Below, piece by piece: positions 1-64,000 of a stretch of 64,000 nt of DNA; position 1 is the stretch's first letter; every line of letters begins with the position of its first letter. Location of the stretch: positions 3,738 to 67,737 of the forward strand of contig DAOULT010000027.1 in the NCBI GenBank assembly GCA_034417895.1, given 5' to 3'. Position numbers and translations under genes: made by a program. Below the pieces are notes generated by a model, which had not been told where the DNA came from, made no database searches, and was given only the letters and a program-made list of their open reading frames with translations. The DNA is from Anaerolineae bacterium. Its GTDB lineage: Bacteria; Chloroflexota; Anaerolineae; CAZYHC01.

Positions 1-1
1 G

Positions 2-457
2 GCCGCGGCCTACCACCAGCAACCGCCTGGCTCTGCCATTCAGACCGGTCACCACGTAGCTCAGAATATGAAAATTTAGCAGGAGAAAGAGATCGATGAC
101 GGCAAAGTAGGCGAAAAGCAGGCGTGAAAACTCATCGTAATTCAGGAGGAAAATGGCGCAGGCCAGTACCCCCAAAGACGCGCACACCGCCAGACCCACC
201 GCTTTCAATTCGGCCAGCAGACCAGCAGTGCGCTTGAGGGTATAAACGGAAAAGAAAGAGAGAAAGAAGGCCCAGGTCAGAGCGATGATGACCTGAAGCG
301 TCCAGGTAGGATGAAAAAACCGCTCCTTGAAAGCTGGCCCGCCGACCTCCAGCTCACGACGGACATAAAGAGCCAGGTATAGTGCTCCCACGGTCAGGGC
401 CACATCAGCAGCCAGCAGAAACAGGTTGCGCAGATTACTACGGGGTTGTTTAGCCAT
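2..457 (-). CDS. Polyprenyl-phosphate glycosylphosphotransferase (WcaJ/WsaP-like priming sugar transferase), N-terminal membrane part; runs off the left edge
   Basis: Not in the ORF track; translated by hand from ATG at 457 (RBS AGGGAGG): MAKQPRSNLRNLFLLAADVALTVGALYLALYVRR...FSRLLFAYFAVIDLFLLLNF...RRLLVVGRG. Four hydrophobic segments followed by an R-x-L-V-V-G motif typical of this family. Confidence 0.7.
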   Translation of the reverse strand, partial: MAKQPRSNLRNLFLLAADVALTVGALYLALYVRRELEVGGPAFKERFFHPTWTLQVIIALTWAFFLSFFSVYTLKRTAGLLAELKAVGLAVCASLGVLACAIFLLNYDEFSRLLFAYFAVIDLFLLLNFHILSYVVTGLNGRARRLLVVGRG

Positions 458-514
458 TTGTGCCTCCCTTCGGGTTCTGCCTGATCTCTAAGCACACCGC
501 CAGTATTAACAGGC

Positions 515-1801
515 TTACCCTGTGCTCGTTGGTGATGATGGTGCTTCTCTCTCTTTTAAGTACCTCGCCCGATAGCCTCGGAGATATTCAGCGGTGAAGG
601 CGCCAAAGATGCCCACCACGAACCCCAGGACAGCGCCCAGGACTGTATTACGCTTCTTATTGGGAGCAATGGGCCACTCCGGCACCCTGGCCTTACTGGC
701 TAACCGCACCTGCCCCGACTTGTCCTCCGCGGCGATCCGGGCCTCCTCATGCTTGCGGGAAAGAGTGAGATAAGTCTCCTCGGCCACGGTGCGGGCCCTT
801 TCCAGACGCTGCTCTTTGGTCCGGATCGCCTGCAACTCCTCCTGCAAAGTCAAGATATCCGGGATGATGGCTTTTTCTTCGGCTTTCATGGCCTGGGCTT
901 TGCTTTCCAAAGCCACGATCAGATCATCCAGATACTGGATTTGCTGACGAATGGTCTTACCCGAAACGTCCATGTCCTTGGGCGCCTGCAATTGAATAGC
1001 CAGACCTCCTGCCCCTCTATCACTCACGGAGCTAAAAGCCTCGATATTCAACAACAGCGCCGCCAGCTCATCGGCCAGGGAAGAGAAGTCTCCAGACCCT
1101 TGCAGCTTCAGACGCTCCTGAAGGGCACGGGCATTCTGGACGATCGATTCCAAAGCATTGGCCGCGGCCAGGTAGCCGGCCAGGGCCGACCTTTTGGCCT
1201 CAAGCTGAGACCCAATCACCCCGGCCCGGTTCTCGGCCTGGAAGGTGATAATCTCCTCCTCGACGGCTTGCAGGTTGGCCTGGGCCTCACTCAACTGTTG
1301 CTCGAAAAAGACTTTGCTTGCGCTGCCGGCCTCGTACAGTTCGTTGATCCATTGGGTGTAGAGCCCGGCCCAGGTATTGGCAATGAGAGCCGTCCGGTCA
1401 GGGTCAGAGTTTGCCACCCTAAGCTCGATAAGGCTGGAGTCCTCTTTTGAATTCTCGGCTTCTATCGCCCCCATGAGGATATTCACCGTTCGTTCTTCCG
1501 GCCCCAGGTGGGACTCCAACGCCCCGGAAAGCTGTTCCAACAGTTCAGCATTGGTAGCCAGGACAGCGTAAGCTTTAAAGGGCATACTCCGTTGTTCGAA
1601 AGGCACGGTCTGGAATCTGGGATCGAATTGCATCTGGTACTGTGGCCTGATAATAGCTACCAGGGCTGTGGCCTGGTATACAGATGGCAACGTGAAACTG
1701 ACGAGGGCTGCCGCGATAGCCGCTACCACTGTAATGCCCACGATCCACTTCCAGTATTTGATCAGAACATCGATGTAAACTGTCAAATCAGTCTCTTCCA
1801 C
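515..1801 (-). CDS. wzz: Wzz/GumC-family polysaccharide chain-length determinant (co-polymerase)
   Basis: N-terminal TM (KYWKWIVGITVVAAIAAALVSF) plus P-x-Y-x-A-x-A motif, long coiled coil, and C-terminal P-x-x-P-x-x-P-x-K + TM (VPEWPIAPNKKRNTVLGAVLG). Confidence 0.8.
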   Translation of the reverse strand: MEETDLTVYIDVLIKYWKWIVGITVVAAIAAALVSFTLPSVYQATALVAIIRPQYQMQFDPRFQTVPFEQRSMPFKAYAVLATNAELLEQLSGALESHLGPEERTVNILMGAIEAENSKEDSSLIELRVANSDPDRTALIANTWAGLYTQWINELYEAGSASKVFFEQQLSEAQANLQAVEEEIITFQAENRAGVIGSQLEAKRSALAGYLAAANALESIVQNARALQERLKLQGSGDFSSLADELAALLLNIEAFSSVSDRGAGGLAIQLQAPKDMDVSGKTIRQQIQYLDDLIVALESKAQAMKAEEKAIIPDILTLQEELQAIRTKEQRLERARTVAEETYLTLSRKHEEARIAAEDKSGQVRLASKARVPEWPIAPNKKRNTVLGAVLGFVVGIFGAFTAEYLRGYRARYLKEREAPSSPTSTG

Positions 1802-1844
1802 AATAACCTCCTTGAGAATATTATTGCCTGAAACTGTGTTCGAT

Positions 1845-2867
1845 CTACAGGTTTACGGGCACTCCTCCTTCTTCCATTGAGAGTTGCGCGGCTTCTAAAA
1901 TGCGCACCACTATTAAGCCCTCGCCGCCATCGGTCAGCGGTTTTTTCCCCTCTCGTATGCATTCTATAAAGTGAGAACATTCCGTGTAGAGGGGTTCTAC
2001 GAAATCTATTTTCGGGATGTAAATATCGCCGCTCCTGACCTGAAGCTGAAAACCACCGTAATCGCTCAAGGCCAGGGAAGAATGATTATTCACCTTTTTT
2101 ATCCCTTTATCATATATTCTTATCTTGGCCTCTAAGCTCACGTCGTCGTATATAGCCATCTTTCTGCTTCCCACAACGGTCATGCGCCGCACCTTGCTAG
2201 GGTCTAACCAGCTAATATGGACGTGGGCCCCGATCTTGCCGGGGAAATCCAAAATCATAAACACGACATCTTCGATTGCATTCTGGAGGTAAGAAAAACC
2301 CCTGGCGCTGACCCGCCCCGGTTCTTTTTCCAGAAGATAAAGCAGGATGGAAAGATCGTGGGGAGCAAAGTTCCACATGGCGTTTAAATCGTTGCGCACG
2401 CGCCCCAGGTTGAGGCGGTTGGAATAGATGTAATGTATCTCTCCCAGTTCTCCGCTCTGAATGTATTCTTTCAGTTTCCAGACAGCGGCGTTATATCTGA
2501 ACACATGGCCGACCATCAATACTCTCCTCTGCGTCTCGGCGGTGGCTATCAGATCTTCGCACTCACTCACGCGGAGAGCCAGAGGCTTCTCGACAAAAAC
2601 GTGCTTATCAGCCAGAAGACTTTCTTTAGCCAACTGATAATGACTTGAGGCCGGGGTAGCGATTACTACGGCTTCTATCGCCGGGTCTTCCAGAATAGAA
2701 TGATAGTCCTCGGTAGTTTCTAAAGGATTGTACAAAGGGCGAAAGGCTTCCAGTCTCTCCACTCTTAAATCGCAGAGAGCGTGAAGGCGCGCCTCCGATA
2801 CTTTGGCGAAGTTCCTGATCAGGTTCGCCCCCCAGTGACCACAACCAATAATGGCTACATTCACCAT
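1845..2867 (-). CDS. Gfo/Idh/MocA-family oxidoreductase (WlbA/WbpB-like nucleotide-sugar dehydrogenase)
   Basis: IIGCGHWG Rossmann motif, HVFVEKP motif, MVGHVFRYN. Confidence 0.85.
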   Translation of the reverse strand: MVNVAIIGCGHWGANLIRNFAKVSEARLHALCDLRVERLEAFRPLYNPLETTEDYHSILEDPAIEAVVIATPASSHYQLAKESLLADKHVFVEKPLALRVSECEDLIATAETQRRVLMVGHVFRYNAAVWKLKEYIQSGELGEIHYIYSNRLNLGRVRNDLNAMWNFAPHDLSILLYLLEKEPGRVSARGFSYLQNAIEDVVFMILDFPGKIGAHVHISWLDPSKVRRMTVVGSRKMAIYDDVSLEAKIRIYDKGIKKVNNHSSLALSDYGGFQLQVRSGDIYIPKIDFVEPLYTECSHFIECIREGKKPLTDGGEGLIVVRILEAAQLSMEEGGVPVNL

Positions 2868-2923
2868 CCTGGCTCTCCCTCAGATTAATCCCCTTCTCCA
2901 TAGAGAAAAGGCTTTTTTGAACG

Positions 2924-4015
2924 TTATGGTAGAAGAGATTGGTATACAGCCTCAGTACGTTCCACCACCGCCTCCCAGTTGAACTGTTCCTCCACCCTTT
3001 TCCTTGCCGCCTGGCCCAGGTCTTTCATTAAATTCTGGTGAGCCAGAGCATATCCAATCTTATCCTCCAGATCTTTTTGATCCTTGTTGCGAAAGGCCAG
3101 GCCCACGCCTTCAGCCGCTTCCAGATTTTCTGGAATGTCGCTGAAGACTATAGGAGCGGCAAAGCTCATCGCTTCCAGAAGGACGATGGGCAGACCCTCG
3201 ATTTCGGAGGGAAACACGAAGAGAGAACAATTCCGAAAGAGTTGCCACAGAATTTCGCCGTACTGATAGCCGGTAAAAATGATCTTTCCAGAGGCGTTCT
3301 CCCTCAATTTTCGCTCATAACCGCTCGTGTAACTTGTTCCCCCGGCGATCACCAGTTTTTTCTCCGTGTCGAGGTTTTTGTAAGCCTTGATCAGAAGGCC
3401 AGGCCCCTTGGTAGGGATAAGACGACCCACGTACAGGATGTAATCGTCTCCCCTCAATCCAAACGGAGCCAGGCGTTCCACCCCCTCGATCTCCAGGATG
3501 TTCACGCCGTTGGGAATATAGGTGACTTCCCGTCTGTATTTCTGTTCGTAATAGTCTTTCAGCGTCCTCGACACAGAGATACGCCTGTCGGTACAGTACA
3601 TGAAACCCCGTTCAGCCAGCTTTGACATCCACCTGGCTATCGAACCCCACTTGTCTCTCCTGTAGGCCTGTCCATGTGAGGTGGCAACCACGCTGGTACC
3701 AGCCCTGGCCAGGAACGAGAAGAGAGCCGGATCGACGCTCTGGATGTGAAGGATATCTGGTCTGTCGTAGAGAAGTGTATACCAGATCGAGGAGAAGGTA
3801 TGAAAGGCCATTTCCGTGTGTTTCTGCTCCACCGTTGGCAGCCTGACGATCCTGACCCCTTTATACTCTTCCATCGGGGGCGTGTAGTGGGCACGACAGA
3901 TCACGGTCACTTTGTACCCCTTTTCTACCAGCCGGGTTGATAGCTCCTCCACATGCTTCTCCACTCCACCGTAGCTGGCCGGAATGCCCCTGCTCCCTAT
4001 CATCGTGACTTTCAT
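2924..4015 (-). CDS. Glycosyltransferase family 4
   Basis: MIGSRGIPASYGGVE N-terminus; YVGRL; FPSEIEGLPIVLLEAM (E-x7-E). Confidence 0.9.
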   Translation of the reverse strand: MKVTMIGSRGIPASYGGVEKHVEELSTRLVEKGYKVTVICRAHYTPPMEEYKGVRIVRLPTVEQKHTEMAFHTFSSIWYTLLYDRPDILHIQSVDPALFSFLARAGTSVVATSHGQAYRRDKWGSIARWMSKLAERGFMYCTDRRISVSRTLKDYYEQKYRREVTYIPNGVNILEIEGVERLAPFGLRGDDYILYVGRLIPTKGPGLLIKAYKNLDTEKKLVIAGGTSYTSGYERKLRENASGKIIFTGYQYGEILWQLFRNCSLFVFPSEIEGLPIVLLEAMSFAAPIVFSDIPENLEAAEGVGLAFRNKDQKDLEDKIGYALAHQNLMKDLGQAARKRVEEQFNWEAVVERTEAVYQSLLP

Positions 4016-4018
4016 CGC

Positions 4019-5020
4019 TCACCATCCAGGCCCGTCGCCCGCCTGATCGCACAGGACAATATCTCTGCCTCGCAGGAGTCGAACCTTGTTCCTCAGCACC
4101 CAGAACGAAGCCCGCAAAATGTTTCTCTTTATGGCCGGTACGGCTGTGCCCGTCATCCAGCAGTTTTCCGGGCAGGTTCTGACCTTTTCGCGTACTTCGC
4201 TGGCTCTCTGGCTGGTCCATATCTCTTCAAAGCTTTGCTCCTTAAGATTCCCCATCGATTCTTCCATGACGTTGCAGGGATAGACCTCTCCCAAAGGGCC
4301 AACGAAGAAGATATCCGAACCGGCCCCACAGGCCAGCACTCTGGGCGCTCCTTTCACGTAATCGACCAGGCCCCGGTTCAGATAAGCCCGGAACCAGTTC
4401 TTGACTCGCCTGGAACGCAGGAAGGCCGCCATCAAACGCTCAATCTGAGCGGCTACCCGCTCCTGGTTCTCGATCTTGTTGTCTAGCTTGTGAAAGTAAA
4501 AGGAATTGTGGGGCACAGCCTGGGCGAACTCCACGTCCAATCCTTCCGCCAGGTGATAGAAGTCCAGCAGGTCTTCGGCATTGGCATCCTGGATGACGAT
4601 GGAGAAGCCAATGTCCTTGATTCCCAGCTCTTTCAACCTCAAGATAGTCCGCAGCCCCCGGTCGAAGCCGTGCTTGAGGCCTCGAATCTCGTCGTTTTTG
4701 CGGGGCAATCCCTCCAGGCTGACCCTTATGGTAATATCCGGATACTTCCTGGCGATATCCACGATGCGATCGGTGAAATAGCCATTGGTGCTTATCTCCA
4801 ATCTATGCGCCTTCTTGTGCAGGACGGCCACTATTTCCTCTATATCTTTCCTGAGCATCGGCTCGCCGCCGGTGATGTTCAGCCGCCCCAAGCGGTCGGG
4901 CAGCTTGCGGAGATGCTCCGCCGTGATTTCTTCCTCGGGCCTGGTGGGAAATTGCCAGGTATGACACATTTGACAACGGGCGTTGCATCGATAGGTGAGG
5001 ATAACTGCCGCATCCAGCAT
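4019..5020 (-). CDS. Radical SAM protein with SPASM/Twitch domain
   Basis: CNARCQMC (CxxxCxxC), ITGGEP, and C-terminal CGAG...GEVYPC...GNLKEQSFEEIW...CPENC. Confidence 0.9.
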   Translation of the reverse strand: MLDAAVILTYRCNARCQMCHTWQFPTRPEEEITAEHLRKLPDRLGRLNITGGEPMLRKDIEEIVAVLHKKAHRLEISTNGYFTDRIVDIARKYPDITIRVSLEGLPRKNDEIRGLKHGFDRGLRTILRLKELGIKDIGFSIVIQDANAEDLLDFYHLAEGLDVEFAQAVPHNSFYFHKLDNKIENQERVAAQIERLMAAFLRSRRVKNWFRAYLNRGLVDYVKGAPRVLACGAGSDIFFVGPLGEVYPCNVMEESMGNLKEQSFEEIWTSQRASEVREKVRTCPENCWMTGTAVPAIKRNILRASFWVLRNKVRLLRGRDIVLCDQAGDGPGW

Positions 5021-5032
5021 GTCAAGTCTCCT

Positions 5033-6274
5033 CTAAAGCAGGTCCTGATAGATTTCCATCAGGGCCTCATAATGCCTTTCGGCGTTGTATTCCCTCTTCA
5101 CTTTCTCTCTGGCCCTTCTCCCCATTTCGGGGATGAGGTGCCTGTTTTGCAAGAGGTAATCCATTTTCCCGGCCAGGTCATCGACGTTTTTCGGCTTGAA
5201 CAGCAGCCCATCCACCCCATCCTCAATCTGCTCGGCAATACCCCCCAAATTGCTGCCGATCACCGGCTTGCCGTAAGCGAAGCTCTCGTAGACGGTCATA
5301 GGAGTGTTGTCGTACCAGATGGAGGGCGTCACGGTAAACATGGCTCCCTGGATCAGCCTCCGCAACTCATCTCCGGTCTTGAATCCCAGGAACCGCACAT
5401 CACTCAACCCCCTCTGCGCCACATATTCTTTCAGCCTTTCATCCTCCCCATCATGCGCATGACCGACAAGGAGCAGCGGGGTCTTGGGATGGAGTTTTTC
5501 AAAAGCCTCAATGAGATATTTTATGCCTTTTTCTTTAGAAAGTCTACCAAAGTAGAGAATGTAGTCGCCTGGCTCAAAACGTGGCTCGAAGTTCTCCACC
5601 TTGATGAAACTGGGCACGTAGTGCATCTTTTTCTCCTCGAAACCGGCCTCCACCATCTCTTGCAAAGTGAAGCGCGAGGGAGCCACGAAAGCATCCACCT
5701 TGTCGTAGATATGCAGGAAGCGATGCACGTACATAGCTAGAACACGGGCCGCCGTAACTAGCAAGGAGCCTTGCAAGCACTTGTGACGCAGGGCATGGTA
5801 CAGCCCATTCCTGCATTCCTCGCAGATCTCCCCCTCTCTAAGATAAAGGTAGGCCGGGCAGACCAGGTAGAAATCAGACAGACGCATGACCACAGGCAGG
5901 CCGAGATCCTTACAGCCGTCGATGATGCTGGGCGAGATATAGTTGGCGATAGCCAGCAGGTAAGCAAGCTGGATGCCTTCCGCCTGGATAACCACCCTGA
6001 TCTTTCGCCTGGCCTCCAGAGAGTAGATTGACCTCTGCAGCAGGCGTATAATTCGCCGGGGCGAGAGCTTGAAATCCCTGAAGTAAACCTGCCCCTCGTC
6101 TATAGGTGAGGAAAGAAAATACCTGGCATACTCGGTTGGCTCATTGCGAGCGTAGGTGTTAGAAAAAGGCACCACCTTGTGACCTTTGGCCTTCAGCAAA
6201 TCGCTCACGGCGAACAGGTATCTTTCCGGGCCTCCGGAAATGAAATAGCGATAGTTGGCAATCAGGATGTTCAA
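5033..6274 (-). CDS. Glycosyltransferase family 4
   Basis: GGPERY N-terminal motif, YFGRLSKEKG, PSIWYDNTPMTVYESFAYGKPVIGS. Confidence 0.9.
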   Translation of the reverse strand: MNILIANYRYFISGGPERYLFAVSDLLKAKGHKVVPFSNTYARNEPTEYARYFLSSPIDEGQVYFRDFKLSPRRIIRLLQRSIYSLEARRKIRVVIQAEGIQLAYLLAIANYISPSIIDGCKDLGLPVVMRLSDFYLVCPAYLYLREGEICEECRNGLYHALRHKCLQGSLLVTAARVLAMYVHRFLHIYDKVDAFVAPSRFTLQEMVEAGFEEKKMHYVPSFIKVENFEPRFEPGDYILYFGRLSKEKGIKYLIEAFEKLHPKTPLLLVGHAHDGEDERLKEYVAQRGLSDVRFLGFKTGDELRRLIQGAMFTVTPSIWYDNTPMTVYESFAYGKPVIGSNLGGIAEQIEDGVDGLLFKPKNVDDLAGKMDYLLQNRHLIPEMGRRAREKVKREYNAERHYEALMEIYQDLL

Positions 6275-6358
6275 GCTTGTTCTCTCTTGTCTCTTAACAG
6301 GACAAACGGCATAATGGTCGGCGCCGAATCTAACGGTTGACCAATCCCACGACGACTC

Positions 6359-7498
6359 TCATTTACCACCGCTCAATCCAGTGTATAGGTCGTTTACTTT
6401 GGCGGTCATCGCTTCCTTGCTGAAGAACTCTTTTATACGCTGGCATCCCGCCTCTCCCACCCTGGCCGCCAGTGACCTGTTGCATAACAGCTTCTTGACC
6501 ATTCCTGCAAATTCACGGGAAGAAGTGCCGGCCTCGCAGAGAAAGCCCGTCGCTTCTCCTGCGCCGACTACCTCCGGGACACCGCCCGCCCGTATGGCTA
6601 CCACCGGCCTGCCCATAGCCATCGCCTCCGCCACGGCGATGCTGAAGGATTCTATCCTTGAGGCGAACACGAAAACATCCAAAGCAGTGAGAATGGAGGG
6701 GATGTCCTCTCTTCTGCCCAGGAAAGCCACTCTAGAGGAAATGCCCAGACTCCCCGCATGTTTCCTCAATTCGCTTTCCAGGTGGCCTTCACCGGCGATC
6801 ACTAACCACAGGTCAAGCCCCTCGCCCAGCAACTCAGCAGCGACATCGATCAGAAAGTCGATTCTCTTCACGGCCTCGAGACGGCCCACCGTGCCGATGA
6901 CTTTACCAGCAGCAGGCAGGTTGAACTCCCGACGGATAGCTACAACGCGCTCTTCACCCAAAGGCTGAAATCTCTCTAAATCCACACCGTTGTAGATCAC
7001 TCTCAGGCGCTCATCAGGAATCCGGGCGAAAGACACCAGTCGGTCTTCCATGTAGCCAGACACGGTCACGTAGACATCCACGTAGCGGCGGGAAAGCTTC
7101 AGAAAGGCCCGATACTTCAGCTTTTCAGCCAGGTTTCGGGGGTGGAGCATGCTTCCGTGTATGCTCCAGACCACTCTGGCCTGGGTAGCCAGGCCGGCTA
7201 CCGTGGTCGTCCAGGGAGCGGAAGCGTGGTCGTGCACGACATCGAAGTTCTGAGCCTTCAACCACCTGCAGAACTGTCCTATTCCTACTACATCCCACCC
7301 ATTTTGCAGATGGAAACTTTGAGTTAAAATCCCCGCCCTCTCTAATTTCTCTGCATATACCCCTCCGTCGCTGAGAAAGCAAACCGCCACTTCGTATCGG
7401 CTTCTATCCAGGGTCATAGCCAGATCAAACACGTGTCTCTCGGCGCCCCCGTAATACCCACACCAGAGAACCTCAACCACTTTTATCCTGTCAGTCAT
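6359..7498 (-). CDS. Glycosyltransferase family 4
   Basis: GGAERH, VGRLEAVKR, ASRIESFSIAVAEAMAMG. Start moved to ATG 7498 (MTDRIKV; GAGG upstream; overlaps the upstream stop at 7491). Confidence 0.9.
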   Translation of the reverse strand: MTDRIKVVEVLWCGYYGGAERHVFDLAMTLDRSRYEVAVCFLSDGGVYAEKLERAGILTQSFHLQNGWDVVGIGQFCRWLKAQNFDVVHDHASAPWTTTVAGLATQARVVWSIHGSMLHPRNLAEKLKYRAFLKLSRRYVDVYVTVSGYMEDRLVSFARIPDERLRVIYNGVDLERFQPLGEERVVAIRREFNLPAAGKVIGTVGRLEAVKRIDFLIDVAAELLGEGLDLWLVIAGEGHLESELRKHAGSLGISSRVAFLGRREDIPSILTALDVFVFASRIESFSIAVAEAMAMGRPVVAIRAGGVPEVVGAGEATGFLCEAGTSSREFAGMVKKLLCNRSLAARVGEAGCQRIKEFFSKEAMTAKVNDLYTGLSGGK

Positions 7499-9005
7499 CA
7501 CAGCAACCTCTCTCAAGAGCACGACGCTCACTCAAAGCGGGCAGCTTCAGCAACACCCCAATAGCTGGCCAGAGGATGAGATTGCTCGGATTACTCGTAA
7601 TGGAGGGAGCATTGGACAGCCCTCCCATGAGGATAACAACGAACAACCAGGCCAGACAGGCATTATAAAGGAAACCATCTTTTGTGTCCTGCAACAATTT
7701 TCGCTTCTTTAGAGCATAGTAGAGTGGAAGAGCGTAAATTCCCATGAAAAAGAGAAGGAAGAGAGGGAGTCCCACTTGTAAAGCCAGCCACAAAAGATAT
7801 ATGTCTGCGCTGGTGCGGATGCTAGATATCTTTAAGCCAGCCCCCCAGCCGAGCCATGGTTTTTCTACCAGGGCGGAAAGACCGTTGCTGAAGAAAAATA
7901 TACGCGACTCCAATGTTGAACGCGTCCCAGGGTCTCTCTCCAAGGCATGGTAAATTCTATTTCTGAAATGCGCGTTGCTTAGGAGCAGTAGAAAAACAGC
8001 TATGAGGATAAATCCAAAAAGCAAGAAATGCTTCGTCAGCCTCAGCCTCGTCATTAAGAATCTCCGACTTCCTCCGCCTGTCCACATCCATAGAAGTAGA
8101 AGAGCTAGAATCATTGTAAAAAGCGAAGTGATATTATAAGTGGTCAATAGAGCAAAGAACATAATTAAAGTGCTACCGATGAAGAGAAAAGTTCTTTTTC
8201 TACGGGCCTTCTGATAAAGCACCACGTTGGCTAAGATGGTAATGATTTCAAAAGCGGAGAATCCATAATGACTTGCAAAAAAGGAAAAGGTGCGAAAATA
8301 TGTTTCCCCAGTTATAGGATTCTCAAGGAAGTAGAAAGCTGGTGCATCTGGTTGGTAATGTAATCTCATTCCCCAGGCTTCCAATTGTTCTGGGCCTACT
8401 ATCCATTGCATGATGCCGAAGACAGCAGCTATTACGCCGATTACTACCAGGATGCGCAGGAATTTGTAGATGGTCTCTGTATCCCGAATTTCAAAATACA
8501 AAACAGGAGCCAAAGGGATGTAGAAAATTGACCATCTTTTCAACTCTAAAAAAACTATAGAGAATTCTACGCCCTGAGAGATGTCTATAAAGAAACGTAT
8601 AAGAAGAAAGATGAGAGAGGACAAATAGCAGAAAGTGAAAAAACGCATTGGTTGATTCCAAAAAAGCTTTTTGCCCAGCAAAAATTGCGAAAACAATATG
8701 GCTATCCCCATTACGATCAAACCATATTTGATATTCCCCAGGTTTATTGGGGCTTCAACCAACCTTTGAACGAAAAACTGCAGTATAGCCCATAAAAAGA
8801 TTACAAAATAGAAGAGTTTAAAATTATGAATTGCTAAGAGGAAAAACAAGGGTAAAATTAGCAGCATAGCAGGCAGCATGAGAAAGATTTTCTCCGGCAA
8901 GTACCGCAGGGTGATGAAAATCACAATTATGGTAGCAAGCGCCAGCAGCCCGAAAAACAATGGTTCAAAAAGCTTACTCTGGAGAAGGACGCTTTGCTTC
9001 TTCAT
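7491..9005 (-). CDS. wzy: Wzy-like polymerase / O-antigen ligase family integral membrane protein
   Basis: About 12 hydrophobic segments; STLESRIFFFSNGLSALVEKPWLGWGAG loop typical of Wzy_C; located among GT genes and wzz. Confidence 0.7.
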   Translation of the reverse strand: MKKQSVLLQSKLFEPLFFGLLALATIIVIFITLRYLPEKIFLMLPAMLLILPLFFLLAIHNFKLFYFVIFLWAILQFFVQRLVEAPINLGNIKYGLIVMGIAILFSQFLLGKKLFWNQPMRFFTFCYLSSLIFLLIRFFIDISQGVEFSIVFLELKRWSIFYIPLAPVLYFEIRDTETIYKFLRILVVIGVIAAVFGIMQWIVGPEQLEAWGMRLHYQPDAPAFYFLENPITGETYFRTFSFFASHYGFSAFEIITILANVVLYQKARRKRTFLFIGSTLIMFFALLTTYNITSLFTMILALLLLWMWTGGGSRRFLMTRLRLTKHFLLFGFILIAVFLLLLSNAHFRNRIYHALERDPGTRSTLESRIFFFSNGLSALVEKPWLGWGAGLKISSIRTSADIYLLWLALQVGLPLFLLFFMGIYALPLYYALKKRKLLQDTKDGFLYNACLAWLFVVILMGGLSNAPSITSNPSNLILWPAIGVLLKLPALSERRALERGCCDD

Positions 9006-10051
9006 AGCTCCTCCTTCTCTAACAGTTTTTCTACTTCCTGGCGAGCGTGTTCATCTTCGGGGCGCAGCTCCAGAGCTTTTTGATATTCGGCCAGGGCTTT
9101 TTCCAGTTGTCCATTATCCCGATAAGCATCAGCCAGCCAAAGATGGTATTGGGGATAATCGGGGCGAAGTGCAACTGCTTCTTCAAGTCTGGCAATGGCC
9201 TCCGGCAGTTCTCCCTGGCGGTAGTAAACATATCCAGAAAGGGCATAATATTCTGCCTTTTTGTTTTCGCTACGTGCCACAGCAAACATTTGGCGAAAAT
9301 AAGTGAGAGCCAGCTCGTAATTGCAGTTTGTTGTGCACCAAACTCCGTAGATGCTGCCCAAATTTGAATAAATGTAATAGAGGTCGTTTTCATTACTAGT
9401 TTTTGCCAATTCTTGATAGCAAGCTACTGCTTCTTGCCTTTTGCCGAGTTTTAACTGAGCCCAACACAGGTTGAAATAAGCAGGGACGTGTTGTGGTTCA
9501 AGTTCCACGGCCTTCTGGTAAGCAGAAGCTGCTTCCTCCCACCGGGCCATTCTCTTATAAATCTCTCCCAAAGCAAAATAACCGGCTGCCGTCTCGGCGC
9601 TTACGGCAAATGTTAATCTGGCCATTTCCTCAGCGTCTTCATGCTGGCTTTGCTTTACCTGTTTCTGCCCCTGGGCTATAAGCCAGTCCATAACATATAG
9701 ATCGTCGGAGGAGCGAAGGTCTCTGTAAGTTTCCAGTGCTCTTTCCGCCTCCTGATACCTTCGCTGAAGGCAGTAAACCTTGCCCAATCCCAGCCAGCTC
9801 TCAGCTCTGGTGGAGTCTTTTTTCAACGCCTTTTGGAAAGCATCTTCAGCCGCCCGAAGGTGCTTCTCCAGGTTAGAAGTGCTCAGTATCGCTTTATGTA
9901 ACTCAACCTCTCCAAGGTTATGATATAGTATACTCTTAAAGTTAAAGCCGAAGAAAAGCAAAACCGCAGCAACAAAAACCAGCCCTACAGAACGCACGCC
10001 AGGGCCAAGCTTACTCTGACATTCGTTATCCGGCCTCATTTTTGACTCCAT
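9002..10051 (-). CDS. Membrane-anchored tetratricopeptide repeat protein
   Basis: N-terminal TM then repeated TPR consensus (WLGLGKVY, YFALGEIY...AYQKAVELEP, LADAY...ALAEYQKALELRP). Confidence 0.85.
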   Translation of the reverse strand: MESKMRPDNECQSKLGPGVRSVGLVFVAAVLLFFGFNFKSILYHNLGEVELHKAILSTSNLEKHLRAAEDAFQKALKKDSTRAESWLGLGKVYCLQRRYQEAERALETYRDLRSSDDLYVMDWLIAQGQKQVKQSQHEDAEEMARLTFAVSAETAAGYFALGEIYKRMARWEEAASAYQKAVELEPQHVPAYFNLCWAQLKLGKRQEAVACYQELAKTSNENDLYYIYSNLGSIYGVWCTTNCNYELALTYFRQMFAVARSENKKAEYYALSGYVYYRQGELPEAIARLEEAVALRPDYPQYHLWLADAYRDNGQLEKALAEYQKALELRPEDEHARQEVEKLLEKEEL

Positions 10052-10106
10052 TCATCATAAGCAACCTTACGCCAAACTGCGCAGGACACGGCGCTTGTAC
10101 ACAAAC

Positions 10107-11780
10107 CTAACGATGAGAAGCAAGAAGCGCTTTACCTTTGCGCCACAAGACTCTGGCCCAGGCATACAGCTTTAGCTTTACGCTCACTCTTCGATTTATA
10201 ATGTTGTTTATCCGAATTGGGGCATGAGCTAGATTAAATCTATAGAAGCTGGTCAGCATTATCTTGTGCAAACAGTCACCGCCCATAATAGTGTGTGCAT
10301 TTGCCAGAAAAGCCTGCCTCCTCCAAACGGAGCTACATAGATCAAAGAAACGCCTGCTTTTCGAGTATGATTTCCCTTGAACGAGGGAGTCATAGTAAAC
10401 CCCGTCTACCAGGAACCCTGCTTCCTCATAGGATAAAGTCAGCTCAAACACTGCATCGTCATATTCAACTCCTGCACACGTCAGCAATACAAAATCGTGG
10501 AGAAGATTATCGGATTGTATCTCGGGCAGAAAACGACGGACTGTCATTACTTCCGGGCACGATGCTAATGGACGTTTGGATACGTAGATGACATCAAGAC
10601 CTTGTCGCCTGTTCCAATGGGCCTGCGCTTCGTGGTAATCCATCTCGGTTTCAACCAGACATATAACAGTGAACTTTTCGTGGGGTACGCGTGCGCTAGA
10701 AATTCCGCCGGATAAACCGCTCCACCATTGTCTCTCCAGGTCGTCGAACAGGGACCTATAGAGCTTGTCATAAGTAAAATTATCGAGCATTTTCTCTCTC
10801 AAGTTTTCGGCGATGGCTTCCCTTTGATGATCATGCTCCAGGTAATAATTTATCTTGTTTATCAGGTCTTCAACGCTATGATAAAAAACGAGGTCTGTAT
10901 CCGCTCTCAAGCCATACGTCGTTTCAAAGGGGGGATAATAGGTGGCTAAGGCCATGGCTTTCACTTTGGCGGCCTCGAAGACTTTGGCATTAATGTGAGG
11001 CTTTCCCTCCCAGTCCTCCATCAGGCTGAGCACAATTTTGGCCCGGGACAGCTCGCGCCAATAGTCCCTGGTATCCAGGAAACCCAGGTAACAGGCTCTC
11101 AGACCTGGATATTTCGTCCACTGCTTACTGCCATAGGTCTTAAGATCAATCCCTGCCTGCCTGACTTTAGTCAGTATATCAGCCCTACTCCCATAGGGCC
11201 TTCCCACAAACAGCACATCTATGTCCCTGGAATCAGAAAGCTCCAAGCTGGAAGGATCGATATCTACAGGCATACCAACAGGCAACAGGTAGGTATATGG
11301 ATTCCAGCGTTGGTACTGTTTGACCTCCTTTTCCGTATAGGCCACCACCGCATCGAATAAGCGGGGCCAGAATTTGTTGTGTGCAAATGTAAACTCATCG
11401 TCCCCGAAGAAACAAGTCACCAGACGCCCTTCTCCCTTAAGTTTTCGAATCGTGTCCGGAAGTACATACAGGGAGTAGTGAGATATTGAGCATAAGCATA
11501 AAATGTCCCACTCATAGGAGAGCACGTGATCTAGAAACAAGGTATTCAGCTTTATGAGGTCAGCGTGATCGAAATAGGAACTCAGTTTCGCCCCGCTGAA
11601 AGAGGCAAGTTCCAGTGCTTTGGCTGGATCTCTATAGAAATCAAATAGATTGATGAAGCTGACTTCACATCCATCCAACGCCTTAACTATCGCCGGATAT
11701 CTTTGATTCATAAAGTAGCCTTCGGGATGAAGATCAGCAGTAGCTATCAAGATTTTCGGGCTATTATTATCACGTGACAT
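10107..11780 (-). CDS. CgeB/YkvP-like glycosyltransferase with extra C-terminal domain
   Basis: DVLFVGRPYGSR, KVFEAA, YYLEHDHQREAIAE typical of Glyco_trans_1_2/CgeB. Confidence 0.75.
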   Translation of the reverse strand: MSRDNNSPKILIATADLHPEGYFMNQRYPAIVKALDGCEVSFINLFDFYRDPAKALELASFSGAKLSSYFDHADLIKLNTLFLDHVLSYEWDILCLCSISHYSLYVLPDTIRKLKGEGRLVTCFFGDDEFTFAHNKFWPRLFDAVVAYTEKEVKQYQRWNPYTYLLPVGMPVDIDPSSLELSDSRDIDVLFVGRPYGSRADILTKVRQAGIDLKTYGSKQWTKYPGLRACYLGFLDTRDYWRELSRAKIVLSLMEDWEGKPHINAKVFEAAKVKAMALATYYPPFETTYGLRADTDLVFYHSVEDLINKINYYLEHDHQREAIAENLREKMLDNFTYDKLYRSLFDDLERQWWSGLSGGISSARVPHEKFTVICLVETEMDYHEAQAHWNRRQGLDVIYVSKRPLASCPEVMTVRRFLPEIQSDNLLHDFVLLTCAGVEYDDAVFELTLSYEEAGFLVDGVYYDSLVQGKSYSKSRRFFDLCSSVWRRQAFLANAHTIMGGDCLHKIMLTSFYRFNLAHAPIRINNIINRRVSVKLKLYAWARVLWRKGKALLASHR

Positions 11781-11814
11781 TACAGATCAGCTCTCTTAGA
11801 GAAGGACAGAGCTA

Positions 11815-12357
11815 TTAGGCTGGCTTGTCGGCTTCCACGTTGAGCATCATCAGCCGTCCGTTTTCTTTGTCCATGTGCGGCAGATAGGCCTGGCTGTAAT
11901 CGTCAATGCCCAGGGTTGCTAATTCAGTCTGCCGCCAATCATAACGCCTGACGTTAACGAACCCCACCTCCGATAAGCCGCGCGCCAAAAAGTCGAAGTC
12001 AAAGATCATACCATGCCAGTCGTAATCATCTTTTTGTCCACCAACTACCAATCCCAACAGTTCTTCGATATCTCCCGCTTCGAGATATCGTTCAGCCGCC
12101 GCTCGAAAGTCAGCGGTCGAGAGACGTAGTATGCCCCCAGGCTTAAGCTTTGCAAACCAGTGTGCCAGTACACTCCTCCACTCCCTTCGCCCGAAGTGCT
12201 CGAGGTTGGCGCATGAATAGAAAAAGTCCACCGAGTTATCCGGCACAGGCAAAGCGCGTATGTCGCATAATAAATTCACACCCGAGAAGGGTTGGATGTC
12301 TACGTTAATGTAGCCGGCGATGATGCGTTTGCCACAGCCGAGGTGAATTTTTATCAC
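11815..12357 (-). CDS. SAM-dependent methyltransferase (type 11-like)
   Basis: IHLGCG motif I, GYINVD, LEHF, LKPGG. Start moved to GTG 12357 (GTGA overlap with the upstream stop). Confidence 0.8.
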   Translation of the reverse strand: MIKIHLGCGKRIIAGYINVDIQPFSGVNLLCDIRALPVPDNSVDFFYSCANLEHFGRREWRSVLAHWFAKLKPGGILRLSTADFRAAAERYLEAGDIEELLGLVVGGQKDDYDWHGMIFDFDFLARGLSEVGFVNVRRYDWRQTELATLGIDDYSQAYLPHMDKENGRLMMLNVEADKPA

Positions 12358-13139
12358 AAGCCCACCCCTGATACATGGTTGCTGTCTTTTTGGCAGGTGA
12401 ACAGGATCTTCCACGTTTCATGGGTAGCCACAACATCTGGCTGCATCCAGGCCGTAACCTTCAGCGTCTCCAGCCCTGCCAGCCTCAAGACATTCTTCAA
12501 ACACCAGGGGGTCCACAACGTCTGTTGATAGCGAAAAGTAAATGCGCGCTTGTTTTCGTGGGCATCTGTCACGCTGACATAGTTATCCACCACCGCCCTT
12601 TGATCTATTAACTCGACGCGAGGGCGGGTGGCAACCTCAATCCGCTCGTCACCAACCACCAGTTGGGAGTCTTTGTCACGTGGCAGATCCAGGATAGCAG
12701 CCAGGCCGTTCCAGCAATCGAAGATAAATAGGCCCTGCTCAACGAGACGCTGGTGGATAGCCTCAAAAAAAGCCAACAGGCTATCCAGGCGGTCAATGTA
12801 GTTTATAACATTGAACAGCGACACCGCCAGATCGAATTTGCCCGCTTCAAGTTCGCTCACGTTCTTACAAGAAAAGGCGGGCACATTGCCTGTCTGGATA
12901 CCACATTTCTGCCGAGCAACCTCAATCGCATCACAATCAATGTCGATGCCCACAACCTCTATCCCCTTCTCGGCAAATACAAAATCATGGCTTCCAGTCC
13001 CACACCCAACGTCTAGAATACGTTTGGGGGTTCGCCCCACAACGTCCTGGAAAACCTTCAAAACAGTATTGGCTTCGCCCTTATAATCCTTTTTTGAAAA
13101 TATCTTGTCATAATACTCATAGTAGAGCGGATCTATCAT
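12354..13139 (-). CDS. Class I SAM-dependent methyltransferase
   Basis: YYDKIFSKKDY, ILDVGCGTGSH, GIDID. Start moved to ATG 13139 (RBS GAGGTG). Confidence 0.85.
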   Translation of the reverse strand: MIDPLYYEYYDKIFSKKDYKGEANTVLKVFQDVVGRTPKRILDVGCGTGSHDFVFAEKGIEVVGIDIDCDAIEVARQKCGIQTGNVPAFSCKNVSELEAGKFDLAVSLFNVINYIDRLDSLLAFFEAIHQRLVEQGLFIFDCWNGLAAILDLPRDKDSQLVVGDERIEVATRPRVELIDQRAVVDNYVSVTDAHENKRAFTFRYQQTLWTPWCLKNVLRLAGLETLKVTAWMQPDVVATHETWKILFTCQKDSNHVSGVGL

Positions 13140-13141
13140 GC

Positions 13142-13915
13142 TCACCTCAGGATCGCGTAATCGGGCAGTTCCGGAAACTGCGCCAACGGTTCTTTGGAAA
13201 TGATCATGGTGTGCGGTTCGTCCGTCCCTTCGAAGACGTGGTAATGGAAATGAACGGCCTCCCACGGCAGCATTCCTGCTTTGAAAAGAGACTGAATGTC
13301 GTCCAAGAAGGCGTGCCGTGACCAGTTTTCCGCCAAAATCACCTGCCTGTTCGCATGAGCGAACAAATTGGATAATGCCGTCTTGTGGTTATCCCCAGTC
13401 TGGATATGCATGATCACCGTTATCGTGAACACGATATCGGCGTGGGGGAGGTCCAGCTTGTCCCTGGGGAGCGTGATGTCGCGCACCTTCATCGGTACGT
13501 CCAGCTCCGGATGGCGCTCACGAGCAAAGTCCAGTTGTTCCTTAGAAATGTCACAGCCGAAGAGCTCGATCGATGGCCTCAGCAACCGGAGGTTGTGAAG
13601 ATGATCACCTCCGCCGCAGCCGACTTCGATTACGGACGCCGGGGACAGCCGCAAGAGGGCTTCATACGTCACCTGCACGACGGGATGCAGAGGCTTGATG
13701 TCGCGTTGCCTGACAAGCTTGCCATCTTCGAAGCGATAATCGCCCTCCTGCAAGCTCAGCGTGAACCTCTCTTCGCTGTGCGCCTGTTGCAGCCGATAGA
13801 GCTGGGTGTAATACCGCCAATCAAAGTCGTCGTTCTTGTACCTGGGACCAACAACCAACCACACCAGCCTCTGAATACTAATACTCCTTCGCACCTTTCT
13901 CGGGAAATCGGCCAT
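13142..13915 (-). CDS. Class I SAM-dependent methyltransferase
   Basis: VIEVGCGGG, GCDIS. Start moved to ATG 13915 (RBS GGGAG). Confidence 0.8.
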   Translation of the reverse strand: MADFPRKVRRSISIQRLVWLVVGPRYKNDDFDWRYYTQLYRLQQAHSEERFTLSLQEGDYRFEDGKLVRQRDIKPLHPVVQVTYEALLRLSPASVIEVGCGGGDHLHNLRLLRPSIELFGCDISKEQLDFARERHPELDVPMKVRDITLPRDKLDLPHADIVFTITVIMHIQTGDNHKTALSNLFAHANRQVILAENWSRHAFLDDIQSLFKAGMLPWEAVHFHYHVFEGTDEPHTMIISKEPLAQFPELPDYAILR

Positions 13916-15023
13916 GATAAAACTCCCTGATACACGTGCAGACATAGGCCGTCTGGCCCCGGGTCAGCGTGGGGAAAACGGGCAAACACACCCCATGCTC
14001 GTAACCATAAACCGCGTTGGGATAATTCTTGTCATCCAGGTCAAGCGGTCCTCCCTCGCCCTTCCCCAGGTAGGCAAAACATGGCTGCTTATGCAGGGGA
14101 TAAAAAAACGTCCGGGGTTGAACGCCGCGCTCCGAAAGGTGGGGCATCAAACGATGCGCATCTTGAGCAATGAGCACCACGCGAAAGGGAGCGTACTCAG
14201 ACCCAGGCTCCAAAGTCAGGAACGTTACTTCTTCTACGGAATCCAGTTCATCACGATACCAATCCAGGATGGTAAGCTTACGTTCGATAATATTATCCAA
14301 TTTATCTAATTGTGCCAATCCAACGGCGGCCTGCAAGTCAGTCATGCGGAAGTTATAGCCAACGGCCGGATGAATAAACGTGCCCCGATGAAGCCTGCCC
14401 TGGTTTCTAAGCAGCAATAAGCGTTCATATATCTCCTTGTCTTTACAAACAACGTATCCGCCTTCGCCAGTGGTGATCGTCTTATCGGCAAAGAAAGAGA
14501 AACAACCCACCTCGCCAAAAGTTCCTGCGTGTTGTCCCTTATATCTAACTCCTATTGCCTCGGCGGCATCCTCAATCACGAACAGGTCGTGCTTTTGGGC
14601 AAATTCCATCACCTCCGTCATATTGGCGACCATGCCGTAGAGGTGGACGGGCATAATGGCTCGCGTCTGGGGCGTCAACAACTGTTCGCATTTCGATACC
14701 TCGATCTGGTAGTTGTAGCCATTCACTTCTACAAATATTGGCGTGGCCCCAGCCAGAATAACGGAATTCGCCGAAGCGATAAAGGTGGTATCAGGCACCA
14801 GAACCTCGTCACCCGGCCCAATGTCCAAAGCCAGCAGCCCAAGAAAGAGAGCCAATGTTCCGTTCGGGGCAAACACGCCGTATTCCGTTCCGATTAACTC
14901 ATTGAGTCTGGCGCTAAACTCGGCTGACCTGGGCCCCTCTGTGATCCAGGTGTCCTCAATAGCACCTGAAACAGCTTCTATCTCGTCTTTACCGAGCCAG
15001 GGTTGAACTTGTGGGATTTTCAT
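13878..15023 (-). CDS. DegT/DnrJ/EryC1/StrS PLP aminotransferase (perosamine synthase-like)
   Basis: PVHLYG, IEDAAEA, SFFADKTITTGEGG, GYNFRMTDLQAAVGLAQL. Confidence 0.9.
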   Translation of the reverse strand: MKIPQVQPWLGKDEIEAVSGAIEDTWITEGPRSAEFSARLNELIGTEYGVFAPNGTLALFLGLLALDIGPGDEVLVPDTTFIASANSVILAGATPIFVEVNGYNYQIEVSKCEQLLTPQTRAIMPVHLYGMVANMTEVMEFAQKHDLFVIEDAAEAIGVRYKGQHAGTFGEVGCFSFFADKTITTGEGGYVVCKDKEIYERLLLLRNQGRLHRGTFIHPAVGYNFRMTDLQAAVGLAQLDKLDNIIERKLTILDWYRDELDSVEEVTFLTLEPGSEYAPFRVVLIAQDAHRLMPHLSERGVQPRTFFYPLHKQPCFAYLGKGEGGPLDLDDKNYPNAVYGYEHGVCLPVFPTLTRGQTAYVCTCIREFYHGRFPEKGAKEY

Positions 15024-15040
15024 AGTGTGTTCTCCTTTTA

Positions 15041-15958
15041 TTAGATCGGTCTAATGAAGGAATTGGGATCGTAAAAACGGTACAGCTTAACCAGCTCGCG
15101 AACGCCATCGTCCAGCGTGTACTTACAGGCATAGCCCAGCGCCCGAACCTTTGCAAACGACACGTAGAAATGTCGAACATCTTTATCCCCAAAACTCGAG
15201 TCAATAATTTCAAAGGATACATAGCGCTGGATGTGCTCGGCGATCTCTCGCTTTGAAAAATTCAACTCCTCGCTGCCCATGTTGTAAATTTGACCTCGCA
15301 TCTGCTCGGCATGGTCCAGCGCAACAAGATAGCCATTCACGCAGTCCTTGATATGCATGAAGGTGCGCTTAGAGTCCCCGGCATACAAAACCAGGGTGCC
15401 TTCATGAACTGCCTTCTCGACAAAATCATTCACCAACAGGCCGGCTCTCATCCGTGGGCTCACGCCGAAAACAGTAGCCCAGCGCAACGAGATCGAGTTC
15501 TCACGCTGCATCAACACCTGTTCAGCCTCATATTTTGTAACCCCATACAGGCTGACCGGGCTTACCTCAATGTCTTCATCGCTTATTTCCCCTGTAGCTC
15601 CATAGATTGAGGTGGTCGAGGCGTAAATGAGCAATTGATCTTTGGCCAGATGCTCGGCTATACGCGCTGTAGCATCAAGGTTGATCAGTTTGGCCGAATT
15701 TGGATTAGCCTCACAGGCCGGATAGCCGCTGATGGCTGCCAAGTGAAATATGACATCCTGGTCTTGCAGATACGAGAGATCTTGGTTTCGAATATCTGTC
15801 TTGATGATCTCTAGATTGGGGTAGGGCACAATATGCAGAACAGGTTCATAACCATACATGAAATTATCGATAATGGTGACTTTGTGGCCCTGTTCTAACA
15901 AAGCCTGAGCCAGAAGGTTACCTATATAGCCTGCGCCGCCTGTCACTAAAATATTCAT
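15041..15958 (-). CDS. NAD-dependent epimerase/dehydratase (extended SDR)
   Basis: VTGGAGYIG, HLAA, YGVTK (YxxxK). Confidence 0.9.
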   Translation of the reverse strand: MNILVTGGAGYIGNLLAQALLEQGHKVTIIDNFMYGYEPVLHIVPYPNLEIIKTDIRNQDLSYLQDQDVIFHLAAISGYPACEANPNSAKLINLDATARIAEHLAKDQLLIYASTTSIYGATGEISDEDIEVSPVSLYGVTKYEAEQVLMQRENSISLRWATVFGVSPRMRAGLLVNDFVEKAVHEGTLVLYAGDSKRTFMHIKDCVNGYLVALDHAEQMRGQIYNMGSEELNFSKREIAEHIQRYVSFEIIDSSFGDKDVRHFYVSFAKVRALGYACKYTLDDGVRELVKLYRFYDPNSFIRPI

Positions 15959-16099
15959 CTTGCTTCCTCCTGAGAAAATATTAATTAGAGTTGTTACACA
16001 AGCGAGAAATACAGGTTGCCACCCGAAGCTGACACGCGAGCAAGTTCCCGTGCTTCCAACAAATTCTCAGATTTAAAAAGAAACTCATCGATACCCGCC

Positions 16100-17365
16100 C
16101 TACCACCCTTTTAACAAAATACGTGCTGCTGACCGCAGTCTTTTCCACAGATACTCAGGCACCACCTTTCCTTGCCTGGGCCACCATTCAACCTCATTCA
16201 CCGTATAACCTAGAATGTTCTCACACAGTTCAGCCGCGCCAAAGACGTCCGCCACCCCAAAGTCCGCGGCGTTCAAGCGAAGGTCCCTACCATCAAACCC
16301 TTTTTTCCATGCTGGACGCTGAGCGCGGCTCTGGAACAAAGAAGCACGATCTGAGAATTCGGAATCAAACCACCTCTGCAAATCAATATCATCTGTCAGC
16401 GAATCATGAATGGCCTGCAGAGATCTTCTCCATTCCTCTTCACTATCCAATTCCAACCTCAACGCCTGCACACAGTTGCTAACCAGGCGCTTACGATCGA
16501 GACGGAGATTTGAGTCATCGGGAAACAGTGCATCCTTTGCACGTTGAAATGAATCTGCAATCATTGCCAGCGTGTGTGGAATATCAGGTATTTGTGGAAG
16601 AAGTCCAAGACCTGCTTTAGCACTCAGAAGGCGAAACTCTCGTGCAATCGGAGAACTGCCATTCGTACCCATGGTTGCGTGACCAGTGCTCTTTGCCGAT
16701 CCCGCATTAATGCTCATCGGGTAACCTACAGACGCATAACGCTGGGCCAGATATGCAAATGCAAAACCGGAATAGATGTCAGGATTAGATGCGCCGAACA
16801 CACGTCCAGTTCGTTTGCGTAATAAAGTAATCAAGTCTTGGTGAATGGCTGAATTGTACAGCATGGGCAGCATCGTATAATTCATTCTGTGGTTCACTAT
16901 TCTTGGAATAACCTTACGACCTTGCAGAATACGATTTTCCCGAACCAATGGAATGTGAAGCCTGTTTGCCGTCTCCCCGCCGGGTACGTTGGGCCAATTG
17001 TAGTGAACACGCTCCCAGCGTAGGGCCTTGACCCCTGACACCTGGAGCAAACGATCCACTTCGCGAAGCGCATGGAACAGGAGCCCATCGTCATCGCCAA
17101 TAACGATAACGTATTCGGCAACGGCATGAGAGACGGCCAGTTCCCAGTTTTCGCTCATAGCCAGCGGTCGATCCGAACGAACGTACTTAATCTTCGCCGA
17201 TTCAAAACTGTCAACCGTCTCCCTGGTCGCAGCAGAACTACAGTTATCACAAACAACGATCTCGTAGCCGTCAAACTGCTGAGCCAGGCACGTGCGCAAC
17301 GTATACCGCAAAGTCTCAGCTCGTTCTCGTGTGGGAATCACGATACTGAATCTAAGATCTGACAT
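16100..17365 (-). CDS. Glycosyltransferase family 2
   Basis: FSIVIPTRER, VVCDNCS, IGDDD (DXD). Confidence 0.9.
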   Translation of the reverse strand: MSDLRFSIVIPTRERAETLRYTLRTCLAQQFDGYEIVVCDNCSSAATRETVDSFESAKIKYVRSDRPLAMSENWELAVSHAVAEYVIVIGDDDGLLFHALREVDRLLQVSGVKALRWERVHYNWPNVPGGETANRLHIPLVRENRILQGRKVIPRIVNHRMNYTMLPMLYNSAIHQDLITLLRKRTGRVFGASNPDIYSGFAFAYLAQRYASVGYPMSINAGSAKSTGHATMGTNGSSPIAREFRLLSAKAGLGLLPQIPDIPHTLAMIADSFQRAKDALFPDDSNLRLDRKRLVSNCVQALRLELDSEEEWRRSLQAIHDSLTDDIDLQRWFDSEFSDRASLFQSRAQRPAWKKGFDGRDLRLNAADFGVADVFGAAELCENILGYTVNEVEWWPRQGKVVPEYLWKRLRSAARILLKGW

Positions 17366-17368
17366 TGT

Positions 17369-18121
17369 TCACTCCGCTTTGCGCCTCAAAAACCCGTTAG
17401 AACAGTACGTTACCACCAGCCGGTTGTAATACGGATCCACCTCAAACTCCTCGTGCTCCGCCAGGAAGTCCCGAATGGCCGCCGCCGGGCTATCCGTTGC
17501 CCACGACGGCGAGCCATTGGGCGCGTCGGTCAGGATCTCCATCACGCCATCGAACACCACCATGTAGCTCCCCGGCATCACCAACTTCGAGTACTTTTCC
17601 ATCTCCTCCCGGATGTGGTTGTAGGTGTGGTTGGAATCCAGCGCCACCAGCACTGTGTCCTGGGGGCAGATTGATTGGCGAACCTGGGCCAGGACATTAT
17701 CGTCGGTGGAACTTCCTTCAATAAGGGTGATGCGCTTGCTCATAGGGTGGGCTTGAATAGCCAGGCGATTATACTTGCGAATCTCGATATCTATGGAGAT
17801 AACACGTCCCTTCCCCAGCAATTCCAGCATGGAGGCATAGAGCATGGCCGTTCCGCCGTGAGCGGTTCCGGTTTCCACGATGACATCGGGTCTGACTTTG
17901 TAGATCACTTCTTGCATGATCAAGATGTCTTCAGGGAGCTGGATGATCGGGATACCCAGCCACGTTACTTCGTATGAGAACTTGCGCTGCCAGCCTGAGC
18001 GCGTCCAAAGGTTCGACAAAATCTGGAAGCCTTCTTCGGTGTAGATGTCAATCTCCCGAACCCCATCGGGCAACTCGATTTGAAATCTACTGCCCAGAGG
18101 CTGGCTTGTTGGCTCGTTCAT
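17369..18121 (-). CDS. CmcI (cephalosporin hydroxylase)/rhamnosyl O-methyltransferase family protein
   Basis: WLGIPIIQLPED, PDVIVETGTAHGG, LDSNHTYNH family motifs. Confidence 0.85.
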   Translation of the reverse strand: MNEPTSQPLGSRFQIELPDGVREIDIYTEEGFQILSNLWTRSGWQRKFSYEVTWLGIPIIQLPEDILIMQEVIYKVRPDVIVETGTAHGGTAMLYASMLELLGKGRVISIDIEIRKYNRLAIQAHPMSKRITLIEGSSTDDNVLAQVRQSICPQDTVLVALDSNHTYNHIREEMEKYSKLVMPGSYMVVFDGVMEILTDAPNGSPSWATDSPAAAIRDFLAEHEEFEVDPYYNRLVVTYCSNGFLRRKAE

Positions 18122-18127
18122 CCTCGT

Positions 18128-19048
18128 TCATGACCTCCTTAGATGTGCCTGCCACCAGGCAATAGTGTGCCGCAATCCTTGCTCCAGATCATACTGTGGA
18201 ACCCAGGTGGTATTCTCTGTCAATCGACGGTTATTGGCGCAAATGAACATCGGGTCAGAGGCGCTGTAAGGCAAAGCACCGAGGGCGATCAACTCAGGAC
18301 GATTAAGGATATTCCCAATCTTGGTGACGATATCCCGCACCGCAACCGGCTGGCCCGAACCAATATTGACCGGGCCTGAAAGATCGCTTCGAGCGACAGC
18401 CCAGATGGCCGCCGCCACATCCTCGACGTGCAGGAAATCCCTGATTTGCTCACCCTTTGTCGTCCTCGCCACCTGGTTACGCCACAGTGAGCAAATGACG
18501 GAGGGTACCAGGCGTCGTTCAGCCTCAAAGGGACCATATTGGTAGAAGAGACGCACCCAGGCAACGTCCATTCCGGTGACGTTTGCAAACTGTTCCAGGA
18601 CAATTTGCAGAGCCAGCTTGCTGGCTGCGTACAGGCTGCGCGGCCTGGTAGGACTCGATTCGGAAAGATAGCCAAAAGTGGTATCATATTCGAAACACGT
18701 ACCGATCCCAACGAACCGCTTACAACCCAAGTCTGCCAGCCGGGAGGCCAGGTGCAGGCTGGCGCTCAGCAGACTCAAATTCTCGCGAGCGGTCAGGTAC
18801 TTGCCCGGCACCGCGTACCAGGCCAGGTGAATACACAGGTCGGGCCGAATTTGTTCCAAATGAGCATTCAATTCACCGAAGGACAGCAGGTCACCTCGCT
18901 CCAGGTGCACCAGCGGAACGATATCCTCGATCCGACATAAGTCGCTACTCTCGCGTACGAGAGCATGTACCTGGTAACCCTCACTCACCAGCAACCTTGC
19001 CACATGTGAGCCAATGAAGCCTGTGGCTCCGGTCAGGAAAACCCTCAT
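18128..19048 (-). CDS. NDP-4-keto-6-deoxyhexose reductase / NAD-dependent epimerase
   Basis: LTGATGFIG, HLAW, GTCFEY, YAASK; resembles abequose/paratose synthase-type reductases. Confidence 0.8.
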   Translation of the reverse strand: MRVFLTGATGFIGSHVARLLVSEGYQVHALVRESSDLCRIEDIVPLVHLERGDLLSFGELNAHLEQIRPDLCIHLAWYAVPGKYLTARENLSLLSASLHLASRLADLGCKRFVGIGTCFEYDTTFGYLSESSPTRPRSLYAASKLALQIVLEQFANVTGMDVAWVRLFYQYGPFEAERRLVPSVICSLWRNQVARTTKGEQIRDFLHVEDVAAAIWAVARSDLSGPVNIGSGQPVAVRDIVTKIGNILNRPELIALGALPYSASDPMFICANNRRLTENTTWVPQYDLEQGLRHTIAWWQAHLRRS

Positions 19049-19064
19049 CTCACTGCTCTCTTCT

Positions 19065-19568
19065 CTAATGATGCTTCACCGCCCAATCGTATGGAATACG
19101 ATTGTCGAACGGGTCCAGTCGGGTGCTGCGCGCTGGATCGTGGGTATGGGTGCAGCAATTGGCTACAATAGCATAAGGCTCGCTCATCCCCTTAAACCCA
19201 TTCCACACCTCGGGCGGGATGATGACCAGCGAATAATTATCCGGCCCCAGAAAGACTTCCATGAGCGTTCCCTTTGTGGGCGAACCTTCCCGCTCGTCGT
19301 AGAGCACCAGTTTGATGCGCCCGAAGATACAGGCATAGTTCAGCGTCATTTCGCGGTGTTTGTGCCAGCCTTTAATCACGCCTGGATAGATCGTCGAAAA
19401 GTATATCTCGCCAAATTGGATAAAATGGGGATCGGTGCACTTCAGCATGTGATAAATGGTTCCCCGCTCATCGGGAATCCGCCGCAAAGGGATGACTTTC
19501 ACTCCTTCTATGATCCCGTCTCCGCCCACGATTTTGACCCCACCCGGCAAACTCGCCTCACGTTTCAT
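19065..19568 (-). CDS. NDP-4-keto-6-deoxyhexose 3,5-epimerase (RmlC-like cupin)
   Basis: [24 protein letters not shown]. Confidence 0.85.
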
Positions 19569-20800
19569 ACCATCTTTACCTCTGGGATAGGAATGATGAA
19601 TTGCCCTCCCCGCTGTCGGTACTCCGCCTGCTGCTTCAGGATCTCCTCGGCGAAGTTCCAGGCCAACAACAGGACGTAGTCGGGCATCGCTTCCAGCAGC
19701 CTGGCCGGTGGATAGATCGGCAGGTGGATGCCCGGCATGTAGCGCCCTTGCTTGTAGGTGCTGCGATCCACCACGAAGTCCAGGGTCTCTCGTCCAATAC
19801 CGAAGTAGTTCAACAGCGTGCTCCCTTTAGCGGCGGCCCCATAAGCCGCCAATCGCTTCCCCTGCTGCTTCAACTCCAGCAGCAGGTTGCGCAGAGACGC
19901 TTTCAAGTCCTCCACCCGCCAGGCAAACCCCTGATAGAACTCCAGACGGTCCGCTCCCCACACCGCCTCCTCGTCCAGGAGAGCACGCACGGCAGGCCCG
20001 CGCTGCGCCGAATCAGCCCTGGCGACGAGCAGCCGCAGCGAGCCGCCGTGAATGGGAATGCGCTCCACATCCTGGATGACCAGGGCGTGCCCCTGAAACA
20101 GGCGCTCCAACGCCGTGAGCGAAAAGTAGCATAGATGCTCATGATAGATGGTGTCGAACTCACAGTGATCGATCAGATCTTTGACGTAAGGCACCTCGAT
20201 CACGGCCAGGCCATCGTCTTTCAGGAGCAGTTGGAAGCCGTGGACGAACCCGTTCAGGTCTGCCACGTGGGCCAGCACGTTGTTGGCATGAATCACGTCA
20301 GCCCGCTCCCCGTCCTCCCTGAGTTGCCGGGCCAGTTGCTTGCCAAAGAACTGGCACAAGGTACGGATGCCACGCTCTTCTTGCGCCACCCGTGCCACGT
20401 TGACCGCTGGCTCTATGCCCAGTACTGGAATGCCCTCCCGATGATAGTACTGGAGCAGATAACCGTCGTTGCTGGCGACTTCCACCGCCAGGCTGTCGTC
20501 ATTCAAACGGCGTGAGACAATCAGGCGCCCGACAATCTCTTCAGCATGTCGCAAAATGGTGTCGGAGAAGGACGAGAAGTAGAGGTACTCTCGAAACAGC
20601 TTCTCCGGCGGCACGGTCTCCGTGATCTGCACCAGAGCACAATGGGGGCAAAAAGCCAGATCGAGCGGATAGGTCGGCTCAGGTTCTTCCAATTGCTCTG
20701 CTGTAAGCAAGGCATTGGCTAGCGGCGTCCGGCCCAGGGATAGAACCAGCTCCAGGTCGGCTTCACCGCAAGACCGACAGACGGGCGATGCGCTACTCAT
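19565..20800 (-). CDS. NDP-hexose 3-C-methyltransferase
   Basis: Zn site CRSC...CPHC...[40 protein letters not shown] - C-methyltransferase family (TylC3/NovU-like). Confidence 0.9.
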
Positions 20801-21798
20801 GAGGACACTCCCAAAAAGTTCTTGTACCAGTCAATAGTTCGCTGCAACCCTTCCTCGAGGGTGAACAAAGGACGCCAGCCCAGCATACGCCGTGCCTTAG
20901 CCGCGCTTAGATACTGGCGACGGATCTCGTTGCTCGCCTCGTTTAGTATATCAGGCGCCAGATCGGAGCCCATCAGCGCCAGGATGCGTTCTACCAACTC
21001 TAGCACTGTCACTTGTGCTTCATTAGAAAAGTTAAATGCCTGGCCGCGCAGGTCAGGGTTATCGGCCAGCCGTTCGGCCAGCAACGTGTAGGCTGCTGCC
21101 CCATCCTCTACATAGAAATAATCTCGCACATAGTGACCATCGGAGCGGATGATGGGCCGCTGGCTTCGCAACACTGAGCGGATCGTCCCCGGCACGATGC
21201 GGTTCCAATTCAGGTCACCGCCGCCGTAGAAATTGCCGCAGCGAGTGATCGCCACAGACAGGCCGTAAGTCGTCGCATACGCCTGCGCAATCAAGTCAGC
21301 ACATGACTTGCTTACGTCGTAAGGATGACTTCCCTGGAGCGGGGTCTCTTCACTATAAGGTAGCGTATCGTGCTCACCATAGGCCTTATCCGACGAAGCC
21401 AGCACAATCTGCTTCACCATCGGGCTACGTCGGCACGCCTCCAGCAGTGACCAGGTCCCGCCAATGTTAGTCTCAAACGTGGAGACAGGATTGCGGTTGG
21501 CGATACCGACGATAGTTTGCGCCGCCAGGTGAATGACCGTATCTATCTCATACTCCCCCAGCACCCGCTCCAGCAAAACCTGATCCCGCACGTCACCGCG
21601 CACCACCTTGACCCGCTCGATCAATCGACTGCACACCAACTCACTCTGTGGCACCCAATCACGCACCAGGCACACCACATCAGCGCCCAGGTCGAGCACC
21701 CTCCGCACCAGCCATCCCCCCACTAGGCCAGTGGCGCCTGTGACGAAGGTCGGGCGGTCTTGCCAGAAGCGGTTGTTGACAGCCATCGTCACTCCCAA
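20797..21798 (-). CDS. rfbG: CDP-glucose 4,6-dehydratase
   Basis: [32 protein letters not shown]; adjacent to rfbF. Confidence 0.8.
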
Positions 21799-22589
21799 AC
21801 CTTCCAGGGCGGTTTGTCACTCCGCCACAGGCTTTCCAGCAGCCGCACATCGCGCAAGGTGTCCATGCATTGCCAGAAGCGGTCGTGACGGTAGGCCGCG
21901 AGCTGGCCGTCAGCCGCTAATCGTTCCAGTGCATGTGCTTCCAGGATGGTGGCATCCTCCTCCAGATAGTCGAAAACCCCCGGTTCAAAGACCAGGAACC
22001 CCCCGTTGATCCAACCCTCGCCAATCTGTGGTTTCTCCGTGAATTCAGCCACCAGGTCGCCGTCAAAGATCAGACCACCGAACCGGGCGGGCGGGCGAAC
22101 GGCCGTTACCGTCGCCAGCCGTCCGTGGGCCCGATGGAAACGTAACAAGTCGTCGAGAGCAACGTCACTCACGCCGTCCCCGTAAGTCATCATGAAGGTC
22201 TCATCTTTCAACCATGGTTCCAGACGCTTGACACGGCCACCGGTCATCGTATGCAGGCCGGTATCTATGAGGTGCAAAACCCAGTCCTCACATTCTTCGT
22301 TATGCACTCGAACATCGCCATTAGACAGGCTGATTGTCATACTGCCACTCAGTGCGTAGTAGTCGAGAAAGTAGCGTTTGATCGCCTCGCCTTTATAGCC
22401 CAAGGCGATAAAGAACTCCTTGAAGCCATAGTGGGCATAGTGCTTCATAATGTGCCAAATAATTGGCCGCCCGCCGATCTCCACCATCGGCTTGGGCTTG
22501 ACTTCTGTTTCTTCGGCCAGGCGTGTGCCGAAGCCGCCGGCAAGGATGACTACCTTTACCTTGTGTCGATCAGTAAACATGGTATCCAC
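21789..22589 (-). CDS. rfbF: Glucose-1-phosphate cytidylyltransferase
   Basis: [43 protein letters not shown]. Confidence 0.92.
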
Positions 22590-23898
22590 CCAGATTTTCT
22601 GAAACCACTTCCAACTCCTCGTCAGACAGGAGCATCGCGTATTTGCGCAGAAAATCCCGCCCCACCCGAGAAGTTGCTTTATAAGAATAGTGGCCGGGTT
22701 TCATTAGAGACTTAAATCGCTCCTGTAATCGTTCATCCTCAGCGGTGTACGTCAAAGTCCCTTCTGTTCTCTCAAGCATCTCTAGAGCAAGGTCCCTGAT
22801 ATCATCTGGAGAATTGTCTATTACCTGTACACCAGCCTCGGTGTATAAAGGTGTGTAGCGGAAATTGCCTATTGGAGAATTGAGAACTTCCTTGAAACTC
22901 AGATAGCGCTGTTCCTTCAAGGACCACAGCAGCTTAGGTATGCCTATGTCACGAGGCCCGTAGGGGAGAACCACCGACATTGGGGCCTGGTTTGCTACAG
23001 CACAGGGAACGCCAAAGATATTCGCTACATTATATAGTCCAGAAGAGCTACCCAAGAGGAACCCGCAGCTTGCGCACAGAAAGATGTCCATCCAATCACT
23101 TCTAATGCCGAGGTGCGCATAGTCAATGACACGCTCCATCGGCGGGAGCGGTTTCATGGTTGGGTCTCCCAGCCGGATGCACCAACCGCTACGTTCGACG
23201 ATAGCTTGCATGGCAGGAATATAACTGTAAGGATCGGCGTTCCGATAATCATGGTTCCCTTCGTCTTCGCCTACCGTCTGGAAGTACCCCCTCTCTCTAC
23301 AATGAACGCAGACGTACCAGTCTTCGTCGGACAAACCGAGCTGACGCAGGACGTGTTGCCCCCGTTCACGATCGCGCTCAGACAGCGAAAGAAGTGGCGC
23401 CCGGTCACCCCATCTGCTCTGAATAGCAGGATAGCCGGCAGTCGTATCGACGATAGATGCGTAGTGTCCAACATCGAAGCGAGCGGCCCTGAAGTCACCA
23501 AGGGGGGCGAGCAATCGGCAGAGGAAAGGAGACGCGATGATCGTGAGGTACTGCTTCCAGTATTCCAACAAGGAGCGGTTTGCTACCCGGTTTCGATCTG
23601 CGAGCAACACCCCAATGTAGCGGGGATGCAATCCCAGGATACCCCCCTTTACATAGCAGTCTGGTTCCAGGGCGAGGTGTCCGATGTGCGCTATTTTCAC
23701 CCTCCACAGAAGTCGGACGCCCAGCACGTGCAGCGCGTATGCTAATACTATGCCTGCTGAGTAGGTATATATGACCCGAGCGACCCTCAATGCTCCTGTT
23801 CTCAAGCACCACACGATGCCCTTCTCCCGCACCTTGTCGGCCAGGAAGTGGGGTGACAGGTAGCGTTTCCAGCGTGAAATACTACCACTCGCGGTCAT
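22570..23898 (-). CDS. TIGR04372-family putative glycosyltransferase
   Basis: HIGHL, VCVHCRE, YRNAD, IRLGD, DIFLCASCGFLLGSSSGL motifs recognised from this family. Confidence 0.7.
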   Translation of the reverse strand: MTASGSISRWKRYLSPHFLADKVREKGIVWCLRTGALRVARVIYTYSAGIVLAYALHVLGVRLLWRVKIAHIGHLALEPDCYVKGGILGLHPRYIGVLLADRNRVANRSLLEYWKQYLTIIASPFLCRLLAPLGDFRAARFDVGHYASIVDTTAGYPAIQSRWGDRAPLLSLSERDRERGQHVLRQLGLSDEDWYVCVHCRERGYFQTVGEDEGNHDYRNADPYSYIPAMQAIVERSGWCIRLGDPTMKPLPPMERVIDYAHLGIRSDWMDIFLCASCGFLLGSSSGLYNVANIFGVPCAVANQAPMSVVLPYGPRDIGIPKLLWSLKEQRYLSFKEVLNSPIGNFRYTPLYTEAGVQVIDNSPDDIRDLALEMLERTEGTLTYTAEDERLQERFKSLMKPGHYSYKATSRVGRDFLRKYAMLLSDEELEVVSENLGGYHVY

Positions 23899-24974
23899 CG
23901 TTCGCCCCTGCTCTTATGCTGAGCCATGTCAATCAGTATCCGACCGACCTGGCCCTGCTCCAGGTAGTCCAATGCCTGGTTGATGTCGCTCAGACTGTGG
24001 GTGTGGGTGATCAGCCCGTCCAGCTTCAACCTTCCAGACAGGTATAAATCTACGTACAGCGGGATGTCACGATCTGGTTGGGTCTCTCCTCCCCAGGTGC
24101 CGACGATCCGTTTGCCCTTAATCAAGTCGAATGGATCCAGGCTGATGCGCCCTCCGTGCGGCAGGTTGCCGGCCAGCACACACAGCCCGCCGTTGTCGCG
24201 CCCGGCCTGGAACGCAGTTTCCATGGTCTCCTGCCGTCCAGCGGCCTCGATGGCATAGTCCACGCCTCGCCCTCCGGTGATTTCCAGGATGGTTGCCAGC
24301 GGGTCCTGGTGGCGCACGTTAATCAGGTGCGTGGCGCCGACCCGACGGGCCTGCTCAAGCTTATGGTCGAACACGTCAACAGCGATGATGGTCGTGGCGT
24401 GCACCAAGTCGGCGGCCAGCACCGCGCTCAGCCCGATTCCGCCCACACCGAAGACGGCCACACTGCTACCGGGTTGCACCCTGGCTGTGTTCAAGACGAT
24501 CCCGGCCCCGGTGGGGATGGCGCACCCCAACAGACTCGCCTCACGCAGCGGCATGGCTTCGGAAATAGGGGTCACCCGGTTCTCACACGTGATGGTCTGG
24601 CGCATAAAGGTGCTGATCGCCCCGGAGTTGATTGGGCCTTCCAGGCTCTGGTAGACTGTGGATGGCACATCGGCCCCGCTGCCTTTGATCCAGGAAAGCA
24701 CCACGCGGTCACCAGGTTTGACCTTCGTAACGTCTGCGCCCACTTCCAGCACCGTTCCTGAGCCTTCGTGCCCCAGGGCGTGAGGAAGAAAGCGGTCGGG
24801 TCCTCGCTTGCCGCGCACCTCCAGAAGCTGGCTGTGACACACGCTGCTGTAGGCCACCTCGACCAGAACCTGTCCGGGCTTCAGGTCAGGAATGGTCAAT
24901 GTTAAGAGACGTAGCGGTTGATTTAACTCAAACAAAACGGCTGCTTCGGTTTGCATAGAGATCGAAGTCAACAC
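23895..24974 (-). CDS. Zinc-dependent alcohol dehydrogenase (MDR family)
   Basis: VCHS, LGHEGSG, LGCAIPTG, VFGVGGIG. Confidence 0.9.
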   Translation of the reverse strand: MLTSISMQTEAAVLFELNQPLRLLTLTIPDLKPGQVLVEVAYSSVCHSQLLEVRGKRGPDRFLPHALGHEGSGTVLEVGADVTKVKPGDRVVLSWIKGSGADVPSTVYQSLEGPINSGAISTFMRQTITCENRVTPISEAMPLREASLLGCAIPTGAGIVLNTARVQPGSSVAVFGVGGIGLSAVLAADLVHATTIIAVDVFDHKLEQARRVGATHLINVRHQDPLATILEITGGRGVDYAIEAAGRQETMETAFQAGRDNGGLCVLAGNLPHGGRISLDPFDLIKGKRIVGTWGGETQPDRDIPLYVDLYLSGRLKLDGLITHTHSLSDINQALDYLEQGQVGRILIDMAQHKSRGER

Positions 24975-25508
24975 TTACCCTTCAACGTATGTATGGTATG
25001 CGAAGAGCGCTATAATAGAAAGGCTATCTACGATTTGCTGAGCAAACACCATATCGATGCAACGCGCCAATGGGATCCAGACTCGCCGCTCAGCGTTATC
25101 TTCTGCCCTTTCCTCAAGCTCTTCTGAGTAAAATACGTAGGTATAGTTTTTCCATATATCCAGGCTGGGATGGTAGCTAACCAGCGGCTTTAAGTTCAAA
25201 CCCCGAACTCCTGTCTCTTCCAGACACTCCCGAATAGCGGCAGCCTCAGGCGTTTCGCCCTCATCAACTCGGCCACCTGGAACCTCGTAAGAAAGTCCGT
25301 CGATAAGAAGTCGGTACTGCCTCGCTAACAACACTTCGCCATTGCGCACAGCCACCAGGGCCGCGCGTTGGCCGTGATCTGATACGTAGTATTCTTTGCT
25401 GAAGCCCTCAAATCGAGCAACGACTCTGTATAATTTCTGATTCCTATCCTGGTAGACAAGCTCTTGCGGCTCTATGCTCAACGGAAATAAAGTTGTTTCA
25501 CTCATCAA
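24975..25508 (-). CDS. NUDIX hydrolase
   Basis: Nudix box GGRVDEGETPEAAAIRECLEETG. Confidence 0.92.
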   Translation of the reverse strand: MMSETTLFPLSIEPQELVYQDRNQKLYRVVARFEGFSKEYYVSDHGQRAALVAVRNGEVLLARQYRLLIDGLSYEVPGGRVDEGETPEAAAIRECLEETGVRGLNLKPLVSYHPSLDIWKNYTYVFYSEELEERAEDNAERRVWIPLARCIDMVFAQQIVDSLSIIALFAYHTYVEG

Positions 25509-25529
25509 TCGTTCACTTTCTCCAACACG

Positions 25530-26207
25530 CTATTCAGCGATGAACCAATAATAATCACCTGTATAGCCGACTTCCGCGAAAAGCTTTTTCCAATCATCCA
25601 CATGCATGTAGGTCAGAGCAGTCAGGTTCCACTTCATCAGGCGTTCTTGCTCTTCCTCCGTCCGCCAGGCGTCCATCGTGACGAAGGCGTGCTTGCGGCT
25701 CACCCGCTGAATCTCTCGTAGGGCTTGCCTGCACTCTCCTAACGGCAGGTTGTGTACAGTATTGATGGAAATCACCAGGTCGAACGAGTTATCCTCATAC
25801 GGCAACTCCTTGGCGTTGCCCACCCGCAAGAAAGGCTTGACGGTCTCGATGGCGTGCTCGATAGCATATTCGGAGATGTCAAGGCCCGCGATGGTGAGAT
25901 TCGGCACGAGTTCCTTGAAATCGTGCAGCATGAATCCTTTGGCACAGCCCACGTCCAGTACGCTGGCGTCCTCGGCCAGCTTGTAGTGGTCCCGGAAGCG
26001 CTTGACCGTCGCCTGCCAGAAGCGAGGATGGTAGGAGTAACCGCCGTAGCCGTATAGACGCTCGCCATCGAAATACTCTTTGCCAAACTGGCGGGCGACT
26101 TTGCGGTGCTCTTCGGTGATCAGCTTACCCCGCTCCTCGATCGGGCGCTTCGAGCGCGGATACAGATCCAACAAATTGATTTCTTCCCCCATGTTTCTCC
26201 CTTCCAA
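25530..26207 (-). CDS. Class I SAM-dependent methyltransferase
   Basis: VLDVGCAKGF, GLDISEY, FDLVISINTVHNL; true start may be ATG 26192. Confidence 0.85.
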   Translation of the reverse strand: MEGRNMGEEINLLDLYPRSKRPIEERGKLITEEHRKVARQFGKEYFDGERLYGYGGYSYHPRFWQATVKRFRDHYKLAEDASVLDVGCAKGFMLHDFKELVPNLTIAGLDISEYAIEHAIETVKPFLRVGNAKELPYEDNSFDLVISINTVHNLPLGECRQALREIQRVSRKHAFVTMDAWRTEEEQERLMKWNLTALTYMHVDDWKKLFAEVGYTGDYYWFIAE

Positions 26208-26277
26208 AATGATCGATTTCTATCAAGTGCGCCCCCGCTTCAAACTGCTCGGTTCACCATGCGGACAGATTTATGGA

Positions 26278-28059
26278 TTACTCTAGTGATGCTTTCATTG
26301 GTTTGACAATCATATTCTCTAGAAATTCTCTCCTGTCTAACAAAGGTTCCGCATCCTCTATAGGTCTTCCAAATTTTGTCTGTGGAATAACTCTATGCTC
26401 TGGACTAATCTCAACATTGCCAAAGACCGGTCCATGGCTATTCAATACTTCTCTTATTCGCGCGTGTACTTCTCCATTGTTAGTAATGGTTACTGTTTTA
26501 TAACCATAAGCATCTGCAACTTTCACAAAGTCAGGAAATGCCAGGCCGCCTTCTATTGAGGATGCCAGATATCTGGAGCCCAGCCATTGGTCTTGTGTTT
26601 GCCGGATCATGTTATACCCATGGTTGTTGATCAGGAAAATCTTGATCGGTAACTGATGTCTCATAACGGTAGCCAGTTCCTGGATGTTCATTTGTAGGCT
26701 GCCATCTCCGGTCACACAGATAATCGGTTTTCTATCAAGCGCAAAACAGGCCCCAATACTGGCGGGCAACGCGTACCCCATAGCCGTGTTGTTGAAATCA
26801 TGGAATAGCCTCTGGTTCGGTTTGACCTCAAAGGCTTGCATCATCCAGGCCAGGGCACAACCAGTATCAACAAAGATCACGCTTCCTTCGGCTGATTCTT
26901 TCGACAAAGCCTTCACAAATACATACGGGTTGACTTCCTCCTGCTCCCAATACTCTGGCAGACAAATCGGATATCTCTTCTTCCACGCCGAAATCCGTTC
27001 AGTCCACTCCGAGATGTCCTGCTTTGAAAACCCAGCGACTCTTTGGTTAATCACCTGAAGAAAGTCCTTTGCATTAGCGCAAATGGGTAGAACACCTTCC
27101 ATTCCAAGCATTCCAAACTTGTTCAATTCATTAGGATCTATATCAACGATGATTTTCTTGGCTTCTCTGGCGAAAGTAGTTCTAGGGCTACCAGCCGCAC
27201 GCGTATCTAATCGAGCACCAATGGCCAGAATCAGATCGGCATTCTGAACGGTAAAGTTACCATAGCGGGTGCCGTGAGTTCCGAATGCACCCACTACAAG
27301 ATGATGGCTAGAAGGCAGTATATCCCTCATCGCCCAGGTCGGCGCGACTGGAAAACCCAACTTTTCAATGAATTCCCGCACCTCCCCATCCGCTTTGGCT
27401 AAGCGAATTCCCCAACCTAAGATAATGACTGGCCTTTTCGCCTTTTCAAGTATCTCAATACACCTGTCTACTTGATCCACCAACTCACTCAGGTCTCTGG
27501 TTTCCGGTTCGGGGGTGAACGACTCTAATTCACCAGGACTGATCTGTCCCCTTTGAAGGTCGTCAGGGATATCTAACAACACGGGTCCAGGTCTACCGGA
27601 CCTGGCCAAATAACATGCCTTTTCCAACTCGTACCGGATTCTCGCGGGATCATCTACCCGCACGGCGTACTTGGTAATTGGCTTGTATATATCAACCACG
27701 TCCGTTTCTTGAAAGCCCATTTGTCTAACGCCGGTATCTCTCTTCAGCCTGAAGGTTGTAACTTGCCCTGTAATGTAGATAACAGGAACAGAGTCATAAT
27801 AGGCGCAGCAAACGCCCGTCACCATATTGGTGGCCCCAGGTCCGCTTGTTGAAATCGCAGCCCCCAAATTCCCAGTCGCCCTTGAATAGGCATCAGCCGC
27901 CATGGCGCCAGCCTGCTCATGCTGCGGGCAAACGTAGTCAATCTCCGGATGTTTGGCTATCGAATCAACTAGATGCACGGAGGCTCCCCCAGATATGGCA
28001 AACACATGCCGGATACCTTGGCGGGCCAAAAAATCGGCAACGTAATCAGAAAGTTTCAC
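26278..28059 (-). CDS. Thiamine-diphosphate enzyme, acetolactate synthase-like (possible YerE-type carboligase)
   Basis: HEQAGAMAAD, TSGPG, GFQE, GDGSLQMN...NN ThDP-binding motif. Confidence 0.9.
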   Translation of the reverse strand: MKLSDYVADFLARQGIRHVFAISGGASVHLVDSIAKHPEIDYVCPQHEQAGAMAADAYSRATGNLGAAISTSGPGATNMVTGVCCAYYDSVPVIYITGQVTTFRLKRDTGVRQMGFQETDVVDIYKPITKYAVRVDDPARIRYELEKACYLARSGRPGPVLLDIPDDLQRGQISPGELESFTPEPETRDLSELVDQVDRCIEILEKAKRPVIILGWGIRLAKADGEVREFIEKLGFPVAPTWAMRDILPSSHHLVVGAFGTHGTRYGNFTVQNADLILAIGARLDTRAAGSPRTTFAREAKKIIVDIDPNELNKFGMLGMEGVLPICANAKDFLQVINQRVAGFSKQDISEWTERISAWKKRYPICLPEYWEQEEVNPYVFVKALSKESAEGSVIFVDTGCALAWMMQAFEVKPNQRLFHDFNNTAMGYALPASIGACFALDRKPIICVTGDGSLQMNIQELATVMRHQLPIKIFLINNHGYNMIRQTQDQWLGSRYLASSIEGGLAFPDFVKVADAYGYKTVTITNNGEVHARIREVLNSHGPVFGNVEISPEHRVIPQTKFGRPIEDAEPLLDRREFLENMIVKPMKASLE

Positions 28060-28074
28060 ACGATTCTCCTAGAC

Positions 28075-28413
28075 TTATCCTTCCCAGGGTATCTCACTCT
28101 TGCAGGTCACAAAAAGTGTGCCTTCACGATAGCTCGTGGGCATATCATCAACATCACGCACTGGCTGCCAATTAGTTTTTTGAGAGAAAAATAGATTTAG
28201 CGAGTCAATAGCACCCATGGCATGGTACGGGAATACCAGCTCTCCAAATGGCTTAAATTCCTTTACTTGTGGTTCATGTTCATAAAACAAGTCCTCAACT
28301 TCTCTGCGAGCTACTTGTTTCAGTAGAGCGTACACTTTTGACCCAGGGGCGTGTTGGCTACTCAGAGACGGGAGTGCCAGAAAAAGACTTTCAAAGATAG
28401 AAGCAGAACTCAT
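28075..28413 (-). pseudogene. FkbM-type methyltransferase with in-frame internal deletion (N- and C-termini fused)
   Basis: 112 aa. N-part ends PFGELVFPYHAMGAIDSLNLF and C-part FSQKTNW...DMPTSYREGTLF...PW; both resemble, from recall, the termini of roughly 300-aa FkbM proteins in this kind of cassette. No DIGAN/KMD core is present. Confidence 0.6.
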
Positions 28414-28423
28414 GTCCCCTCCA

Positions 28424-29260
28424 TTAGTTCCGGTTCTTCACCAACCAGTCATTGCCATATCGTCTTAGTTTGTACATGTTGGGTTCCTCGGCCAGTTTTC
28501 TATCCAATTCCTCGGTTCCCCACATGTCAAACACCACGCTGAAGTTGCGTCCACCTATCAACTCACGTGGAGCATCGAGCGCCCAGTCGCAACAGTCCAA
28601 GACTTGATCCATCGAAGTGCATTCGTCGCCAGCCAGTTTATCCATTGTACGCTGATAATTATCTCCGGCGCGCTCACCTGCCCGTAACGTTGATTCATGT
28701 ATCTTTGTCTTTACCCAACCAGGACCGATCATCACAAAGCGAGTATCGGGTATTTCGGCGTCCAACAGCTCACACATTTTGATCAGGGCTATCTTTGAGA
28801 CGACATATGCTGAGTAGTTGACAGGAGCGTTGTTCGTTCCTCCACCAGCAAAGAGCAGGACACATGGCCCAAGAGGAAGGTTGACGCGTCTTGATGGTAG
28901 CAATTCATGAATGATACGCATCTGGCTGGTAAAGTTCACCCTCACAGATTCTTCCCATTCGTCAAAGCTGCATTCGGCAAAGGCCCCGACTGGATCCTGC
29001 GTGCCAGGACACATTACCAGAACATCCCATTGTGGACAGAATGTACGTAGATCGGAGCGAGCATTACCTATCGAGGCAGAATCTGCAAGGTCACAGTGGA
29101 TAAGCTTAACTCCAGCGCGAAGCAATTCATCGGTTGCTTGCGATTTAGTGCGATATGTTCCAAATATGTTCCAACCACGGGCCAACCACCTTCGACTCAT
29201 TGCGGTGCCAACATCACTGGAGGCGGAGATAATGATGGCTGAGCGGCCCTCTTTGACCAT
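28424..29260 (-). CDS. Short-chain dehydrogenase/reductase (classical SDR)
   Basis: IISASSDVG (degenerate TGxxxGxG), YSAYVVSK, GPGWVKT. Confidence 0.85.
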   Translation of the reverse strand: MVKEGRSAIIISASSDVGTAMSRRWLARGWNIFGTYRTKSQATDELLRAGVKLIHCDLADSASIGNARSDLRTFCPQWDVLVMCPGTQDPVGAFAECSFDEWEESVRVNFTSQMRIIHELLPSRRVNLPLGPCVLLFAGGGTNNAPVNYSAYVVSKIALIKMCELLDAEIPDTRFVMIGPGWVKTKIHESTLRAGERAGDNYQRTMDKLAGDECTSMDQVLDCCDWALDAPRELIGGRNFSVVFDMWGTEELDRKLAEEPNMYKLRRYGNDWLVKNRN

Positions 29261-29338
29261 GGGGGATATCCCCTTTCTTTCAAGAACCGTGTTCTTCCAT
29301 AAGCTGTGCAGACCTTCCGGTTCGCAACGACCGCAGTT

Positions 29339-30337
29339 TCAAGGTCGATGAACGTACTCCAGCGGCTCTTTTTGAATCTGTTCCCAGTTGTCCTCGACCC
29401 AGGCAATGACCCCGGTAAGCCCTTCCTCCAGCGAAATCTGCGGGTACCAGCCAAACTCTTCGCGTGCTTGGGTAGAATCAATGACGTAAGCAGCGTCCTG
29501 GCCCAACCGCTCGCCTACGGCGACAGTAGATGCCTCGAAGTCGCGACCCATGAGGTCACAGATCGTGTGCACGACATCGCGCACCGCGTAGCCCCTGTCA
29601 GGTGAGAGATGGTAGATCGTTCCGGGACGGCCTTTCTCCATAGCCGCCAGTTCCCCACGCGACACGTCACGGATGTGGATATAGGATTTAACCGCGACCC
29701 CACCACCATGCAGTTGGATCGTCTTCCCCACCTTCAGGTAGATGGCCGATCTGGGAATGATCTTGAACAATTGTTGATGCGCTCCGTATACGTTAGTGGA
29801 ACGAATCATGACGAGCGGGAATTGAAAGTTCTTGACCAACGTAAACAGAAACAGATCAGCCGCCGCTTTGGAGGCCGCGTAAGGCGTGCTGGGGTTCAGC
29901 GGCGCCGACTCGGTAACCCTGCCCTCGCAGGTGCCATAGACCTCCGGCGAGGAGATATGCGCGTAGCGTTTGAGATAGCCCCGATCCCGCAGCGCATTGG
30001 TCAGTCTGGCAAGGGCCACCGCATTGGTCTGGAACCACTGCTCCGGATGCTCCCAACTGGGGGCCACCTCACTCTGCGCCGCAAAGTTCACCACGTACTC
30101 AGGCTCAAAGGCATCCAGTAACTCGATGATGTGGGGCATGTGTTGGTTCAAATCCATCTGGTAGAACTTGAAGTTCGCCCCCGGTCGCCGCTTGTAGGGC
30201 AGGTACAGGGCGCTTTTCTCCGGCGACCGGCTCAGCCCGATGACTTCGTTTTGGTCGTCATCCAGGAGCAGGTCAATGAAATCGCCGCCGGAGAATGAAT
30301 TGCTGCCGATGACTACGATCTTGCGTTTATATGGCAA
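29339..30337 (-). CDS. NDP-sugar 4,6-dehydratase (RmlB/Gmd-like)
   Basis: IGSNSFSG, NFAAQSEV, ISSPEVYG, PYAASKAAAD. Confidence 0.8.
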   Translation of the reverse strand: MPYKRKIVVIGSNSFSGGDFIDLLLDDDQNEVIGLSRSPEKSALYLPYKRRPGANFKFYQMDLNQHMPHIIELLDAFEPEYVVNFAAQSEVAPSWEHPEQWFQTNAVALARLTNALRDRGYLKRYAHISSPEVYGTCEGRVTESAPLNPSTPYAASKAAADLFLFTLVKNFQFPLVMIRSTNVYGAHQQLFKIIPRSAIYLKVGKTIQLHGGGVAVKSYIHIRDVSRGELAAMEKGRPGTIYHLSPDRGYAVRDVVHTICDLMGRDFEASTVAVGERLGQDAAYVIDSTQAREEFGWYPQISLEEGLTGVIAWVEDNWEQIQKEPLEYVHRP

Positions 30338-30403
30338 AACTTTTTCCTCCTTCTGTCTTATGCCGCAAATACTGTCTTGGGCAAACGATGGGCATGGCGC
30401 TCA

Positions 30404-30793
30404 TTACCAGCTCTCGACCGCGAGCCCATTCACGTATGCGAAATGCTCGTCGTCCGTGGCCAATGTCCAACCATGTTCAAGGCATTGTGCAGCAATCCAG
30501 ATGTCATTGTCAGGGATCGGGCATCCCTTGCGCTTCAAGGCACAACGCGTTCTTGAGTAGATTGCGGCGGTTTCTCGCCCCATCGGCACCACAGTGCAAG
30601 CGTCCACGAACTGCAAGTAGCGGGTGAGGTTTTCCAGGGGACGCGCGGAATTCTCTGCTCCAAACAATAGTTCACCCACAACGATTAGCGGGAGCACGAC
30701 TGTCGGTAGAGCGGTGACTTTCGCCACCACGGTGGGGTCACCGTTGAGATGTCGAATCGCCATTGTACTATCCAGCGCGGTTTCACCAGGCAT
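30404..30793 (-). CDS. vapC: VapC PIN-domain toxin
   Basis: LDS, VGEL, IPDNDIWIAA, TDDEHF acidic tetrad. Start at ATG 30793 overlaps the antitoxin stop. Confidence 0.9.
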   Translation of the reverse strand: MPGETALDSTMAIRHLNGDPTVVAKVTALPTVVLPLIVVGELLFGAENSARPLENLTRYLQFVDACTVVPMGRETAAIYSRTRCALKRKGCPIPDNDIWIAAQCLEHGWTLATDDEHFAYVNGLAVESW

Positions 30794-31013
30794 CGGGGTC
30801 AATTCTTGCGAACTCCTCTTCGATGATACGCCGCAACTCCGCCGCTTCGTCGTCGCTGAGAATGCCGGCAAATCGCAAGAGTGGGTGCGGCGTGGTCTCT
30901 TCGCGCTGAATCGTGATCTTCACTTTGCAGTGCTCTGCGACACCCTCCAACGCTTTGAGTGGGCGCAGGACGCCGTTTTCGTAAATGGCTTCAACTGTTT
31001 GAGGTTGTGGCAT
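30783..31013 (-). CDS. AF2212/DUF104-family antitoxin
   Basis: 76 aa with EAIYENGVLRPL signature, directly upstream of and overlapping vapC. Confidence 0.85.
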   Translation of the reverse strand: MPQPQTVEAIYENGVLRPLKALEGVAEHCKVKITIQREETTPHPLLRFAGILSDDEAAELRRIIEEEFARIDPDAW

Positions 31014-31063
31014 AGCCTCCTCCGTATTAGCCGTTGGTTAGCCCCTCGGGCACAGCCCGCGTA

Positions 31064-32125
31064 TCAGAAGGGACCCTTAAAGCTTATATCTGGGACATCG
31101 AGCGGCACGGATGTCGTCACCTGCGATATAAGGTCATCCTTGCCGAGTCCCAGCATTCCCCTGGCGGTCGCTACGATGTGAACTGCTCGCGGATAATAGT
31201 GGTTGGCCAAAGCCGGGGTGGTCGGGGTGGGGCAATCAGGCAGGGCGATGCGTCGCGGTGGGCTTTTCATATCGGCCAGTGCTTCCTCCGCAACCCGTGC
31301 CACAACCTCAGCGCCGAAGCTCCCTGTCTTCCAGGCGCTATCGGCCACGATGAGTCGTCCTGTCTTGCGCACAGATTCCAGGATGAGAGACTCGTCCAAC
31401 GGCCTGAGGGTGCGAATGTCAATAACCTCTGCTCCAATGCCCTCCACGGCCAGCATCTCAGCCGCGCGGAGCGCTTCCAGAGTCATGTACGAGGTGGCGG
31501 CGAGCGTTACGTCGTGCCCCTCCCTGACCACTCTGGCCTGTCCTAGCGGCACGCGGTACACTCCCTCTGGTACGCTCCCCGTGATATTGTAAAGCCAGCG
31601 GTGCTCGATGAAAATCACGGGGTTGTTGTCCTCGACGCTGGCGATGAGCAGCCCCTTGGCGTCGTATGGCGTGGCGGGCATGACCACCTTGAGACCTGGA
31701 ACATGGGCGAACCAGGCTTGCAGGCTTTGGGAGTGTTGCGGACCCTGCCCCCAGCCCCGGCCAATGATCACCCGAATCACGAGGGGAACGCGCATTTGCC
31801 CGCCGAACATGTAATGCCACTTGGCAGCTTGATTGACGATTTGCTCCAGGGCCAACAGGGCAAAGTCAATGCGTTGATGCGTCATAATCGGTCTCATCCC
31901 CACCAGGGCTGATCCGATGGCTACTCCAGTCATGCCGTTCTCGGAGGTCGGCATGTCCATGACCCGGCTACTCCCGTATTTTTGTTGCAGACCCAGAGTG
32001 CTGCCAAAAATGCCCTTTGGATCAGGCACGCCCAGCCCCATAATATAAACAGCCGGGTCCTGGGCCATACACAGGTCAATGGCCTCATTGATAGCCTGGA
32101 AGAACTTCAACTCTCTATCCGTCAC
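31064..32125 (-). CDS. 2-oxoacid dehydrogenase E1 beta / transketolase C-terminal-like subunit
   Basis: DMPTSEN, GWGQGPQHSQ, PVIFIEHRWLY, IDIRTLRPLD. Confidence 0.9.
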   Translation of the reverse strand: MTDRELKFFQAINEAIDLCMAQDPAVYIMGLGVPDPKGIFGSTLGLQQKYGSSRVMDMPTSENGMTGVAIGSALVGMRPIMTHQRIDFALLALEQIVNQAAKWHYMFGGQMRVPLVIRVIIGRGWGQGPQHSQSLQAWFAHVPGLKVVMPATPYDAKGLLIASVEDNNPVIFIEHRWLYNITGSVPEGVYRVPLGQARVVREGHDVTLAATSYMTLEALRAAEMLAVEGIGAEVIDIRTLRPLDESLILESVRKTGRLIVADSAWKTGSFGAEVVARVAEEALADMKSPPRRIALPDCPTPTTPALANHYYPRAVHIVATARGMLGLGKDDLISQVTTSVPLDVPDISFKGPF

Positions 32126-32146
32126 TTGAGATTGCCTCCCTGGGAG

Positions 32147-33115
32147 CTACGGAGCATAGATGTTTTCCATAAGAAGCCGCTCTTCTGGAAAGGGGCTTTC
32201 CTTAGCAAACACAATCGCGTCCTCTATTTCGGCTTCCAATTCGCTCACCATACGGTCAATGTCCTGGTTGCAAAGGATGCCCTCCCTCAACAGACGCTCT
32301 TTCAACCTTTCAAGCGGGCAGCGCCGTTTCCACTCTTGAAACTCGCTTTCGGTTCGGTAGCCCAGATCGTTGTCATAGTAGGGGCCACAGTGTTCCCGCC
32401 AGCGATAGGTCTTAAACTCCAGGAGCGTGGGGCCGCCACCCTGTCTGGCCTTGCAAACAGCCCGTTCCGCCAATTGGTAGACCTCGATGACGTCATTGCC
32501 ATCGCCCTGATAACTCTCCATCCCATGTCCCTCAGCCAGCTCAAAAATCTCTCTGCTCTCAGGTTGGCGGACGGAGAGCGGGGAATACACGGAATACATA
32601 TTGTTCTCACAAACAAATACGACAGGCAATCTTTTAAGCGTGGCGAAGTTAATGCTCTCGTGAAACACGCCCTCCTCGGTTGCCCCATCGCCAAAAAAGA
32701 TCGCCGTCACACGTTGCTCGCCGCGCATGACTGAGCCGAATGCAGTCCCCACTGCGATCGGGATCGTGCTGCCCACGATCGGCGTGGCCCCCAGAAACCC
32801 CACGGAGAGATCCACCAAATGCATAGAGCCTCCTTTGCCCCTGGAGCATCCGGTCGCCTTCCCATATAGCTCCGCCACCATCGCCTTGAGATCCCCACCC
32901 TTAGCCAGATAATGCCCGTGCGAGCGGTGACCACTGAGCACGTAGTCATCGTCAGACAGGTTAGCACACACCCCGGCGGCAACCGCTTCCTGCCCGATGC
33001 AGAAATGGACAGGACATCTCATCTCCTGCTCTGGATAGAATTCGGCGATCTTCTCCTCGATCACGCGGATCCTGAGCATCTCATAGTACAGCCGTTTCAA
33101 GGCCTCAGCTTCCAT
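32147..33115 (-). CDS. 2-oxoacid dehydrogenase E1 alpha-like ThDP subunit
   Basis: HFCIGQEA, HRSHGH, GGSMH, FFGDGATEEG...ENN, TYRWREH. Confidence 0.9.
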   Translation of the reverse strand: MEAEALKRLYYEMLRIRVIEEKIAEFYPEQEMRCPVHFCIGQEAVAAGVCANLSDDDYVLSGHRSHGHYLAKGGDLKAMVAELYGKATGCSRGKGGSMHLVDLSVGFLGATPIVGSTIPIAVGTAFGSVMRGEQRVTAIFFGDGATEEGVFHESINFATLKRLPVVFVCENNMYSVYSPLSVRQPESREIFELAEGHGMESYQGDGNDVIEVYQLAERAVCKARQGGGPTLLEFKTYRWREHCGPYYDNDLGYRTESEFQEWKRRCPLERLKERLLREGILCNQDIDRMVSELEAEIEDAIVFAKESPFPEERLLMENIYAP

Positions 33116-33126
33116 AAGCTCCCCGT

Positions 33127-34134
33127 TTATTTTAGTTGCAGATGCTTCATAGTCTTGACGTTGTAATAGCGGATGTCCGTCATCGAGTCAGAAATCTTCC
33201 CCGCCTGGAAGGCGTCCGCCAGGTCGCGCACTGCGTCCTGGATGGTGTGCTGAGGCACAAAGCCCAACTCGCGCTTGATCTTGTCCGATGAAATGTGGTA
33301 GGAACGGTGATCATCCGTCGGGGTGGTGACGATCTCTATGTCTGTCCCCACCACGCCCCGCACCATCTCGGCAATCTCGATGACTCTGTGGTTCTGGTAG
33401 CCGGCGTTAAAAATCTTGCCGTCAATGGCTTCATCCGGCCATTCCAGCGTCCTGACGTACAAGTCGGTCATGTCTTCGATGTGGATATTGGGGCGCTTCT
33501 GCTGGCCGCCAAAAACGGCGATCCTTTTGTTGTTGATCGCGTGGTTGGTCAAGATGTTTACCGTCAGGTCCAGCCGCAGACGCGGTGAGTAGCCGCACAC
33601 CGTAGCCGGGCGCAAGATCAAGGTCACAAATCCAGGCTGCCGTTCCCTGAGCAACACTTCCTCGCACATAGCCTTGTACCTGGAGTAGTCCGTCAGCGGC
33701 TCCAGGGCCAGATCCTCGGTGACGTTCTCCTCTTCCTTGATGCCATACACGCTGGAAGTCGAGGCGTAGATGAAGCGGTGAACGTCGCTGTCCTTTGACA
33801 CCTCAACCAAATCAATGAACGCATCATAGTTGATGGACCGACCCAAGGCCGGGTCCAACTCAAAGCTGGGATCGTTAGAGATGCACGCCAGATGGATCAC
33901 CGCCTCACACCCAGGCATGACCCTCTCCAGCAACGCCCGGTCGCGAACATCGCCCTTGATTTGCTCCAGAGCAGGGTTATCCTTGACCGCGTCCAGCACG
34001 TGCTCCCCGTAGATATACAGATCAAGCACCTTCACGCCGTAGCCCTTGTCCAGCAGCTTAGGCACCAGCACGGCTCCAACGTAGCCTGCTCCGCCTGTAA
34101 CCAGAACTTGTCGTATCGGTTTCATTTCGGTCAT
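33127..34134 (-). CDS. NAD-dependent epimerase/dehydratase
   Basis: VTGGAGYVG, HLACISND, YSRYK. Start moved to ATG 34134 (ATGA overlap with the gmhA stop). Confidence 0.88.
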   Translation of the reverse strand: MTEMKPIRQVLVTGGAGYVGAVLVPKLLDKGYGVKVLDLYIYGEHVLDAVKDNPALEQIKGDVRDRALLERVMPGCEAVIHLACISNDPSFELDPALGRSINYDAFIDLVEVSKDSDVHRFIYASTSSVYGIKEEENVTEDLALEPLTDYSRYKAMCEEVLLRERQPGFVTLILRPATVCGYSPRLRLDLTVNILTNHAINNKRIAVFGGQQKRPNIHIEDMTDLYVRTLEWPDEAIDGKIFNAGYQNHRVIEIAEMVRGVVGTDIEIVTTPTDDHRSYHISSDKIKRELGFVPQHTIQDAVRDLADAFQAGKISDSMTDIRYYNVKTMKHLQLK

Positions 34135-34757
34135 GCGAGTTTCTCCTCCTCCGACCGTGACATTATAGCACAATCTGTCAAAAAGTGCGACAGCACAGAG
34201 TGGGCCGCTTCCACATAGCCGTAGACTTGCGAGGAAATGTAGAAATTCAGGTGGCCCAGGCGGCGCAATGGATTGTCGGCGCGAAAGCCAGAGAGCGTGA
34301 TAATCTGGCATCCCCGCGCCACGGCGGCCCGGACGGCACGCAGGATATTCTCCGACCGTCCCGAACTGCTGATAGCAATCAGCAGGTCGCCAGAGTCGGC
34401 CCACAATTCCAGCGGTCGTTCAAAGACACACCCATAGCCATGGTCGTTGGAAAGGGCTGTCAACAGCGGCGTCCCGTAAAAGACCAACGCTCGCACTCCC
34501 ACCCCTTTGCACAGATCGTTCTGCATGTGACTGGCGATGGCGGCGCTGCCACCGTTGCCTATCAACATGACCTTGCCTGAAGCGGCTCCGACCGATAAGA
34601 TCATCTCCGCCGCTTTGCCTGCCCCTTGGTCCAAAGATAGAGCTACGCCCTGCCCATCGGTTACTTGCAGGCCCAGCAGCAGCTCAGACAGTTTGTGAAA
34701 ATAGGCTGTAGCACTTTGGTCAATCACCTCAGTGTCCTCTCTCCCTGTCGAGATCAT
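34131..34757 (-). CDS. gmhA: SIS-domain phosphosugar isomerase (GmhA-like)
   Basis: IGNGGSAAIASH, NDHGY, AISSSGRSENI, YGYVEAAH. Confidence 0.8.
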   Translation of the reverse strand: MISTGREDTEVIDQSATAYFHKLSELLLGLQVTDGQGVALSLDQGAGKAAEMILSVGAASGKVMLIGNGGSAAIASHMQNDLCKGVGVRALVFYGTPLLTALSNDHGYGCVFERPLELWADSGDLLIAISSSGRSENILRAVRAAVARGCQIITLSGFRADNPLRRLGHLNFYISSQVYGYVEAAHSVLSHFLTDCAIMSRSEEEKLA

Positions 34758-34764
34758 TCCGCAT

Positions 34765-36297
34765 CTACTTCAACAAAGACTCAATATGCTTAAACAACGG
34801 CACACGCTCGATCGGCTTCCGATGGCCGACCGTGGCCACCGCCTGCGCTCCAACGGCGTTGCCGATGAAACCCACGACTTCCATAGGCGCCTGCTGGGCC
34901 GTGCACAGCGCAGTTATCGATAATACGGCATCGCCTGCGCCAACCCGGTCCACAATACGATTGGTAAATGCCGGGATCTCAGAGAAACCCTCTTCTTTGC
35001 CGTAGCAAAGACAGCCTTCCTGGCCTCGCGTGATCAGAACGCGCTCACAAGAAAGTTTTTCCGCCACTTCCAGGATAATATCCCTGGCATCTCTGAGCCG
35101 GCTTCGGACTTCCAGTCTGATTTCTCTTTCAGAAACGCATGTATAGTCCATACAGCGATATTTAGAAACCGTGTTGTAGCCCTGGTTGGCGGCGTTAGTC
35201 TGGGTGTTTACTACCAGGAAACGAGCTTGATCACACAAGATATCAATTGTTTCAGAGTTGAGCATACCGTGTCCATAATCGGCTACGATCACCACGTCGT
35301 ATGCGGGCAGTACCGCTCTCAACCTGGCACACAACGCCTGAGAATTAGCGGCGTTGTCTTCCTCGTCATTCATCACGTACACTTCAAATAGCTTCTGAAA
35401 CGGGTACATCTCGACGAATCTCCGCTTGACAATCGTCGGAGCATTCCCTGTATAGAGAAACAGTGTGTCAATCCTGGGGTCTAATTTTTCACGGATAAAG
35501 TCCTCCTGTGAATCCTGCGCCCCCAGGAAGGTGAGCACCCCCACCTGATCGCAAAAGGCGGCGACGTTATTGGCAACAGCTAAGATGCCCCCCGCAAACT
35601 TTTCGCTGGAAACGTATCTGGCGGCCAGGATTGGCTCTTTGCCGGACTTGCCAATGGTTTCGCAATACTGGTACTCATCAATAATCGTCTCACCTACGAC
35701 CAGCACCTTCAGCGAGCGGGCGCTTTCGAGATAGCGCAGAACATCGTCCGCCCGGTATCTGAGGGCAAAATCGGCCAGATAGTCGCTGACCTCCTGGGGA
35801 AAGACCGGCAAGTAGCGGTTAATCAGGTGCGAGGAGCTAAAGGTGATATCGTCTGTGAAGACAAGCTGACCACCTACGGATTTGACCGCTGTTTCCTCAT
35901 CAACGATCTTGCCTGTGAGATCTCTTTGCCGGTCTCTATAGTCAGCGCCTTTAGCATAGATATCGGGCTTGAGGAGTTTAATCGTTTCTACAGCCGTCGG
36001 CCAGTTGTTTATAGCCACGTAGTCAACACAATCCAGGGCAGCAATGGCCTCTGCGCGCAAATCCTGGCCGAACACAGGACGGTGAGGCCCCTTGTTCACG
36101 TACCTGTCGGGCGTTACAGTCACCGCCAGAATGTCTCCTAGCTCTCTGGCCCGCTCAAAATGGCGAATGTGTCCGATGTGCAGCAGGTCGAAAACGCCGT
36201 GGCAGTGGATGATCTTCTGGTCATCGTTCTGAGCGCGAAGTGAGGCCAGCACATTAGCCAGCTCTTCAATTGTCTTGATTTTGTCGTTCTGCCGCAT
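34765..36297 (-). CDS. Bifunctional nucleotidyltransferase (N) / PfkB sugar kinase (C), HldE/RfaE-like
   Basis: HGVFDLLHIGH, YAKGADY; C-terminal ADYGHG, ITRG, DRVGAGD. Confidence 0.88.
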   Translation of the reverse strand: MRQNDKIKTIEELANVLASLRAQNDDQKIIHCHGVFDLLHIGHIRHFERARELGDILAVTVTPDRYVNKGPHRPVFGQDLRAEAIAALDCVDYVAINNWPTAVETIKLLKPDIYAKGADYRDRQRDLTGKIVDEETAVKSVGGQLVFTDDITFSSSHLINRYLPVFPQEVSDYLADFALRYRADDVLRYLESARSLKVLVVGETIIDEYQYCETIGKSGKEPILAARYVSSEKFAGGILAVANNVAAFCDQVGVLTFLGAQDSQEDFIREKLDPRIDTLFLYTGNAPTIVKRRFVEMYPFQKLFEVYVMNDEEDNAANSQALCARLRAVLPAYDVVIVADYGHGMLNSETIDILCDQARFLVVNTQTNAANQGYNTVSKYRCMDYTCVSEREIRLEVRSRLRDARDIILEVAEKLSCERVLITRGQEGCLCYGKEEGFSEIPAFTNRIVDRVGAGDAVLSITALCTAQQAPMEVVGFIGNAVGAQAVATVGHRKPIERVPLFKHIESLLK

Positions 36298-36330
36298 ACC
36301 CCTTCCCCTCCTGCATTACCTGAGCTGGGT

Positions 36331-37338
36331 TCAGTGCGATGGACTACCCAGGTACTTGAACCAGTCCCGGGTAGCATCGGCTATGGATCTCTCGTCCCAT
36401 ATGGGTGCCTCGCGCCACTGGTCGATATTCTGAAGCATGATTTGCACGCCTTCCTCAAAAGTAACTTTTGGCTGCCAGTCTAGCATCTGCGATATCTTCC
36501 GAGTGTCCGCAAAGGTGCAGTCGGGTTCGCCAGGCCGCTTCGGAATATGCACGGTCTCTCCACCGAGCAGTCTCACCAAATGGTTAACGCTATACGTATT
36601 GCCCGACCCAACATTCAAGACCTCGCCCTCAATTTCAGATTCCGCGGCCCGCACAAAGGCATCAACCACATCGGCGACGAAAGTAAAGTCCCTTGTCTGT
36701 GTCCCATCTCCCACTACCGTAAAAGGCTTTCCGGCCAGCTTCTGGGCCAGAAAGACGCCAAAGACAGCCCCATAGGCCCCGCTCGTTCTGGTCCGCGGAC
36801 CGTAGACATTGAAGAGTCGGAGTGAAACACACGGCAGCTTGTATACTTTGTTCCAGTGCAGCACGTACTGCTCGCCGAGATACTTGGTAAGCGCATAGGG
36901 GTACATGGGCCTGATGAGCGCCGTTTCTGGGGTGGGAAACTCATCCGGAAGCCCGTAACAAGAGGACGAAGCAGCATAAATGAACCGCCTGACTCCGGCA
37001 GTCCGGGCGGCCTCGAGCACCGCGCTGGTACCATCTACGTTCGCTTTGTGGTATATGAGAGGCTGTTGAATGGAGGGCACGATGTCGGCCAGCGCCGCCA
37101 GATGGAAGACCCAGTCAACGCTCTCAAAGAACGGCTTGATCTCTGAATAACTCGAAACATCCAGGCGATGAATCGAGAGCCGCGGGTTGTCCTTGACTTG
37201 ATCCAGGTTCTCCATTCTGCCGGTGGAGAAATTGTCAAGCACCACCACCGTATGGCCGTCCGCAAGCAGGCGCTCCACCAGGTGACTGCCGATGAAGCCA
37301 AGCCCGCCGGTAATGATAACTTGCTGCGCATTAATCAT
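36331..37338 (-). CDS. NAD-dependent epimerase/dehydratase
   Basis: ITGGLGFIG, HLAALAD, AASSSCYG, PYALTK, GDGTQTRDF. Confidence 0.9.
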   Translation of the reverse strand: MINAQQVIITGGLGFIGSHLVERLLADGHTVVVLDNFSTGRMENLDQVKDNPRLSIHRLDVSSYSEIKPFFESVDWVFHLAALADIVPSIQQPLIYHKANVDGTSAVLEAARTAGVRRFIYAASSSCYGLPDEFPTPETALIRPMYPYALTKYLGEQYVLHWNKVYKLPCVSLRLFNVYGPRTRTSGAYGAVFGVFLAQKLAGKPFTVVGDGTQTRDFTFVADVVDAFVRAAESEIEGEVLNVGSGNTYSVNHLVRLLGGETVHIPKRPGEPDCTFADTRKISQMLDWQPKVTFEEGVQIMLQNIDQWREAPIWDERSIADATRDWFKYLGSPSH

Positions 37339-37391
37339 TCTCCCAGCCCTTCACACTCCTCAGATGCCCACTCTTTTATGTAGGCGCATTG

Positions 37392-38414
37392 TTAGATGCG
37401 GCCCACGTATCTGTACCCCTCATTTTTTTGCTCTTGCAACAGAGCATTAACCTCAGTTTTCAGCTTCGACGGAATTCTTCTTTTCAATCCGACAGGAATT
37501 CTCCCCCGTAACTGTATCAATAACTGCCTCAAACCGCGAGGGGTTCGCTGTGTGTCTGGCGAAGCTGCTCCCCCGTATCCTATCAAAGGCTTTCTCGCTG
37601 ATTCCTGTACCATTCTTTTTCCTGTCCTGTATGGTTCCCAGAGGTGCGCATCTCTGTATAGAGTCTGTACAGGTATCTTATCCCACGTTGAGGATGGGCC
37701 TTTTTCTGCTAATACTACCACTATCAGAAGGCGCTCGGATCGAAGATGACTATACTGATCATGTCCCTCAAACTCGTAGAAGTTCCATAGTTCGCCTTGA
37801 GCTATGCTATCAAGCTCGGCTACGTACACCTTGCAGTCCGCAAATTGATTTAACACGTAATAGTCATAGAAAAGGTCGGGGCCAAATGACAGATAAGCGG
37901 CGCCAGTAAAATTTGACGCCGCGTTCCACTGAATGATCCTACCACCAGTCCGCAGCAACTTCACAACATTCTCAAATGCCGTGCGGATATCAAACAGGTG
38001 ATCAAACGTTCCTCCGTCGATGATAAAATCAAATTGTCCATATAGTGCTTCCGGGACAGGCTTGTTGAGATCATGTACAATGTCACAACCTTCATATTCG
38101 CTAACATCTATAGTAAATAGCTCCTTAACGCCAAGCAGACCGAAGAAGGCATCGTCAGTGATGAAATTGGTCCCTTTTCCGACCCGGGTTTTCTGGTCGT
38201 GAGTGATTGCCATCTCCTCTAGAACTTGCTGAGGAGGCATATAGCCCTCTTGTTGTAGCAACTCAATAGCTTGTTCGTAGCTCATAGCAATCGTTTGACG
38301 GCCAAGAGTTAACACCTTGCCTTCTATAGGCTTGTAGAGATATTCTCGAACAAGCAGTCTAGCCAGTGTGGGCACAATCATCTGCATTCTCCTTAACTGT
38401 GAGTCAGCTTCCAA
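37392..38414 (-). CDS. Methyltransferase-fold hypothetical protein
   Basis: VLTLGRQ, DVSEYEG, DLN, FDFIIDGGTFDHLF; paralogous to the next gene. Confidence 0.55.
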   Translation of the reverse strand: MEADSQLRRMQMIVPTLARLLVREYLYKPIEGKVLTLGRQTIAMSYEQAIELLQQEGYMPPQQVLEEMAITHDQKTRVGKGTNFITDDAFFGLLGVKELFTIDVSEYEGCDIVHDLNKPVPEALYGQFDFIIDGGTFDHLFDIRTAFENVVKLLRTGGRIIQWNAASNFTGAAYLSFGPDLFYDYYVLNQFADCKVYVAELDSIAQGELWNFYEFEGHDQYSHLRSERLLIVVVLAEKGPSSTWDKIPVQTLYRDAHLWEPYRTGKRMVQESARKPLIGYGGAASPDTQRTPRGLRQLLIQLRGRIPVGLKRRIPSKLKTEVNALLQEQKNEGYRYVGRI

Positions 38415-38445
38415 AACTAACCATTCTGAGTCCCATTCCCATCTC

Positions 38446-39381
38446 TTAGTAGCGAGCTATAACTTTTAGACCTAGCCCTTTTCGCTGAAAGAACGAACGG
38501 AGCAGCCTAACAAGAGGTCGCAAAACTTGGTAGAGAAGTGGGAAACGTTTGGTAGCCTCTTTGATCACGTGAAACTTAGAGTAATGAGATACAGGAGTTT
38601 GAACAGTTTCCTCTTGATCCTCTATTTCATCTTTGGTTTGCCAAAAATTATATACATAACTTCCCTGCTGTGGGATCACATTCCCAGTAGAGTTCTTTGT
38701 CTTCGTTGCAATGCAAATGATGCCATACATGCCATCATCTAAACCACCCATCGATACTCGGCCTAAGCAGCCTGGTTGATAATCGCTGATTTCCCAAGGA
38801 TCCAGATGATGACGTGGGGTATATCGGAATACTTGAAAGGTGTTAATCTCAAATTTGTTTACTGCGTAAAAGTCCCAGAATAGAGTGGGTGAAAACATGT
38901 AAAATCCATGATCTATGTGATTCGAGGAAGGAGAAAGGTGAATAATTTTTCCACCCTGGCGCAACATTTTGTAGATGTTGTGTAGGGCATTCGGAACGTG
39001 AAAGACATGCTCGATTGTTCCCCCATCAATAATCACATCAAATGCTTCGAGTAAGTGTTCAGGAACTTCGCTACTATTAAGATCAAAAATGTGACTAGCA
39101 GATTCGTAGTCAGAAAAGTCCAGCGTTTCAGCCTCAGAAAAGCCTAACGACCTAAATAAACAATCATCAGATATGTACCCTCTGTCAGCAAACTCTGTCT
39201 TAGAAGAAAGAGTGATGTTGCCTGGGTTAGACAGTTCAACCCCAAATTCCACCGCCATTTTTTGAAGCAAATCATAAGAGAACCAAATATATTGTCTACC
39301 TAACGTGAGTACCCGCCCCTTAAATGGTCTTCGAGCCGCTTCCCTAAGCAGCACTTTTGCAGCACCCTTGGCTATTCCCAT
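38446..39381 (-). CDS. Methyltransferase-fold hypothetical protein
   Basis: VLTLGRQ, DFSDYE, DLN, FDVIIDGGTIEHVF, HIDHGFYMFSP. Confidence 0.6.
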   Translation of the reverse strand: MGIAKGAAKVLLREAARRPFKGRVLTLGRQYIWFSYDLLQKMAVEFGVELSNPGNITLSSKTEFADRGYISDDCLFRSLGFSEAETLDFSDYESASHIFDLNSSEVPEHLLEAFDVIIDGGTIEHVFHVPNALHNIYKMLRQGGKIIHLSPSSNHIDHGFYMFSPTLFWDFYAVNKFEINTFQVFRYTPRHHLDPWEISDYQPGCLGRVSMGGLDDGMYGIICIATKTKNSTGNVIPQQGSYVYNFWQTKDEIEDQEETVQTPVSHYSKFHVIKEATKRFPLLYQVLRPLVRLLRSFFQRKGLGLKVIARY

Positions 39382-40727
39382 CAGTCAGTCGCTCCCCTCT
39401 CAGATTCCGAAACATCATTGCCAAGGAATTCAGTATGCCAGGCCAGCCGAGGCCTTATGACTGCTGGTCCGGCCCATGAGCCAAGATACTCTTTGCACAT
39501 CTCACCCGTATCATGGACGTGGAATGACACCACATTGTCCTCAAAAATCTGGCCATCAGATATCCCTTTGCCCACAGCGGCAGTAACGCTGTACAACCCT
39601 TCATTCAGAAAGTTGCCAGGGATACGGCAAACGGATTGAAAGAGGCCCACCGGATGGGGGCGTGCGTTCCAAGGATCTTCCGTCAGGGAGACAGACCTGT
39701 GATTGTTTGAGGCGAGCACAAAGGTACCCATTTGATTTTTCAGGATTAAAGCTGAATATAGCGGTGCCTCCTCCTGTAGATTCCAATACACTATATGAAT
39801 GAGCACCTCTTTGGAGATGTCCACGTCCGCTGTAGGGCCGTCAATACCGTCCTGAAGAATACGCACTGCATGCAGGCGGACGATATCGCTCCCCGGCGCC
39901 TGAGCAGGATCGGGCCAGACCACCTCGCCGCCAGCCGAGCGCGCCGTTGCCAGATAGTACTGGACGACCTCGGCAGCCGGGCCATCCACTACTACCTTCC
40001 CCGCGTCCAACAGAATGGCACGCTGACACAGGTTGATGATACTGGGCATGTTGTGGGATACCAGTAACACCGTCCGCCCTTCCCGGCCTACCTCTCCCAT
40101 CTTACCCAGGCACTTCTTCTGAAACTCGTGATCCCCCACCGCCAGCACCTCGTCCACCAGCAGGATCTCCGGCTCCAGGTGGGCGGCCACGGCGAAGGCC
40201 AGGCGCACGTACATCCCGCTGGAGTAGTGCTTCACCGGCGTGTCTATGAACTTCTCCACCTCGGAGAAGGCCACCATCTCGTCAAACTTGCGCTCGATCT
40301 CAACCCGCTTCATCCCCAGGATGGCGCCGCTCAGGTAGATGTTCTCCCGCCCGGTCAATTCGGGGTGGAAGCCGGTACCCACCTCCAGCAGGCTCCCCAC
40401 CCGTCCGTAAATATCGGCGTAGCCCTCCGTAGGCTCGGTGATGCGGGAGAGGATCTTGAGCAGGGTGGTTTTCCCCGCCCCATTGCGCCCGATGATCCCC
40501 ACCACCTCGCTGCTCTTCACTTCGAACGAAACATCCTTAAGCGCCCAGATGGTCTCATCCATCTCGGCCGCGCCGTAGGCCTCCCCACGCAGCAGCTTGG
40601 CCGCCCGTCGGAAAGGAGACTGCACTGCTTCGGTCAGGGTCTCACGGATCGTCTTGTATCTGGCCTGGGGCCCGCCGATGCGATATTGTTTGCTCAAGCT
40701 CTCTACAAAGATGGCAGCGTTACTCAT
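39381..40727 (-). CDS. wzt: Glycan ABC exporter ATP-binding subunit with C-terminal Wzt_C domain
   Basis: GRNGAGKT, YSSGM, ILLVDE, VSH; about 190 aa C-terminal extension. Confidence 0.93.
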   Translation of the reverse strand: MSNAAIFVESLSKQYRIGGPQARYKTIRETLTEAVQSPFRRAAKLLRGEAYGAAEMDETIWALKDVSFEVKSSEVVGIIGRNGAGKTTLLKILSRITEPTEGYADIYGRVGSLLEVGTGFHPELTGRENIYLSGAILGMKRVEIERKFDEMVAFSEVEKFIDTPVKHYSSGMYVRLAFAVAAHLEPEILLVDEVLAVGDHEFQKKCLGKMGEVGREGRTVLLVSHNMPSIINLCQRAILLDAGKVVVDGPAAEVVQYYLATARSAGGEVVWPDPAQAPGSDIVRLHAVRILQDGIDGPTADVDISKEVLIHIVYWNLQEEAPLYSALILKNQMGTFVLASNNHRSVSLTEDPWNARPHPVGLFQSVCRIPGNFLNEGLYSVTAAVGKGISDGQIFEDNVVSFHVHDTGEMCKEYLGSWAGPAVIRPRLAWHTEFLGNDVSESERGATD

Positions 40728-40735
40728 CTATACTC

Positions 40736-41638
40736 CTACGCCACATCGGCAAAGGTCTTTTCCATGCGGCGGAAGTAATACGCGCCGCTGACTAGCAGAC
40801 CGACGGCCGCGATGGTCGAAACGATCATGATGGGGCCTGGCGCGGTCTCTGTTCCCAGCAGCGCCCAGCGAAAGCCCTCCACCACGCCCACCATCGGGTT
40901 GATGCCATATAGCGTGCGCCAGGGCTCTGAGAGCAGACTGCTGGGGTAGGCAATCGGCGTGGCGAACATCCAGAACTGCACCAGAAACGGCACTGCGTAG
41001 CGTACGTCACGGAACTGCACGTTCATAGCGGAGAGCCACAGGCCCACCCCCAAGGCTGTTGCCAATGCCAGCAGCAATAGAAACGGCAACCACACCACTG
41101 CCACGGTGGGCCACATTCCATAAAAAGCCATCATGGCCAGCAAGGTGGTGAACGCTAAGGCGAAGTCTACCCCGCCGGAAATGACGCTGGAAACGGGCAC
41201 CACCAGGCGTGGGAAGTAAACCTTCTTGATCAGATCGGCGCTTCCCACCAGGCTGTTGGACGACTGGCTCAGCCCATTGGCGAAGAAGGTCCATGGGATC
41301 AGGGCCGCATAGCTGAAGATGGGATAGGGGATGTTATCGGATGGTATACGGGCCAGCCGGCCAAAGAAGATGCTGAAGACCACCATGGTGAAAAACGGTT
41401 GGATGATGGCCCAGGCCGCGCCCAGTACTGTCTGCTTGTAGCGCACCTTGACGTCGCGCCAGGTCAGGAAGTAGAGCAGTTCGCGGTACTCCCACAAATC
41501 ACGAAGTTGTAGAGAGATCCATCCTCGTGACGGTCGAATGGTGACTGTAGGCACAGACCTGCTCTGTTGCCCAGGCTCTGGCTCATGCATCTCCTGGCCC
41601 TCATCGGCCTTACCTGCCGCGCTTTTGATCAATTCCAT
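40736..41638 (-). CDS. wzm: Glycan ABC exporter permease
   Basis: DVKVRYKQTVLGAAW, YFPRL, NPMVGVVE. Confidence 0.93.
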   Translation of the reverse strand: MELIKSAAGKADEGQEMHEPEPGQQSRSVPTVTIRPSRGWISLQLRDLWEYRELLYFLTWRDVKVRYKQTVLGAAWAIIQPFFTMVVFSIFFGRLARIPSDNIPYPIFSYAALIPWTFFANGLSQSSNSLVGSADLIKKVYFPRLVVPVSSVISGGVDFALAFTTLLAMMAFYGMWPTVAVVWLPFLLLLALATALGVGLWLSAMNVQFRDVRYAVPFLVQFWMFATPIAYPSSLLSEPWRTLYGINPMVGVVEGFRWALLGTETAPGPIMIVSTIAAVGLLVSGAYYFRRMEKTFADVA

Positions 41639-41705
41639 GGGTAACTCGATTCACTCCACACTGGCCGGGGCTTGCATGGACACCCCTATGCCGTAAGATC
41701 TACTA

Positions 41706-41734
41706 AGTATAGCACCTGCAAGCACGTTTGTCAA
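41706..41734 (-). promoter_or_regulatory. Sigma70-type internal promoter upstream of wzm
   Basis: Minus strand TTGACA-N17-TATACT with TG extension, in the fcl-wzm gap. Confidence 0.75.
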
Positions 41735-41789
41735 TTAACGTTGGCCCGGGATCTTGCATTGCCCCCCTGGCATGAGGCTCGCTCTCTCG

Positions 41790-42794
<1,005 letters not shown>

Positions 42795-42815
42795 TTACTA
42801 TCCACGGGTTAATTC

Positions 42816-43616
42816 TTATATTTTTGTAAGCTCAAAAATGCCGCAGCCATAACTACACGAATAATTATTCTGAATATCTTGAAGGTTTAATTGAACTTCT
42901 CTGAATAATTTACCTCTATCATCCACATAAGAAAAAGAATCTATTCTGTACCTGCCCTCCAAAAGTTCTAGTAGATACTTTACGGAAAAAACTCTATGGG
43001 CATGAAATTCAATTCTTTGCTCACCAATTGGCACAGAAAAATAAAACTTGCCCTCTGCCTTTAGCATCTCGTAAATGTTATCCAAGCCTTTCAGATGACC
43101 ATTGGGATCAACTTTCCCTCCATATCTACCGAGTCCTAAATGTTCTATTACGTGTAATGAAGAAATTGAATCACAGTAGTCATATAAATCAAAATCATCG
43201 GCCATAATATCAGCACGCTTAAATTTTATATTCAGAATGTCAATATCTAAATCTCTTATATCGAAAACTTCGATTGCTCTGAAAGAGGCAACGTGAGCAA
43301 CAAAACCATCTACCCTTGAGCCAATATCTACGTGCTTGATTGGATTATTTTGAAATATCTTATTGGCAACCAGCAAATCTTGATGAAAATAATGACCGGA
43401 TGCTGTACCACTTTGGATGAACCTATCCGTCAGGCAAAGATAAAACTTACTAATGCGAAAAGGAGATTGGGATTGGCTTAATTGCTTCTTGAACTCGAAA
43501 TAGTCCTTCAGGAAAGGAGGAAATCCTTTCATTGACCTGCAAAACTTCAAGAGGTCGATGCCTACGGGAGACGGCACTGAAAGGAGCTGCGCCAGAACCC
43601 GCTTTATCGGGCGCAT
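42816..43616 (-). CDS. DUF268-family (methyltransferase-like) protein
   Basis: HYFHQDL, HVDIGSRVDGFV, SLHVIEHLGLGRYG, FHAHRVF. Confidence 0.75.
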   Translation of the reverse strand: MRPIKRVLAQLLSVPSPVGIDLLKFCRSMKGFPPFLKDYFEFKKQLSQSQSPFRISKFYLCLTDRFIQSGTASGHYFHQDLLVANKIFQNNPIKHVDIGSRVDGFVAHVASFRAIEVFDIRDLDIDILNIKFKRADIMADDFDLYDYCDSISSLHVIEHLGLGRYGGKVDPNGHLKGLDNIYEMLKAEGKFYFSVPIGEQRIEFHAHRVFSVKYLLELLEGRYRIDSFSYVDDRGKLFREVQLNLQDIQNNYSCSYGCGIFELTKI

Positions 43617-43630
43617 TTTAATCTCCTCTC

Positions 43631-45364
43631 CTATACGTTTGTCCGAACGGTGATAAGGCTCATTTTCTTCCGAAGGCGCGCAAACAACATTTTCAATATC
43701 AAACTCAATCTAAGTTCTAAGGCAAGCTGAACGATCAAATTCAAACTTCGGCTCACTCGCACCCAACCATCACGATACTGTTCAGATTTCCACTTCAGGT
43801 CGCCAGCCTGCACAGCCTTCGACGGAATAACGGCCAGTGAATAATCGAGTTCAATGTAGCGGAATCTTTGCCGGGCAACGTTTAGTCTCTCTTGCAACTG
43901 GGGTGACATCATGCCCTCTTCCAGAAACGATTGGAATTCATCAAGATGCTCTTGCAACTTTGCGCCAGTCGCCATGATGCTAGAGGGAACGATGAAGTAA
44001 CACGCCTGTTTGTTCGAGCTACGGTCGGGGGCATGGCGGTACGAGTACCGTAGAGCTTCATGCCTGGAAGCGATTGAAATGCCTGTGCCCGCCAGGTTCA
44101 CTTCAATGCCCTCTCGAGCGTCGTTATCCAGGGCAAAGGCCTGCATCTGCAATTTCTCTGGCTCCCAAACATCTCCGTCTCTAACGAAGGCTACGTAGTC
44201 ACAATCCAGGGCCGTAAGCGCTTCTCTGATGCCTCCCATTTTTCGAACAGGAGCCTGAAAACTCTTCGCTTGTGCTTCATCTCCCACCAGGTACACTTCA
44301 AAATTGCTATGCGTTTGAGCGTTAATTGATTGTATTGTTTCGGTACATAAATCGCTCTTTGTACTACTTGTCAGGTAAACCAATCCTACCTTTGTATCGG
44401 TAGTCTGGCTTACATTCCTACCTCCTGCTCTGCCAGCAGCAGCCTGGGCAAAAATTTTATCCAATTGTTTCTCCCAGGTATGCTCCCGCTGTGCTCGCTG
44501 ATATGCTTTACTGGCAATTCTTTCGCGTTCTATGTCGTGCTCTAAATAGTACCTGACCTTTTCCAGCAAGTCTTCGAACGTTGTAAAGGTGACAATCTCT
44601 TCACCCAGGCGAAAGTAATCGTTCAAATAGGGCCTTTCTTCAGTCAATTGAAAGCCCCGGCATCCAGCGATTTCGAAGGTGCTCCCTTTCAGTTGGGTGC
44701 TTCCACCTACGGAGGATCTGGCGGGGTTGAGATTGATGCGTGTCTTGCAAATAGTTAGCACCATATCCTCAACTGAAAGATATCCGCCCCATCTATCTTT
44801 AAGATCAGGGATACTACCCCAGCCCGGACCAAATAAGCGGACATCAATGCCATGCCCTACCAAATAGCGAACCAATTCAACCCGGTTCGAATGCGGCGCA
44901 CCAATCAGCGAAACATCGTATTCCCTGGCAATTTCCACCGGACGAAAGACCTTGTGATTGTACGCCCACTGTGAAAGAATAACGTTTTGGAAACCGTGTT
45001 CTTTGTACCAGGGCAAACTGCCTTTGGAAGTGGTAACACACCAGTCGAAACATTGACCATAGTGCCTGGTCGTTTCGTGGAACCGCCACTCGTCATCGGT
45101 CAAAAATAGAATTTTCTGCGGGATCTGCAAGGACTTGATGTGGTGCATTTTCAATGGAATGAGACCCGCAGTCATTAACAAACACTCATAATGTTTTTTT
45201 TGATGCATTTGTTCAATCAAACGGTAGCTCCCTTGTTTGTCCCGCGGATCAACGGAAAGGTGATCGAATCCTAAGCTGACTAAATAGTCAACCCAGTGTG
45301 GTGCGAAGTAGCTGCCCTTCTGATATGAAATGAACAAGCCTTTCCTGGTAGTCAGGTCTCGCAT
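43631..45364 (-). CDS. CgeB-like glycosyltransferase fused to a degenerate GT-A domain
   Basis: YDVSLIG, RINLN, FEIAGC, YYLEHDIERERIA, HTWEKQL; C-terminal IQSINAQT, FVRDGDVW. Confidence 0.75.
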   Translation of the reverse strand: MRDLTTRKGLFISYQKGSYFAPHWVDYLVSLGFDHLSVDPRDKQGSYRLIEQMHQKKHYECLLMTAGLIPLKMHHIKSLQIPQKILFLTDDEWRFHETTRHYGQCFDWCVTTSKGSLPWYKEHGFQNVILSQWAYNHKVFRPVEIAREYDVSLIGAPHSNRVELVRYLVGHGIDVRLFGPGWGSIPDLKDRWGGYLSVEDMVLTICKTRINLNPARSSVGGSTQLKGSTFEIAGCRGFQLTEERPYLNDYFRLGEEIVTFTTFEDLLEKVRYYLEHDIERERIASKAYQRAQREHTWEKQLDKIFAQAAAGRAGGRNVSQTTDTKVGLVYLTSSTKSDLCTETIQSINAQTHSNFEVYLVGDEAQAKSFQAPVRKMGGIREALTALDCDYVAFVRDGDVWEPEKLQMQAFALDNDAREGIEVNLAGTGISIASRHEALRYSYRHAPDRSSNKQACYFIVPSSIMATGAKLQEHLDEFQSFLEEGMMSPQLQERLNVARQRFRYIELDYSLAVIPSKAVQAGDLKWKSEQYRDGWVRVSRSLNLIVQLALELRLSLILKMLFARLRKKMSLITVRTNV

Positions 45365-45394
45365 GGTTAGCTCTCTAACAAAACCCCTCTCACT

Positions 45395-46492
45395 TCAGAG
45401 GATCAAGTCACACAACTGCTCACCAACCACGGAGGGCGGCATTTTCAAAGGAATCGAAACGAGCTGCATTGATGGAACGGCGTTGAGCGATTGGCGCAAT
45501 ATATCCTCGGCCTGTTGGAGATAGGTCCGCACGGATACATGGCGATGGGTCAGCCAGGAGTACAAGAAGCGAAGCAAACTATGCCATTCATGGTACGTTA
45601 CATCTAGCATGAAAGCGACAAGTTGTTCTCGGTCCAGCGCATTCACGGTTATTCGATCCACTTTGCCATCTCGCACCAGCAAGTACACGTGGTCAAGTGG
45701 AACAGCAGTTTTTGCCAACGAACGTTCTGGCAATACACGGCGCGGCGCCACTGCGATGTAGCCATTACCGCGTATGATGTTGTCTGGTGGTTGCCACGGG
45801 ATGCCCAGGTGGTCACACAGCATGTACCGCAATTTGTTGTACACACGCCACGAAAAGGTTCGAGGTTTGCATTTGATCTGATTCTCAGCAAAAAAACAGG
45901 GGAATAACGGTTGGTGGTATGCATACAGGGCAAAGGGACGCAGGTACGGCTCAAGCTGCCCGGGCCGGGTCAGGATCACCAGATCATCGCCCAGGATTTG
46001 AACTCGCTCATCCTGCACAGCCTGCGCCACAAACGCCGTTTTCCCAACCCCACCGAAGGCCGGCAACAAGATGCCTGTCCCATCCACACTGATGGCGGCT
46101 GCATGGACAAAGGTTTTATCCTGCTGGAGGAGAAGTTCCTGCAACAGAAACGGTAACGACAAGACCCCATATAGGGAGCACCAGAAATCCAATGCCCCCT
46201 CAGTCACACGTATAGCTATTTCCTGCTGGGTATCCACGTAAATGTGGTCATCAAAGAAGCAATAACCGGGCACAATGCGCCCTGCTGTACTCTTTCCGAT
46301 GGGGAGCTTAGAATAGTCACGAATAGTCAGAGTATGTGTTATATTTGAGGCCCTATCTCCATCTCCCTGTCCCTGAGCCTGGAAACCGTCAAGTTGCCAG
46401 AACACACGAATTTTGAGCTGTCTTTCCCGCTTGCTATCGGCGGACGGGGCCACGTTGACCGCAATGCTGCCGATTCGATATTGGCTATCCAT
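45395..46492 (-). CDS. HPr-kinase-like P-loop protein
   Basis: VHAAAI followed by Walker A AFGGVGKT and LGDD, as in the HprK C-terminal fold. Confidence 0.6.
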   Translation of the reverse strand: MDSQYRIGSIAVNVAPSADSKRERQLKIRVFWQLDGFQAQGQGDGDRASNITHTLTIRDYSKLPIGKSTAGRIVPGYCFFDDHIYVDTQQEIAIRVTEGALDFWCSLYGVLSLPFLLQELLLQQDKTFVHAAAISVDGTGILLPAFGGVGKTAFVAQAVQDERVQILGDDLVILTRPGQLEPYLRPFALYAYHQPLFPCFFAENQIKCKPRTFSWRVYNKLRYMLCDHLGIPWQPPDNIIRGNGYIAVAPRRVLPERSLAKTAVPLDHVYLLVRDGKVDRITVNALDREQLVAFMLDVTYHEWHSLLRFLYSWLTHRHVSVRTYLQQAEDILRQSLNAVPSMQLVSIPLKMPPSVVGEQLCDLIL

Positions 46493-47461
46493 TTATGTGC
46501 GCGCTACTCCCTTGCCACGAACGATATCCCAAACTCCCTCCAACCAACCTTTTGCCCAACGCAGGCTGCGACTCGGGTTGCGATTGCAGAAGGACAGCAC
46601 CAGCAATCCAAGCGTCGCCCACAGGTAATAGAAAATGCATGACCGACAGCTAGGATACACATTCTTAAAAAAAAGATAATGGTGATTAATTAGATACATT
46701 TTATACCTGGCAGCGATTTTTTGATCCGGTAACCGAGGCTTATTATGAATCAGGACAGCTTCGGGATTGTAAAACAGCTTATGATTCCTGGAGACACGGT
46801 AGGAAAAATCAACGTCTTCCATAAAGCTGTAGTCGGAGAGTGCTTCGTCAAACGCAAAATCCTGAAGAACGTCTGCGCGATAGGCCATCGAGCACCCACT
46901 TAAAATGTCAACCTCAAGGAACTCTGGGCGTCCATAGGAATGGGTCGGCAATCCTGATTTTTGTAACCTGCCGGAGCCTCCAGGTCGCTGGAGGTAGAAT
47001 AGGCGCTGTAAGATATAGCGAATGTCTCGCGTATTGACGGTGACCCCTTGGATCGTTCCCATGCCACCCATGTATTCAGGGTGTGCTTCAAACACCTGCA
47101 TCATTTTAGCGATGTAATCCGCCATAAGAACCACATCGTCATCGAAAAAGAAGACGATATCGGCGTTGGCCCGTGCAATGCCCCGGTTGCGTTGTAATGT
47201 CAGTCCCCGTTCCGTATGCAGGTAGTCCAACTGCGTATCAGGAAAATAATACTGGCTGGAAAACGCGCTGTTGAAAGCAGGGAAGGTATCCATGCGCGGC
47301 TCGCTGCTGTCCACAACGATCAACTGGTCAACTGGCCGGGTTTGGCTGGCAATGGAGTGCAAGCAGGCCACCAGATCATCCGGACGGTTCAATGTACAAA
47401 TGACTATCCCAGCAGATAAAGAACTACTACTGTTTGAAAGTGTCATTCCGATCATTGACAC
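46493..47461 (-). CDS. Glycosyltransferase family 2
   Basis: [29 protein letters not shown]...EDVDFS. Confidence 0.9.
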
Positions 47462-47579
47462 CTATGCCTGCTACTTGGAAACCGTGGGTGGCAAACATCG
47501 CCGCTGTGGGGAGGCCAATATATCCGAGGCCCAGAACACAGATCTTTTCGAATCCAACGTCTGAGGACGTGGCTTCCAC
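47427..47579 (-). pseudogene. wecC: 5' stub of a nucleotide-sugar dehydrogenase (WecC/WbpA-like)
   Basis: Hand translation from GTG 47579 (RBS AGGAGG): [50 protein letters not shown]. The Rossmann start is intact and the stop follows 50 codons. Confidence 0.8.
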
Positions 47580-47617
47580 CGATTCTCCTCCTCATATAGA
47601 GTTTGCTCAACGCGCAG

Positions 47618-47626
47618 TGGTATAAT
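47618..47626 (+). promoter_or_regulatory. Extended -10 element (TGGTATAAT) facing into the cluster leader
   Basis: Perfect TGnTATAAT with no clear -35; immediately precedes a long hairpin. Confidence 0.4.
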
Positions 47627-47793
47627 GGAACAGGCCTAAAAACAATAATCTCGCCAGAGTGGATTTGCCTCCGGCCAGATTTCTATACTACCTCTCGTCG
47701 GGGTGCCAGATCCACCCTGGCCGCTGCCTCGGGCTCTGTCTCAGCCGCGAGGTTTTGTTTAGGACGACGATAAAGTACCCTCAGAGCTTTTTG

Positions 47794-47822
47794 ATTATAC
47801 CACAAACTCCTCTCGCCCGCAA
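47794..47822 (-). promoter_or_regulatory. Sigma70-type promoter of the glycan cluster
   Basis: Minus strand TTGCGG-N17-TATAAT with TG extension, about 215 nt upstream of the first gene. Confidence 0.65.
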
Positions 47823-48012
47823 ATTTTGTATTTGCCGGGGGCGTGCGTCAGGATGGGGGTGAGTTTCAAGCGGCTCTTGATGAGGCACGCTTCATGCACA
47901 ACTGTGTACTACCATCCCAGGCAGGTGACTGCCAGGGGCGCCCGTCCCAGGAAGTTCATCCTGAAGTAACGGCAGTCAGGGGGTACGTAATTAATGGACT
48001 CGATAAGTGGAA

Positions 48013-50178
48013 TCAGGGAGCGGGCGTGAGGGTCGGCGCTGGAGTGATCTCGAAGCCAAAGAAAGCCTCGATTACCTGCCGGAAGATGGGGGCCGCCACC
48101 TTGGAGCCTTCGCCGCCCTGCTCGATCACTACGGCCACGGCGATCTGGGGGTCGTCGGCCGGGGCGTAACCAGCAAACCAGGCGTGAGGTTCGTCGCCGG
48201 GGTTTTCAGCCGTGCCGGTCTTACCGGCCACCGGCACTTCCAGGCCCGCAAAAGCCTCTTTAGCCGTGCCGTAGGATTGGGTGGTCACCCCCAGCAGCGC
48301 TTCCTGGATGACGGCCAGGTTTTCCGCGCTGAGGGGCAGGCGGCCCATCTCCTGCGGGGCAAAGGTCTGTTCCGGCTCCTCTGGTAAGGCGTCCACTCTG
48401 AGAATGGCTTGAGGGTGATAGAGGATGCCCCTGTGGCCTATGGCCGCCAGCATGACGGCCACCTGCAAGGGCGTAACCAGCATGTAGCCCTGCCCGATAG
48501 CCAGGTTGACCGAATCGCCCGGAAACCAGGCTTCGCCCAGGGCCTCTCGTTTCCAGGCCGGGTCAGGGGCCAGGCCGGCCGCCTCGTCGAAACCTTCCAG
48601 GCCGGTCGGACGGCCCAGGCCGAACTGTCGGGCGTAGCCGGCCAGTAGAGCGCGGTCGCGTTCGTCACAGTACTGGCCCAGCTCGTAGAAGACCACGTCG
48701 CAGGAGGCGGTCAGGCCCGCGCTCAGGCTGATCGTGCCATGTCCTCGTTTCAGCCAGCAGGTCTTGGTCCAGGCTGGCCCCAGGCCCTGCCAGGTGCCGG
48801 TGCATTCGAAGGTCGAGTCTGGCGTGAAGTCTCCCTCTTCCAGGGCCACAGCCGTGGTCACGATCTTAAAGACCGAGCCTGGGGCGTATGTGCCCTGAAT
48901 GGCCCGGTCGAGGAGGGGCTGGCTGGGGTCAGATAGCAGGGCCTGCCACTGTTCGGTCGTCATCTTGGCGGCGAAGAAGTTGGGGTCGAAGGTTGGAGAA
49001 CTGGCGATAGCCAATATCTGGCCGCTGCTGGGATCGAGGGCCACAATAGCTCCCACCCGCTCGCCCAGGATGGCCTGCACCTTCTCCTGAAAATCGCGGT
49101 CTATGGTGCTGTAGATGCTGCGGCTGGGGGAGGCAGACCGTTCCTGGAGAGTGGTCACCAGGTCGCCCTGGGGGGTGATGACGGTCAGCACCCCTCCCCG
49201 TCGGCCGGCCAGGTATTTTTCTCCCCAACGCTCCAGGCCGGCCTTGCCCACCAACTCATCTCCGCCATAGCCTCTGGCGGCCCACAGGGCCAGCTCGGCC
49301 TGGTCTATCGGCCCCAGGTAGCCTATCAGGTGAGCGGCCAGACCGCCAGGACGGTAGGCGCGGACGTAATCCTGCCGGAGTTCGACGCCGGGCAGGTTAT
49401 CCAGGACGTGGGCGTGGGCCTCGTAGGTTTCCACCGAGATGTCTGCGATAGGAACGAACCAATCGGGCCGGGCGGCGGCGTATCTGGCCTTGATCTTCTC
49501 CGCTTCCAGGCCGGTGATGCGACTCAACTCCGCCAGAAGCCGCGCTTCGTCCTCGATGCGGCCAGGTACCGCCCCCACCACGACCACCACTCCTTCGGTA
49601 GCCAGGCCCCGCCCCTCGCGATCGTAGATGTTGCCCCGCGAGGGAATGCGGTCGATCATGTGCAACAGCATGGTGTCGCCCAGTTCGGGCAGGATGAGCC
49701 TGGGAGACCAGTCTATCCCCCAGCGGGCGCCTTCCTGGTCGCTTTCCGGGGAGCTTTCCAGGGAGAGGGTCATGGTATTCTCGGCCTCGATGGGGCCGAC
49801 CAGGATCGTGTCCAGGGTCAGGCTATAGGCCACCTGAGCGCGGTCGCCTTTCTGGAGCGCGGAACGCAGCCGGGTGGCGACGGAGATGATGGTCGCCTCG
49901 GCCGCCACGTCCTGGTAACGCTCGACGAAAGCCTGGCGGCTGATGGCCGCTTTGGCCCCGGAGGACAGGAGGTCGTACATGGCGTGGTAGTCGCCGAGTT
50001 CCCAGGCTTGCAGGAAAGCCTGGGCCGCCGCTTCGGAACGGGGCGGGATGGGCGTGGCCGTCGGCTCAAATTGCAGGAAAGAGGACAGCGACTGGCAGGA
50101 GAGAGAGAATAACACCACGACCAGGAGGAGCGTCCAGCTATACCTTTGAATTGCTGTGACCCTTTTGTTGCCCTTCAT
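48013..50178 (-). CDS. Class B penicillin-binding protein (PBP2/MrdA-like) with lipoprotein signal and NTF2-like N-domain
   Basis: FSLSC lipobox; PGSVFK (SxxK), SCD, KTGTAE, HAWF. Start moved to ATG 50178 because a consensus promoter lies inside the ORF-track extension. Confidence 0.9.
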   Translation of the reverse strand: MKGNKRVTAIQRYSWTLLLVVVLFSLSCQSLSSFLQFEPTATPIPPRSEAAAQAFLQAWELGDYHAMYDLLSSGAKAAISRQAFVERYQDVAAEATIISVATRLRSALQKGDRAQVAYSLTLDTILVGPIEAENTMTLSLESSPESDQEGARWGIDWSPRLILPELGDTMLLHMIDRIPSRGNIYDREGRGLATEGVVVVVGAVPGRIEDEARLLAELSRITGLEAEKIKARYAAARPDWFVPIADISVETYEAHAHVLDNLPGVELRQDYVRAYRPGGLAAHLIGYLGPIDQAELALWAARGYGGDELVGKAGLERWGEKYLAGRRGGVLTVITPQGDLVTTLQERSASPSRSIYSTIDRDFQEKVQAILGERVGAIVALDPSSGQILAIASSPTFDPNFFAAKMTTEQWQALLSDPSQPLLDRAIQGTYAPGSVFKIVTTAVALEEGDFTPDSTFECTGTWQGLGPAWTKTCWLKRGHGTISLSAGLTASCDVVFYELGQYCDERDRALLAGYARQFGLGRPTGLEGFDEAAGLAPDPAWKREALGEAWFPGDSVNLAIGQGYMLVTPLQVAVMLAAIGHRGILYHPQAILRVDALPEEPEQTFAPQEMGRLPLSAENLAVIQEALLGVTTQSYGTAKEAFAGLEVPVAGKTGTAENPGDEPHAWFAGYAPADDPQIAVAVVIEQGGEGSKVAAPIFRQVIEAFFGFEITPAPTLTPAP

Positions 50179-50196
50179 CTTCAACCCCCAGGTTGG

Positions 50197-50225
50197 ATTA
50201 TACCCCCGTTCGATGTCCACGTCAA
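50197..50225 (-). promoter_or_regulatory. Sigma70-type promoter of the PBP gene
   Basis: Minus strand TTGACG-N17-TATAAT. Confidence 0.75.
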
Positions 50226-50298
50226 TGGAGACTTCCGGGCTTGACCAGGCCACCGTGTTCGTGGCGCTGATGTACGTGCCACCCTCGTTTTGCAACTG

Positions 50299-50327
50299 TT
50301 GACCTTCGCGTCTCTCTGGTGTATACT
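50299..50327 (+). promoter_or_regulatory. Sigma70-type promoter of the divergent operon
   Basis: TTGACC-N17-TATACT, then RBS GAGGAGG before ATG 50360. Confidence 0.75.
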
Positions 50328-50359
50328 ACTATTTAAAAGCGCATGGCGAGGAGGGTTGA

Positions 50360-51289
50360 ATGAGAGCGTTGATCACCGGGGGGGCAGGCTTTCTGGGTTC
50401 GCATTTGTGCGACCTGCTTTTGGCCGCAGGACACGAAGTTATCGCTATGGACAACCTGATCACAGGTTCGATGCGCAACATCGAACATCTGTTTGGACAC
50501 GAGCGTTTCTTATTCATCAAGCACGATGTCACCAATTACATTTACGTCCCAGGCCAGTTAGACTACATCCTTCATTTCGCTTCCCCGGCCAGTCCGATTG
50601 ACTATCTGGAATTGCCTATTCAGACCCTCAAGGTTGGGGCATTGGGCACGCACAAAGCTCTGGGTCTGGCGCTGGCTAAAGGGGCCCGTTTCCTGCTGGC
50701 CTCCACCTCGGAGGTCTACGGCGATCCCCTGGCGCATCCTCAGAAAGAGAACTATTGGGGTAACGTCAATCCTATTGGCCCGCGCGGGGTCTACGACGAG
50801 GCCAAACGCTTTGCCGAAGCCATGACTATGGCCTATCACCGTTCTCATGGCGTGGAAACGCGCATCTCCAGGATATTCAACACCTATGGCCCGCGGATGC
50901 GTCTCAACGATGGCCGGGTGGTGCCCAATTTTATCGGCCAGGCTCTACGGGGCGAGCCGCTGACGGTCTACGGCGATGGCTCCCAGACCCGGAGTTTCTG
51001 TTACGTTTCCGATTTGATCGATGGTATCTATAAGCTTCTCCTCTCTGACGAGGTGGAACCTGTGAACCTCGGCAACCCCCGCGAGATGAGCATCCTGGAA
51101 TTTGCGCACACCATCAATGCCCTGACCAAAAACCAGGCCGGTATCGCTTACCAACCTCTTCCTGTCGATGACCCCAAGGTGCGCCGTCCCGACATTGGCA
51201 AGGCCCAAAAAACGCTGAATTGGGAGCCTGGGGTTAGCCTGGAAGAAGGGCTGAAAAAGACCATAGGATGGTTCAGGGACAAGGTCTGA
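50360..51289 (+). CDS. UDP-glucuronate decarboxylase (UDP-xylose synthase-like)
   Basis: [58 protein letters not shown]. Confidence 0.9.
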
Positions 51290-52860
51290 ACAAGCGAATG
51301 CCAAGTAGAGTCACTGGAAGAAACCAGGTTTATGGGCAGAAACCTGGTTTCTGGGGAAGCGCCAGGCGCCTGGGAAGCAAGGTGGTTCTCTTTCTGTTCA
51401 TCCTGGCGATGAGCCTGCTTATTGCTCTTTTGCCCCTGACGTGGGCGGCGGCTCTCATCCTGGGGAGCATCGTCCTGGTCTTGACTCTGATCCGCCCTGA
51501 GTACGGCCTTTACCTGTTGATCTTCGCCGTGCCTTTTGGGGCCATCCGCGAGATTCAGCTCAGTCGCTTTACGGTGGGCGTCACCGAGGCGTTGGTAGGG
51601 TTGGTGCTGGCTGCCTGGCTGGTCAGAATGATCGCCGTCCGTGAGGTGAGGTTTCCTCACCCGCCCCTGCTGCTCCCCTTGCTGGTGTTTCTGGGGGCTA
51701 TCCTGCTGTCGTGGTCGAACACTTTCTCGCTTCCCTACAGCGTCAAGGAGACCCTGAAATGGATCGAAGTGGTGGCCCTTTATCTTTTTGTAGCCGCCAC
51801 CATCGACCGCCCCCGGGCCAGGACAGTGATAGCCTGTATGCTGGCGGCGGGCAGCCTTCAGGCTGTGGTGGGTTTTTACCAGTTCTTCGGCGGGGTAGGG
51901 CCGGAGCATTTTGTCCTGTTCGGGCGTTTCATGCGGGCCGCCGGCACCTTTGCGCAGCCTAACCCTTTCGCCGGATACCTGGGGCTGGTGCTTCCTCTGG
52001 CCTATAGTCTGTTGCTTGCTTCCTTTGCCCCTGGCGAGGCGGCTAAGGGCCAGGCAGCCAGCTTTGTGAGGCGTGGCTTGTGGACTGCATTCTACGGCGT
52101 GGCCCTGGCCTTGATGGGGGCGGCCATGATCATGAGTTGGTCGCGAGGAGCCTGGTTGGGCCTGGGGGCTGCGTTCGTGGTGGTCAGTGTGGTGCGCAGC
52201 CGACGGGCCGCCGTGTTGTTTGCCTTGGCCGTGGTGGTGCTCATTTTCGTGCTGATCCTGGGCAGCCTGGAGCTGTTGCCTGAGTTTATAACTCAACGTT
52301 TCGCCCTCGTTCAACCTTACCTGCGCGTTTTCGACGTCCGTGAAGTGGAGGTTACTGCGGGGAACTGGGCGGTGGTGGAACGGATGGCCCACTGGCAGGC
52401 GGGCTGGTATATGTTCAGCGCCCATCCCTGGCTGGGGGTGGGGATGGGTAATTACGTGCCCATCTATCCCCTGTACGCCCTGCCCGGCTGGGACGAGCCG
52501 CTAGGACACGCCCACAATTACTACCTCAACGTCGCCGCCGAGGCCGGCCTGGTGGGCCTGAGCGCCTATCTTCTGCTGTGGGGGGCCTGTTTCTGGCAGG
52601 CCTGGCAGACGGTGCGAGGCGCGACCGGCTACGCCCAGGCCGTAGCCACAGGCATCCTGGGCGTCATCACCCACCTGACCGTCCATAACTTATTCGATAA
52701 CCTGTACGTCCACGGTATGTACATGCACATTGCCATCCTGTTAGCTCTGCTTTACGTGATCCCCAGGGGGCCTGGCCCTTTGGAAGTTTGTATGAACGAG
52801 CAGACACGGATTTCCCTCACGGATGTCACGGATGAGCCGCTCGTTCACACGCTTCGATGA
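51268..52860 (+). CDS. O-antigen ligase / oligosaccharyltransferase-like membrane protein
   Basis: Polytopic; [40 protein letters not shown]. Start uncertain (ATG 51298 is likely). Confidence 0.85.
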
Positions 52861-52909
52861 AACCCGCAGAGCGCGCGGAGAACGTGGAGAGGTTTCTGGC
52901 AGCGCCAGC

Positions 52910-52933
52910 CACCTGACGAAAGGTGATTTTTTT
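52910..52933 (+). terminator. Possible weak intrinsic terminator/attenuator before gtrA
   Basis: CACCT-gacgaa-AGGTG stem followed by a T-run; the stem is short. Confidence 0.3.
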
Positions 52934-52938
52934 CCTTT

Positions 52939-53454
52939 ATGTCAACGTCTAAACTGTTTGAGTTGATGCAGACCAATCCCGTGTTGTCCAGAGTACTGAC
53001 CCTGGCCCGTCGCCATCCCGGGCTTGCCAGGCTGATTGACCACGCCCTGGCTAATTCTCAGGAAATCGAGCGGTTCATAAAATTTGCCCTGGTCGGCACT
53101 TCGGGCACGGTGGTCGATTTCGGGCTGTTGAATCTGCTTATTCAGGTTTTTGGGTTTAGCCTGGTAGCGGCCAATACCTGCTCTTTCAGCGCGGCAGTGT
53201 TCAACAATTTCATCTGGAACAGGCTGTGGACCTTTCCCGAATCCAGGGAGCGTCCTTTCCTTCCCCAACTGGCTCAGTTCACCCTGGTCAACATCGTCGG
53301 GTGGGTCATAAACACGGGCATTCTGTGGTCGCTCAGCACCTACGTACTCACTGCTCCGCTGTGGGGCTATAACCTGGCTAAAGTTATCGCCACCGTGGTG
53401 GTCTTGTTCTGGAATTTTGGGATCAATCGGATATGGACCTATAAGGGGATTTAG
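52939..53454 (+). CDS. GtrA-family small flippase
   Basis: RFIKFALVG..GTVVDF, NNFIWNRLWTF, four TMs. Confidence 0.88.
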   Translation: MSTSKLFELMQTNPVLSRVLTLARRHPGLARLIDHALANSQEIERFIKFALVGTSGTVVDFGLLNLLIQVFGFSLVAANTCSFSAAVFNNFIWNRLWTFPESRERPFLPQLAQFTLVNIVGWVINTGILWSLSTYVLTAPLWGYNLAKVIATVVVLFWNFGINRIWTYKGI

Positions 53455-53476
53455 CTGCTGAAGAGACGGCACACCG

Positions 53477-54841
53477 ATGAGAAGAAAATCCTTCGACGTG
53501 ATCCTGCTGTTCATCCTGCTGATCGCCAGAGTGCGCATCGACACCCTGGTCGATGCTTTGGTGGCCCCCCGGCCGGTGGAAACCGTCCAGCGCCTCTTTG
53601 GGTGGCTGCTACCGGAACGTAGCCTGGGGCTGCTCGCCGATTGGATGACTGACCCGGTCAGCCTGCTGCTCGCCACCATCACTTTCGGGTTGCTGCTCGC
53701 CTATTTGGTGGTCGATGCCTGCCATCTGGCCGAGGAGAAAGAATACCGTCTCAAGCTGGCCCTCGTCTGGCTGATCGTGCTGAGCACCGTGATCGCTCAG
53801 ACCGGCTTCCTGATCCTGATGCGCCATCAAAGCGGCCCGGCCAGTTTCACCCACGACGGCGGCGTCATCCAGACGGAAGAGACCATCAAGTACATTCTGG
53901 CGGGCAAGAACCCTTACGTCGAGGATTACCTGGACACCCCTATGGCCGAGTGGGGGCTGGACCGCAGGACCGCTCTTTATCACTACCCCTACCTGCCCTG
54001 GACGTTCATCTTTTCTACCCCTTTTTATCTTCTCAGCCATCTTTTGCCGGGCTGGTACGATCAGCGCTTTGTCTATCTCTTGCTGTTCATCGTCATGCTG
54101 GCGCTGGCCCCCAGGCTGACGGACGACCGCCGGGCCGCCCTGGGCCTGACCATGACCCTGGGCCTCAACCCCATCATGGGCAACGACATCATTTACGGCC
54201 AGAACGACTCTTTTGTCCTGTTCTGGGTGGTCTGGAGCGTTTATTTTCTGCGCTATGGGCGCCGCACTCTCTCCGCGGTAGCTTTCGGCCTGGCCTGCGC
54301 CAGCAAACCGACAGCCTGGTTTCTGGCCCCTTTCTATCTCCTCTACCTGATGGGCGACCTGCTGAGCGAGGAAGAGTCTCCCTTAAAGGCGAAGGTAAAA
54401 ACCTTGTTACCGCAAATCCTGCCCGGCGTGGTGGTCTTCGTTCTCCTGGTGCTGCCTTTTGCTCTCTGGAACCTGGAGGCCATGGTGGACGACATCTGGC
54501 GCTGGTCGAGCGGCACGGCGGACGTTCCCTATCAGATACGGGGCTGGGGCTTCGCCAACCTGATCCTGGCCCTGGGGCTGGTCGAGTCGCGGCTCGGCTA
54601 TTTCCCTTTCTGGCTGTTTGAGCTTCTTTTTGGTCTGCCTCTTCTCCTCTTCCTCCTCTGGCGGCAGGTCAGAGATAACACCCTCCAGGCCATGTTTTAC
54701 GGCTACGGTTTCTTTCTTCTTATCTTTTTCTATTTCTCCCGTTTTCTCAACGAGAACTATGTGGGTTACATCCTGGCCTGTCTGGCCCTGGCCTGTTTCG
54801 TGGGACACGAAAAGACGCAAACGAAGTTCAGAGATGGCTGA
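53477..54841 (+). CDS. GT87/DUF2029-like GT-C membrane glycosyltransferase
   Basis: HDGG, GKNPY, YPYLP, GQND, ACASKPTAW; polytopic. Confidence 0.7.
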   Translation: MRRKSFDVILLFILLIARVRIDTLVDALVAPRPVETVQRLFGWLLPERSLGLLADWMTDPVSLLLATITFGLLLAYLVVDACHLAEEKEYRLKLALVWLIVLSTVIAQTGFLILMRHQSGPASFTHDGGVIQTEETIKYILAGKNPYVEDYLDTPMAEWGLDRRTALYHYPYLPWTFIFSTPFYLLSHLLPGWYDQRFVYLLLFIVMLALAPRLTDDRRAALGLTMTLGLNPIMGNDIIYGQNDSFVLFWVVWSVYFLRYGRRTLSAVAFGLACASKPTAWFLAPFYLLYLMGDLLSEEESPLKAKVKTLLPQILPGVVVFVLLVLPFALWNLEAMVDDIWRWSSGTADVPYQIRGWGFANLILALGLVESRLGYFPFWLFELLFGLPLLLFLLWRQVRDNTLQAMFYGYGFFLLIFFYFSRFLNENYVGYILACLALACFVGHEKTQTKFRDG

Positions 54842-55004
54842 TGGGGGCGGCCCTTTCACAGACACGATTACTGTCCGAGAGTAAACCTTTCTGAGCGATC
54901 AAAACCAGAGCGAGGAACAGGGCCGTTCATCTGAGCCCCAATTCCTGCCGTGTGCCCCCCAAACCAGGTAGATAGCTGCGCAACTCTACGGCCCCTCTAA
55001 ATTT

Positions 55005-55058
55005 TTAACCAAACCTTAACTTGATCTTTACCCGATAATAACCTTTTTGTGGTATAAT
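55005..55058 (+). promoter_or_regulatory. Extended -10 promoter with three 11-bp-phased TTAAC/TTTAC boxes
   Basis: TTAAC at 55005 and 55016, TTTAC at 55027; TGTGGTATAAT at 55048-55058; no consensus -35. Confidence 0.55.
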
Positions 55059-55126
55059 ATTTAAAGAGCCGCTGGTACCACCATCTGGCCCTTAAGCCAA
55101 CACTTAAGTGAACGGAACCGTAACAC

Positions 55127-55155
55127 TTGCAAGAGGCATGAAGCCATGATATAAT
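55127..55155 (+). promoter_or_regulatory. Second sigma70-type promoter upstream of the kinase
   Basis: TTGCAA-N17-TATAAT with TG extension. Confidence 0.65.
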
Positions 55156-55533
55156 ATTTTAGAACTTATGAACATCTTATCACAGCCCTGAGTAAGCAAG
55201 GCCTCATCCGATTCTCCCCGCCGGTGAGGCAACAAGCCTGACCCTGGCCATCTGACCGCCAGCAGACACGGTCCAGGCTGCTCTGAGTTGCAATTCAGCC
55301 GTTGGGCGAGCTGGGGCCGGGTCATTGTTGCCCTGGAGCTTTAGCGACGACGGACTAATGGAAACCCGAGCAGAGAGCAACTTCCCCACCAGGTAACTAC
55401 CCCCGAGGCTTCCTGTGTGGCGCTGTGGCACGTGTGTTCCGCGGCGCTTATGTGTTTTTTATGGAGATAGCCTGGCTAGTCAGTGGGTGACCCAGCGAGG
55501 GGTGAAAGGTGAGGAGCCGAGGAGGAACCTCCT

Positions 55534-58500
55534 ATGACCTGGCAAGAGACACCTTATACGATCCCATTGCTTTTAGCCGTGGTCATCTCGGCGGTGACGG
55601 CGTTCTCCGCACGGCGACGCCGCTCTGCCCCGGGCGCAGCGGCATTCATCTTGATCATGCTGAGTGTAGCTGGATGGTCGCTAGGGTACGCGCTGCAACT
55701 GGCAGGCGCAGACTTGCCGACCAAGGTCTTTTGGGCCAAGTTTCAATCCCTGGGCCAGATGTTCATGGACCCTTTAATCCTGGTTTTTGCTCTGCACTAC
55801 ACTGGCCGCGTACGATGGCTGACCCGCCGCAATCTGGCCCTGCTATCTATCGAGCCGCTCCTCTGGGTGGCGCTGACCTGGACTAACGAACTCCACGGGC
55901 TGATCTGGAGCGAGGTCAAGCTGAATACCAGCGGCCCGTTCGCGGTGCTGGATGTAACTCTTGGCACATGGGTCTTCATCTCGGACGTGTATAGCTACTC
56001 ATTGGTACTCATCAGTATGTTCCTGCTCGGCCAGATGTTCCTTCGGACGCCAGGGCTATACCGTAAACAGATTATCGCCATGCTAATTGGCATGAGCGCC
56101 CCGGTGATAGGACGGGCGTTATATTTTTCCGGCCTGAGTCCCTTTCCCCACCTTGATCTTGTCCCCATAGCTTTCACCATAACCGGCCTGGCAATATTTG
56201 GGGGCTTCTTTCGCTTCCACCTCTTAGACATCGTTCCTATGGCACGCGAGGCCATTATCGAGGGCCTGGGCGATGGGGTGATCGTGCTGGACGCCCAGAA
56301 CCGTATCGTAAATCTCAACCCGGCGGCGCAGCGGATCGTTGGCTCCTCCACGAAGGCGATTGGCAGACCAGTTGCTCAGGTATTGGCTGACCACGCCGAA
56401 CTGCTCGAGCGCTTCCGGGGCGTGACAGAGGAACGGGCAGAGATCGTCCTGGGGGAAGGTGAGACGCAGCGCTACTTTGACCTGCGCATCTCATCCCTGT
56501 ACGACCGGCACGATCGCCTGACTGGTCGCCTGGCTGTTTTGCACGACATCACCGAGCGCAAGCGGGCGGAGGAGGCCCTGCGAGAGAGCGAAGAGAGATA
56601 TCGGGACCTGTTTGAGAACGCCAACGACCTGATCCAGAGCGTGACCCTCGACGGTTCTCTGGTGTATGTCAACCGCGCCTGGCGGGAAACTCTGGGGTAT
56701 AGTGAGGAAGAAATCCCCGGCCTCTCCTTGTTCGACATCATTCACCCCGATAGCCAGGCACACTGCATGGAGATATTTCAACGGGTGATGGCCGGAGAAG
56801 AGTTTGATCGCGTTGAGGCCACGTTCGTGACCAGGGACGGCAGGGCGGTGGCGGTTGAAGGGAGCGTCAATTGTGGCTTCAAGGATGGCGTCCCCGTAGC
56901 CACCCGGGGCATTTTCCGCGACATCACCGAGCGCAGGCGGGCGGAGGAAGCCCTGCGCCGAGCGCACGATGAGTTAGAACTCCGGGTGCAGGAGCGGACC
57001 ACAGAACTAACAGAAGCCAACGAAGCATTGCGGGCCGAAATCGCCGAGCGCAAGCGGGTGGAGGAAGCGCTGAGGGAGAGCGAAGAGAAGTACCGCGACC
57101 TGGTAGAAAACGTAAATGATATCATCTACGCTACTGACGAGGAGGGAGTGATAACCTACATCAGCCCCGCCATAGAATCGCTCAGCGGATACAGCCCGGC
57201 GGAGATCATAGATAGATCGTTTGCTGAGTTCATTTACCAAAACGATTTGCCCTATATCGTGAAGCAGTTTCAGAAAGTCGCTTCTGGTCAAACCGAACCA
57301 AGTGAGTATCGGATTGTGACCAAATCCGGCGAAATCTGCTGGGTGCGCACTTCCAGCCGCCCGGTTTCCAGGGAAGGCAGGCTCATTGGGTTGCGAGGAG
57401 TGATGACGGACATCACCAAGCGCAAGCAGGCGGAGGAGGCCCTGCGTAGAGCGGAGGCTGAGGCCCGGCGGCGACTGGAAGAGCAAACCGCTCTGCGAGA
57501 AGCGGGCGCGGTCATCACCTCGACGCTGGACCTGGCTGACGTGTTGAACCGTATTGCCGAGCAGATGGGCCGGGCCTTAGACGCCACCAGCGCCTATATC
57601 AACGCTGCGGAGCCGGAGACAAGAACAAGCACCGTGGTGGCTGAGTACATCAGCCCGCACGCCTGTGCGAAGGAACGGGTGTCGGACCTGGGCGTCACCT
57701 ATGTGGAAACCGACGTTGAGTTTCTGGAAGCTTTGCAGGCCGGTCAACATTGGGTTGGGCATGTGGACGAACCAGATGCAGACGAATACGATCGGGATCA
57801 CATGCAGCAATATGGAGCTAAAAGCATCCTGTACATCCCGCTGTACATCCGAGGCCAGGCCCTTGGTTACGCCGAGCTGTGGGAGAGCCGACGGCGACGA
57901 GAGTTCACCTCTGAGGAGATCGCTCTCTGCCAGGCCATCGCCCAGAACGCGACCATCGCTATCCAGAATGCCCGGCTGTACGAGCAGGCGCGGCAGGAGC
58001 TGGCCGAGCGCAAGCGGGTGGAGGCCGAAATTATTCAACGCAACCGTGATCTGCTAACCTTACAATCTGCCGGCGCAGCCATCACTTCCAGCCTGGACCT
58101 CCAGTATGTGCTGGACACCGTCGCCAGGGAAATGGCTAACCTGTTGGGGGCCGAAGCCTGCGCCATCTCCGAATGGGAGCAGGCAGCCGATACAGTTTCT
58201 CTGATGGCCGAGTATGGCCCCCCCGAGCGCTGGAACGAGAGCAGCACGCTGAAAGAAGTCTATCACCTCTCGGATTACCCCCTGACAAAACGGGTTTTGG
58301 TTGAACGATGCGCCCGCTGGATAGCGGTTAATCAGCCCGATATCGATCCCGCCGAATTAGCCCTTATGCAAAAAGCCAAAATCAAGACTCTGCTGATGCT
58401 GCCTATGGTATTCCAGGATCGCGTGGTGGGGCTGGTTGAAGTGAAAGATTGGAAAAAACGCGCTTTCACGGACCAGGAGATTGCGCTGGCCCAACTGCTG

Positions 58501-60156
58501 GCTAACCAGGCCGCCAGCGCCATTGAGAACGCCCGGCTGTACGAGAGCGAGCGGCATCAGCGCCAGAAAGCTGAGATGCTGCTGCAAACCAGCGAGGCCG
58601 TGGCCTCCTCACTCGATCTTGGTCAGGTGTTGCTGACGCTGGCCGACCAACTGCTAGACATCAGCGAGTTTCACATTTGCGACATCTACGAGTGGGAGCG
58701 GGAAGCAGGACAGTTCCGGACCCTGGCTGAATACTCGCGCGCCGTTTGGCCCCCCGAAGGCGGAGAGACTTATCGTCTGAGCGACTATCCAACCACGGAG
58801 CGAGTTCTGACCACCGGCCAGCCCGAAATCATCCATGTTGACATGGACGACCCGGAGCTAACGTGGATGAGCGAAGTGGGCCTGGCGGCTTTGCTGATGT
58901 TGCCGTTGCGGGCCGGGGAGGAGATAATCGGTCTGGCGGAGATCGGGAGCCCCGAACTCACATTCGCCCAGAAAGGTGTGCCCCGCTGCCAACAAGTCCT
59001 GCAAGAGGCGGCCTCCTGGCTGAAGTCTCCGTTATGGACCAATGCGGACGACGAGCTTCTGGCCCTGGCAGGCCGACTGAGCGAGGCCGGCGGCGCTTCC
59101 TGGTGCGCTCTCTCGGCCTGGTATCAGCCCGAAGGGGAAGTACGGACGTTGGTGGAGTACAGCGATTTGGTCTGGCCTCCCGGCCAGGGACCACCCTATC
59201 ACCTGGCCGACCATCCGCTTTCGATCCGTGCACTGAAAGAGGGCGTCTCCATGGTCTTGCGGCTCAGCGACCCCACCATAAGCTCTGCTAATCGAGACGA
59301 GTTGACCAAATGGGGAGGGCGCACGCTGGTCGTTCAACCCCTCTCCATCAAGGGAGTGCCTATCGGGCTGGTACAGTTTTACAATACCGCCAAGGAGCGA
59401 AGCGTTAGCGACGACGAGCTACGCTTGTGGCGAGCGGTGGCAGACCAGGCGGCTATTGCCGTGGAGAACGCGCGGCTGTACGAACGGGCGCAGCAAGAAA
59501 TCGCCGAGCGCAGGCGAGCGGAGAAGCAAATCAAGGCTTCGCTCCGAGAGAAAGAGTTGCTTCTTAAGGAAATTCACCACCGCGTCAAAAACAATCTGCA
59601 AGTCATTTCCAGTATGCTCTACCTTCAGTCCTACAATATCGGAGACGAACTGGCCCTCGAGATGATCAGGGATAGCCAGAACCGCGTCAGGTCCATGGCC
59701 CTCGTCCACGAAAAACTGTATCAATCCGAAGACCTGGCCCAGGTTGACTTCGCTGAATACATCCGCAGCCTGGTAAGTCATTTGTTCCAGTCGTATAAAG
59801 TCAATTCGAGCATCACTCAACTGAAGGTAAACATCGGTGATGTTTCTATGAGTATAAATATGGCCATTCCCTGTGGTTTGATCCTCAACGAGCTTATTTC
59901 CAATTCCCTGAAACACGCCTTTCCAGACGGCAGGGCCGGCGAAATCCACGTCGAACTTCGTTCGGATAAGGCCGGTAAGTTTACCCTGGTAGTCAGTGAC
60001 AACGGCATTGGCTTACCGCAGGATTTGAGCCTCCGCGAGACGGAATCGTTGGGCTTGCAACTGGTAAACACTTTAGTCAGGCAGCTTGAAGGCGCTATCG
60101 AGCTTGACGGCAGTGGGGGAACAGCATTTAAGATCACATTTGCTGCCCCGGTATGA
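55534..60156 (+). CDS. Giant sensor histidine kinase: 7TM - PAS x3 - GAF x4 - HisKA_2/HATPase
   Basis: HisKA_7TM-type N-terminus, repeated [15 protein letters not shown] linkers, GAF ends [21 protein letters not shown]-box, NELISNSLKHAF, DNGIG, SLGL. Confidence 0.93.
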   Translation: MTWQETPYTIPLLLAVVISAVTAFSARRRRSAPGAAAFILIMLSVAGWSLGYALQLAGADLPTKVFWAKFQSLGQMFMDPLILVFALHYTGRVRWLTRRNLALLSIEPLLWVALTWTNELHGLIWSEVKLNTSGPFAVLDVTLGTWVFISDVYSYSLVLISMFLLGQMFLRTPGLYRKQIIAMLIGMSAPVIGRALYFSGLSPFPHLDLVPIAFTITGLAIFGGFFRFHLLDIVPMAREAIIEGLGDGVIVLDAQNRIVNLNPAAQRIVGSSTKAIGRPVAQVLADHAELLERFRGVTEERAEIVLGEGETQRYFDLRISSLYDRHDRLTGRLAVLHDITERKRAEEALRESEERYRDLFENANDLIQSVTLDGSLVYVNRAWRETLGYSEEEIPGLSLFDIIHPDSQAHCMEIFQRVMAGEEFDRVEATFVTRDGRAVAVEGSVNCGFKDGVPVATRGIFRDITERRRAEEALRRAHDELELRVQERTTELTEANEALRAEIAERKRVEEALRESEEKYRDLVENVNDIIYATDEEGVITYISPAIESLSGYSPAEIIDRSFAEFIYQNDLPYIVKQFQKVASGQTEPSEYRIVTKSGEICWVRTSSRPVSREGRLIGLRGVMTDITKRKQAEEALRRAEAEARRRLEEQTALREAGAVITSTLDLADVLNRIAEQMGRALDATSAYINAAEPETRTSTVVAEYISPHACAKERVSDLGVTYVETDVEFLEALQAGQHWVGHVDEPDADEYDRDHMQQYGAKSILYIPLYIRGQALGYAELWESRRRREFTSEEIALCQAIAQNATIAIQNARLYEQARQELAERKRVEAEIIQRNRDLLTLQSAGAAITSSLDLQYVLDTVAREMANLLGAEACAISEWEQAADTVSLMAEYGPPERWNESSTLKEVYHLSDYPLTKRVLVERCARWIAVNQPDIDPAELALMQKAKIKTLLMLPMVFQDRVVGLVEVKDWKKRAFTDQEIALAQLLANQAASAIENARLYESERHQRQKAEMLLQTSEAVASSLDLGQVLLTLADQLLDISEFHICDIYEWEREAGQFRTLAEYSRAVWPPEGGETYRLSDYPTTERVLTTGQPEIIHVDMDDPELTWMSEVGLAALLMLPLRAGEEIIGLAEIGSPELTFAQKGVPRCQQVLQEAASWLKSPLWTNADDELLALAGRLSEAGGASWCALSAWYQPEGEVRTLVEYSDLVWPPGQGPPYHLADHPLSIRALKEGVSMVLRLSDPTISSANRDELTKWGGRTLVVQPLSIKGVPIGLVQFYNTAKERSVSDDELRLWRAVADQAAIAVENARLYERAQQEIAERRRAEKQIKASLREKELLLKEIHHRVKNNLQVISSMLYLQSYNIGDELALEMIRDSQNRVRSMALVHEKLYQSEDLAQVDFAEYIRSLVSHLFQSYKVNSSITQLKVNIGDVSMSINMAIPCGLILNELISNSLKHAFPDGRAGEIHVELRSDKAGKFTLVVSDNGIGLPQDLSLRETESLGLQLVNTLVRQLEGAIELDGSGGTAFKITFAAPV
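57421..57990 (+). repeat. GAF-coding segment duplicated at about 61381-61940
   Basis: Long identical nucleotide runs, e.g. gcgagaagcgggcgcggtcatcacctcgacgctggacctggctg and gaacgggtgtcggacctgggcgtcacc, in both kinases. Confidence 0.9.
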
Positions 60157-63100
60157 AAGGATAAGTTCGCAATGGCAAAGACCCAGATCGTGGCGGTGGA
60201 AGATGAATGTCAGTCGCCAGCCAATTATCTGGCGGCTGACGTGGTGGTTGTACCTCCCTGACTTACCTGCATGGTCAGGTGATCGCTTTGGAGGAGCCTG
60301 ACCCCTCCTTAGCTGACGTGACCGAGTAGATAGGAGGTAGAGAGGTGAGCGTCTTGGCTTTAGCCTCCTTACTGGCTTCTGTGATGGCTGCCTTTCTGGG
60401 CAACTTCGTGCTCTATAGAAATCCCAGAAATGCATTGAACCGGGTATTCTTTTTGTTTTGCCTGTCGGCAGCCTATGCGTCTTTTACAGAATTTGGGTAC
60501 CGTCAGGCAGAAACCTTTGCTACGGCCTATTTTTGGCTGAAGGCAGGCTTTTTGTGGACCTTTATACTGCCTTCGGAATTGCATTTTGTCCTGCTTTTTT
60601 CAAAGAAAACCAAACTTCTTGAGAACAAATTAACCTACTTTCTATTATATGGCCCGGCGTCAACGTTTTCGTTCCTGCACCTGATCAACCTGTTCGGAGT
60701 GGAGCCAGTAAAGGCTTATTGGGGTTGGACGTACACCCAGCCCGAGAATCCAATAATGGACGGCGTGTTAGGCATTTGGAGTATGGGGATCGTCCTTCTC
60801 TCTTTATATTTATGCCTGCAATATTACCTGAAGGCCACTGAACAGACGAAAAAGCGACAAAGTTGGTACATATTCCTGGGTGTTTTAATATCGGCGGTGA
60901 TGGGTTCCGTTACAGAATTATTACCTCCCTATCTTAAAATCATGGTTCCAGAATTAACTTCAGTGGGAATTGCTTTTGAATGCGTTTTCGTGGCGTATGC
61001 AATGTGGAGATACGAACTATTTGCCCTCACGCCGGCAACCGCGGCAGCAAGTATCATATCTACTATGGCAGATACCCTGCTGCTGGTCAGCCCGGCGGGG
61101 AAAATAGTGACGGTTAATCAGGCCACCTTAGACCTCCTCGGATATGAGGAAAGCGAATTAATCGACCAGCCATCGGAAATTATCCTGGCACGAGAGGGGA
61201 AAAAACTCCAGGACTCACATCTTAAGAGATTGCTGGCCGGTGGGCCTGTCACTGACCTGGAGACCACCTTTAAGACGAAGGATGGTAAAAAGATCCCTAT
61301 CTCTCTGGCCGGGTCCGTAATGCGAGATGAAGATGGCGTGGAGTGGGGGACGGTTTACGTTGGGAGAGACCTGACTGAGCGCAAGCGGGCGGAGGAGGCC
61401 CTGCGTAGAGCGGAGGTCGAGACCCGGCGGCGACTGAAAGAGCAGGCCGCTTTGCGAGAAGCGGGCGCGGTCATCACCTCGACGCTGGACCTGGCTGGCG
61501 TGTTGAGCCGTATTGCCGAGCAGATGGGCCTGGTTATAGACGCCACCAGCGCCTATATCTGCACCGCAGAGCCAGAGGCAGGAACAAGCACCGTGGTGGC
61601 TGAGTACTTCGGTCCGCACGCCTGCGCGCAGGAACGGGTGTCGGACCTGGGCGTCACCCACGTGGAAACCGACGTTGAGTTTCTGAAAGCTCTGCAAGCC
61701 GGTCGGCCTTCAACTGCTCACGTGGACGACCCAGACCTGGACGAATACGAACGGGAGCACATGCAGCAATATGGAGCCAAAAGCGTCCTGGACATCCCGC
61801 TCTACACCCGAGGCCAGGTCATTGGTTTCGCCGAGCTGTGGGAGAGCCGGCGGCGACGAGAATTCACGTCTGAGGAGATCGCTCTCTGTCAGGCCATCGC
61901 CCGGAACGCGACCATGGCCATTGAGAATGCCCGGCTGTTCGAGAGCGAGCGGCGTCAGCGCCAGCGGGCTGAGATGCTGCTGGAGACCAGCAAAGCGGTC
62001 GTTTCCACGCTCGACCTGGGCCAGGTGTTGCTGACCCTGGCCCGTCAACTGCTGGACATCAGCGGATTCCACATTTGCGCCATCTCCGAGTGGGACCGGA
62101 GAGCAGAGCAGATCCGTATCCTGGCCGAGCACACACGCGCCGTTTGGCCCCCCGGCGGCGGAGAGATTTATCCTCTGAGCGACTTTCCAGCCACCGAGCG
62201 AGTCCTGACCAGCGGCCAGCCTGAAGTAATCCGTGCTGGCATGGACGACCCAGAGTTAAGCTGGATGGATGAAATGGGCCTGGCGACCTTGCTGATGTTG
62301 CCATTGCGCGCCGGAGAGGAGATAATCGGCCTGGTTGAGATCGGAAGCACCAAAGTCGAACTCACCTCCGACGGGAAAGCCGTGCTGCGCTGCCAGCAAG
62401 TCCTGCAAGAGGCGGCCCTGGGGCTGAAATCTCCGCCGTGGGCCAATGCGGACGACGAGCTTCTCACCCTGGCGGGCCGACTGGCCGAGGCGGGCGGCGG
62501 TTCCTGGTGTTCCCTCTCGGCCTGGCATCAGCCAGAAGGGGAGGTGCGGACCCTGGCCGAGTACAGCGATCTGGTCTGGTCTCCTGGCATGGGACCATCC
62601 TATCACCCGGAAGACTATCTGGTTGCGGTCAGCTTGATGGAAAAGAACGAATCCGCCACCGCGCGGCTTAGCGACCCCACCATCGAGCCTTTGGACCGGA
62701 ACGAGCTGGTCAGATGGGGGACGCGCACCCTGGTTACCCAACCCCTTTCCGTCAAAGGAGAGCCTATCGGGCTGGTAGAGCTTTACAACGTCACTGAGGA
62801 GCGGCGCGTCAGCGACGACGAACTCCGCCTGTGGCGAGCGGTGGCAGACCAGGCGGCGGTGGCCGTTGAAAACGCTCGTTTGTTCGGGAGCGAACAGCGT
62901 CAGCGCCAGACAGCCGAAACGCTGCTGGAGACCAGCGCGGCCCTCACCTCCACGCTCGACCTGGGCCAGGTGTTGCTGACCCTGGCCGACCAACTGACGG
63001 AGCTTAGCGGGTTCCACAATTGCCGCATCGCCGAACGAGATCGGAAAGCAGAGCAGACCCGCTCTCTGGCCGAACATACACGCGCCGTCTGGCCCGACGG

Positions 63101-63804
63101 TGGAGAACCCTATCCTCTGAGCGACTTTCCAGCCACCGAGCGAGTTCTGACCAGCGGCCAGCCTGAAGTAGTCCAGGTGGGCATGGACGACCCGGAGTTA
63201 ACCTGGATGCTTGAAATGGGCCTGGTGGCTTTGCTGATGTTTCCCTTGCGGGCCGGGGAGGAGATAATCGGTCTGGCTGAGATCGGGAGCACCAAAGTTG
63301 AACTGGCATCTGACGAAAATGCCATGCTGCGCTGCCAGCAAGCCCTGCAAGAGGCAGCTTCGTGGCTGAAATCTCCATTGTGGTCCAATTCGAGCGCCGT
63401 GCTCCTCGAGCTGGCGGGCCGGCTGGTCGAGGTGGGCGGTGGTTCCTGGTGTTCTCTTTCGGCCTGGTATCAGCCGCAGGGGGAAACGCGTTCAATAGTC
63501 GAATACGGCGATTCGATCTGGCCCCCCGGAACGGGGCCAGTCGCCCGGCTGGCCGACTATCCGAGCGAGACCCGCGCAGTAGACAAGGGCCAATCCACCA
63601 TCGTGCGGCTCAGCGACCCCACCCTCGATCGTAGGGACCGGGATGAGTTGGCCGAATGGAGTGCGCGCACGCTGGTTACCCAACCCATTTCTATCAAGGG
63701 GAAGCCTGTGGGGATGATACAGCTTTACGATGTCGTTGAGGAGCGAATCATCAGCGACGACGAACTTCGCCTCTGGCGGGCGGTGGCAGACCAGGCGGCG
63801 GTGG
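58519..63804 (+). repeat. About 940-bp double-GAF module in three copies (58519-59457, 61917-62861, 62862-63803)
   Basis: In-frame boundaries at the A(I/V/L)ENARL codons give 939, 945 and 942 nt; shared strings such as gaggagataatcggtctggc, cgctgccagcaagtcctgcaagaggc, ctgtggcgagcggtggcagaccaggcggc. Confidence 0.9.
60172..60261 (+). pseudogene. 5' stub of a response-regulator receiver domain
   Basis: Hand translation MAKTQIVAVEDECQSPANYLAADVVVVPP*; beta1 plus acidic pocket intact, then unrelated sequence; RBS AAGGA; 15 nt after the kinase stop. Confidence 0.65.
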
Positions 63805-64000
63805 CCCTGGAGAATGCGCGGCTGTACGAGCAGGCGCGGCAAGAAATCGTCGAGCGGATGCGGGCCGAGGGGCAAATCAGAGCCTCACTCCGAGAGAAGG
63901 AAGTGCTTCTCAAGGAAATTCACCACCGGGTCAAGAACAATTTGCAAGTCATCTCCAGCCTGCTCTACCTTCAATCCCAAAACGTTGGAGATGCCCTGTC
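60345..64000 (+). CDS. Second giant histidine kinase (7TM - PAS - GAF x5 - HisKA_2), runs off the right edge
   Basis: Absent from the ORF track because no stop occurs in the window. GTG 60345 after AGGAGG gives [36 protein letters not shown]; [12 protein letters not shown] at 63912 is in the same frame. Confidence 0.88.

Follow-up and report, generated by a model that had tools for sequence, protein, structure and literature searches.

The window analysed here is a 64-kb stretch of DNA from an Anaerolineae bacterium. On its minus strand, between positions 23895 and 37338, it carries one tightly packed operon with intergenic gaps of 0-78 nt. Transcription runs from an epimerase-type SDR (SDR1) through an HldE-like gene, a SIS-domain gene, a second SDR (SDR2), the E1 alpha and E1 beta genes, a VapBC pair, a third SDR (SDR3), a classical short-chain dehydrogenase (adh_short), the remnant of an FkbM-type methyltransferase, an ALS-like gene, an intact methyltransferase and a NUDIX gene to a Zn-dependent alcohol dehydrogenase (Zn-ADH). 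Every gene that the original prediction had listed for this range was recovered at its position. A C-methyl-deoxyhexose pathway adjoins the cassette in the window.

The operon opens with SDR1, which is followed by a supply module of two genes. SDR1 (36331-37338, 335 aa) is a GalE/WbpP-like SDR of the NDP-sugar 4-epimerase type (Pfam Epimerase, 209 bits), and its best PDB matches are UDP-glucose 4-epimerases (7ys8, 203 bits). In many relatives, with 56-82% identity (67% in Azospirillum oryzae), it adjoins an HldE gene with reversed domains. This reversed order is also seen in the bifunctional HldE-like enzyme of the window (34765-36297, 510 aa), with the nucleotidyltransferase at aa 22-161 and the PfkB kinase at aa 191-492 (Pfam matches CTP_transf_like, aa 33-122, and PfkB, aa 197-496); relatives with reversed domains occur in at least 585 GTDB species genomes. 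Its best PDB matches are 4e84, a D-beta-D-heptose 7-phosphate kinase, and 5x9q, a putative cytidylyltransferase, which we take to be HldA and HldC of Burkholderia. The third gene encodes a GmhA-like sugar-phosphate isomerase (34131-34757, 208 aa, Pfam SIS_2). The top 13 of its 15 PDB matches are phosphoheptose isomerases (best 76 bits), the last two being DiaA.

The enzymes of the supply module all fall well short of the heptose equivalog cut-offs. The SIS protein reaches 70 bits with the NCBIfam model gmhA (cut-off 209), and the HldE-like enzyme reaches 162 bits with the HldE model (cut-off 521) and 102 and 124 bits with rfaE_dom_II and rfaE_dom_I, both below cut-off. A GmhB-like phosphatase was not found in the window. 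These values, together with a transaldolase in one related locus and a CDP-glycerol-type transferase in another, would fit a module activating a different sugar phosphate (a hexose, an octulose as in lincosamide biosynthesis or a polyol phosphate), on which the ThDP chemistry would then act. We consider this quite improbable, since the closest solved relatives of both HldE halves and of the SIS protein are heptose enzymes and the best structural relative of SDR2, described below, is presumably heptose-specific. Furthermore, the closest relative of the cassette, locus L086, possesses a full four-enzyme heptose-type set, in which a separate kinase, a GmhB-like HAD phosphatase and an NTP_transferase replace the fused HldE-like enzyme. 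Judged by these relatives, NDP-heptose is much more likely to be the substrate than a hexose; the original prediction had allowed for either. Because of the closest solved relatives and the interchangeable supply modules in other loci, we suggest that the GmhA-like isomerase and the HldE-like kinase/nucleotidyltransferase would convert sedoheptulose-7-phosphate to NDP-heptose.

The NDP-sugar oxidoreductase SDR2 (33127-34134) has its true start at the ATG at 34134, preceded by the ribosome-binding site GGAGGAGGAG. It is present in 30 of 44 loci anchored on the ALS-like gene, and in the window as well as in loci L046, L166 and L176 it lies directly upstream of the position occupied by a ThDP enzyme, referred to here as the ThDP slot. 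Its best PDB match is 6VO6/6VO8 (143 bits). The former is presumably Cj1427 of Campylobacter jejuni, a GDP-heptose C4-dehydrogenase. On account of this relative, the activity expected of SDR2 is oxidation of the NDP-heptose, probably at C4, which would yield a keto-sugar. In forming GDP-4-keto-heptose, Cj1427 reduces alpha-ketoglutarate to L-2-hydroxyglutarate (PMC10680097). The S. magneticus cassette contains a gene for an L-2-hydroxyglutarate oxidase (lhgO), of which six other loci have weaker homologues.

SDR2 is followed by the genes for an E1 alpha-type ThDP subunit (32147-33115, 322 aa, Pfam E1_dh 235 bits), with the GDG...NN ThDP motif at aa 142, and an E1 beta-type subunit (31064-32125, 353 aa, Pfam Transket_pyr and Transketolase_C). 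E1 alpha shares 45-57% identity with the cassette E1 alpha of Azospirillum, Paramagnetospirillum and Solidesulfovibrio, compared to 41-43% with annotated pdhA/acoA. We surveyed 45 loci with a reversed HldE gene, each of at least 15 kb. A split transketolase was present in 24 and an E1 alpha/beta pair in 6 of the 45, usually directly after SDR2. Thus, ThDP enzyme classes interchange at one position of this cassette family. A split transketolase or E1 pair following SDR2 points to ThDP-dependent addition of carbon onto the oxidised NDP-heptose. As originally predicted, the E1 pair stands without E2 and E3 and the ALS-like enzyme without a regulatory subunit: neither E2, E3 nor the ALS small subunit was found in Pfam scans of all large ORFs of the 64 kb, and E2, E3, IlvN and IlvC were not found near the ThDP genes of the window or of about 43 related loci. 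Given the position in the ThDP slot and the absence of E2/E3, the pair may function by itself as an alpha-KADH2-type carboligase, which would decarboxylate pyruvate and add the two-carbon unit to the carbonyl made by SDR2.

E1 pairs without E2 do not always act on sugars, because a pair 50% identical to that of the window resides in a polyketide-type cluster and not in a sugar cluster. This pair, the 42% identity of E1 alpha to annotated acoA genes and the fact that ALS-type and acetoin-type E1 enzymes perform such chemistry would also suit ThDP enzymes that spare the sugar and instead produce an acyloin or diol (of the acetolactate, acetoin or butanediol type) or an acyl group, attached later as a non-carbohydrate substituent. 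It is a very doubtful explanation, as the cassette is not accompanied by any conserved acyltransferase, CoA ligase or carrier protein, and the ThDP gene, which can be exchanged for a transketolase, comes directly after the sugar oxidoreductase in almost every layout.

The second ThDP enzyme resembles the large subunit of ALS (26278-28059, 593 aa), comprises all three TPP_enzyme domains and contains the GDG...NN motif. The original prediction had compared it to YerE, and its best PDB match is indeed the YerE-like JanthE (8RPH, 368 bits, 37% identity); the best entries that we take to be genuine AHAS score 303 bits. In a neighbour-joining tree the enzyme falls, with JanthE, into a clade with 100% support apart from IlvB/G/I. 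The entry 5AHK, presumably PpYerE, is placed on the Ilv side of this tree. Relatives inside glycan cassettes are 66-84% identical across phyla, true Ilv enzymes only 33-35%. A small subunit gene follows every one of the true ilvB/G/I genes, whereas the ALS-like gene has none adjacent to it. Judged by its sequence, the enzyme is YerE/JanthE-like and not a biosynthetic AHAS. It would form the second ThDP-dependent C-C bond, with either the new methyl ketone or a different carbonyl as acceptor.

An ordinary IlvB and PdhAB, present by chance in a glycan locus, might be assumed from the closest NCBIfam models, which are those of ALS and PDH E1, and from E1 beta just exceeding a subfamily cut-off (NF006667, 326 bits, cut-off 321). 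We give this practically no credence. Both ThDP systems remain below the equivalog cut-offs (E1 alpha 323 bits with TIGR03182, cut-off 394; ALS-like enzyme 439.5 bits with TIGR00118, cut-off 538), and these scores, the missing partners and the separate ALS-like clade contradict a grouping with the housekeeping enzymes. Both ThDP systems are non-housekeeping.

Between E1 beta and SDR3 the operon is interrupted by a gene pair absent from the original list, encoding an AF2212-like VapB antitoxin (30783-31013, 44.7 bits) and a PIN-domain VapC toxin (30404-30793, PIN 53.9 bits, VapC NF047863 68 bits). No PIN gene was found in any of 40 related loci, and in L086 SDR3 directly follows E1 beta. The VapBC pair (30404-31013) is an insertion with no part in the pathway. 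Also missed earlier was an ORF of 112 aa (28075-28413) without Pfam match, whose alignment with an intact 288-aa FkbM-type methyltransferase (Methyltransf_21) in L086 covers residues 1-75 and 251-288 of the latter. An in-frame deletion has removed about 175 aa and with them the SAM-binding core; 23 related loci have an intact homologue. Since this ORF is a deletion remnant, only one of the methyltransferases predicted for the range is intact, namely that of 225 aa.

The truncated methyltransferase, the toxin-antitoxin pair inside the operon and the missing GmhB-like and separate nucleotidyltransferase genes of L086 raise the question whether the cassette is decaying in this genome and the full product is no longer made. 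This would be compatible with our reading for the family, but appears rather unlikely to us: the remaining reading frames are all intact and tightly spaced, the fused HldE-like gene can stand in for the missing nucleotidyltransferase, and the FkbM deletion is in frame and therefore without polar effect.

Among the remaining genes, SDR3 (29339-30337, 332 aa) is an RmlB-like extended SDR found in 20 of the 44 loci, with 192 bits to TIGR01181 (cut-off 365) and dTDP-glucose 4,6-dehydratases as best PDB matches (6bi4, 151 bits). Its motif ISSPEVYG lacks the Asp of the TDE signature of RmlB, so its status as a dehydratase is uncertain. The classical short-chain dehydrogenase (28424-29260, 278 aa, Pfam adh_short, YxxxK motif at aa 152) is proposed to be the ketoreductase for the new acyl branch, a YerF-type role. 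The class I SAM methyltransferase of 225 aa (25530-26207, Pfam Methyltransf_31/25/11) accompanies the ALS-like gene more consistently than any other gene and occurs in split-transketolase versions of the cassette, too. The NUDIX hydrolase (24975-25508, 177 aa, Pfam NUDIX 68 bits) is accessory; L086 is the only ALS-anchored locus in which it is conserved, and NUDIX genes are also present in the cassettes of A. oryzae and S. magneticus. Short-chain dehydrogenase and Zn-ADH (23895-24974, 359 aa, Pfam ADH_zinc_N and ADH_N) would reduce the ketones formed in this way, and O-methylation would fall to the 225-aa methyltransferase. A TIGR04372-family glycosyltransferase (22570-23898, minus strand, 442 aa, 229 bits, cut-off 45) overlaps the stop of Zn-ADH with its start by 4 nt. 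The gene with which the cassette had been predicted to end is thus real, but lies just outside the range given for it. Only weak homologues (24-31% identity) were detected in some related loci. It is a candidate transferase for the product, which either this enzyme or neighbouring glycosyltransferases may install.

The Zn-ADH bears on the direction in which carbon is added. It is closest to primary-alcohol/aldehyde dehydrogenase families, and in many relatives its gene is the next one downstream after the split transketolase. Transketolases and E1-type enzymes usually accept aldehydes. Zn-ADH or an SDR might therefore oxidise the exocyclic C7 (or C6) of the NDP-heptose, and the ThDP enzymes would then lengthen the chain linearly to an unbranched sugar of the nonose or undecose type. 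We regard this course as possible, yet unlikely. The minimal unit in Paramagnetospirillum (reversed HldE, SDR2, E1 alpha, E1 beta and a GT2 gene) has SDR2 and the E1 pair without a Zn-ADH, about one third of the ALS-anchored loci lack it as well, and the characterised sugar-modifying members of these ThDP classes all attack a ring ketone.

Co-inheritance was counted in 43 ALS-anchored loci plus the window. Of these 44, 42 contained the ALS-like gene, 36 the methyltransferase, 30 E1 beta, 29 E1 alpha, 30 adh_short and 28 Zn-ADH; E1 beta and the ALS-like gene occurred together in 30. The E1 pair, the ALS-like enzyme, the SDRs, the 225-aa methyltransferase and Zn-ADH travel together across many phyla. 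Dozens of unrelated contigs contain the same set, so the association is far beyond chance. The cassette genes are co-inherited and the cassette is laterally mobile between bacteria; the synteny search proposed with the original prediction thus revealed a conserved, laterally spread unit.

Branching of keto-sugars is known or has been proposed for three ThDP classes, namely YerE-like enzymes, alpha-KADH2 pairs and split transketolases (PMC12247030; PMC9306805; PMC10338323). The YerE-like carboligases of LPS branched-sugar pathways (YpYerE, ErwE, MMAR_2332, JanthE), members of the decarboxylase superfamily, share with the ALS-like enzyme the three-domain fold, the GDG...NN motif, the lack of a regulatory subunit and the location in a surface-glycan locus beside NDP-sugar oxidoreductases and a ketoreductase. 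Their acceptor is CDP-3,6-dideoxy-4-keto-glucose, whereas that of the window is likely heptose-derived, and the cassette enzyme forms its own clade and in almost every case has a second ThDP system as its partner. The alpha-KADH2 carboligases (aldgamycin, kibdelomycin KbDH-a/b and the proposed AviB1/B2 and EvdU5/EvdS3) likewise are adjacent E1 alpha/beta pairs without E2/E3 beside an SDR forming an NDP-keto-sugar, with pyruvate as presumed donor in both cases, a likeness drawn from descriptions of these enzymes. They serve actinomycete secondary metabolism and act on deoxyhexose or pentose ketones, in contrast to the surface polysaccharide locus, the environmental bacteria and the heptose supply in which the E1 pair is found here. 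Split-gene transketolases are proposed to branch the sugars of miharamycin and amipurimycin, all published cases being from Streptomyces; most cassette relatives carry one at the exact position of the E1 pair, the window itself having the pair instead.

In C. jejuni, too, an NDP-heptose is oxidised to a 4-keto intermediate before further modification (Cj1427, epimerases, reductases), as proposed for the window. Its GDP-heptose pathways only epimerise, dehydrate and reduce, have no ThDP enzymes and use a GHMP kinase and a guanylyltransferase in place of the reversed HldE. The parallel drawn in the original prediction to the O-antigen region of Coxiella burnetii (CBU_0674-0678, CBU_0686/0692/0693) holds at the level of published descriptions, with which we compared it: CBU_0678, required for full-length LPS, has the same reversed HldE-like domain order, and in both regions this gene lies beside a phosphoheptose-isomerase-like gene and two SDRs. 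E1-type 'pyruvate dehydrogenase' genes belong to the same LPS region, but an ALS-like gene is not reported there in these descriptions. Both regions were laterally acquired.

On balance, we lean towards a cassette that builds a carbon-extended heptose for a surface polysaccharide exported by an ABC transporter, in which the NDP-heptose would be oxidised and then extended by the two ThDP enzymes. As product we predict an O-methylated heptose derivative of C9-C11 that is branched or possibly chain-extended, where the original prediction had proposed a C8-C10 or branched sugar. Such an extension of a heptose by two ThDP enzymes would constitute a pathway without earlier description.

The cassette (23895-37338, minus strand) belongs to a single, long minus-strand glycan locus, which runs from about 47.5 kb down to 0.5 kb of the window and contains a Wzm/Wzt ABC exporter, many glycosyltransferases, Wzy_C-type and Wzz-type genes and several sugar-nucleotide pathways. 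Its operon is tightly packed, with intergenic gaps of 0 to 78 nt. The genes are transcribed in the order GalE-like SDR (SDR1, 36331-37338), HldE-like fusion with reversed domains (34765-36297), GmhA-like SIS protein, a second SDR (SDR2, 33127-34134, with the ATG at 34134 as true start), E1 alpha, E1 beta, RmlB-like SDR (SDR3, 29339-30337), classical SDR, acetolactate synthase (ALS)-like enzyme (26278-28059, 593 aa), 225-aa methyltransferase, NUDIX hydrolase and Zn-ADH, immediately followed by a TIGR04372 glycosyltransferase. Each gene of the original prediction was confirmed by Pfam and NCBIfam for this region, while a toxin-antitoxin pair and the nature of a 112-aa ORF had been overlooked.

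The toxin-antitoxin pair (VapBC, type II, 30404-31013, minus strand) is located between E1 beta and the RmlB-like SDR. The gene of the AF2212-like VapB antitoxin (30783-31013) overlaps that of the PIN-type VapC toxin, which starts at either 30793 or 30871 and ends at 30404. A search of 40 related loci for the PIN toxin gene gave no match. The 112-aa ORF (28075-28413, minus strand), upstream of the ALS-like gene, corresponds to residues 1-75 and 251-288 of a 288-aa FkbM-type methyltransferase and is thus the remnant of an in-frame internal deletion, lacking the SAM-binding core. The idea that it might be a novel ALS small subunit was thereby ruled out. The closest relative of the cassette, locus L086, is syntenic with 79-90% identity for most genes and about 64-66% for kinase and SIS protein, contains no VapBC pair and has the methyltransferase intact. 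Compared to L086, the window has gained VapBC, lost the FkbM core in frame and is missing a GmhB-like gene, with the rest intact. The product of the operon may lack one methyl group, or its synthesis may rely on a phosphatase encoded elsewhere.

NDP-heptose is the best-supported candidate for the sugar made by the front end of the cassette. The 13 best of 15 PDB matches of the SIS protein are phosphoheptose isomerases, and the two halves of the fusion, an N-terminal nucleotidyltransferase and a C-terminal PfkB kinase, matched the cytidylyltransferase 5x9q and the heptose 7-phosphate kinase 4e84, which we take to be HldC and HldA of Burkholderia. Both proteins stay far below the thresholds of the respective family models (70 bits at a cut-off of 209 for GmhA; 162 bits at a cut-off of 521 for HldE, with reversed domain order). 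No GmhB-type phosphatase was found in the window; a GmhB-like HAD protein is present in L086 and three other loci. In place of the fusion, L086 encodes a separate kinase, a GmhB-like HAD phosphatase and an NTP_transferase, which together with the SIS isomerase make up the classical four-enzyme NDP-heptose set. Different supply modules therefore appear to feed the same downstream genes.

The best solved relatives of SDR2 are 6VO6/6VO8 (143 bits, roughly one-third identical residues), presumably Cj1427 of C. jejuni. Cj1427 converts GDP-D-glycero-D-manno-heptose to a 4-keto sugar, after which its bound NADH is reoxidised by alpha-ketoglutarate with formation of L-2-hydroxyglutarate (PMC10680097). 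In Solidesulfovibrio magneticus RS-1, plasmid pDMC1, the gene lhgO, annotated as L-2-hydroxyglutarate oxidase, is found beside the cassette (L174, 21380-22582). Weaker homologues with 31-44% identity occur in six loci (L109, L046, L056, L137, L159, L097), and none in the window. This would fit the recycling of L-2-hydroxyglutarate from a Cj1427-type dehydrogenase, a suggestive but weak indication. The signature of dTDP-glucose 4,6-dehydratases is TDEVYG; SDR3 exhibits the motif ISSPEVYG with a proline at the position of the aspartate, so that 4,6-dehydration cannot be assigned to it with confidence. Instead of a dehydratase, it may represent an SDR of the oxidase/epimerase or decarboxylase type.

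The original prediction would be at odds with a grouping of the two thiamine-diphosphate (ThDP) systems among housekeeping enzymes, as the only copies in the genome. By every test available, on sequence as well as on gene context, neither of them is a housekeeping enzyme. The ALS-like enzyme possesses TPP_enzyme_N, M and C domains and a GDG...NN ThDP motif at aa 451, but scored 439.5 bits against the NCBIfam equivalog TIGR00118, below the cut-off of 538.35, and shares 33-35% identity with genuine Ilv enzymes. A neighbour-joining tree (558 columns, 200 bootstraps) placed the cassette enzymes in a clade with 100% support, separated by a 100% split from IlvB/G/I, which form a 100% clade of their own. 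JanthE, the YerE-like enzyme of PDB 8RPH, and a paralogue from locus L002 fall on the side of the cassette enzymes. The entry 5AHK, which we take to be PpYerE, is found on the Ilv side of this tree, which was calculated without YpYerE, ErwE and MMAR_2332. JanthE was also the best PDB match of the ALS-like enzyme with 368 bits, compared to 303 bits for the best of the entries presumed to be genuine AHAS. It is a characterised YerE-like carboligase accepting ketones. Furthermore, neither an ACT/ALS small subunit nor IlvC was detected in the Pfam-scanned large ORFs of the 64-kb window, and neither ALS small subunit nor IlvC among the gene clusters conserved around 43 related loci, whereas all four ilvB/G/I genes used for comparison are followed by ilvN, ilvM or an ACT protein. 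The deltaproteobacterial locus L002 encodes three ALS-like paralogues (595, 606 and at least 877 aa; 14331-16151 and 19425-21788) together with a radical SAM enzyme, a DJ-1 protein and a transaldolase, which suggests still more elaborate carbon-adding variants.

The genes for E1 alpha and E1 beta are adjacent, embedded among NDP-sugar tailoring genes, and the ThDP motif of the alpha subunit is intact. That this pair is distinct from housekeeping PdhAB is borne out by several observations. E1 alpha reached 323 bits at an equivalog cut-off of 393.85 and E1 beta 308.5 bits at one of 454; E1 beta just exceeds the threshold of a broad subfamily model (326 versus 321). Scanning the large ORFs of the 64-kb window with Pfam revealed no lipoyl, 2-oxoacid_dh (E2) or E3 genes, and E2/E3 were likewise missing from the conserved gene clusters of the 43 related loci. 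E1 alpha is 45-57% identical to cassette-borne E1 alpha of Azospirillum, Paramagnetospirillum and Solidesulfovibrio, compared to 41-43% for annotated pdhA/acoA. A PDB search with E1 alpha returned housekeeping E1 structures only and was uninformative. An E1 pair of Streptomyces griseofuscus (50% identity), considered as support for sugar branching, was dropped, as it is located in a PKS/NRPS-type and not in a deoxysugar cluster.

The expectation that these genes travel together as a cassette agrees with the synteny data, the same gene set being repeated around ALS-like relatives across phyla. Relatives of the ALS-like enzyme with 66-84% identity were found in Nitrospirota, Elusimicrobia, Deltaproteobacteria and CPR Nomurabacteria. 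ORFs of 43 ALS-anchored loci and the window were clustered, and the ALS-like family was present in 42 of these 44 loci, the 225-aa methyltransferase in 36, SDR2, E1 beta and the short-chain dehydrogenase in 30 each, E1 alpha in 29, Zn-ADH in 28, the intact FkbM methyltransferase in 23 and the RmlB-like SDR in 20; many of the contigs are truncated, so that these counts are lower bounds. NUDIX was detected in one of 40 related loci. On the basis of these comparisons we regard the cassette as a conserved, mobile unit. Relatives of the reversed HldE form a much larger family than the ALS-containing set and occur in at least 585 GTDB species genomes of many phyla, including Coxiellaceae, Legionellaceae and Waddlia.

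The position after SDR2 is occupied by different ThDP enzymes. Among 45 reversed-HldE loci of at least 15 kb, 24 encode a split transketolase and 6 the E1 pair, while 15 have neither within range; an ALS-like gene was found in none of the 45. Of the ALS-anchored loci, 32 span at least 15 kb; 23 of these combine the E1 pair with the ALS-like gene, 7 have the ALS-like gene as the only one of the three within range, one has transketolase and ALS-like genes and one all three. A Nitrospirales genome exhibits the Pfam-confirmed order SIS, SDR1, reversed HldE, SDR2, TK-N, TK-C and Zn-ADH, with SDR3 and a methyltransferase further on, and E1 alpha and beta of the window hold the exact place of its TK-N and TK-C, directly after SDR2. 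The split transketolase directly follows the SDR2 homologue in locus L046 (12640-14396; TK-N about 267 aa, TK-C about 318 aa) and in 23 other GTDB loci (e.g. L006, L008, L056, L080). No other version of the cassette is as common, and it appears to be undescribed outside Streptomyces. A minimal unit is present in Paramagnetospirillum marisnigri, comprising reversed HldE, SDR2 (59%), E1 alpha (55%), E1 beta (50%) and a GT2. The order SDR1, reversed HldE, SIS, SDR2, E1 alpha, E1 beta is likewise found on plasmid NZ_CP054615.1 of the cultured alphaproteobacterium Azospirillum oryzae KACC 14407 (L166, 19236-23695), where two DegT aminotransferases, a radical SAM enzyme and a NUDIX hydrolase beyond E1 beta hint at an aminated version of the product. 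RefSeq labels on cassette genes in the cultured carriers are generic only.

According to a 2025 review, exactly three classes of ThDP enzymes are known or proposed to add carbon to keto-sugars, namely YerE-like enzymes, alpha-KADH2 (E1 alpha/beta) and split transketolases (PMC12247030). That all three classes replace each other or occur together at one position, following a single sugar oxidoreductase, is the strongest argument for an action of the ThDP enzymes on the product of SDR2. In the proposed pathway NDP-heptose would be made first and then oxidised by SDR2 to a keto-sugar, probably at C4. According to the main rival explanation, which we regard as unlikely, the oxidised carbon is an exocyclic one, from which the chain is extended linearly. 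In the preferred pathway the E1 pair would place a pyruvate-derived C2 unit on the carbonyl, and the YerE/JanthE-like enzyme would form a second C-C bond; its acceptor may be the new methyl ketone, akin to the 2-keto-acid acceptors of ALS itself. Subsequently the new ketones would be reduced by the short-chain dehydrogenase and Zn-ADH, and the 225-aa methyltransferase would methylate the sugar, with the FkbM enzyme providing a second methyl group in intact versions. The product would be a C9-C11 sugar. In its general form, as ThDP-dependent carbon addition on an NDP-heptose-derived carbonyl, we consider this pathway slightly better than an even chance, and our confidence in any specific product structure is far lower.

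Directly downstream of the cassette a separate, self-contained pathway is encoded (17369-22589, minus strand). Besides a glucose-1-phosphate cytidylyltransferase (361 bits, over the cut-off) and an SDR resembling CDP-glucose 4,6-dehydratase, it comprises a reductase, an RmlC-like epimerase and two methyltransferases, a sugar C-methyltransferase of the TylC3 type and an O-methyltransferase of the CmcI type. From this gene set a virenose-like CDP-6-deoxy-C-methyl-hexose is predicted. On the other side (37392-41638), Wzm (40736-41638, minus strand) is accompanied by a long Wzt of 448 aa, whose ABC domain covers only aa 63-194, indicating a C-terminal extension. Two methyltransferase-like genes follow (38446-39381 and 37392-38414, minus strand), which may encode chain-terminating or sugar methylases; homologues of the 340-aa one are located beside the cassette in about five related loci (e.g. 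L004, L096, L133, L149). Beyond the glycan locus and unrelated to the cassette, the region 48013-60156 encodes a PBP whose N-terminal domain is of the MecA_N type (48013-50295, minus strand), GtrA, a second Wzy_C protein, a protein resembling GT87/Alg6 and, at 55534-60156, a histidine kinase of 1540 aa with 7TM, PAS and GAF domains.

ThDP-dependent branching of keto-sugars is familiar from actinomycete antibiotics and from a small number of LPS sugars of enterobacteria and mycobacteria. Within this chemistry, the use of a heptose as substrate, the presence of two ThDP systems and a distribution wider than expected would be new. We found no description of a heptose cassette with these ThDP enzymes in the literature, although some of the loci may be listed by Krug et al. 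2024, reportedly an in-silico survey of YerE-like and alpha-KADH2 clusters. Our literature search also yielded nothing relevant on transketolase together with phosphoheptose isomerase in O-antigen clusters. In photosynthetic Bradyrhizobium, the bicyclic C10 sugar bradyrhizose, considered as a possible lead, requires an 11-gene operon including a 'dTDP-glucose 4,6-dehydratase', the one gene of the operon named in the publication.

CBU_0678 of Coxiella burnetii has been described as having an 'unconventional, reversed domain arrangement', is essential for phase I LPS and has genes for a phosphoheptose isomerase and two SDRs as neighbours; according to a 2026 preprint its role is still unclear. 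Like Coxiella CBU_0674-0678, matched here by published description only, the window shows the reversed HldE order with neighbouring isomerase and SDRs, and the same pairing of a C-methyl-deoxyhexose-type pathway with a heptose-type cassette. A locus of a Coxiellaceae MAG (L048) shares 61% identity for SDR1, 50% for the reversed HldE, 42% for the SIS protein and 60% for SDR2. C. burnetii itself is absent among the best 80 GTDB HldE matches listed, all of which are closer MAGs, and also among the matches listed for the window HldE in a separate search and for its Azospirillum homologue. It is conceivable, and we put this forward tentatively, that reversed HldE, a 6VO6-like SDR2 and an interchangeable ThDP enzyme (split transketolase, or the E1 pair with or without a YerE-like enzyme) constitute a pan-bacterial, unrecognised pathway family for C-branched or chain-extended C9-C11 heptoses in surface glycans, with the double-ThDP version described here as the most elaborate, and that the same chemistry explains why Coxiella needs CBU_0678 for its phase I LPS and has orphan E1 genes there.

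If true, the same chemistry would act on heptoses in hundreds of species, reaching Chloroflexota, Nitrospirota, Planctomycetota, Verrucomicrobiota, Desulfobacterota, CPR bacteria and Alphaproteobacteria, and all three ThDP enzyme classes would take turns at a single conserved position. The cell envelopes of environmental bacteria would be predicted to contain a set of higher-carbon sugars that are as yet undescribed, and new carboligases for tertiary alcohol synthesis would become available. For the Coxiella burnetii genes required for full-length LPS, it would provide a concrete hypothesis, testable in the Azospirillum and Paramagnetospirillum carriers.

Follow-up and report, generated by a model that had tools for sequence, protein, structure and literature searches.

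The window, by which we mean the whole 64,000-nt stretch of Anaerolineae DNA analysed here, contains a pronounced hairpin in front of a long minus-strand gene cluster. This raises the question of whether a lone antisense sRNA is encoded opposite the operon leader or whether the hairpin is part of something else. An earlier note on this DNA, made from the letters alone, had proposed the former, namely a 129-nt rod-like plus-strand RNA starting behind an extended -10 motif. The building blocks of that proposal were confirmed by re-reading the sequence: the closing stem pairs 47635-47653 with 47748-47763, the inner stem pairs 47654-47667 with 47707-47720, and TATAAT on the plus strand (47621-47626) precedes the hairpin by 8 nt. 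The convergent minus-strand promoter is likewise there, with its extended -10 at 47794-47802; the first start codon (47579) follows about 208 nt downstream. Compared with shuffled sequences, the plus strand of 47618-47763 folds at -54.0 kcal/mol (z -2.95; 1 of 200 shuffles does as well), the minus strand of the same 146 nt gives z -2.15, and the full minus-strand leader, 47638-47787, reaches -58.2 kcal/mol (z -2.98; 0 of 200 shuffles do as well). Moreover, the hairpin region is strongly conserved, in the form of a repeat family that is found in its own genome, in a congener and across the class. The hairpin is a real structure, but it is one copy of a cassette and not a lone antisense sRNA gene.

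A BLAST search of the own assembly with the intergenic region returned seven places, and iterated nhmmer raised the number in the same genome to 14 near-full copies and 10 partial ones; about 20 copies are present in the congener. A covariance-model search, for which the model was built on the three-hairpin form described below, located the element in 37 of 150 other sampled Anaerolineae genomes. Counted by genus, with the own genome included, 32 of 100 carry it, usually with one to three copies each, and a phylum-wide sample of 150 genomes contained a single genome with a match. A scan of genome contigs with a 20-nt motif was dropped, as this motif is GC-generic and gave chance matches in many unrelated phyla.

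In the window the cassette unit extends from about 47632 to 47822 (~190 bp). Read on the gene strand, which is the minus strand here, the order in the family consensus is a promoter (P1), an A-rich tract, the hairpin H1, the hairpin H2a, a conserved unpaired block, the terminator hairpin T and a U-run. The parts that belong to the sense transcript are the following.

47817-47822, minus strand: -35 hexamer of P1, TTGCGG (sequence; TTGCnG in the family alignment)
47794-47802, minus strand: extended -10 of P1, TGGTATAAT (sequence, family alignment and promoter scoring)
47638-47787, minus strand: predicted sense leader RNA of about 150 nt, comprising H1, H2a, T and the U-run (fold and covariance model)
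47726-47753, no strand assigned: hairpin H1, the first leader hairpin on the minus strand (covariation)
47697-47721, no strand assigned: hairpin H2a, the arms of which are segments 1 and 2, predicted target stem-loop of the leader (fold and covariation)
47638-47678, minus strand: terminator T, the arms of which are segments 3 and 4, with its U-tract (covariation and folds)

The -35 and -10 elements of P1 are separated by 17 bp in the family alignment, and the sense leader is predicted to start near 47787 on the minus strand. A simple scorer finds a P1-like promoter in about 34 of the 40 family members, with much lower values in opposite-strand controls, and in the family no conservation was found upstream of the P1 -35. 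Scored against the covariance model, the window leader reaches 127 bits (E 4e-31). The stem of T is formed by 47669-47678 and 47650-47659, with a 9-nt loop between them, and is directly followed by the U-tract (47638-47649), which is the canonical form of an intrinsic terminator placed before the downstream gene. In 24 of 27 copies the minimum-energy fold includes T. U-rich sequence comes after T in 27 of 28 members, and the distance from T to the downstream start codon is 10-90 nt. The loop of H2a is hypervariable among copies.

Several variants of this layout occur. Copies of the genus (own genome and congener) have P1 about 40-62 nt before H1, compared with about 13-27 nt in most other genera, and the extra leader of about 25-30 nt between P1 and H1 is conserved within the genus. 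In a diverged sub-type H2a is missing, while H1, P2 (the internal promoter described below) and T are retained; it is found at L016:1033-1199 (minus strand), at L040:2690-2815 (plus strand) and in L070, and in L016 and L040 it precedes homologous genes, the products of which are 68% identical. Ten loci of the own genome (e.g., L026-L032) are promoter-only copies, with P1 and the first part of the leader and without hairpins, directly upstream of genes for Uma2, Usp, an AbiL-like ATPase, a methylase and unknown proteins. The window itself contains a partial second cassette at 55125-55232 on the plus strand, which has P1 (17-bp spacer, TG), the leader and only H1; H2a, P2 and T are missing, and it lies about 300 nt upstream of a gene for a 1540-aa 7TM-PAS-GAF histidine kinase.

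Which fold does the family support? The rod of the earlier note is an alternative pairing of the same segments that make up the three-hairpin form. Within the genus, 88.6% of the cells pair in the three-hairpin form and 13 double-change cells were counted, compared with 5.5 in shuffles (0 of 500), whereas in the rod form 84.2% pair and no covariation above shuffles is seen; the rod is the minimum-energy fold of only one of 27 copies. In a class-wide alignment of 40 sequences, which was fitted to the covariance model and hence favours the structure of that model, 92.1% of the cells pair compared with 72.8% in shuffles, double-change cells number 182 compared with 50, and 25 of the 27 pairs show compensatory changes. 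For H1 these are 9 of 10 pairs, with 98% (outer) and 88% (inner) of the cells paired and about 2% G-U; for H2a they are 6 of 7 pairs with about 3% G-U, and for T all 10 pairs with about 13% G-U. The wobble pairs of the hairpin had been taken to favour the plus strand, a reading that does not hold in the family, as the terminator helix is the one with many G-U pairs, and it has them when read on the minus strand. The scarcity of G-U in H1 therefore suggests that H1 folds on both strands, and its frequency in T that T folds on the minus strand only. This contrast between H1 or H2a (2-3%) and T is as would be expected if H1 and H2a fold in two transcripts of opposite direction.

A candidate source of the second transcript is found inside the cassette itself, where a further promoter, P2, faces P1. 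On motif evidence, the leader thus contains an antisense promoter that is convergent with the sense promoter, and both extended -10 promoters are conserved in the family. The antisense parts are as follows.

47665-47689, plus strand: P2, with the -35 TTGCCT at 47665-47670 and the -10 TATACT at 47684-47689
47697-47761, plus strand: predicted countertranscript of about 65 nt, two hairpins and a U-tail (fold, if P2 fires)

P2 is located between H2a and the T loop on the strand opposite to the leader, and the T loop carries its -35. The best-conserved bases of the family lie outside the helices, in the unpaired block and the T loop, and class-wide the columns with the highest information read, on the plus strand, TTG, a 17-bp spacer and TG-n-TA-nnn-T. 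The TTG of the -35 has a frequency of 0.89-1.0, as have TG at -15/-14, T-12, A-11 and T-7 of the -10 region, and the three middle bases of the -10 reach about 0.6-0.7. Judged from these frequencies, the profile is that of a sigma-70 promoter and not that of an RNA motif, and the conservation of the unpaired bases can be explained by the presence of P2 on the other strand. A riboswitch, to which conserved unpaired bases might otherwise point, was rejected, as the downstream genes are functionally unrelated. With the simple scorer P2 is found in about 37 of 40 members, with a mean score of 10.0 compared with 2-7 for the controls. A generic promoter scan called P2 in the copy L014 and both P1 and P2 in L067, while shuffles gave about 0.5 hits. 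In the most divergent copy of the own genome, P2 is nearer to the consensus than in the other copies.

The predicted P2 transcript runs from the base of the H2a complement to the H1 complement and a U-run. The product would be a small stem-loop antisense RNA that carries its own terminator and whose sequence is the complement of the leader's 5' part. The stretch 47696-47763 folds into two hairpins at -29.3 kcal/mol, the countertranscript fold of the canonical copy L014 has a z of -3.64, and the median predicted length class-wide is 65.5 nt. Its predicted terminator is H1 read on the plus strand together with the T-run 47753-47760, and the A-rich tract before H1, which is U-rich after the H1 complement, is present in 26 of 28 members. 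In the window copy P1, H1, H2a and T are intact, but P2 has a spacer of 13 bp and has lost the TG, which is due to a deletion of 4-5 nt specific to this copy. Therefore, the antisense arm is probably inactive here and P2 is probably dead; the window copy may have lost this arm through the P2 spacer deletion.

The claim of an antisense RNA over the leader hence survives in part: a plus-strand RNA is likely for the family, whereas the promoter chosen in the earlier note and the 129-nt rod form are not borne out. The conserved internal promoter would instead give the two-hairpin RNA at 47697-47761. The promoter in question is a single motif.

47618-47626, plus strand: extended -10 of the earlier note, TGGTATAAT (sequence; outside the cassette)

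Taken literally, the earlier proposal says that a rod-shaped plus-strand sRNA starts at about 47634 from this motif and ends at the H1 complement. The extended -10 is perfect, the plus-strand fold has the z of -2.95 given above, the H1 complement with its T-run would end such a transcript, and an outside promoter could substitute for the window P2, which looks dead. The motif is nevertheless outside the repeat: it has no counterpart in any other copy, the flanks of other copies show no similarity at the site that matches 47621-47626, and no -35 was found at a usable spacing. Together with the lack of covariation of the rod, this makes the literal proposal quite improbable. A 6S-like RNA, which had also been considered, does not fit either. 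6S RNA is a rod of about 180 nt with a central bubble and is normally encoded by one or two genes per genome. The element in contrast is present in 14-20 copies per genome directly in front of genes, its family fold consists of three hairpins and not of a rod, and no 6S match was obtained from Rfam at E<=10. In general, the Rfam search of 46500-49000 returned nothing at E<=10, and that of the whole window nothing at the gathering score; matches in 46500-49000 at permissive E values were set aside as chance only, and a search for tRNA and tmRNA found none.

What could such an arrangement do? We see about an even chance that 47632-47822 is a portable Anaerolineae cassette acting as a countertranscript-controlled attenuator in front of downstream genes. 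P1 would transcribe the leader, in which H1 and H2a are followed by T and the U-run before the gene. P2 would produce the countertranscript. This RNA would be a perfect complement of the leader's 5' half and would pair with the leader during its synthesis, the first contacts probably being made loop to loop at H2a and at H1. This pairing would remove segment 2 as a competitor, so that T forms and transcription stops before the gene, while pairing of segments 2 and 3 would preclude the terminator. Read-through would be expected when the output of P1 exceeds the supply of countertranscript, and head-on collision of polymerases from P1 and P2 would add to the control. The repeat family, the covarying helices, the two promoter motifs, the two terminator-like ends, the orientation towards downstream genes and the kinds of these genes were observed; that both RNAs are produced, and that their pairing controls termination, is what we infer.

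The attenuator depends on a competition between segments, and this can be followed in the family. Segment 2 and the bases that directly follow it have two possible partners, namely segment 1, which gives H2a, and segment 3. Segment 1 can also pair with segment 4; the combination of 2:3 and 1:4 is the rod, which excludes T. Duplex stability was compared between cognate and non-cognate segments of 27 non-redundant members, and the resulting permutation p-values, which are overstated because the members are related, were the following.

Pairing 3:4, cognate versus non-cognate: p 0.0002
Pairing 1:2, cognate versus non-cognate: p 0.0002
Pairing 2:3, cognate versus non-cognate: p 0.0006
Pairing 1:4, cognate versus non-cognate: p 0.0002
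Pairing 1:3, negative control: p 0.59
Pairing 2:4, negative control: p 0.10

The gain in energy for 2:3 is small, with a mean of -10.8 kcal/mol for cognate and -9.3 kcal/mol for non-cognate pairs. Since relatedness inflates the p-values and the 2:3 gain is small, the predicted switch between 2:3/1:4 and T is supported but not established. The suggestion of an attenuation-type leader, made earlier as an antitermination leader, stands insofar as the structure is part of the minus-strand operon's leader and contains a terminator and an alternative pairing. In most copies the terminator form is favoured without any antisense RNA, by about 1-18 kcal/mol, and therefore the leader might terminate by default. 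Given such default termination, the antisense RNA could be dispensable or act in a different way.

A promoter of its own and a strong terminator, which is favoured in 24 of 27 copies, would also suit a stand-alone sRNA gene. The stretch from P1 to T would then encode an abundant trans-acting sRNA of 125-150 nt with a leaky terminator, the gene behind it would be served by residual read-through, and the P2 antisense RNA would merely tune or degrade the sRNA. A few class-wide loci without a close co-oriented protein gene, some of which have a convergent gene or a tRNA gene, would agree with this. Yet a gene of the same orientation, equipped with a ribosome-binding site of its own, comes within 10-90 nt of nearly all copies, which leaves no room for another promoter, and copies without P1 exist inside co-directional gene pairs. 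Furthermore, a trans-acting sRNA would not usually have 14-20 diverged paralogues whose loops are hypervariable. We therefore regard a stand-alone sRNA as unlikely. The same low weight is given to a pure promoter-collision device or insulator, in which interference alone acts, the ends made of a hairpin and a U-run stop the polymerases, and RNA-RNA pairing is not involved. Both promoters and both terminator-like ends are conserved, as such a device would demand, and interference between convergent promoters is documented for RnaG-icsA (PMC2879508). However, collision leaves unexplained why T stands between P1 and the gene to be expressed, why 2:3 and 1:4 show cognate-specific complementarity, and why G-U pairs are nearly absent from the helices common to both transcripts.

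The genes behind the cassette point in the same direction as its architecture, namely to a control element for whatever follows it. A co-oriented gene lies immediately downstream in 23 of 24 copies of the own genome, and this holds in the congener and in most class-wide loci too. Wherever a start can be read, a separate ribosome-binding site serves the downstream gene, 10-90 nt beyond the unit. In some cases P1 is missing and the copy lies between co-directional genes. In the own genome, the genes that follow encode the family-2 (GT2) glycosyltransferase of the window, Wzz, a GAF response regulator, a C5 methylase, an N4/N6 methylase, a type IIG enzyme, HNH and Uma2 nucleases, an AbiL-like ATPase, a WYL regulator, MttB and Usp, and class-wide there are NACHT, CHAT, SNF2/ResIII, MazF and trypsin-TPR genes. 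These downstream genes are mutually unrelated. PADLOC defence models were matched by 8 of 10 selected downstream proteins, some with E below 1e-100, and most copies precede single defence genes. Copies of the congener are at non-orthologous sites and precede genes that are mostly absent from the own genome, and therefore the cassette is tied to the accessory gene pool. The one downstream gene shared with the congener (89% identity), taken for a comparison of filled and empty sites, gave no usable site pair, as the homology begins 180 nt beyond the element, where the contig ends. In L057 and L062, which belong to different families, a co-oriented tRNA-like sequence, judged by eye and possibly tRNA-Arg, takes the place of a protein gene about 95-130 nt beyond the element, and in L069 a tRNA-like gene, also judged by eye, is on the opposite strand. 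These tRNA-like neighbours could mark integration sites of islands or a different use of the cassette.

A multicopy, hairpin-rich element at non-orthologous sites beside accessory genes in two congeners could likewise be a selfish MITE-like repeat without regulatory function, whose resemblance to promoters and terminators is incidental, and its A-rich and U-rich ends can indeed pair. Against this stand the orientation bias of 23 of 24, the maintenance in about a third of the sampled genera, the compensatory changes in 25 of 27 pairs and the fact that the promoter-critical bases are the best conserved ones. Neither terminal inverted repeats nor target duplications are evident at the cassette ends, which are a promoter and a U-run, and a family-specific 29-nt pattern gave no match in viral contigs. 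A MITE was rejected on its ends, its flanks without duplication and its orientation, and we consider a merely selfish repeat very improbable.

At the window locus the cassette stands at a junction, and two coding features behind it have to be distinguished.

47427-47579, minus strand: remnant of a UDP-sugar dehydrogenase gene, 50 codons (Pfam UDPG_MGDP_dh_N, E 6.5e-10)
46493-47461, minus strand: first intact downstream gene, encoding a family-2 glycosyltransferase (Pfam Glycos_transf_2, E 4e-20)

The remnant, the N-terminal part of a UDP-glucose/GDP-mannose dehydrogenase, has an intact ribosome-binding site and start codon and is truncated where the GT2 gene begins. It was probably the original first gene behind the leader, and it looks like the scar of a cluster replacement behind a conserved leader. 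According to the ORF map, the GT2 gene heads a long minus-strand polysaccharide cluster, which the window copy is predicted to drive. Near 47900 the G+C content falls from about 0.65 in a penicillin-binding protein gene to about 0.50 in the polysaccharide cluster, which is consistent with a horizontally acquired island that starts at the cassette. On the other side, 47871-47969 of the plus strand shows 85% DNA identity to a stretch of an HTH_28/rve_3 transposase gene (L009 ORF 617-1903), the genome in question belonging to another family. This segment has a stop codon at its end and most likely represents the remains of a transposase gene, not an ncRNA. From the dehydrogenase remnant, the drop in G+C and the transposase remnant it follows that the cassette lies at a recombination junction between core genome and acquired island. 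The cassette would thus be the control region of a large polysaccharide cluster within a region that is a patchwork of recombination scars.

The closest counterparts among known systems are plasmid-borne. In pT181, countertranscript attenuation uses recognition by kissing hairpins (PMC3753616). As in pT181 RNAI/II-repC, the cassette has a predicted small antisense RNA from a promoter inside the leader that is complementary to the 5' stem-loops. As in pT181-type attenuators, the cassette has an intrinsic terminator directly ahead of the regulated gene, and an upstream segment is predicted to compete with it; this terminator is T, with its covarying pairs and U-rich tail, between the target region and the gene. 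The countertranscript attenuators of Gram-positive plasmids also include pIP501 RNAIII-repR and pAMbeta1. Unlike these, the cassettes are chromosomal and dispersed, with 1-20 copies per genome, occur in Chloroflexota (Anaerolineae) and stand in front of defence, polysaccharide and signalling genes instead of a replication gene. There is also no sequence or Rfam similarity, the antisense -35 of the cassette is in the terminator loop, and the function of the cassette is predicted. Among the Rfam countertranscript families, ctRNA_pT181, ctRNA_pND324, CopA, RNAI and RNA-OUT gave no match, at E<=10 in 46500-49000 or at the gathering score in the whole window.

A second relative is RnaG-icsA of the Shigella flexneri virulence plasmid, where two convergent promoters are about 120 nt apart, the antisense RNA induces a terminator and interference adds to the effect (PMC2879508). 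The promoters of the cassette are likewise convergent. However, RnaG has 450 nt and a single locus, whereas the predicted RNA of the cassette has about 65 nt and the cassette is multicopy, and the RnaG-induced terminator is inside the overlap, whereas T is beyond it and predicted to be stable on its own. In IS10 RNA-IN/RNA-OUT and R1 CopA/CopT, the sense and antisense promoters face each other, and a stem-loop antisense RNA of about 70-90 nt overlaps the 5' end of the sense RNA; these pairs act on translation or RNA stability and belong to a transposon or a plasmid replicon. The face-to-face promoters are alike, but the cassette has a downstream intrinsic terminator. ToxIN, a type III toxin-antitoxin system, consists of a promoter, a structured RNA, a leaky terminator and then the defence gene. 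Although this layout is similar, the cassette has unrelated downstream genes and an internal antisense promoter, and it lacks tandem RNA repeats; a type III system was rejected for want of a defining feature. Type I toxin-antitoxin systems were rejected as well, as no ORF is conserved on either strand and most members have no ATG ORF at all, and so was leader-peptide attenuation, a 5-codon mini-ORF being present in some copies and not conserved; the absence of a conserved ORF on either strand therefore excludes both a leader peptide and a type I toxin. Antitermination leaders of the JUMPstart/ops and EAR types were rejected because of the lack of Rfam matches and the position of most copies before single defence genes.

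Overall, the element can be described as a known type of RNA control in a variant that recurs across the class, for which the structure and the promoter motifs are well supported and the mechanism is what we infer. What is known of the control of self-toxic immunity genes, such as those for restriction enzymes, abortive-infection ATPases and NACHT/CHAT effectors, comes mostly from protein regulators. If many unrelated defence genes are preceded by a conserved cassette that works through RNA only, this would be a further, portable solution of a different type. A wider reading, which is possible though rather doubtful, is that the copies form a class-wide family of self-contained RNA gates of about 190 bp that travel with defence and acquired genes, are mutually orthogonal, and provide potentially self-toxic immunity genes with an expression threshold or a burst on entry. 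If this were true, a cell could hold a dozen or more mutually orthogonal antisense attenuators, each with its own loop sequences, and the regulation of defence systems would gain a layer that had not been recognised before. The cassette itself would extend countertranscript attenuation from a few plasmid replication systems to chromosomal accessory genes in a poorly studied phylum. Furthermore, the family would supply natural, diverged pairs of attenuator and antisense RNA, similar to those that synthetic biologists engineer from pT181.
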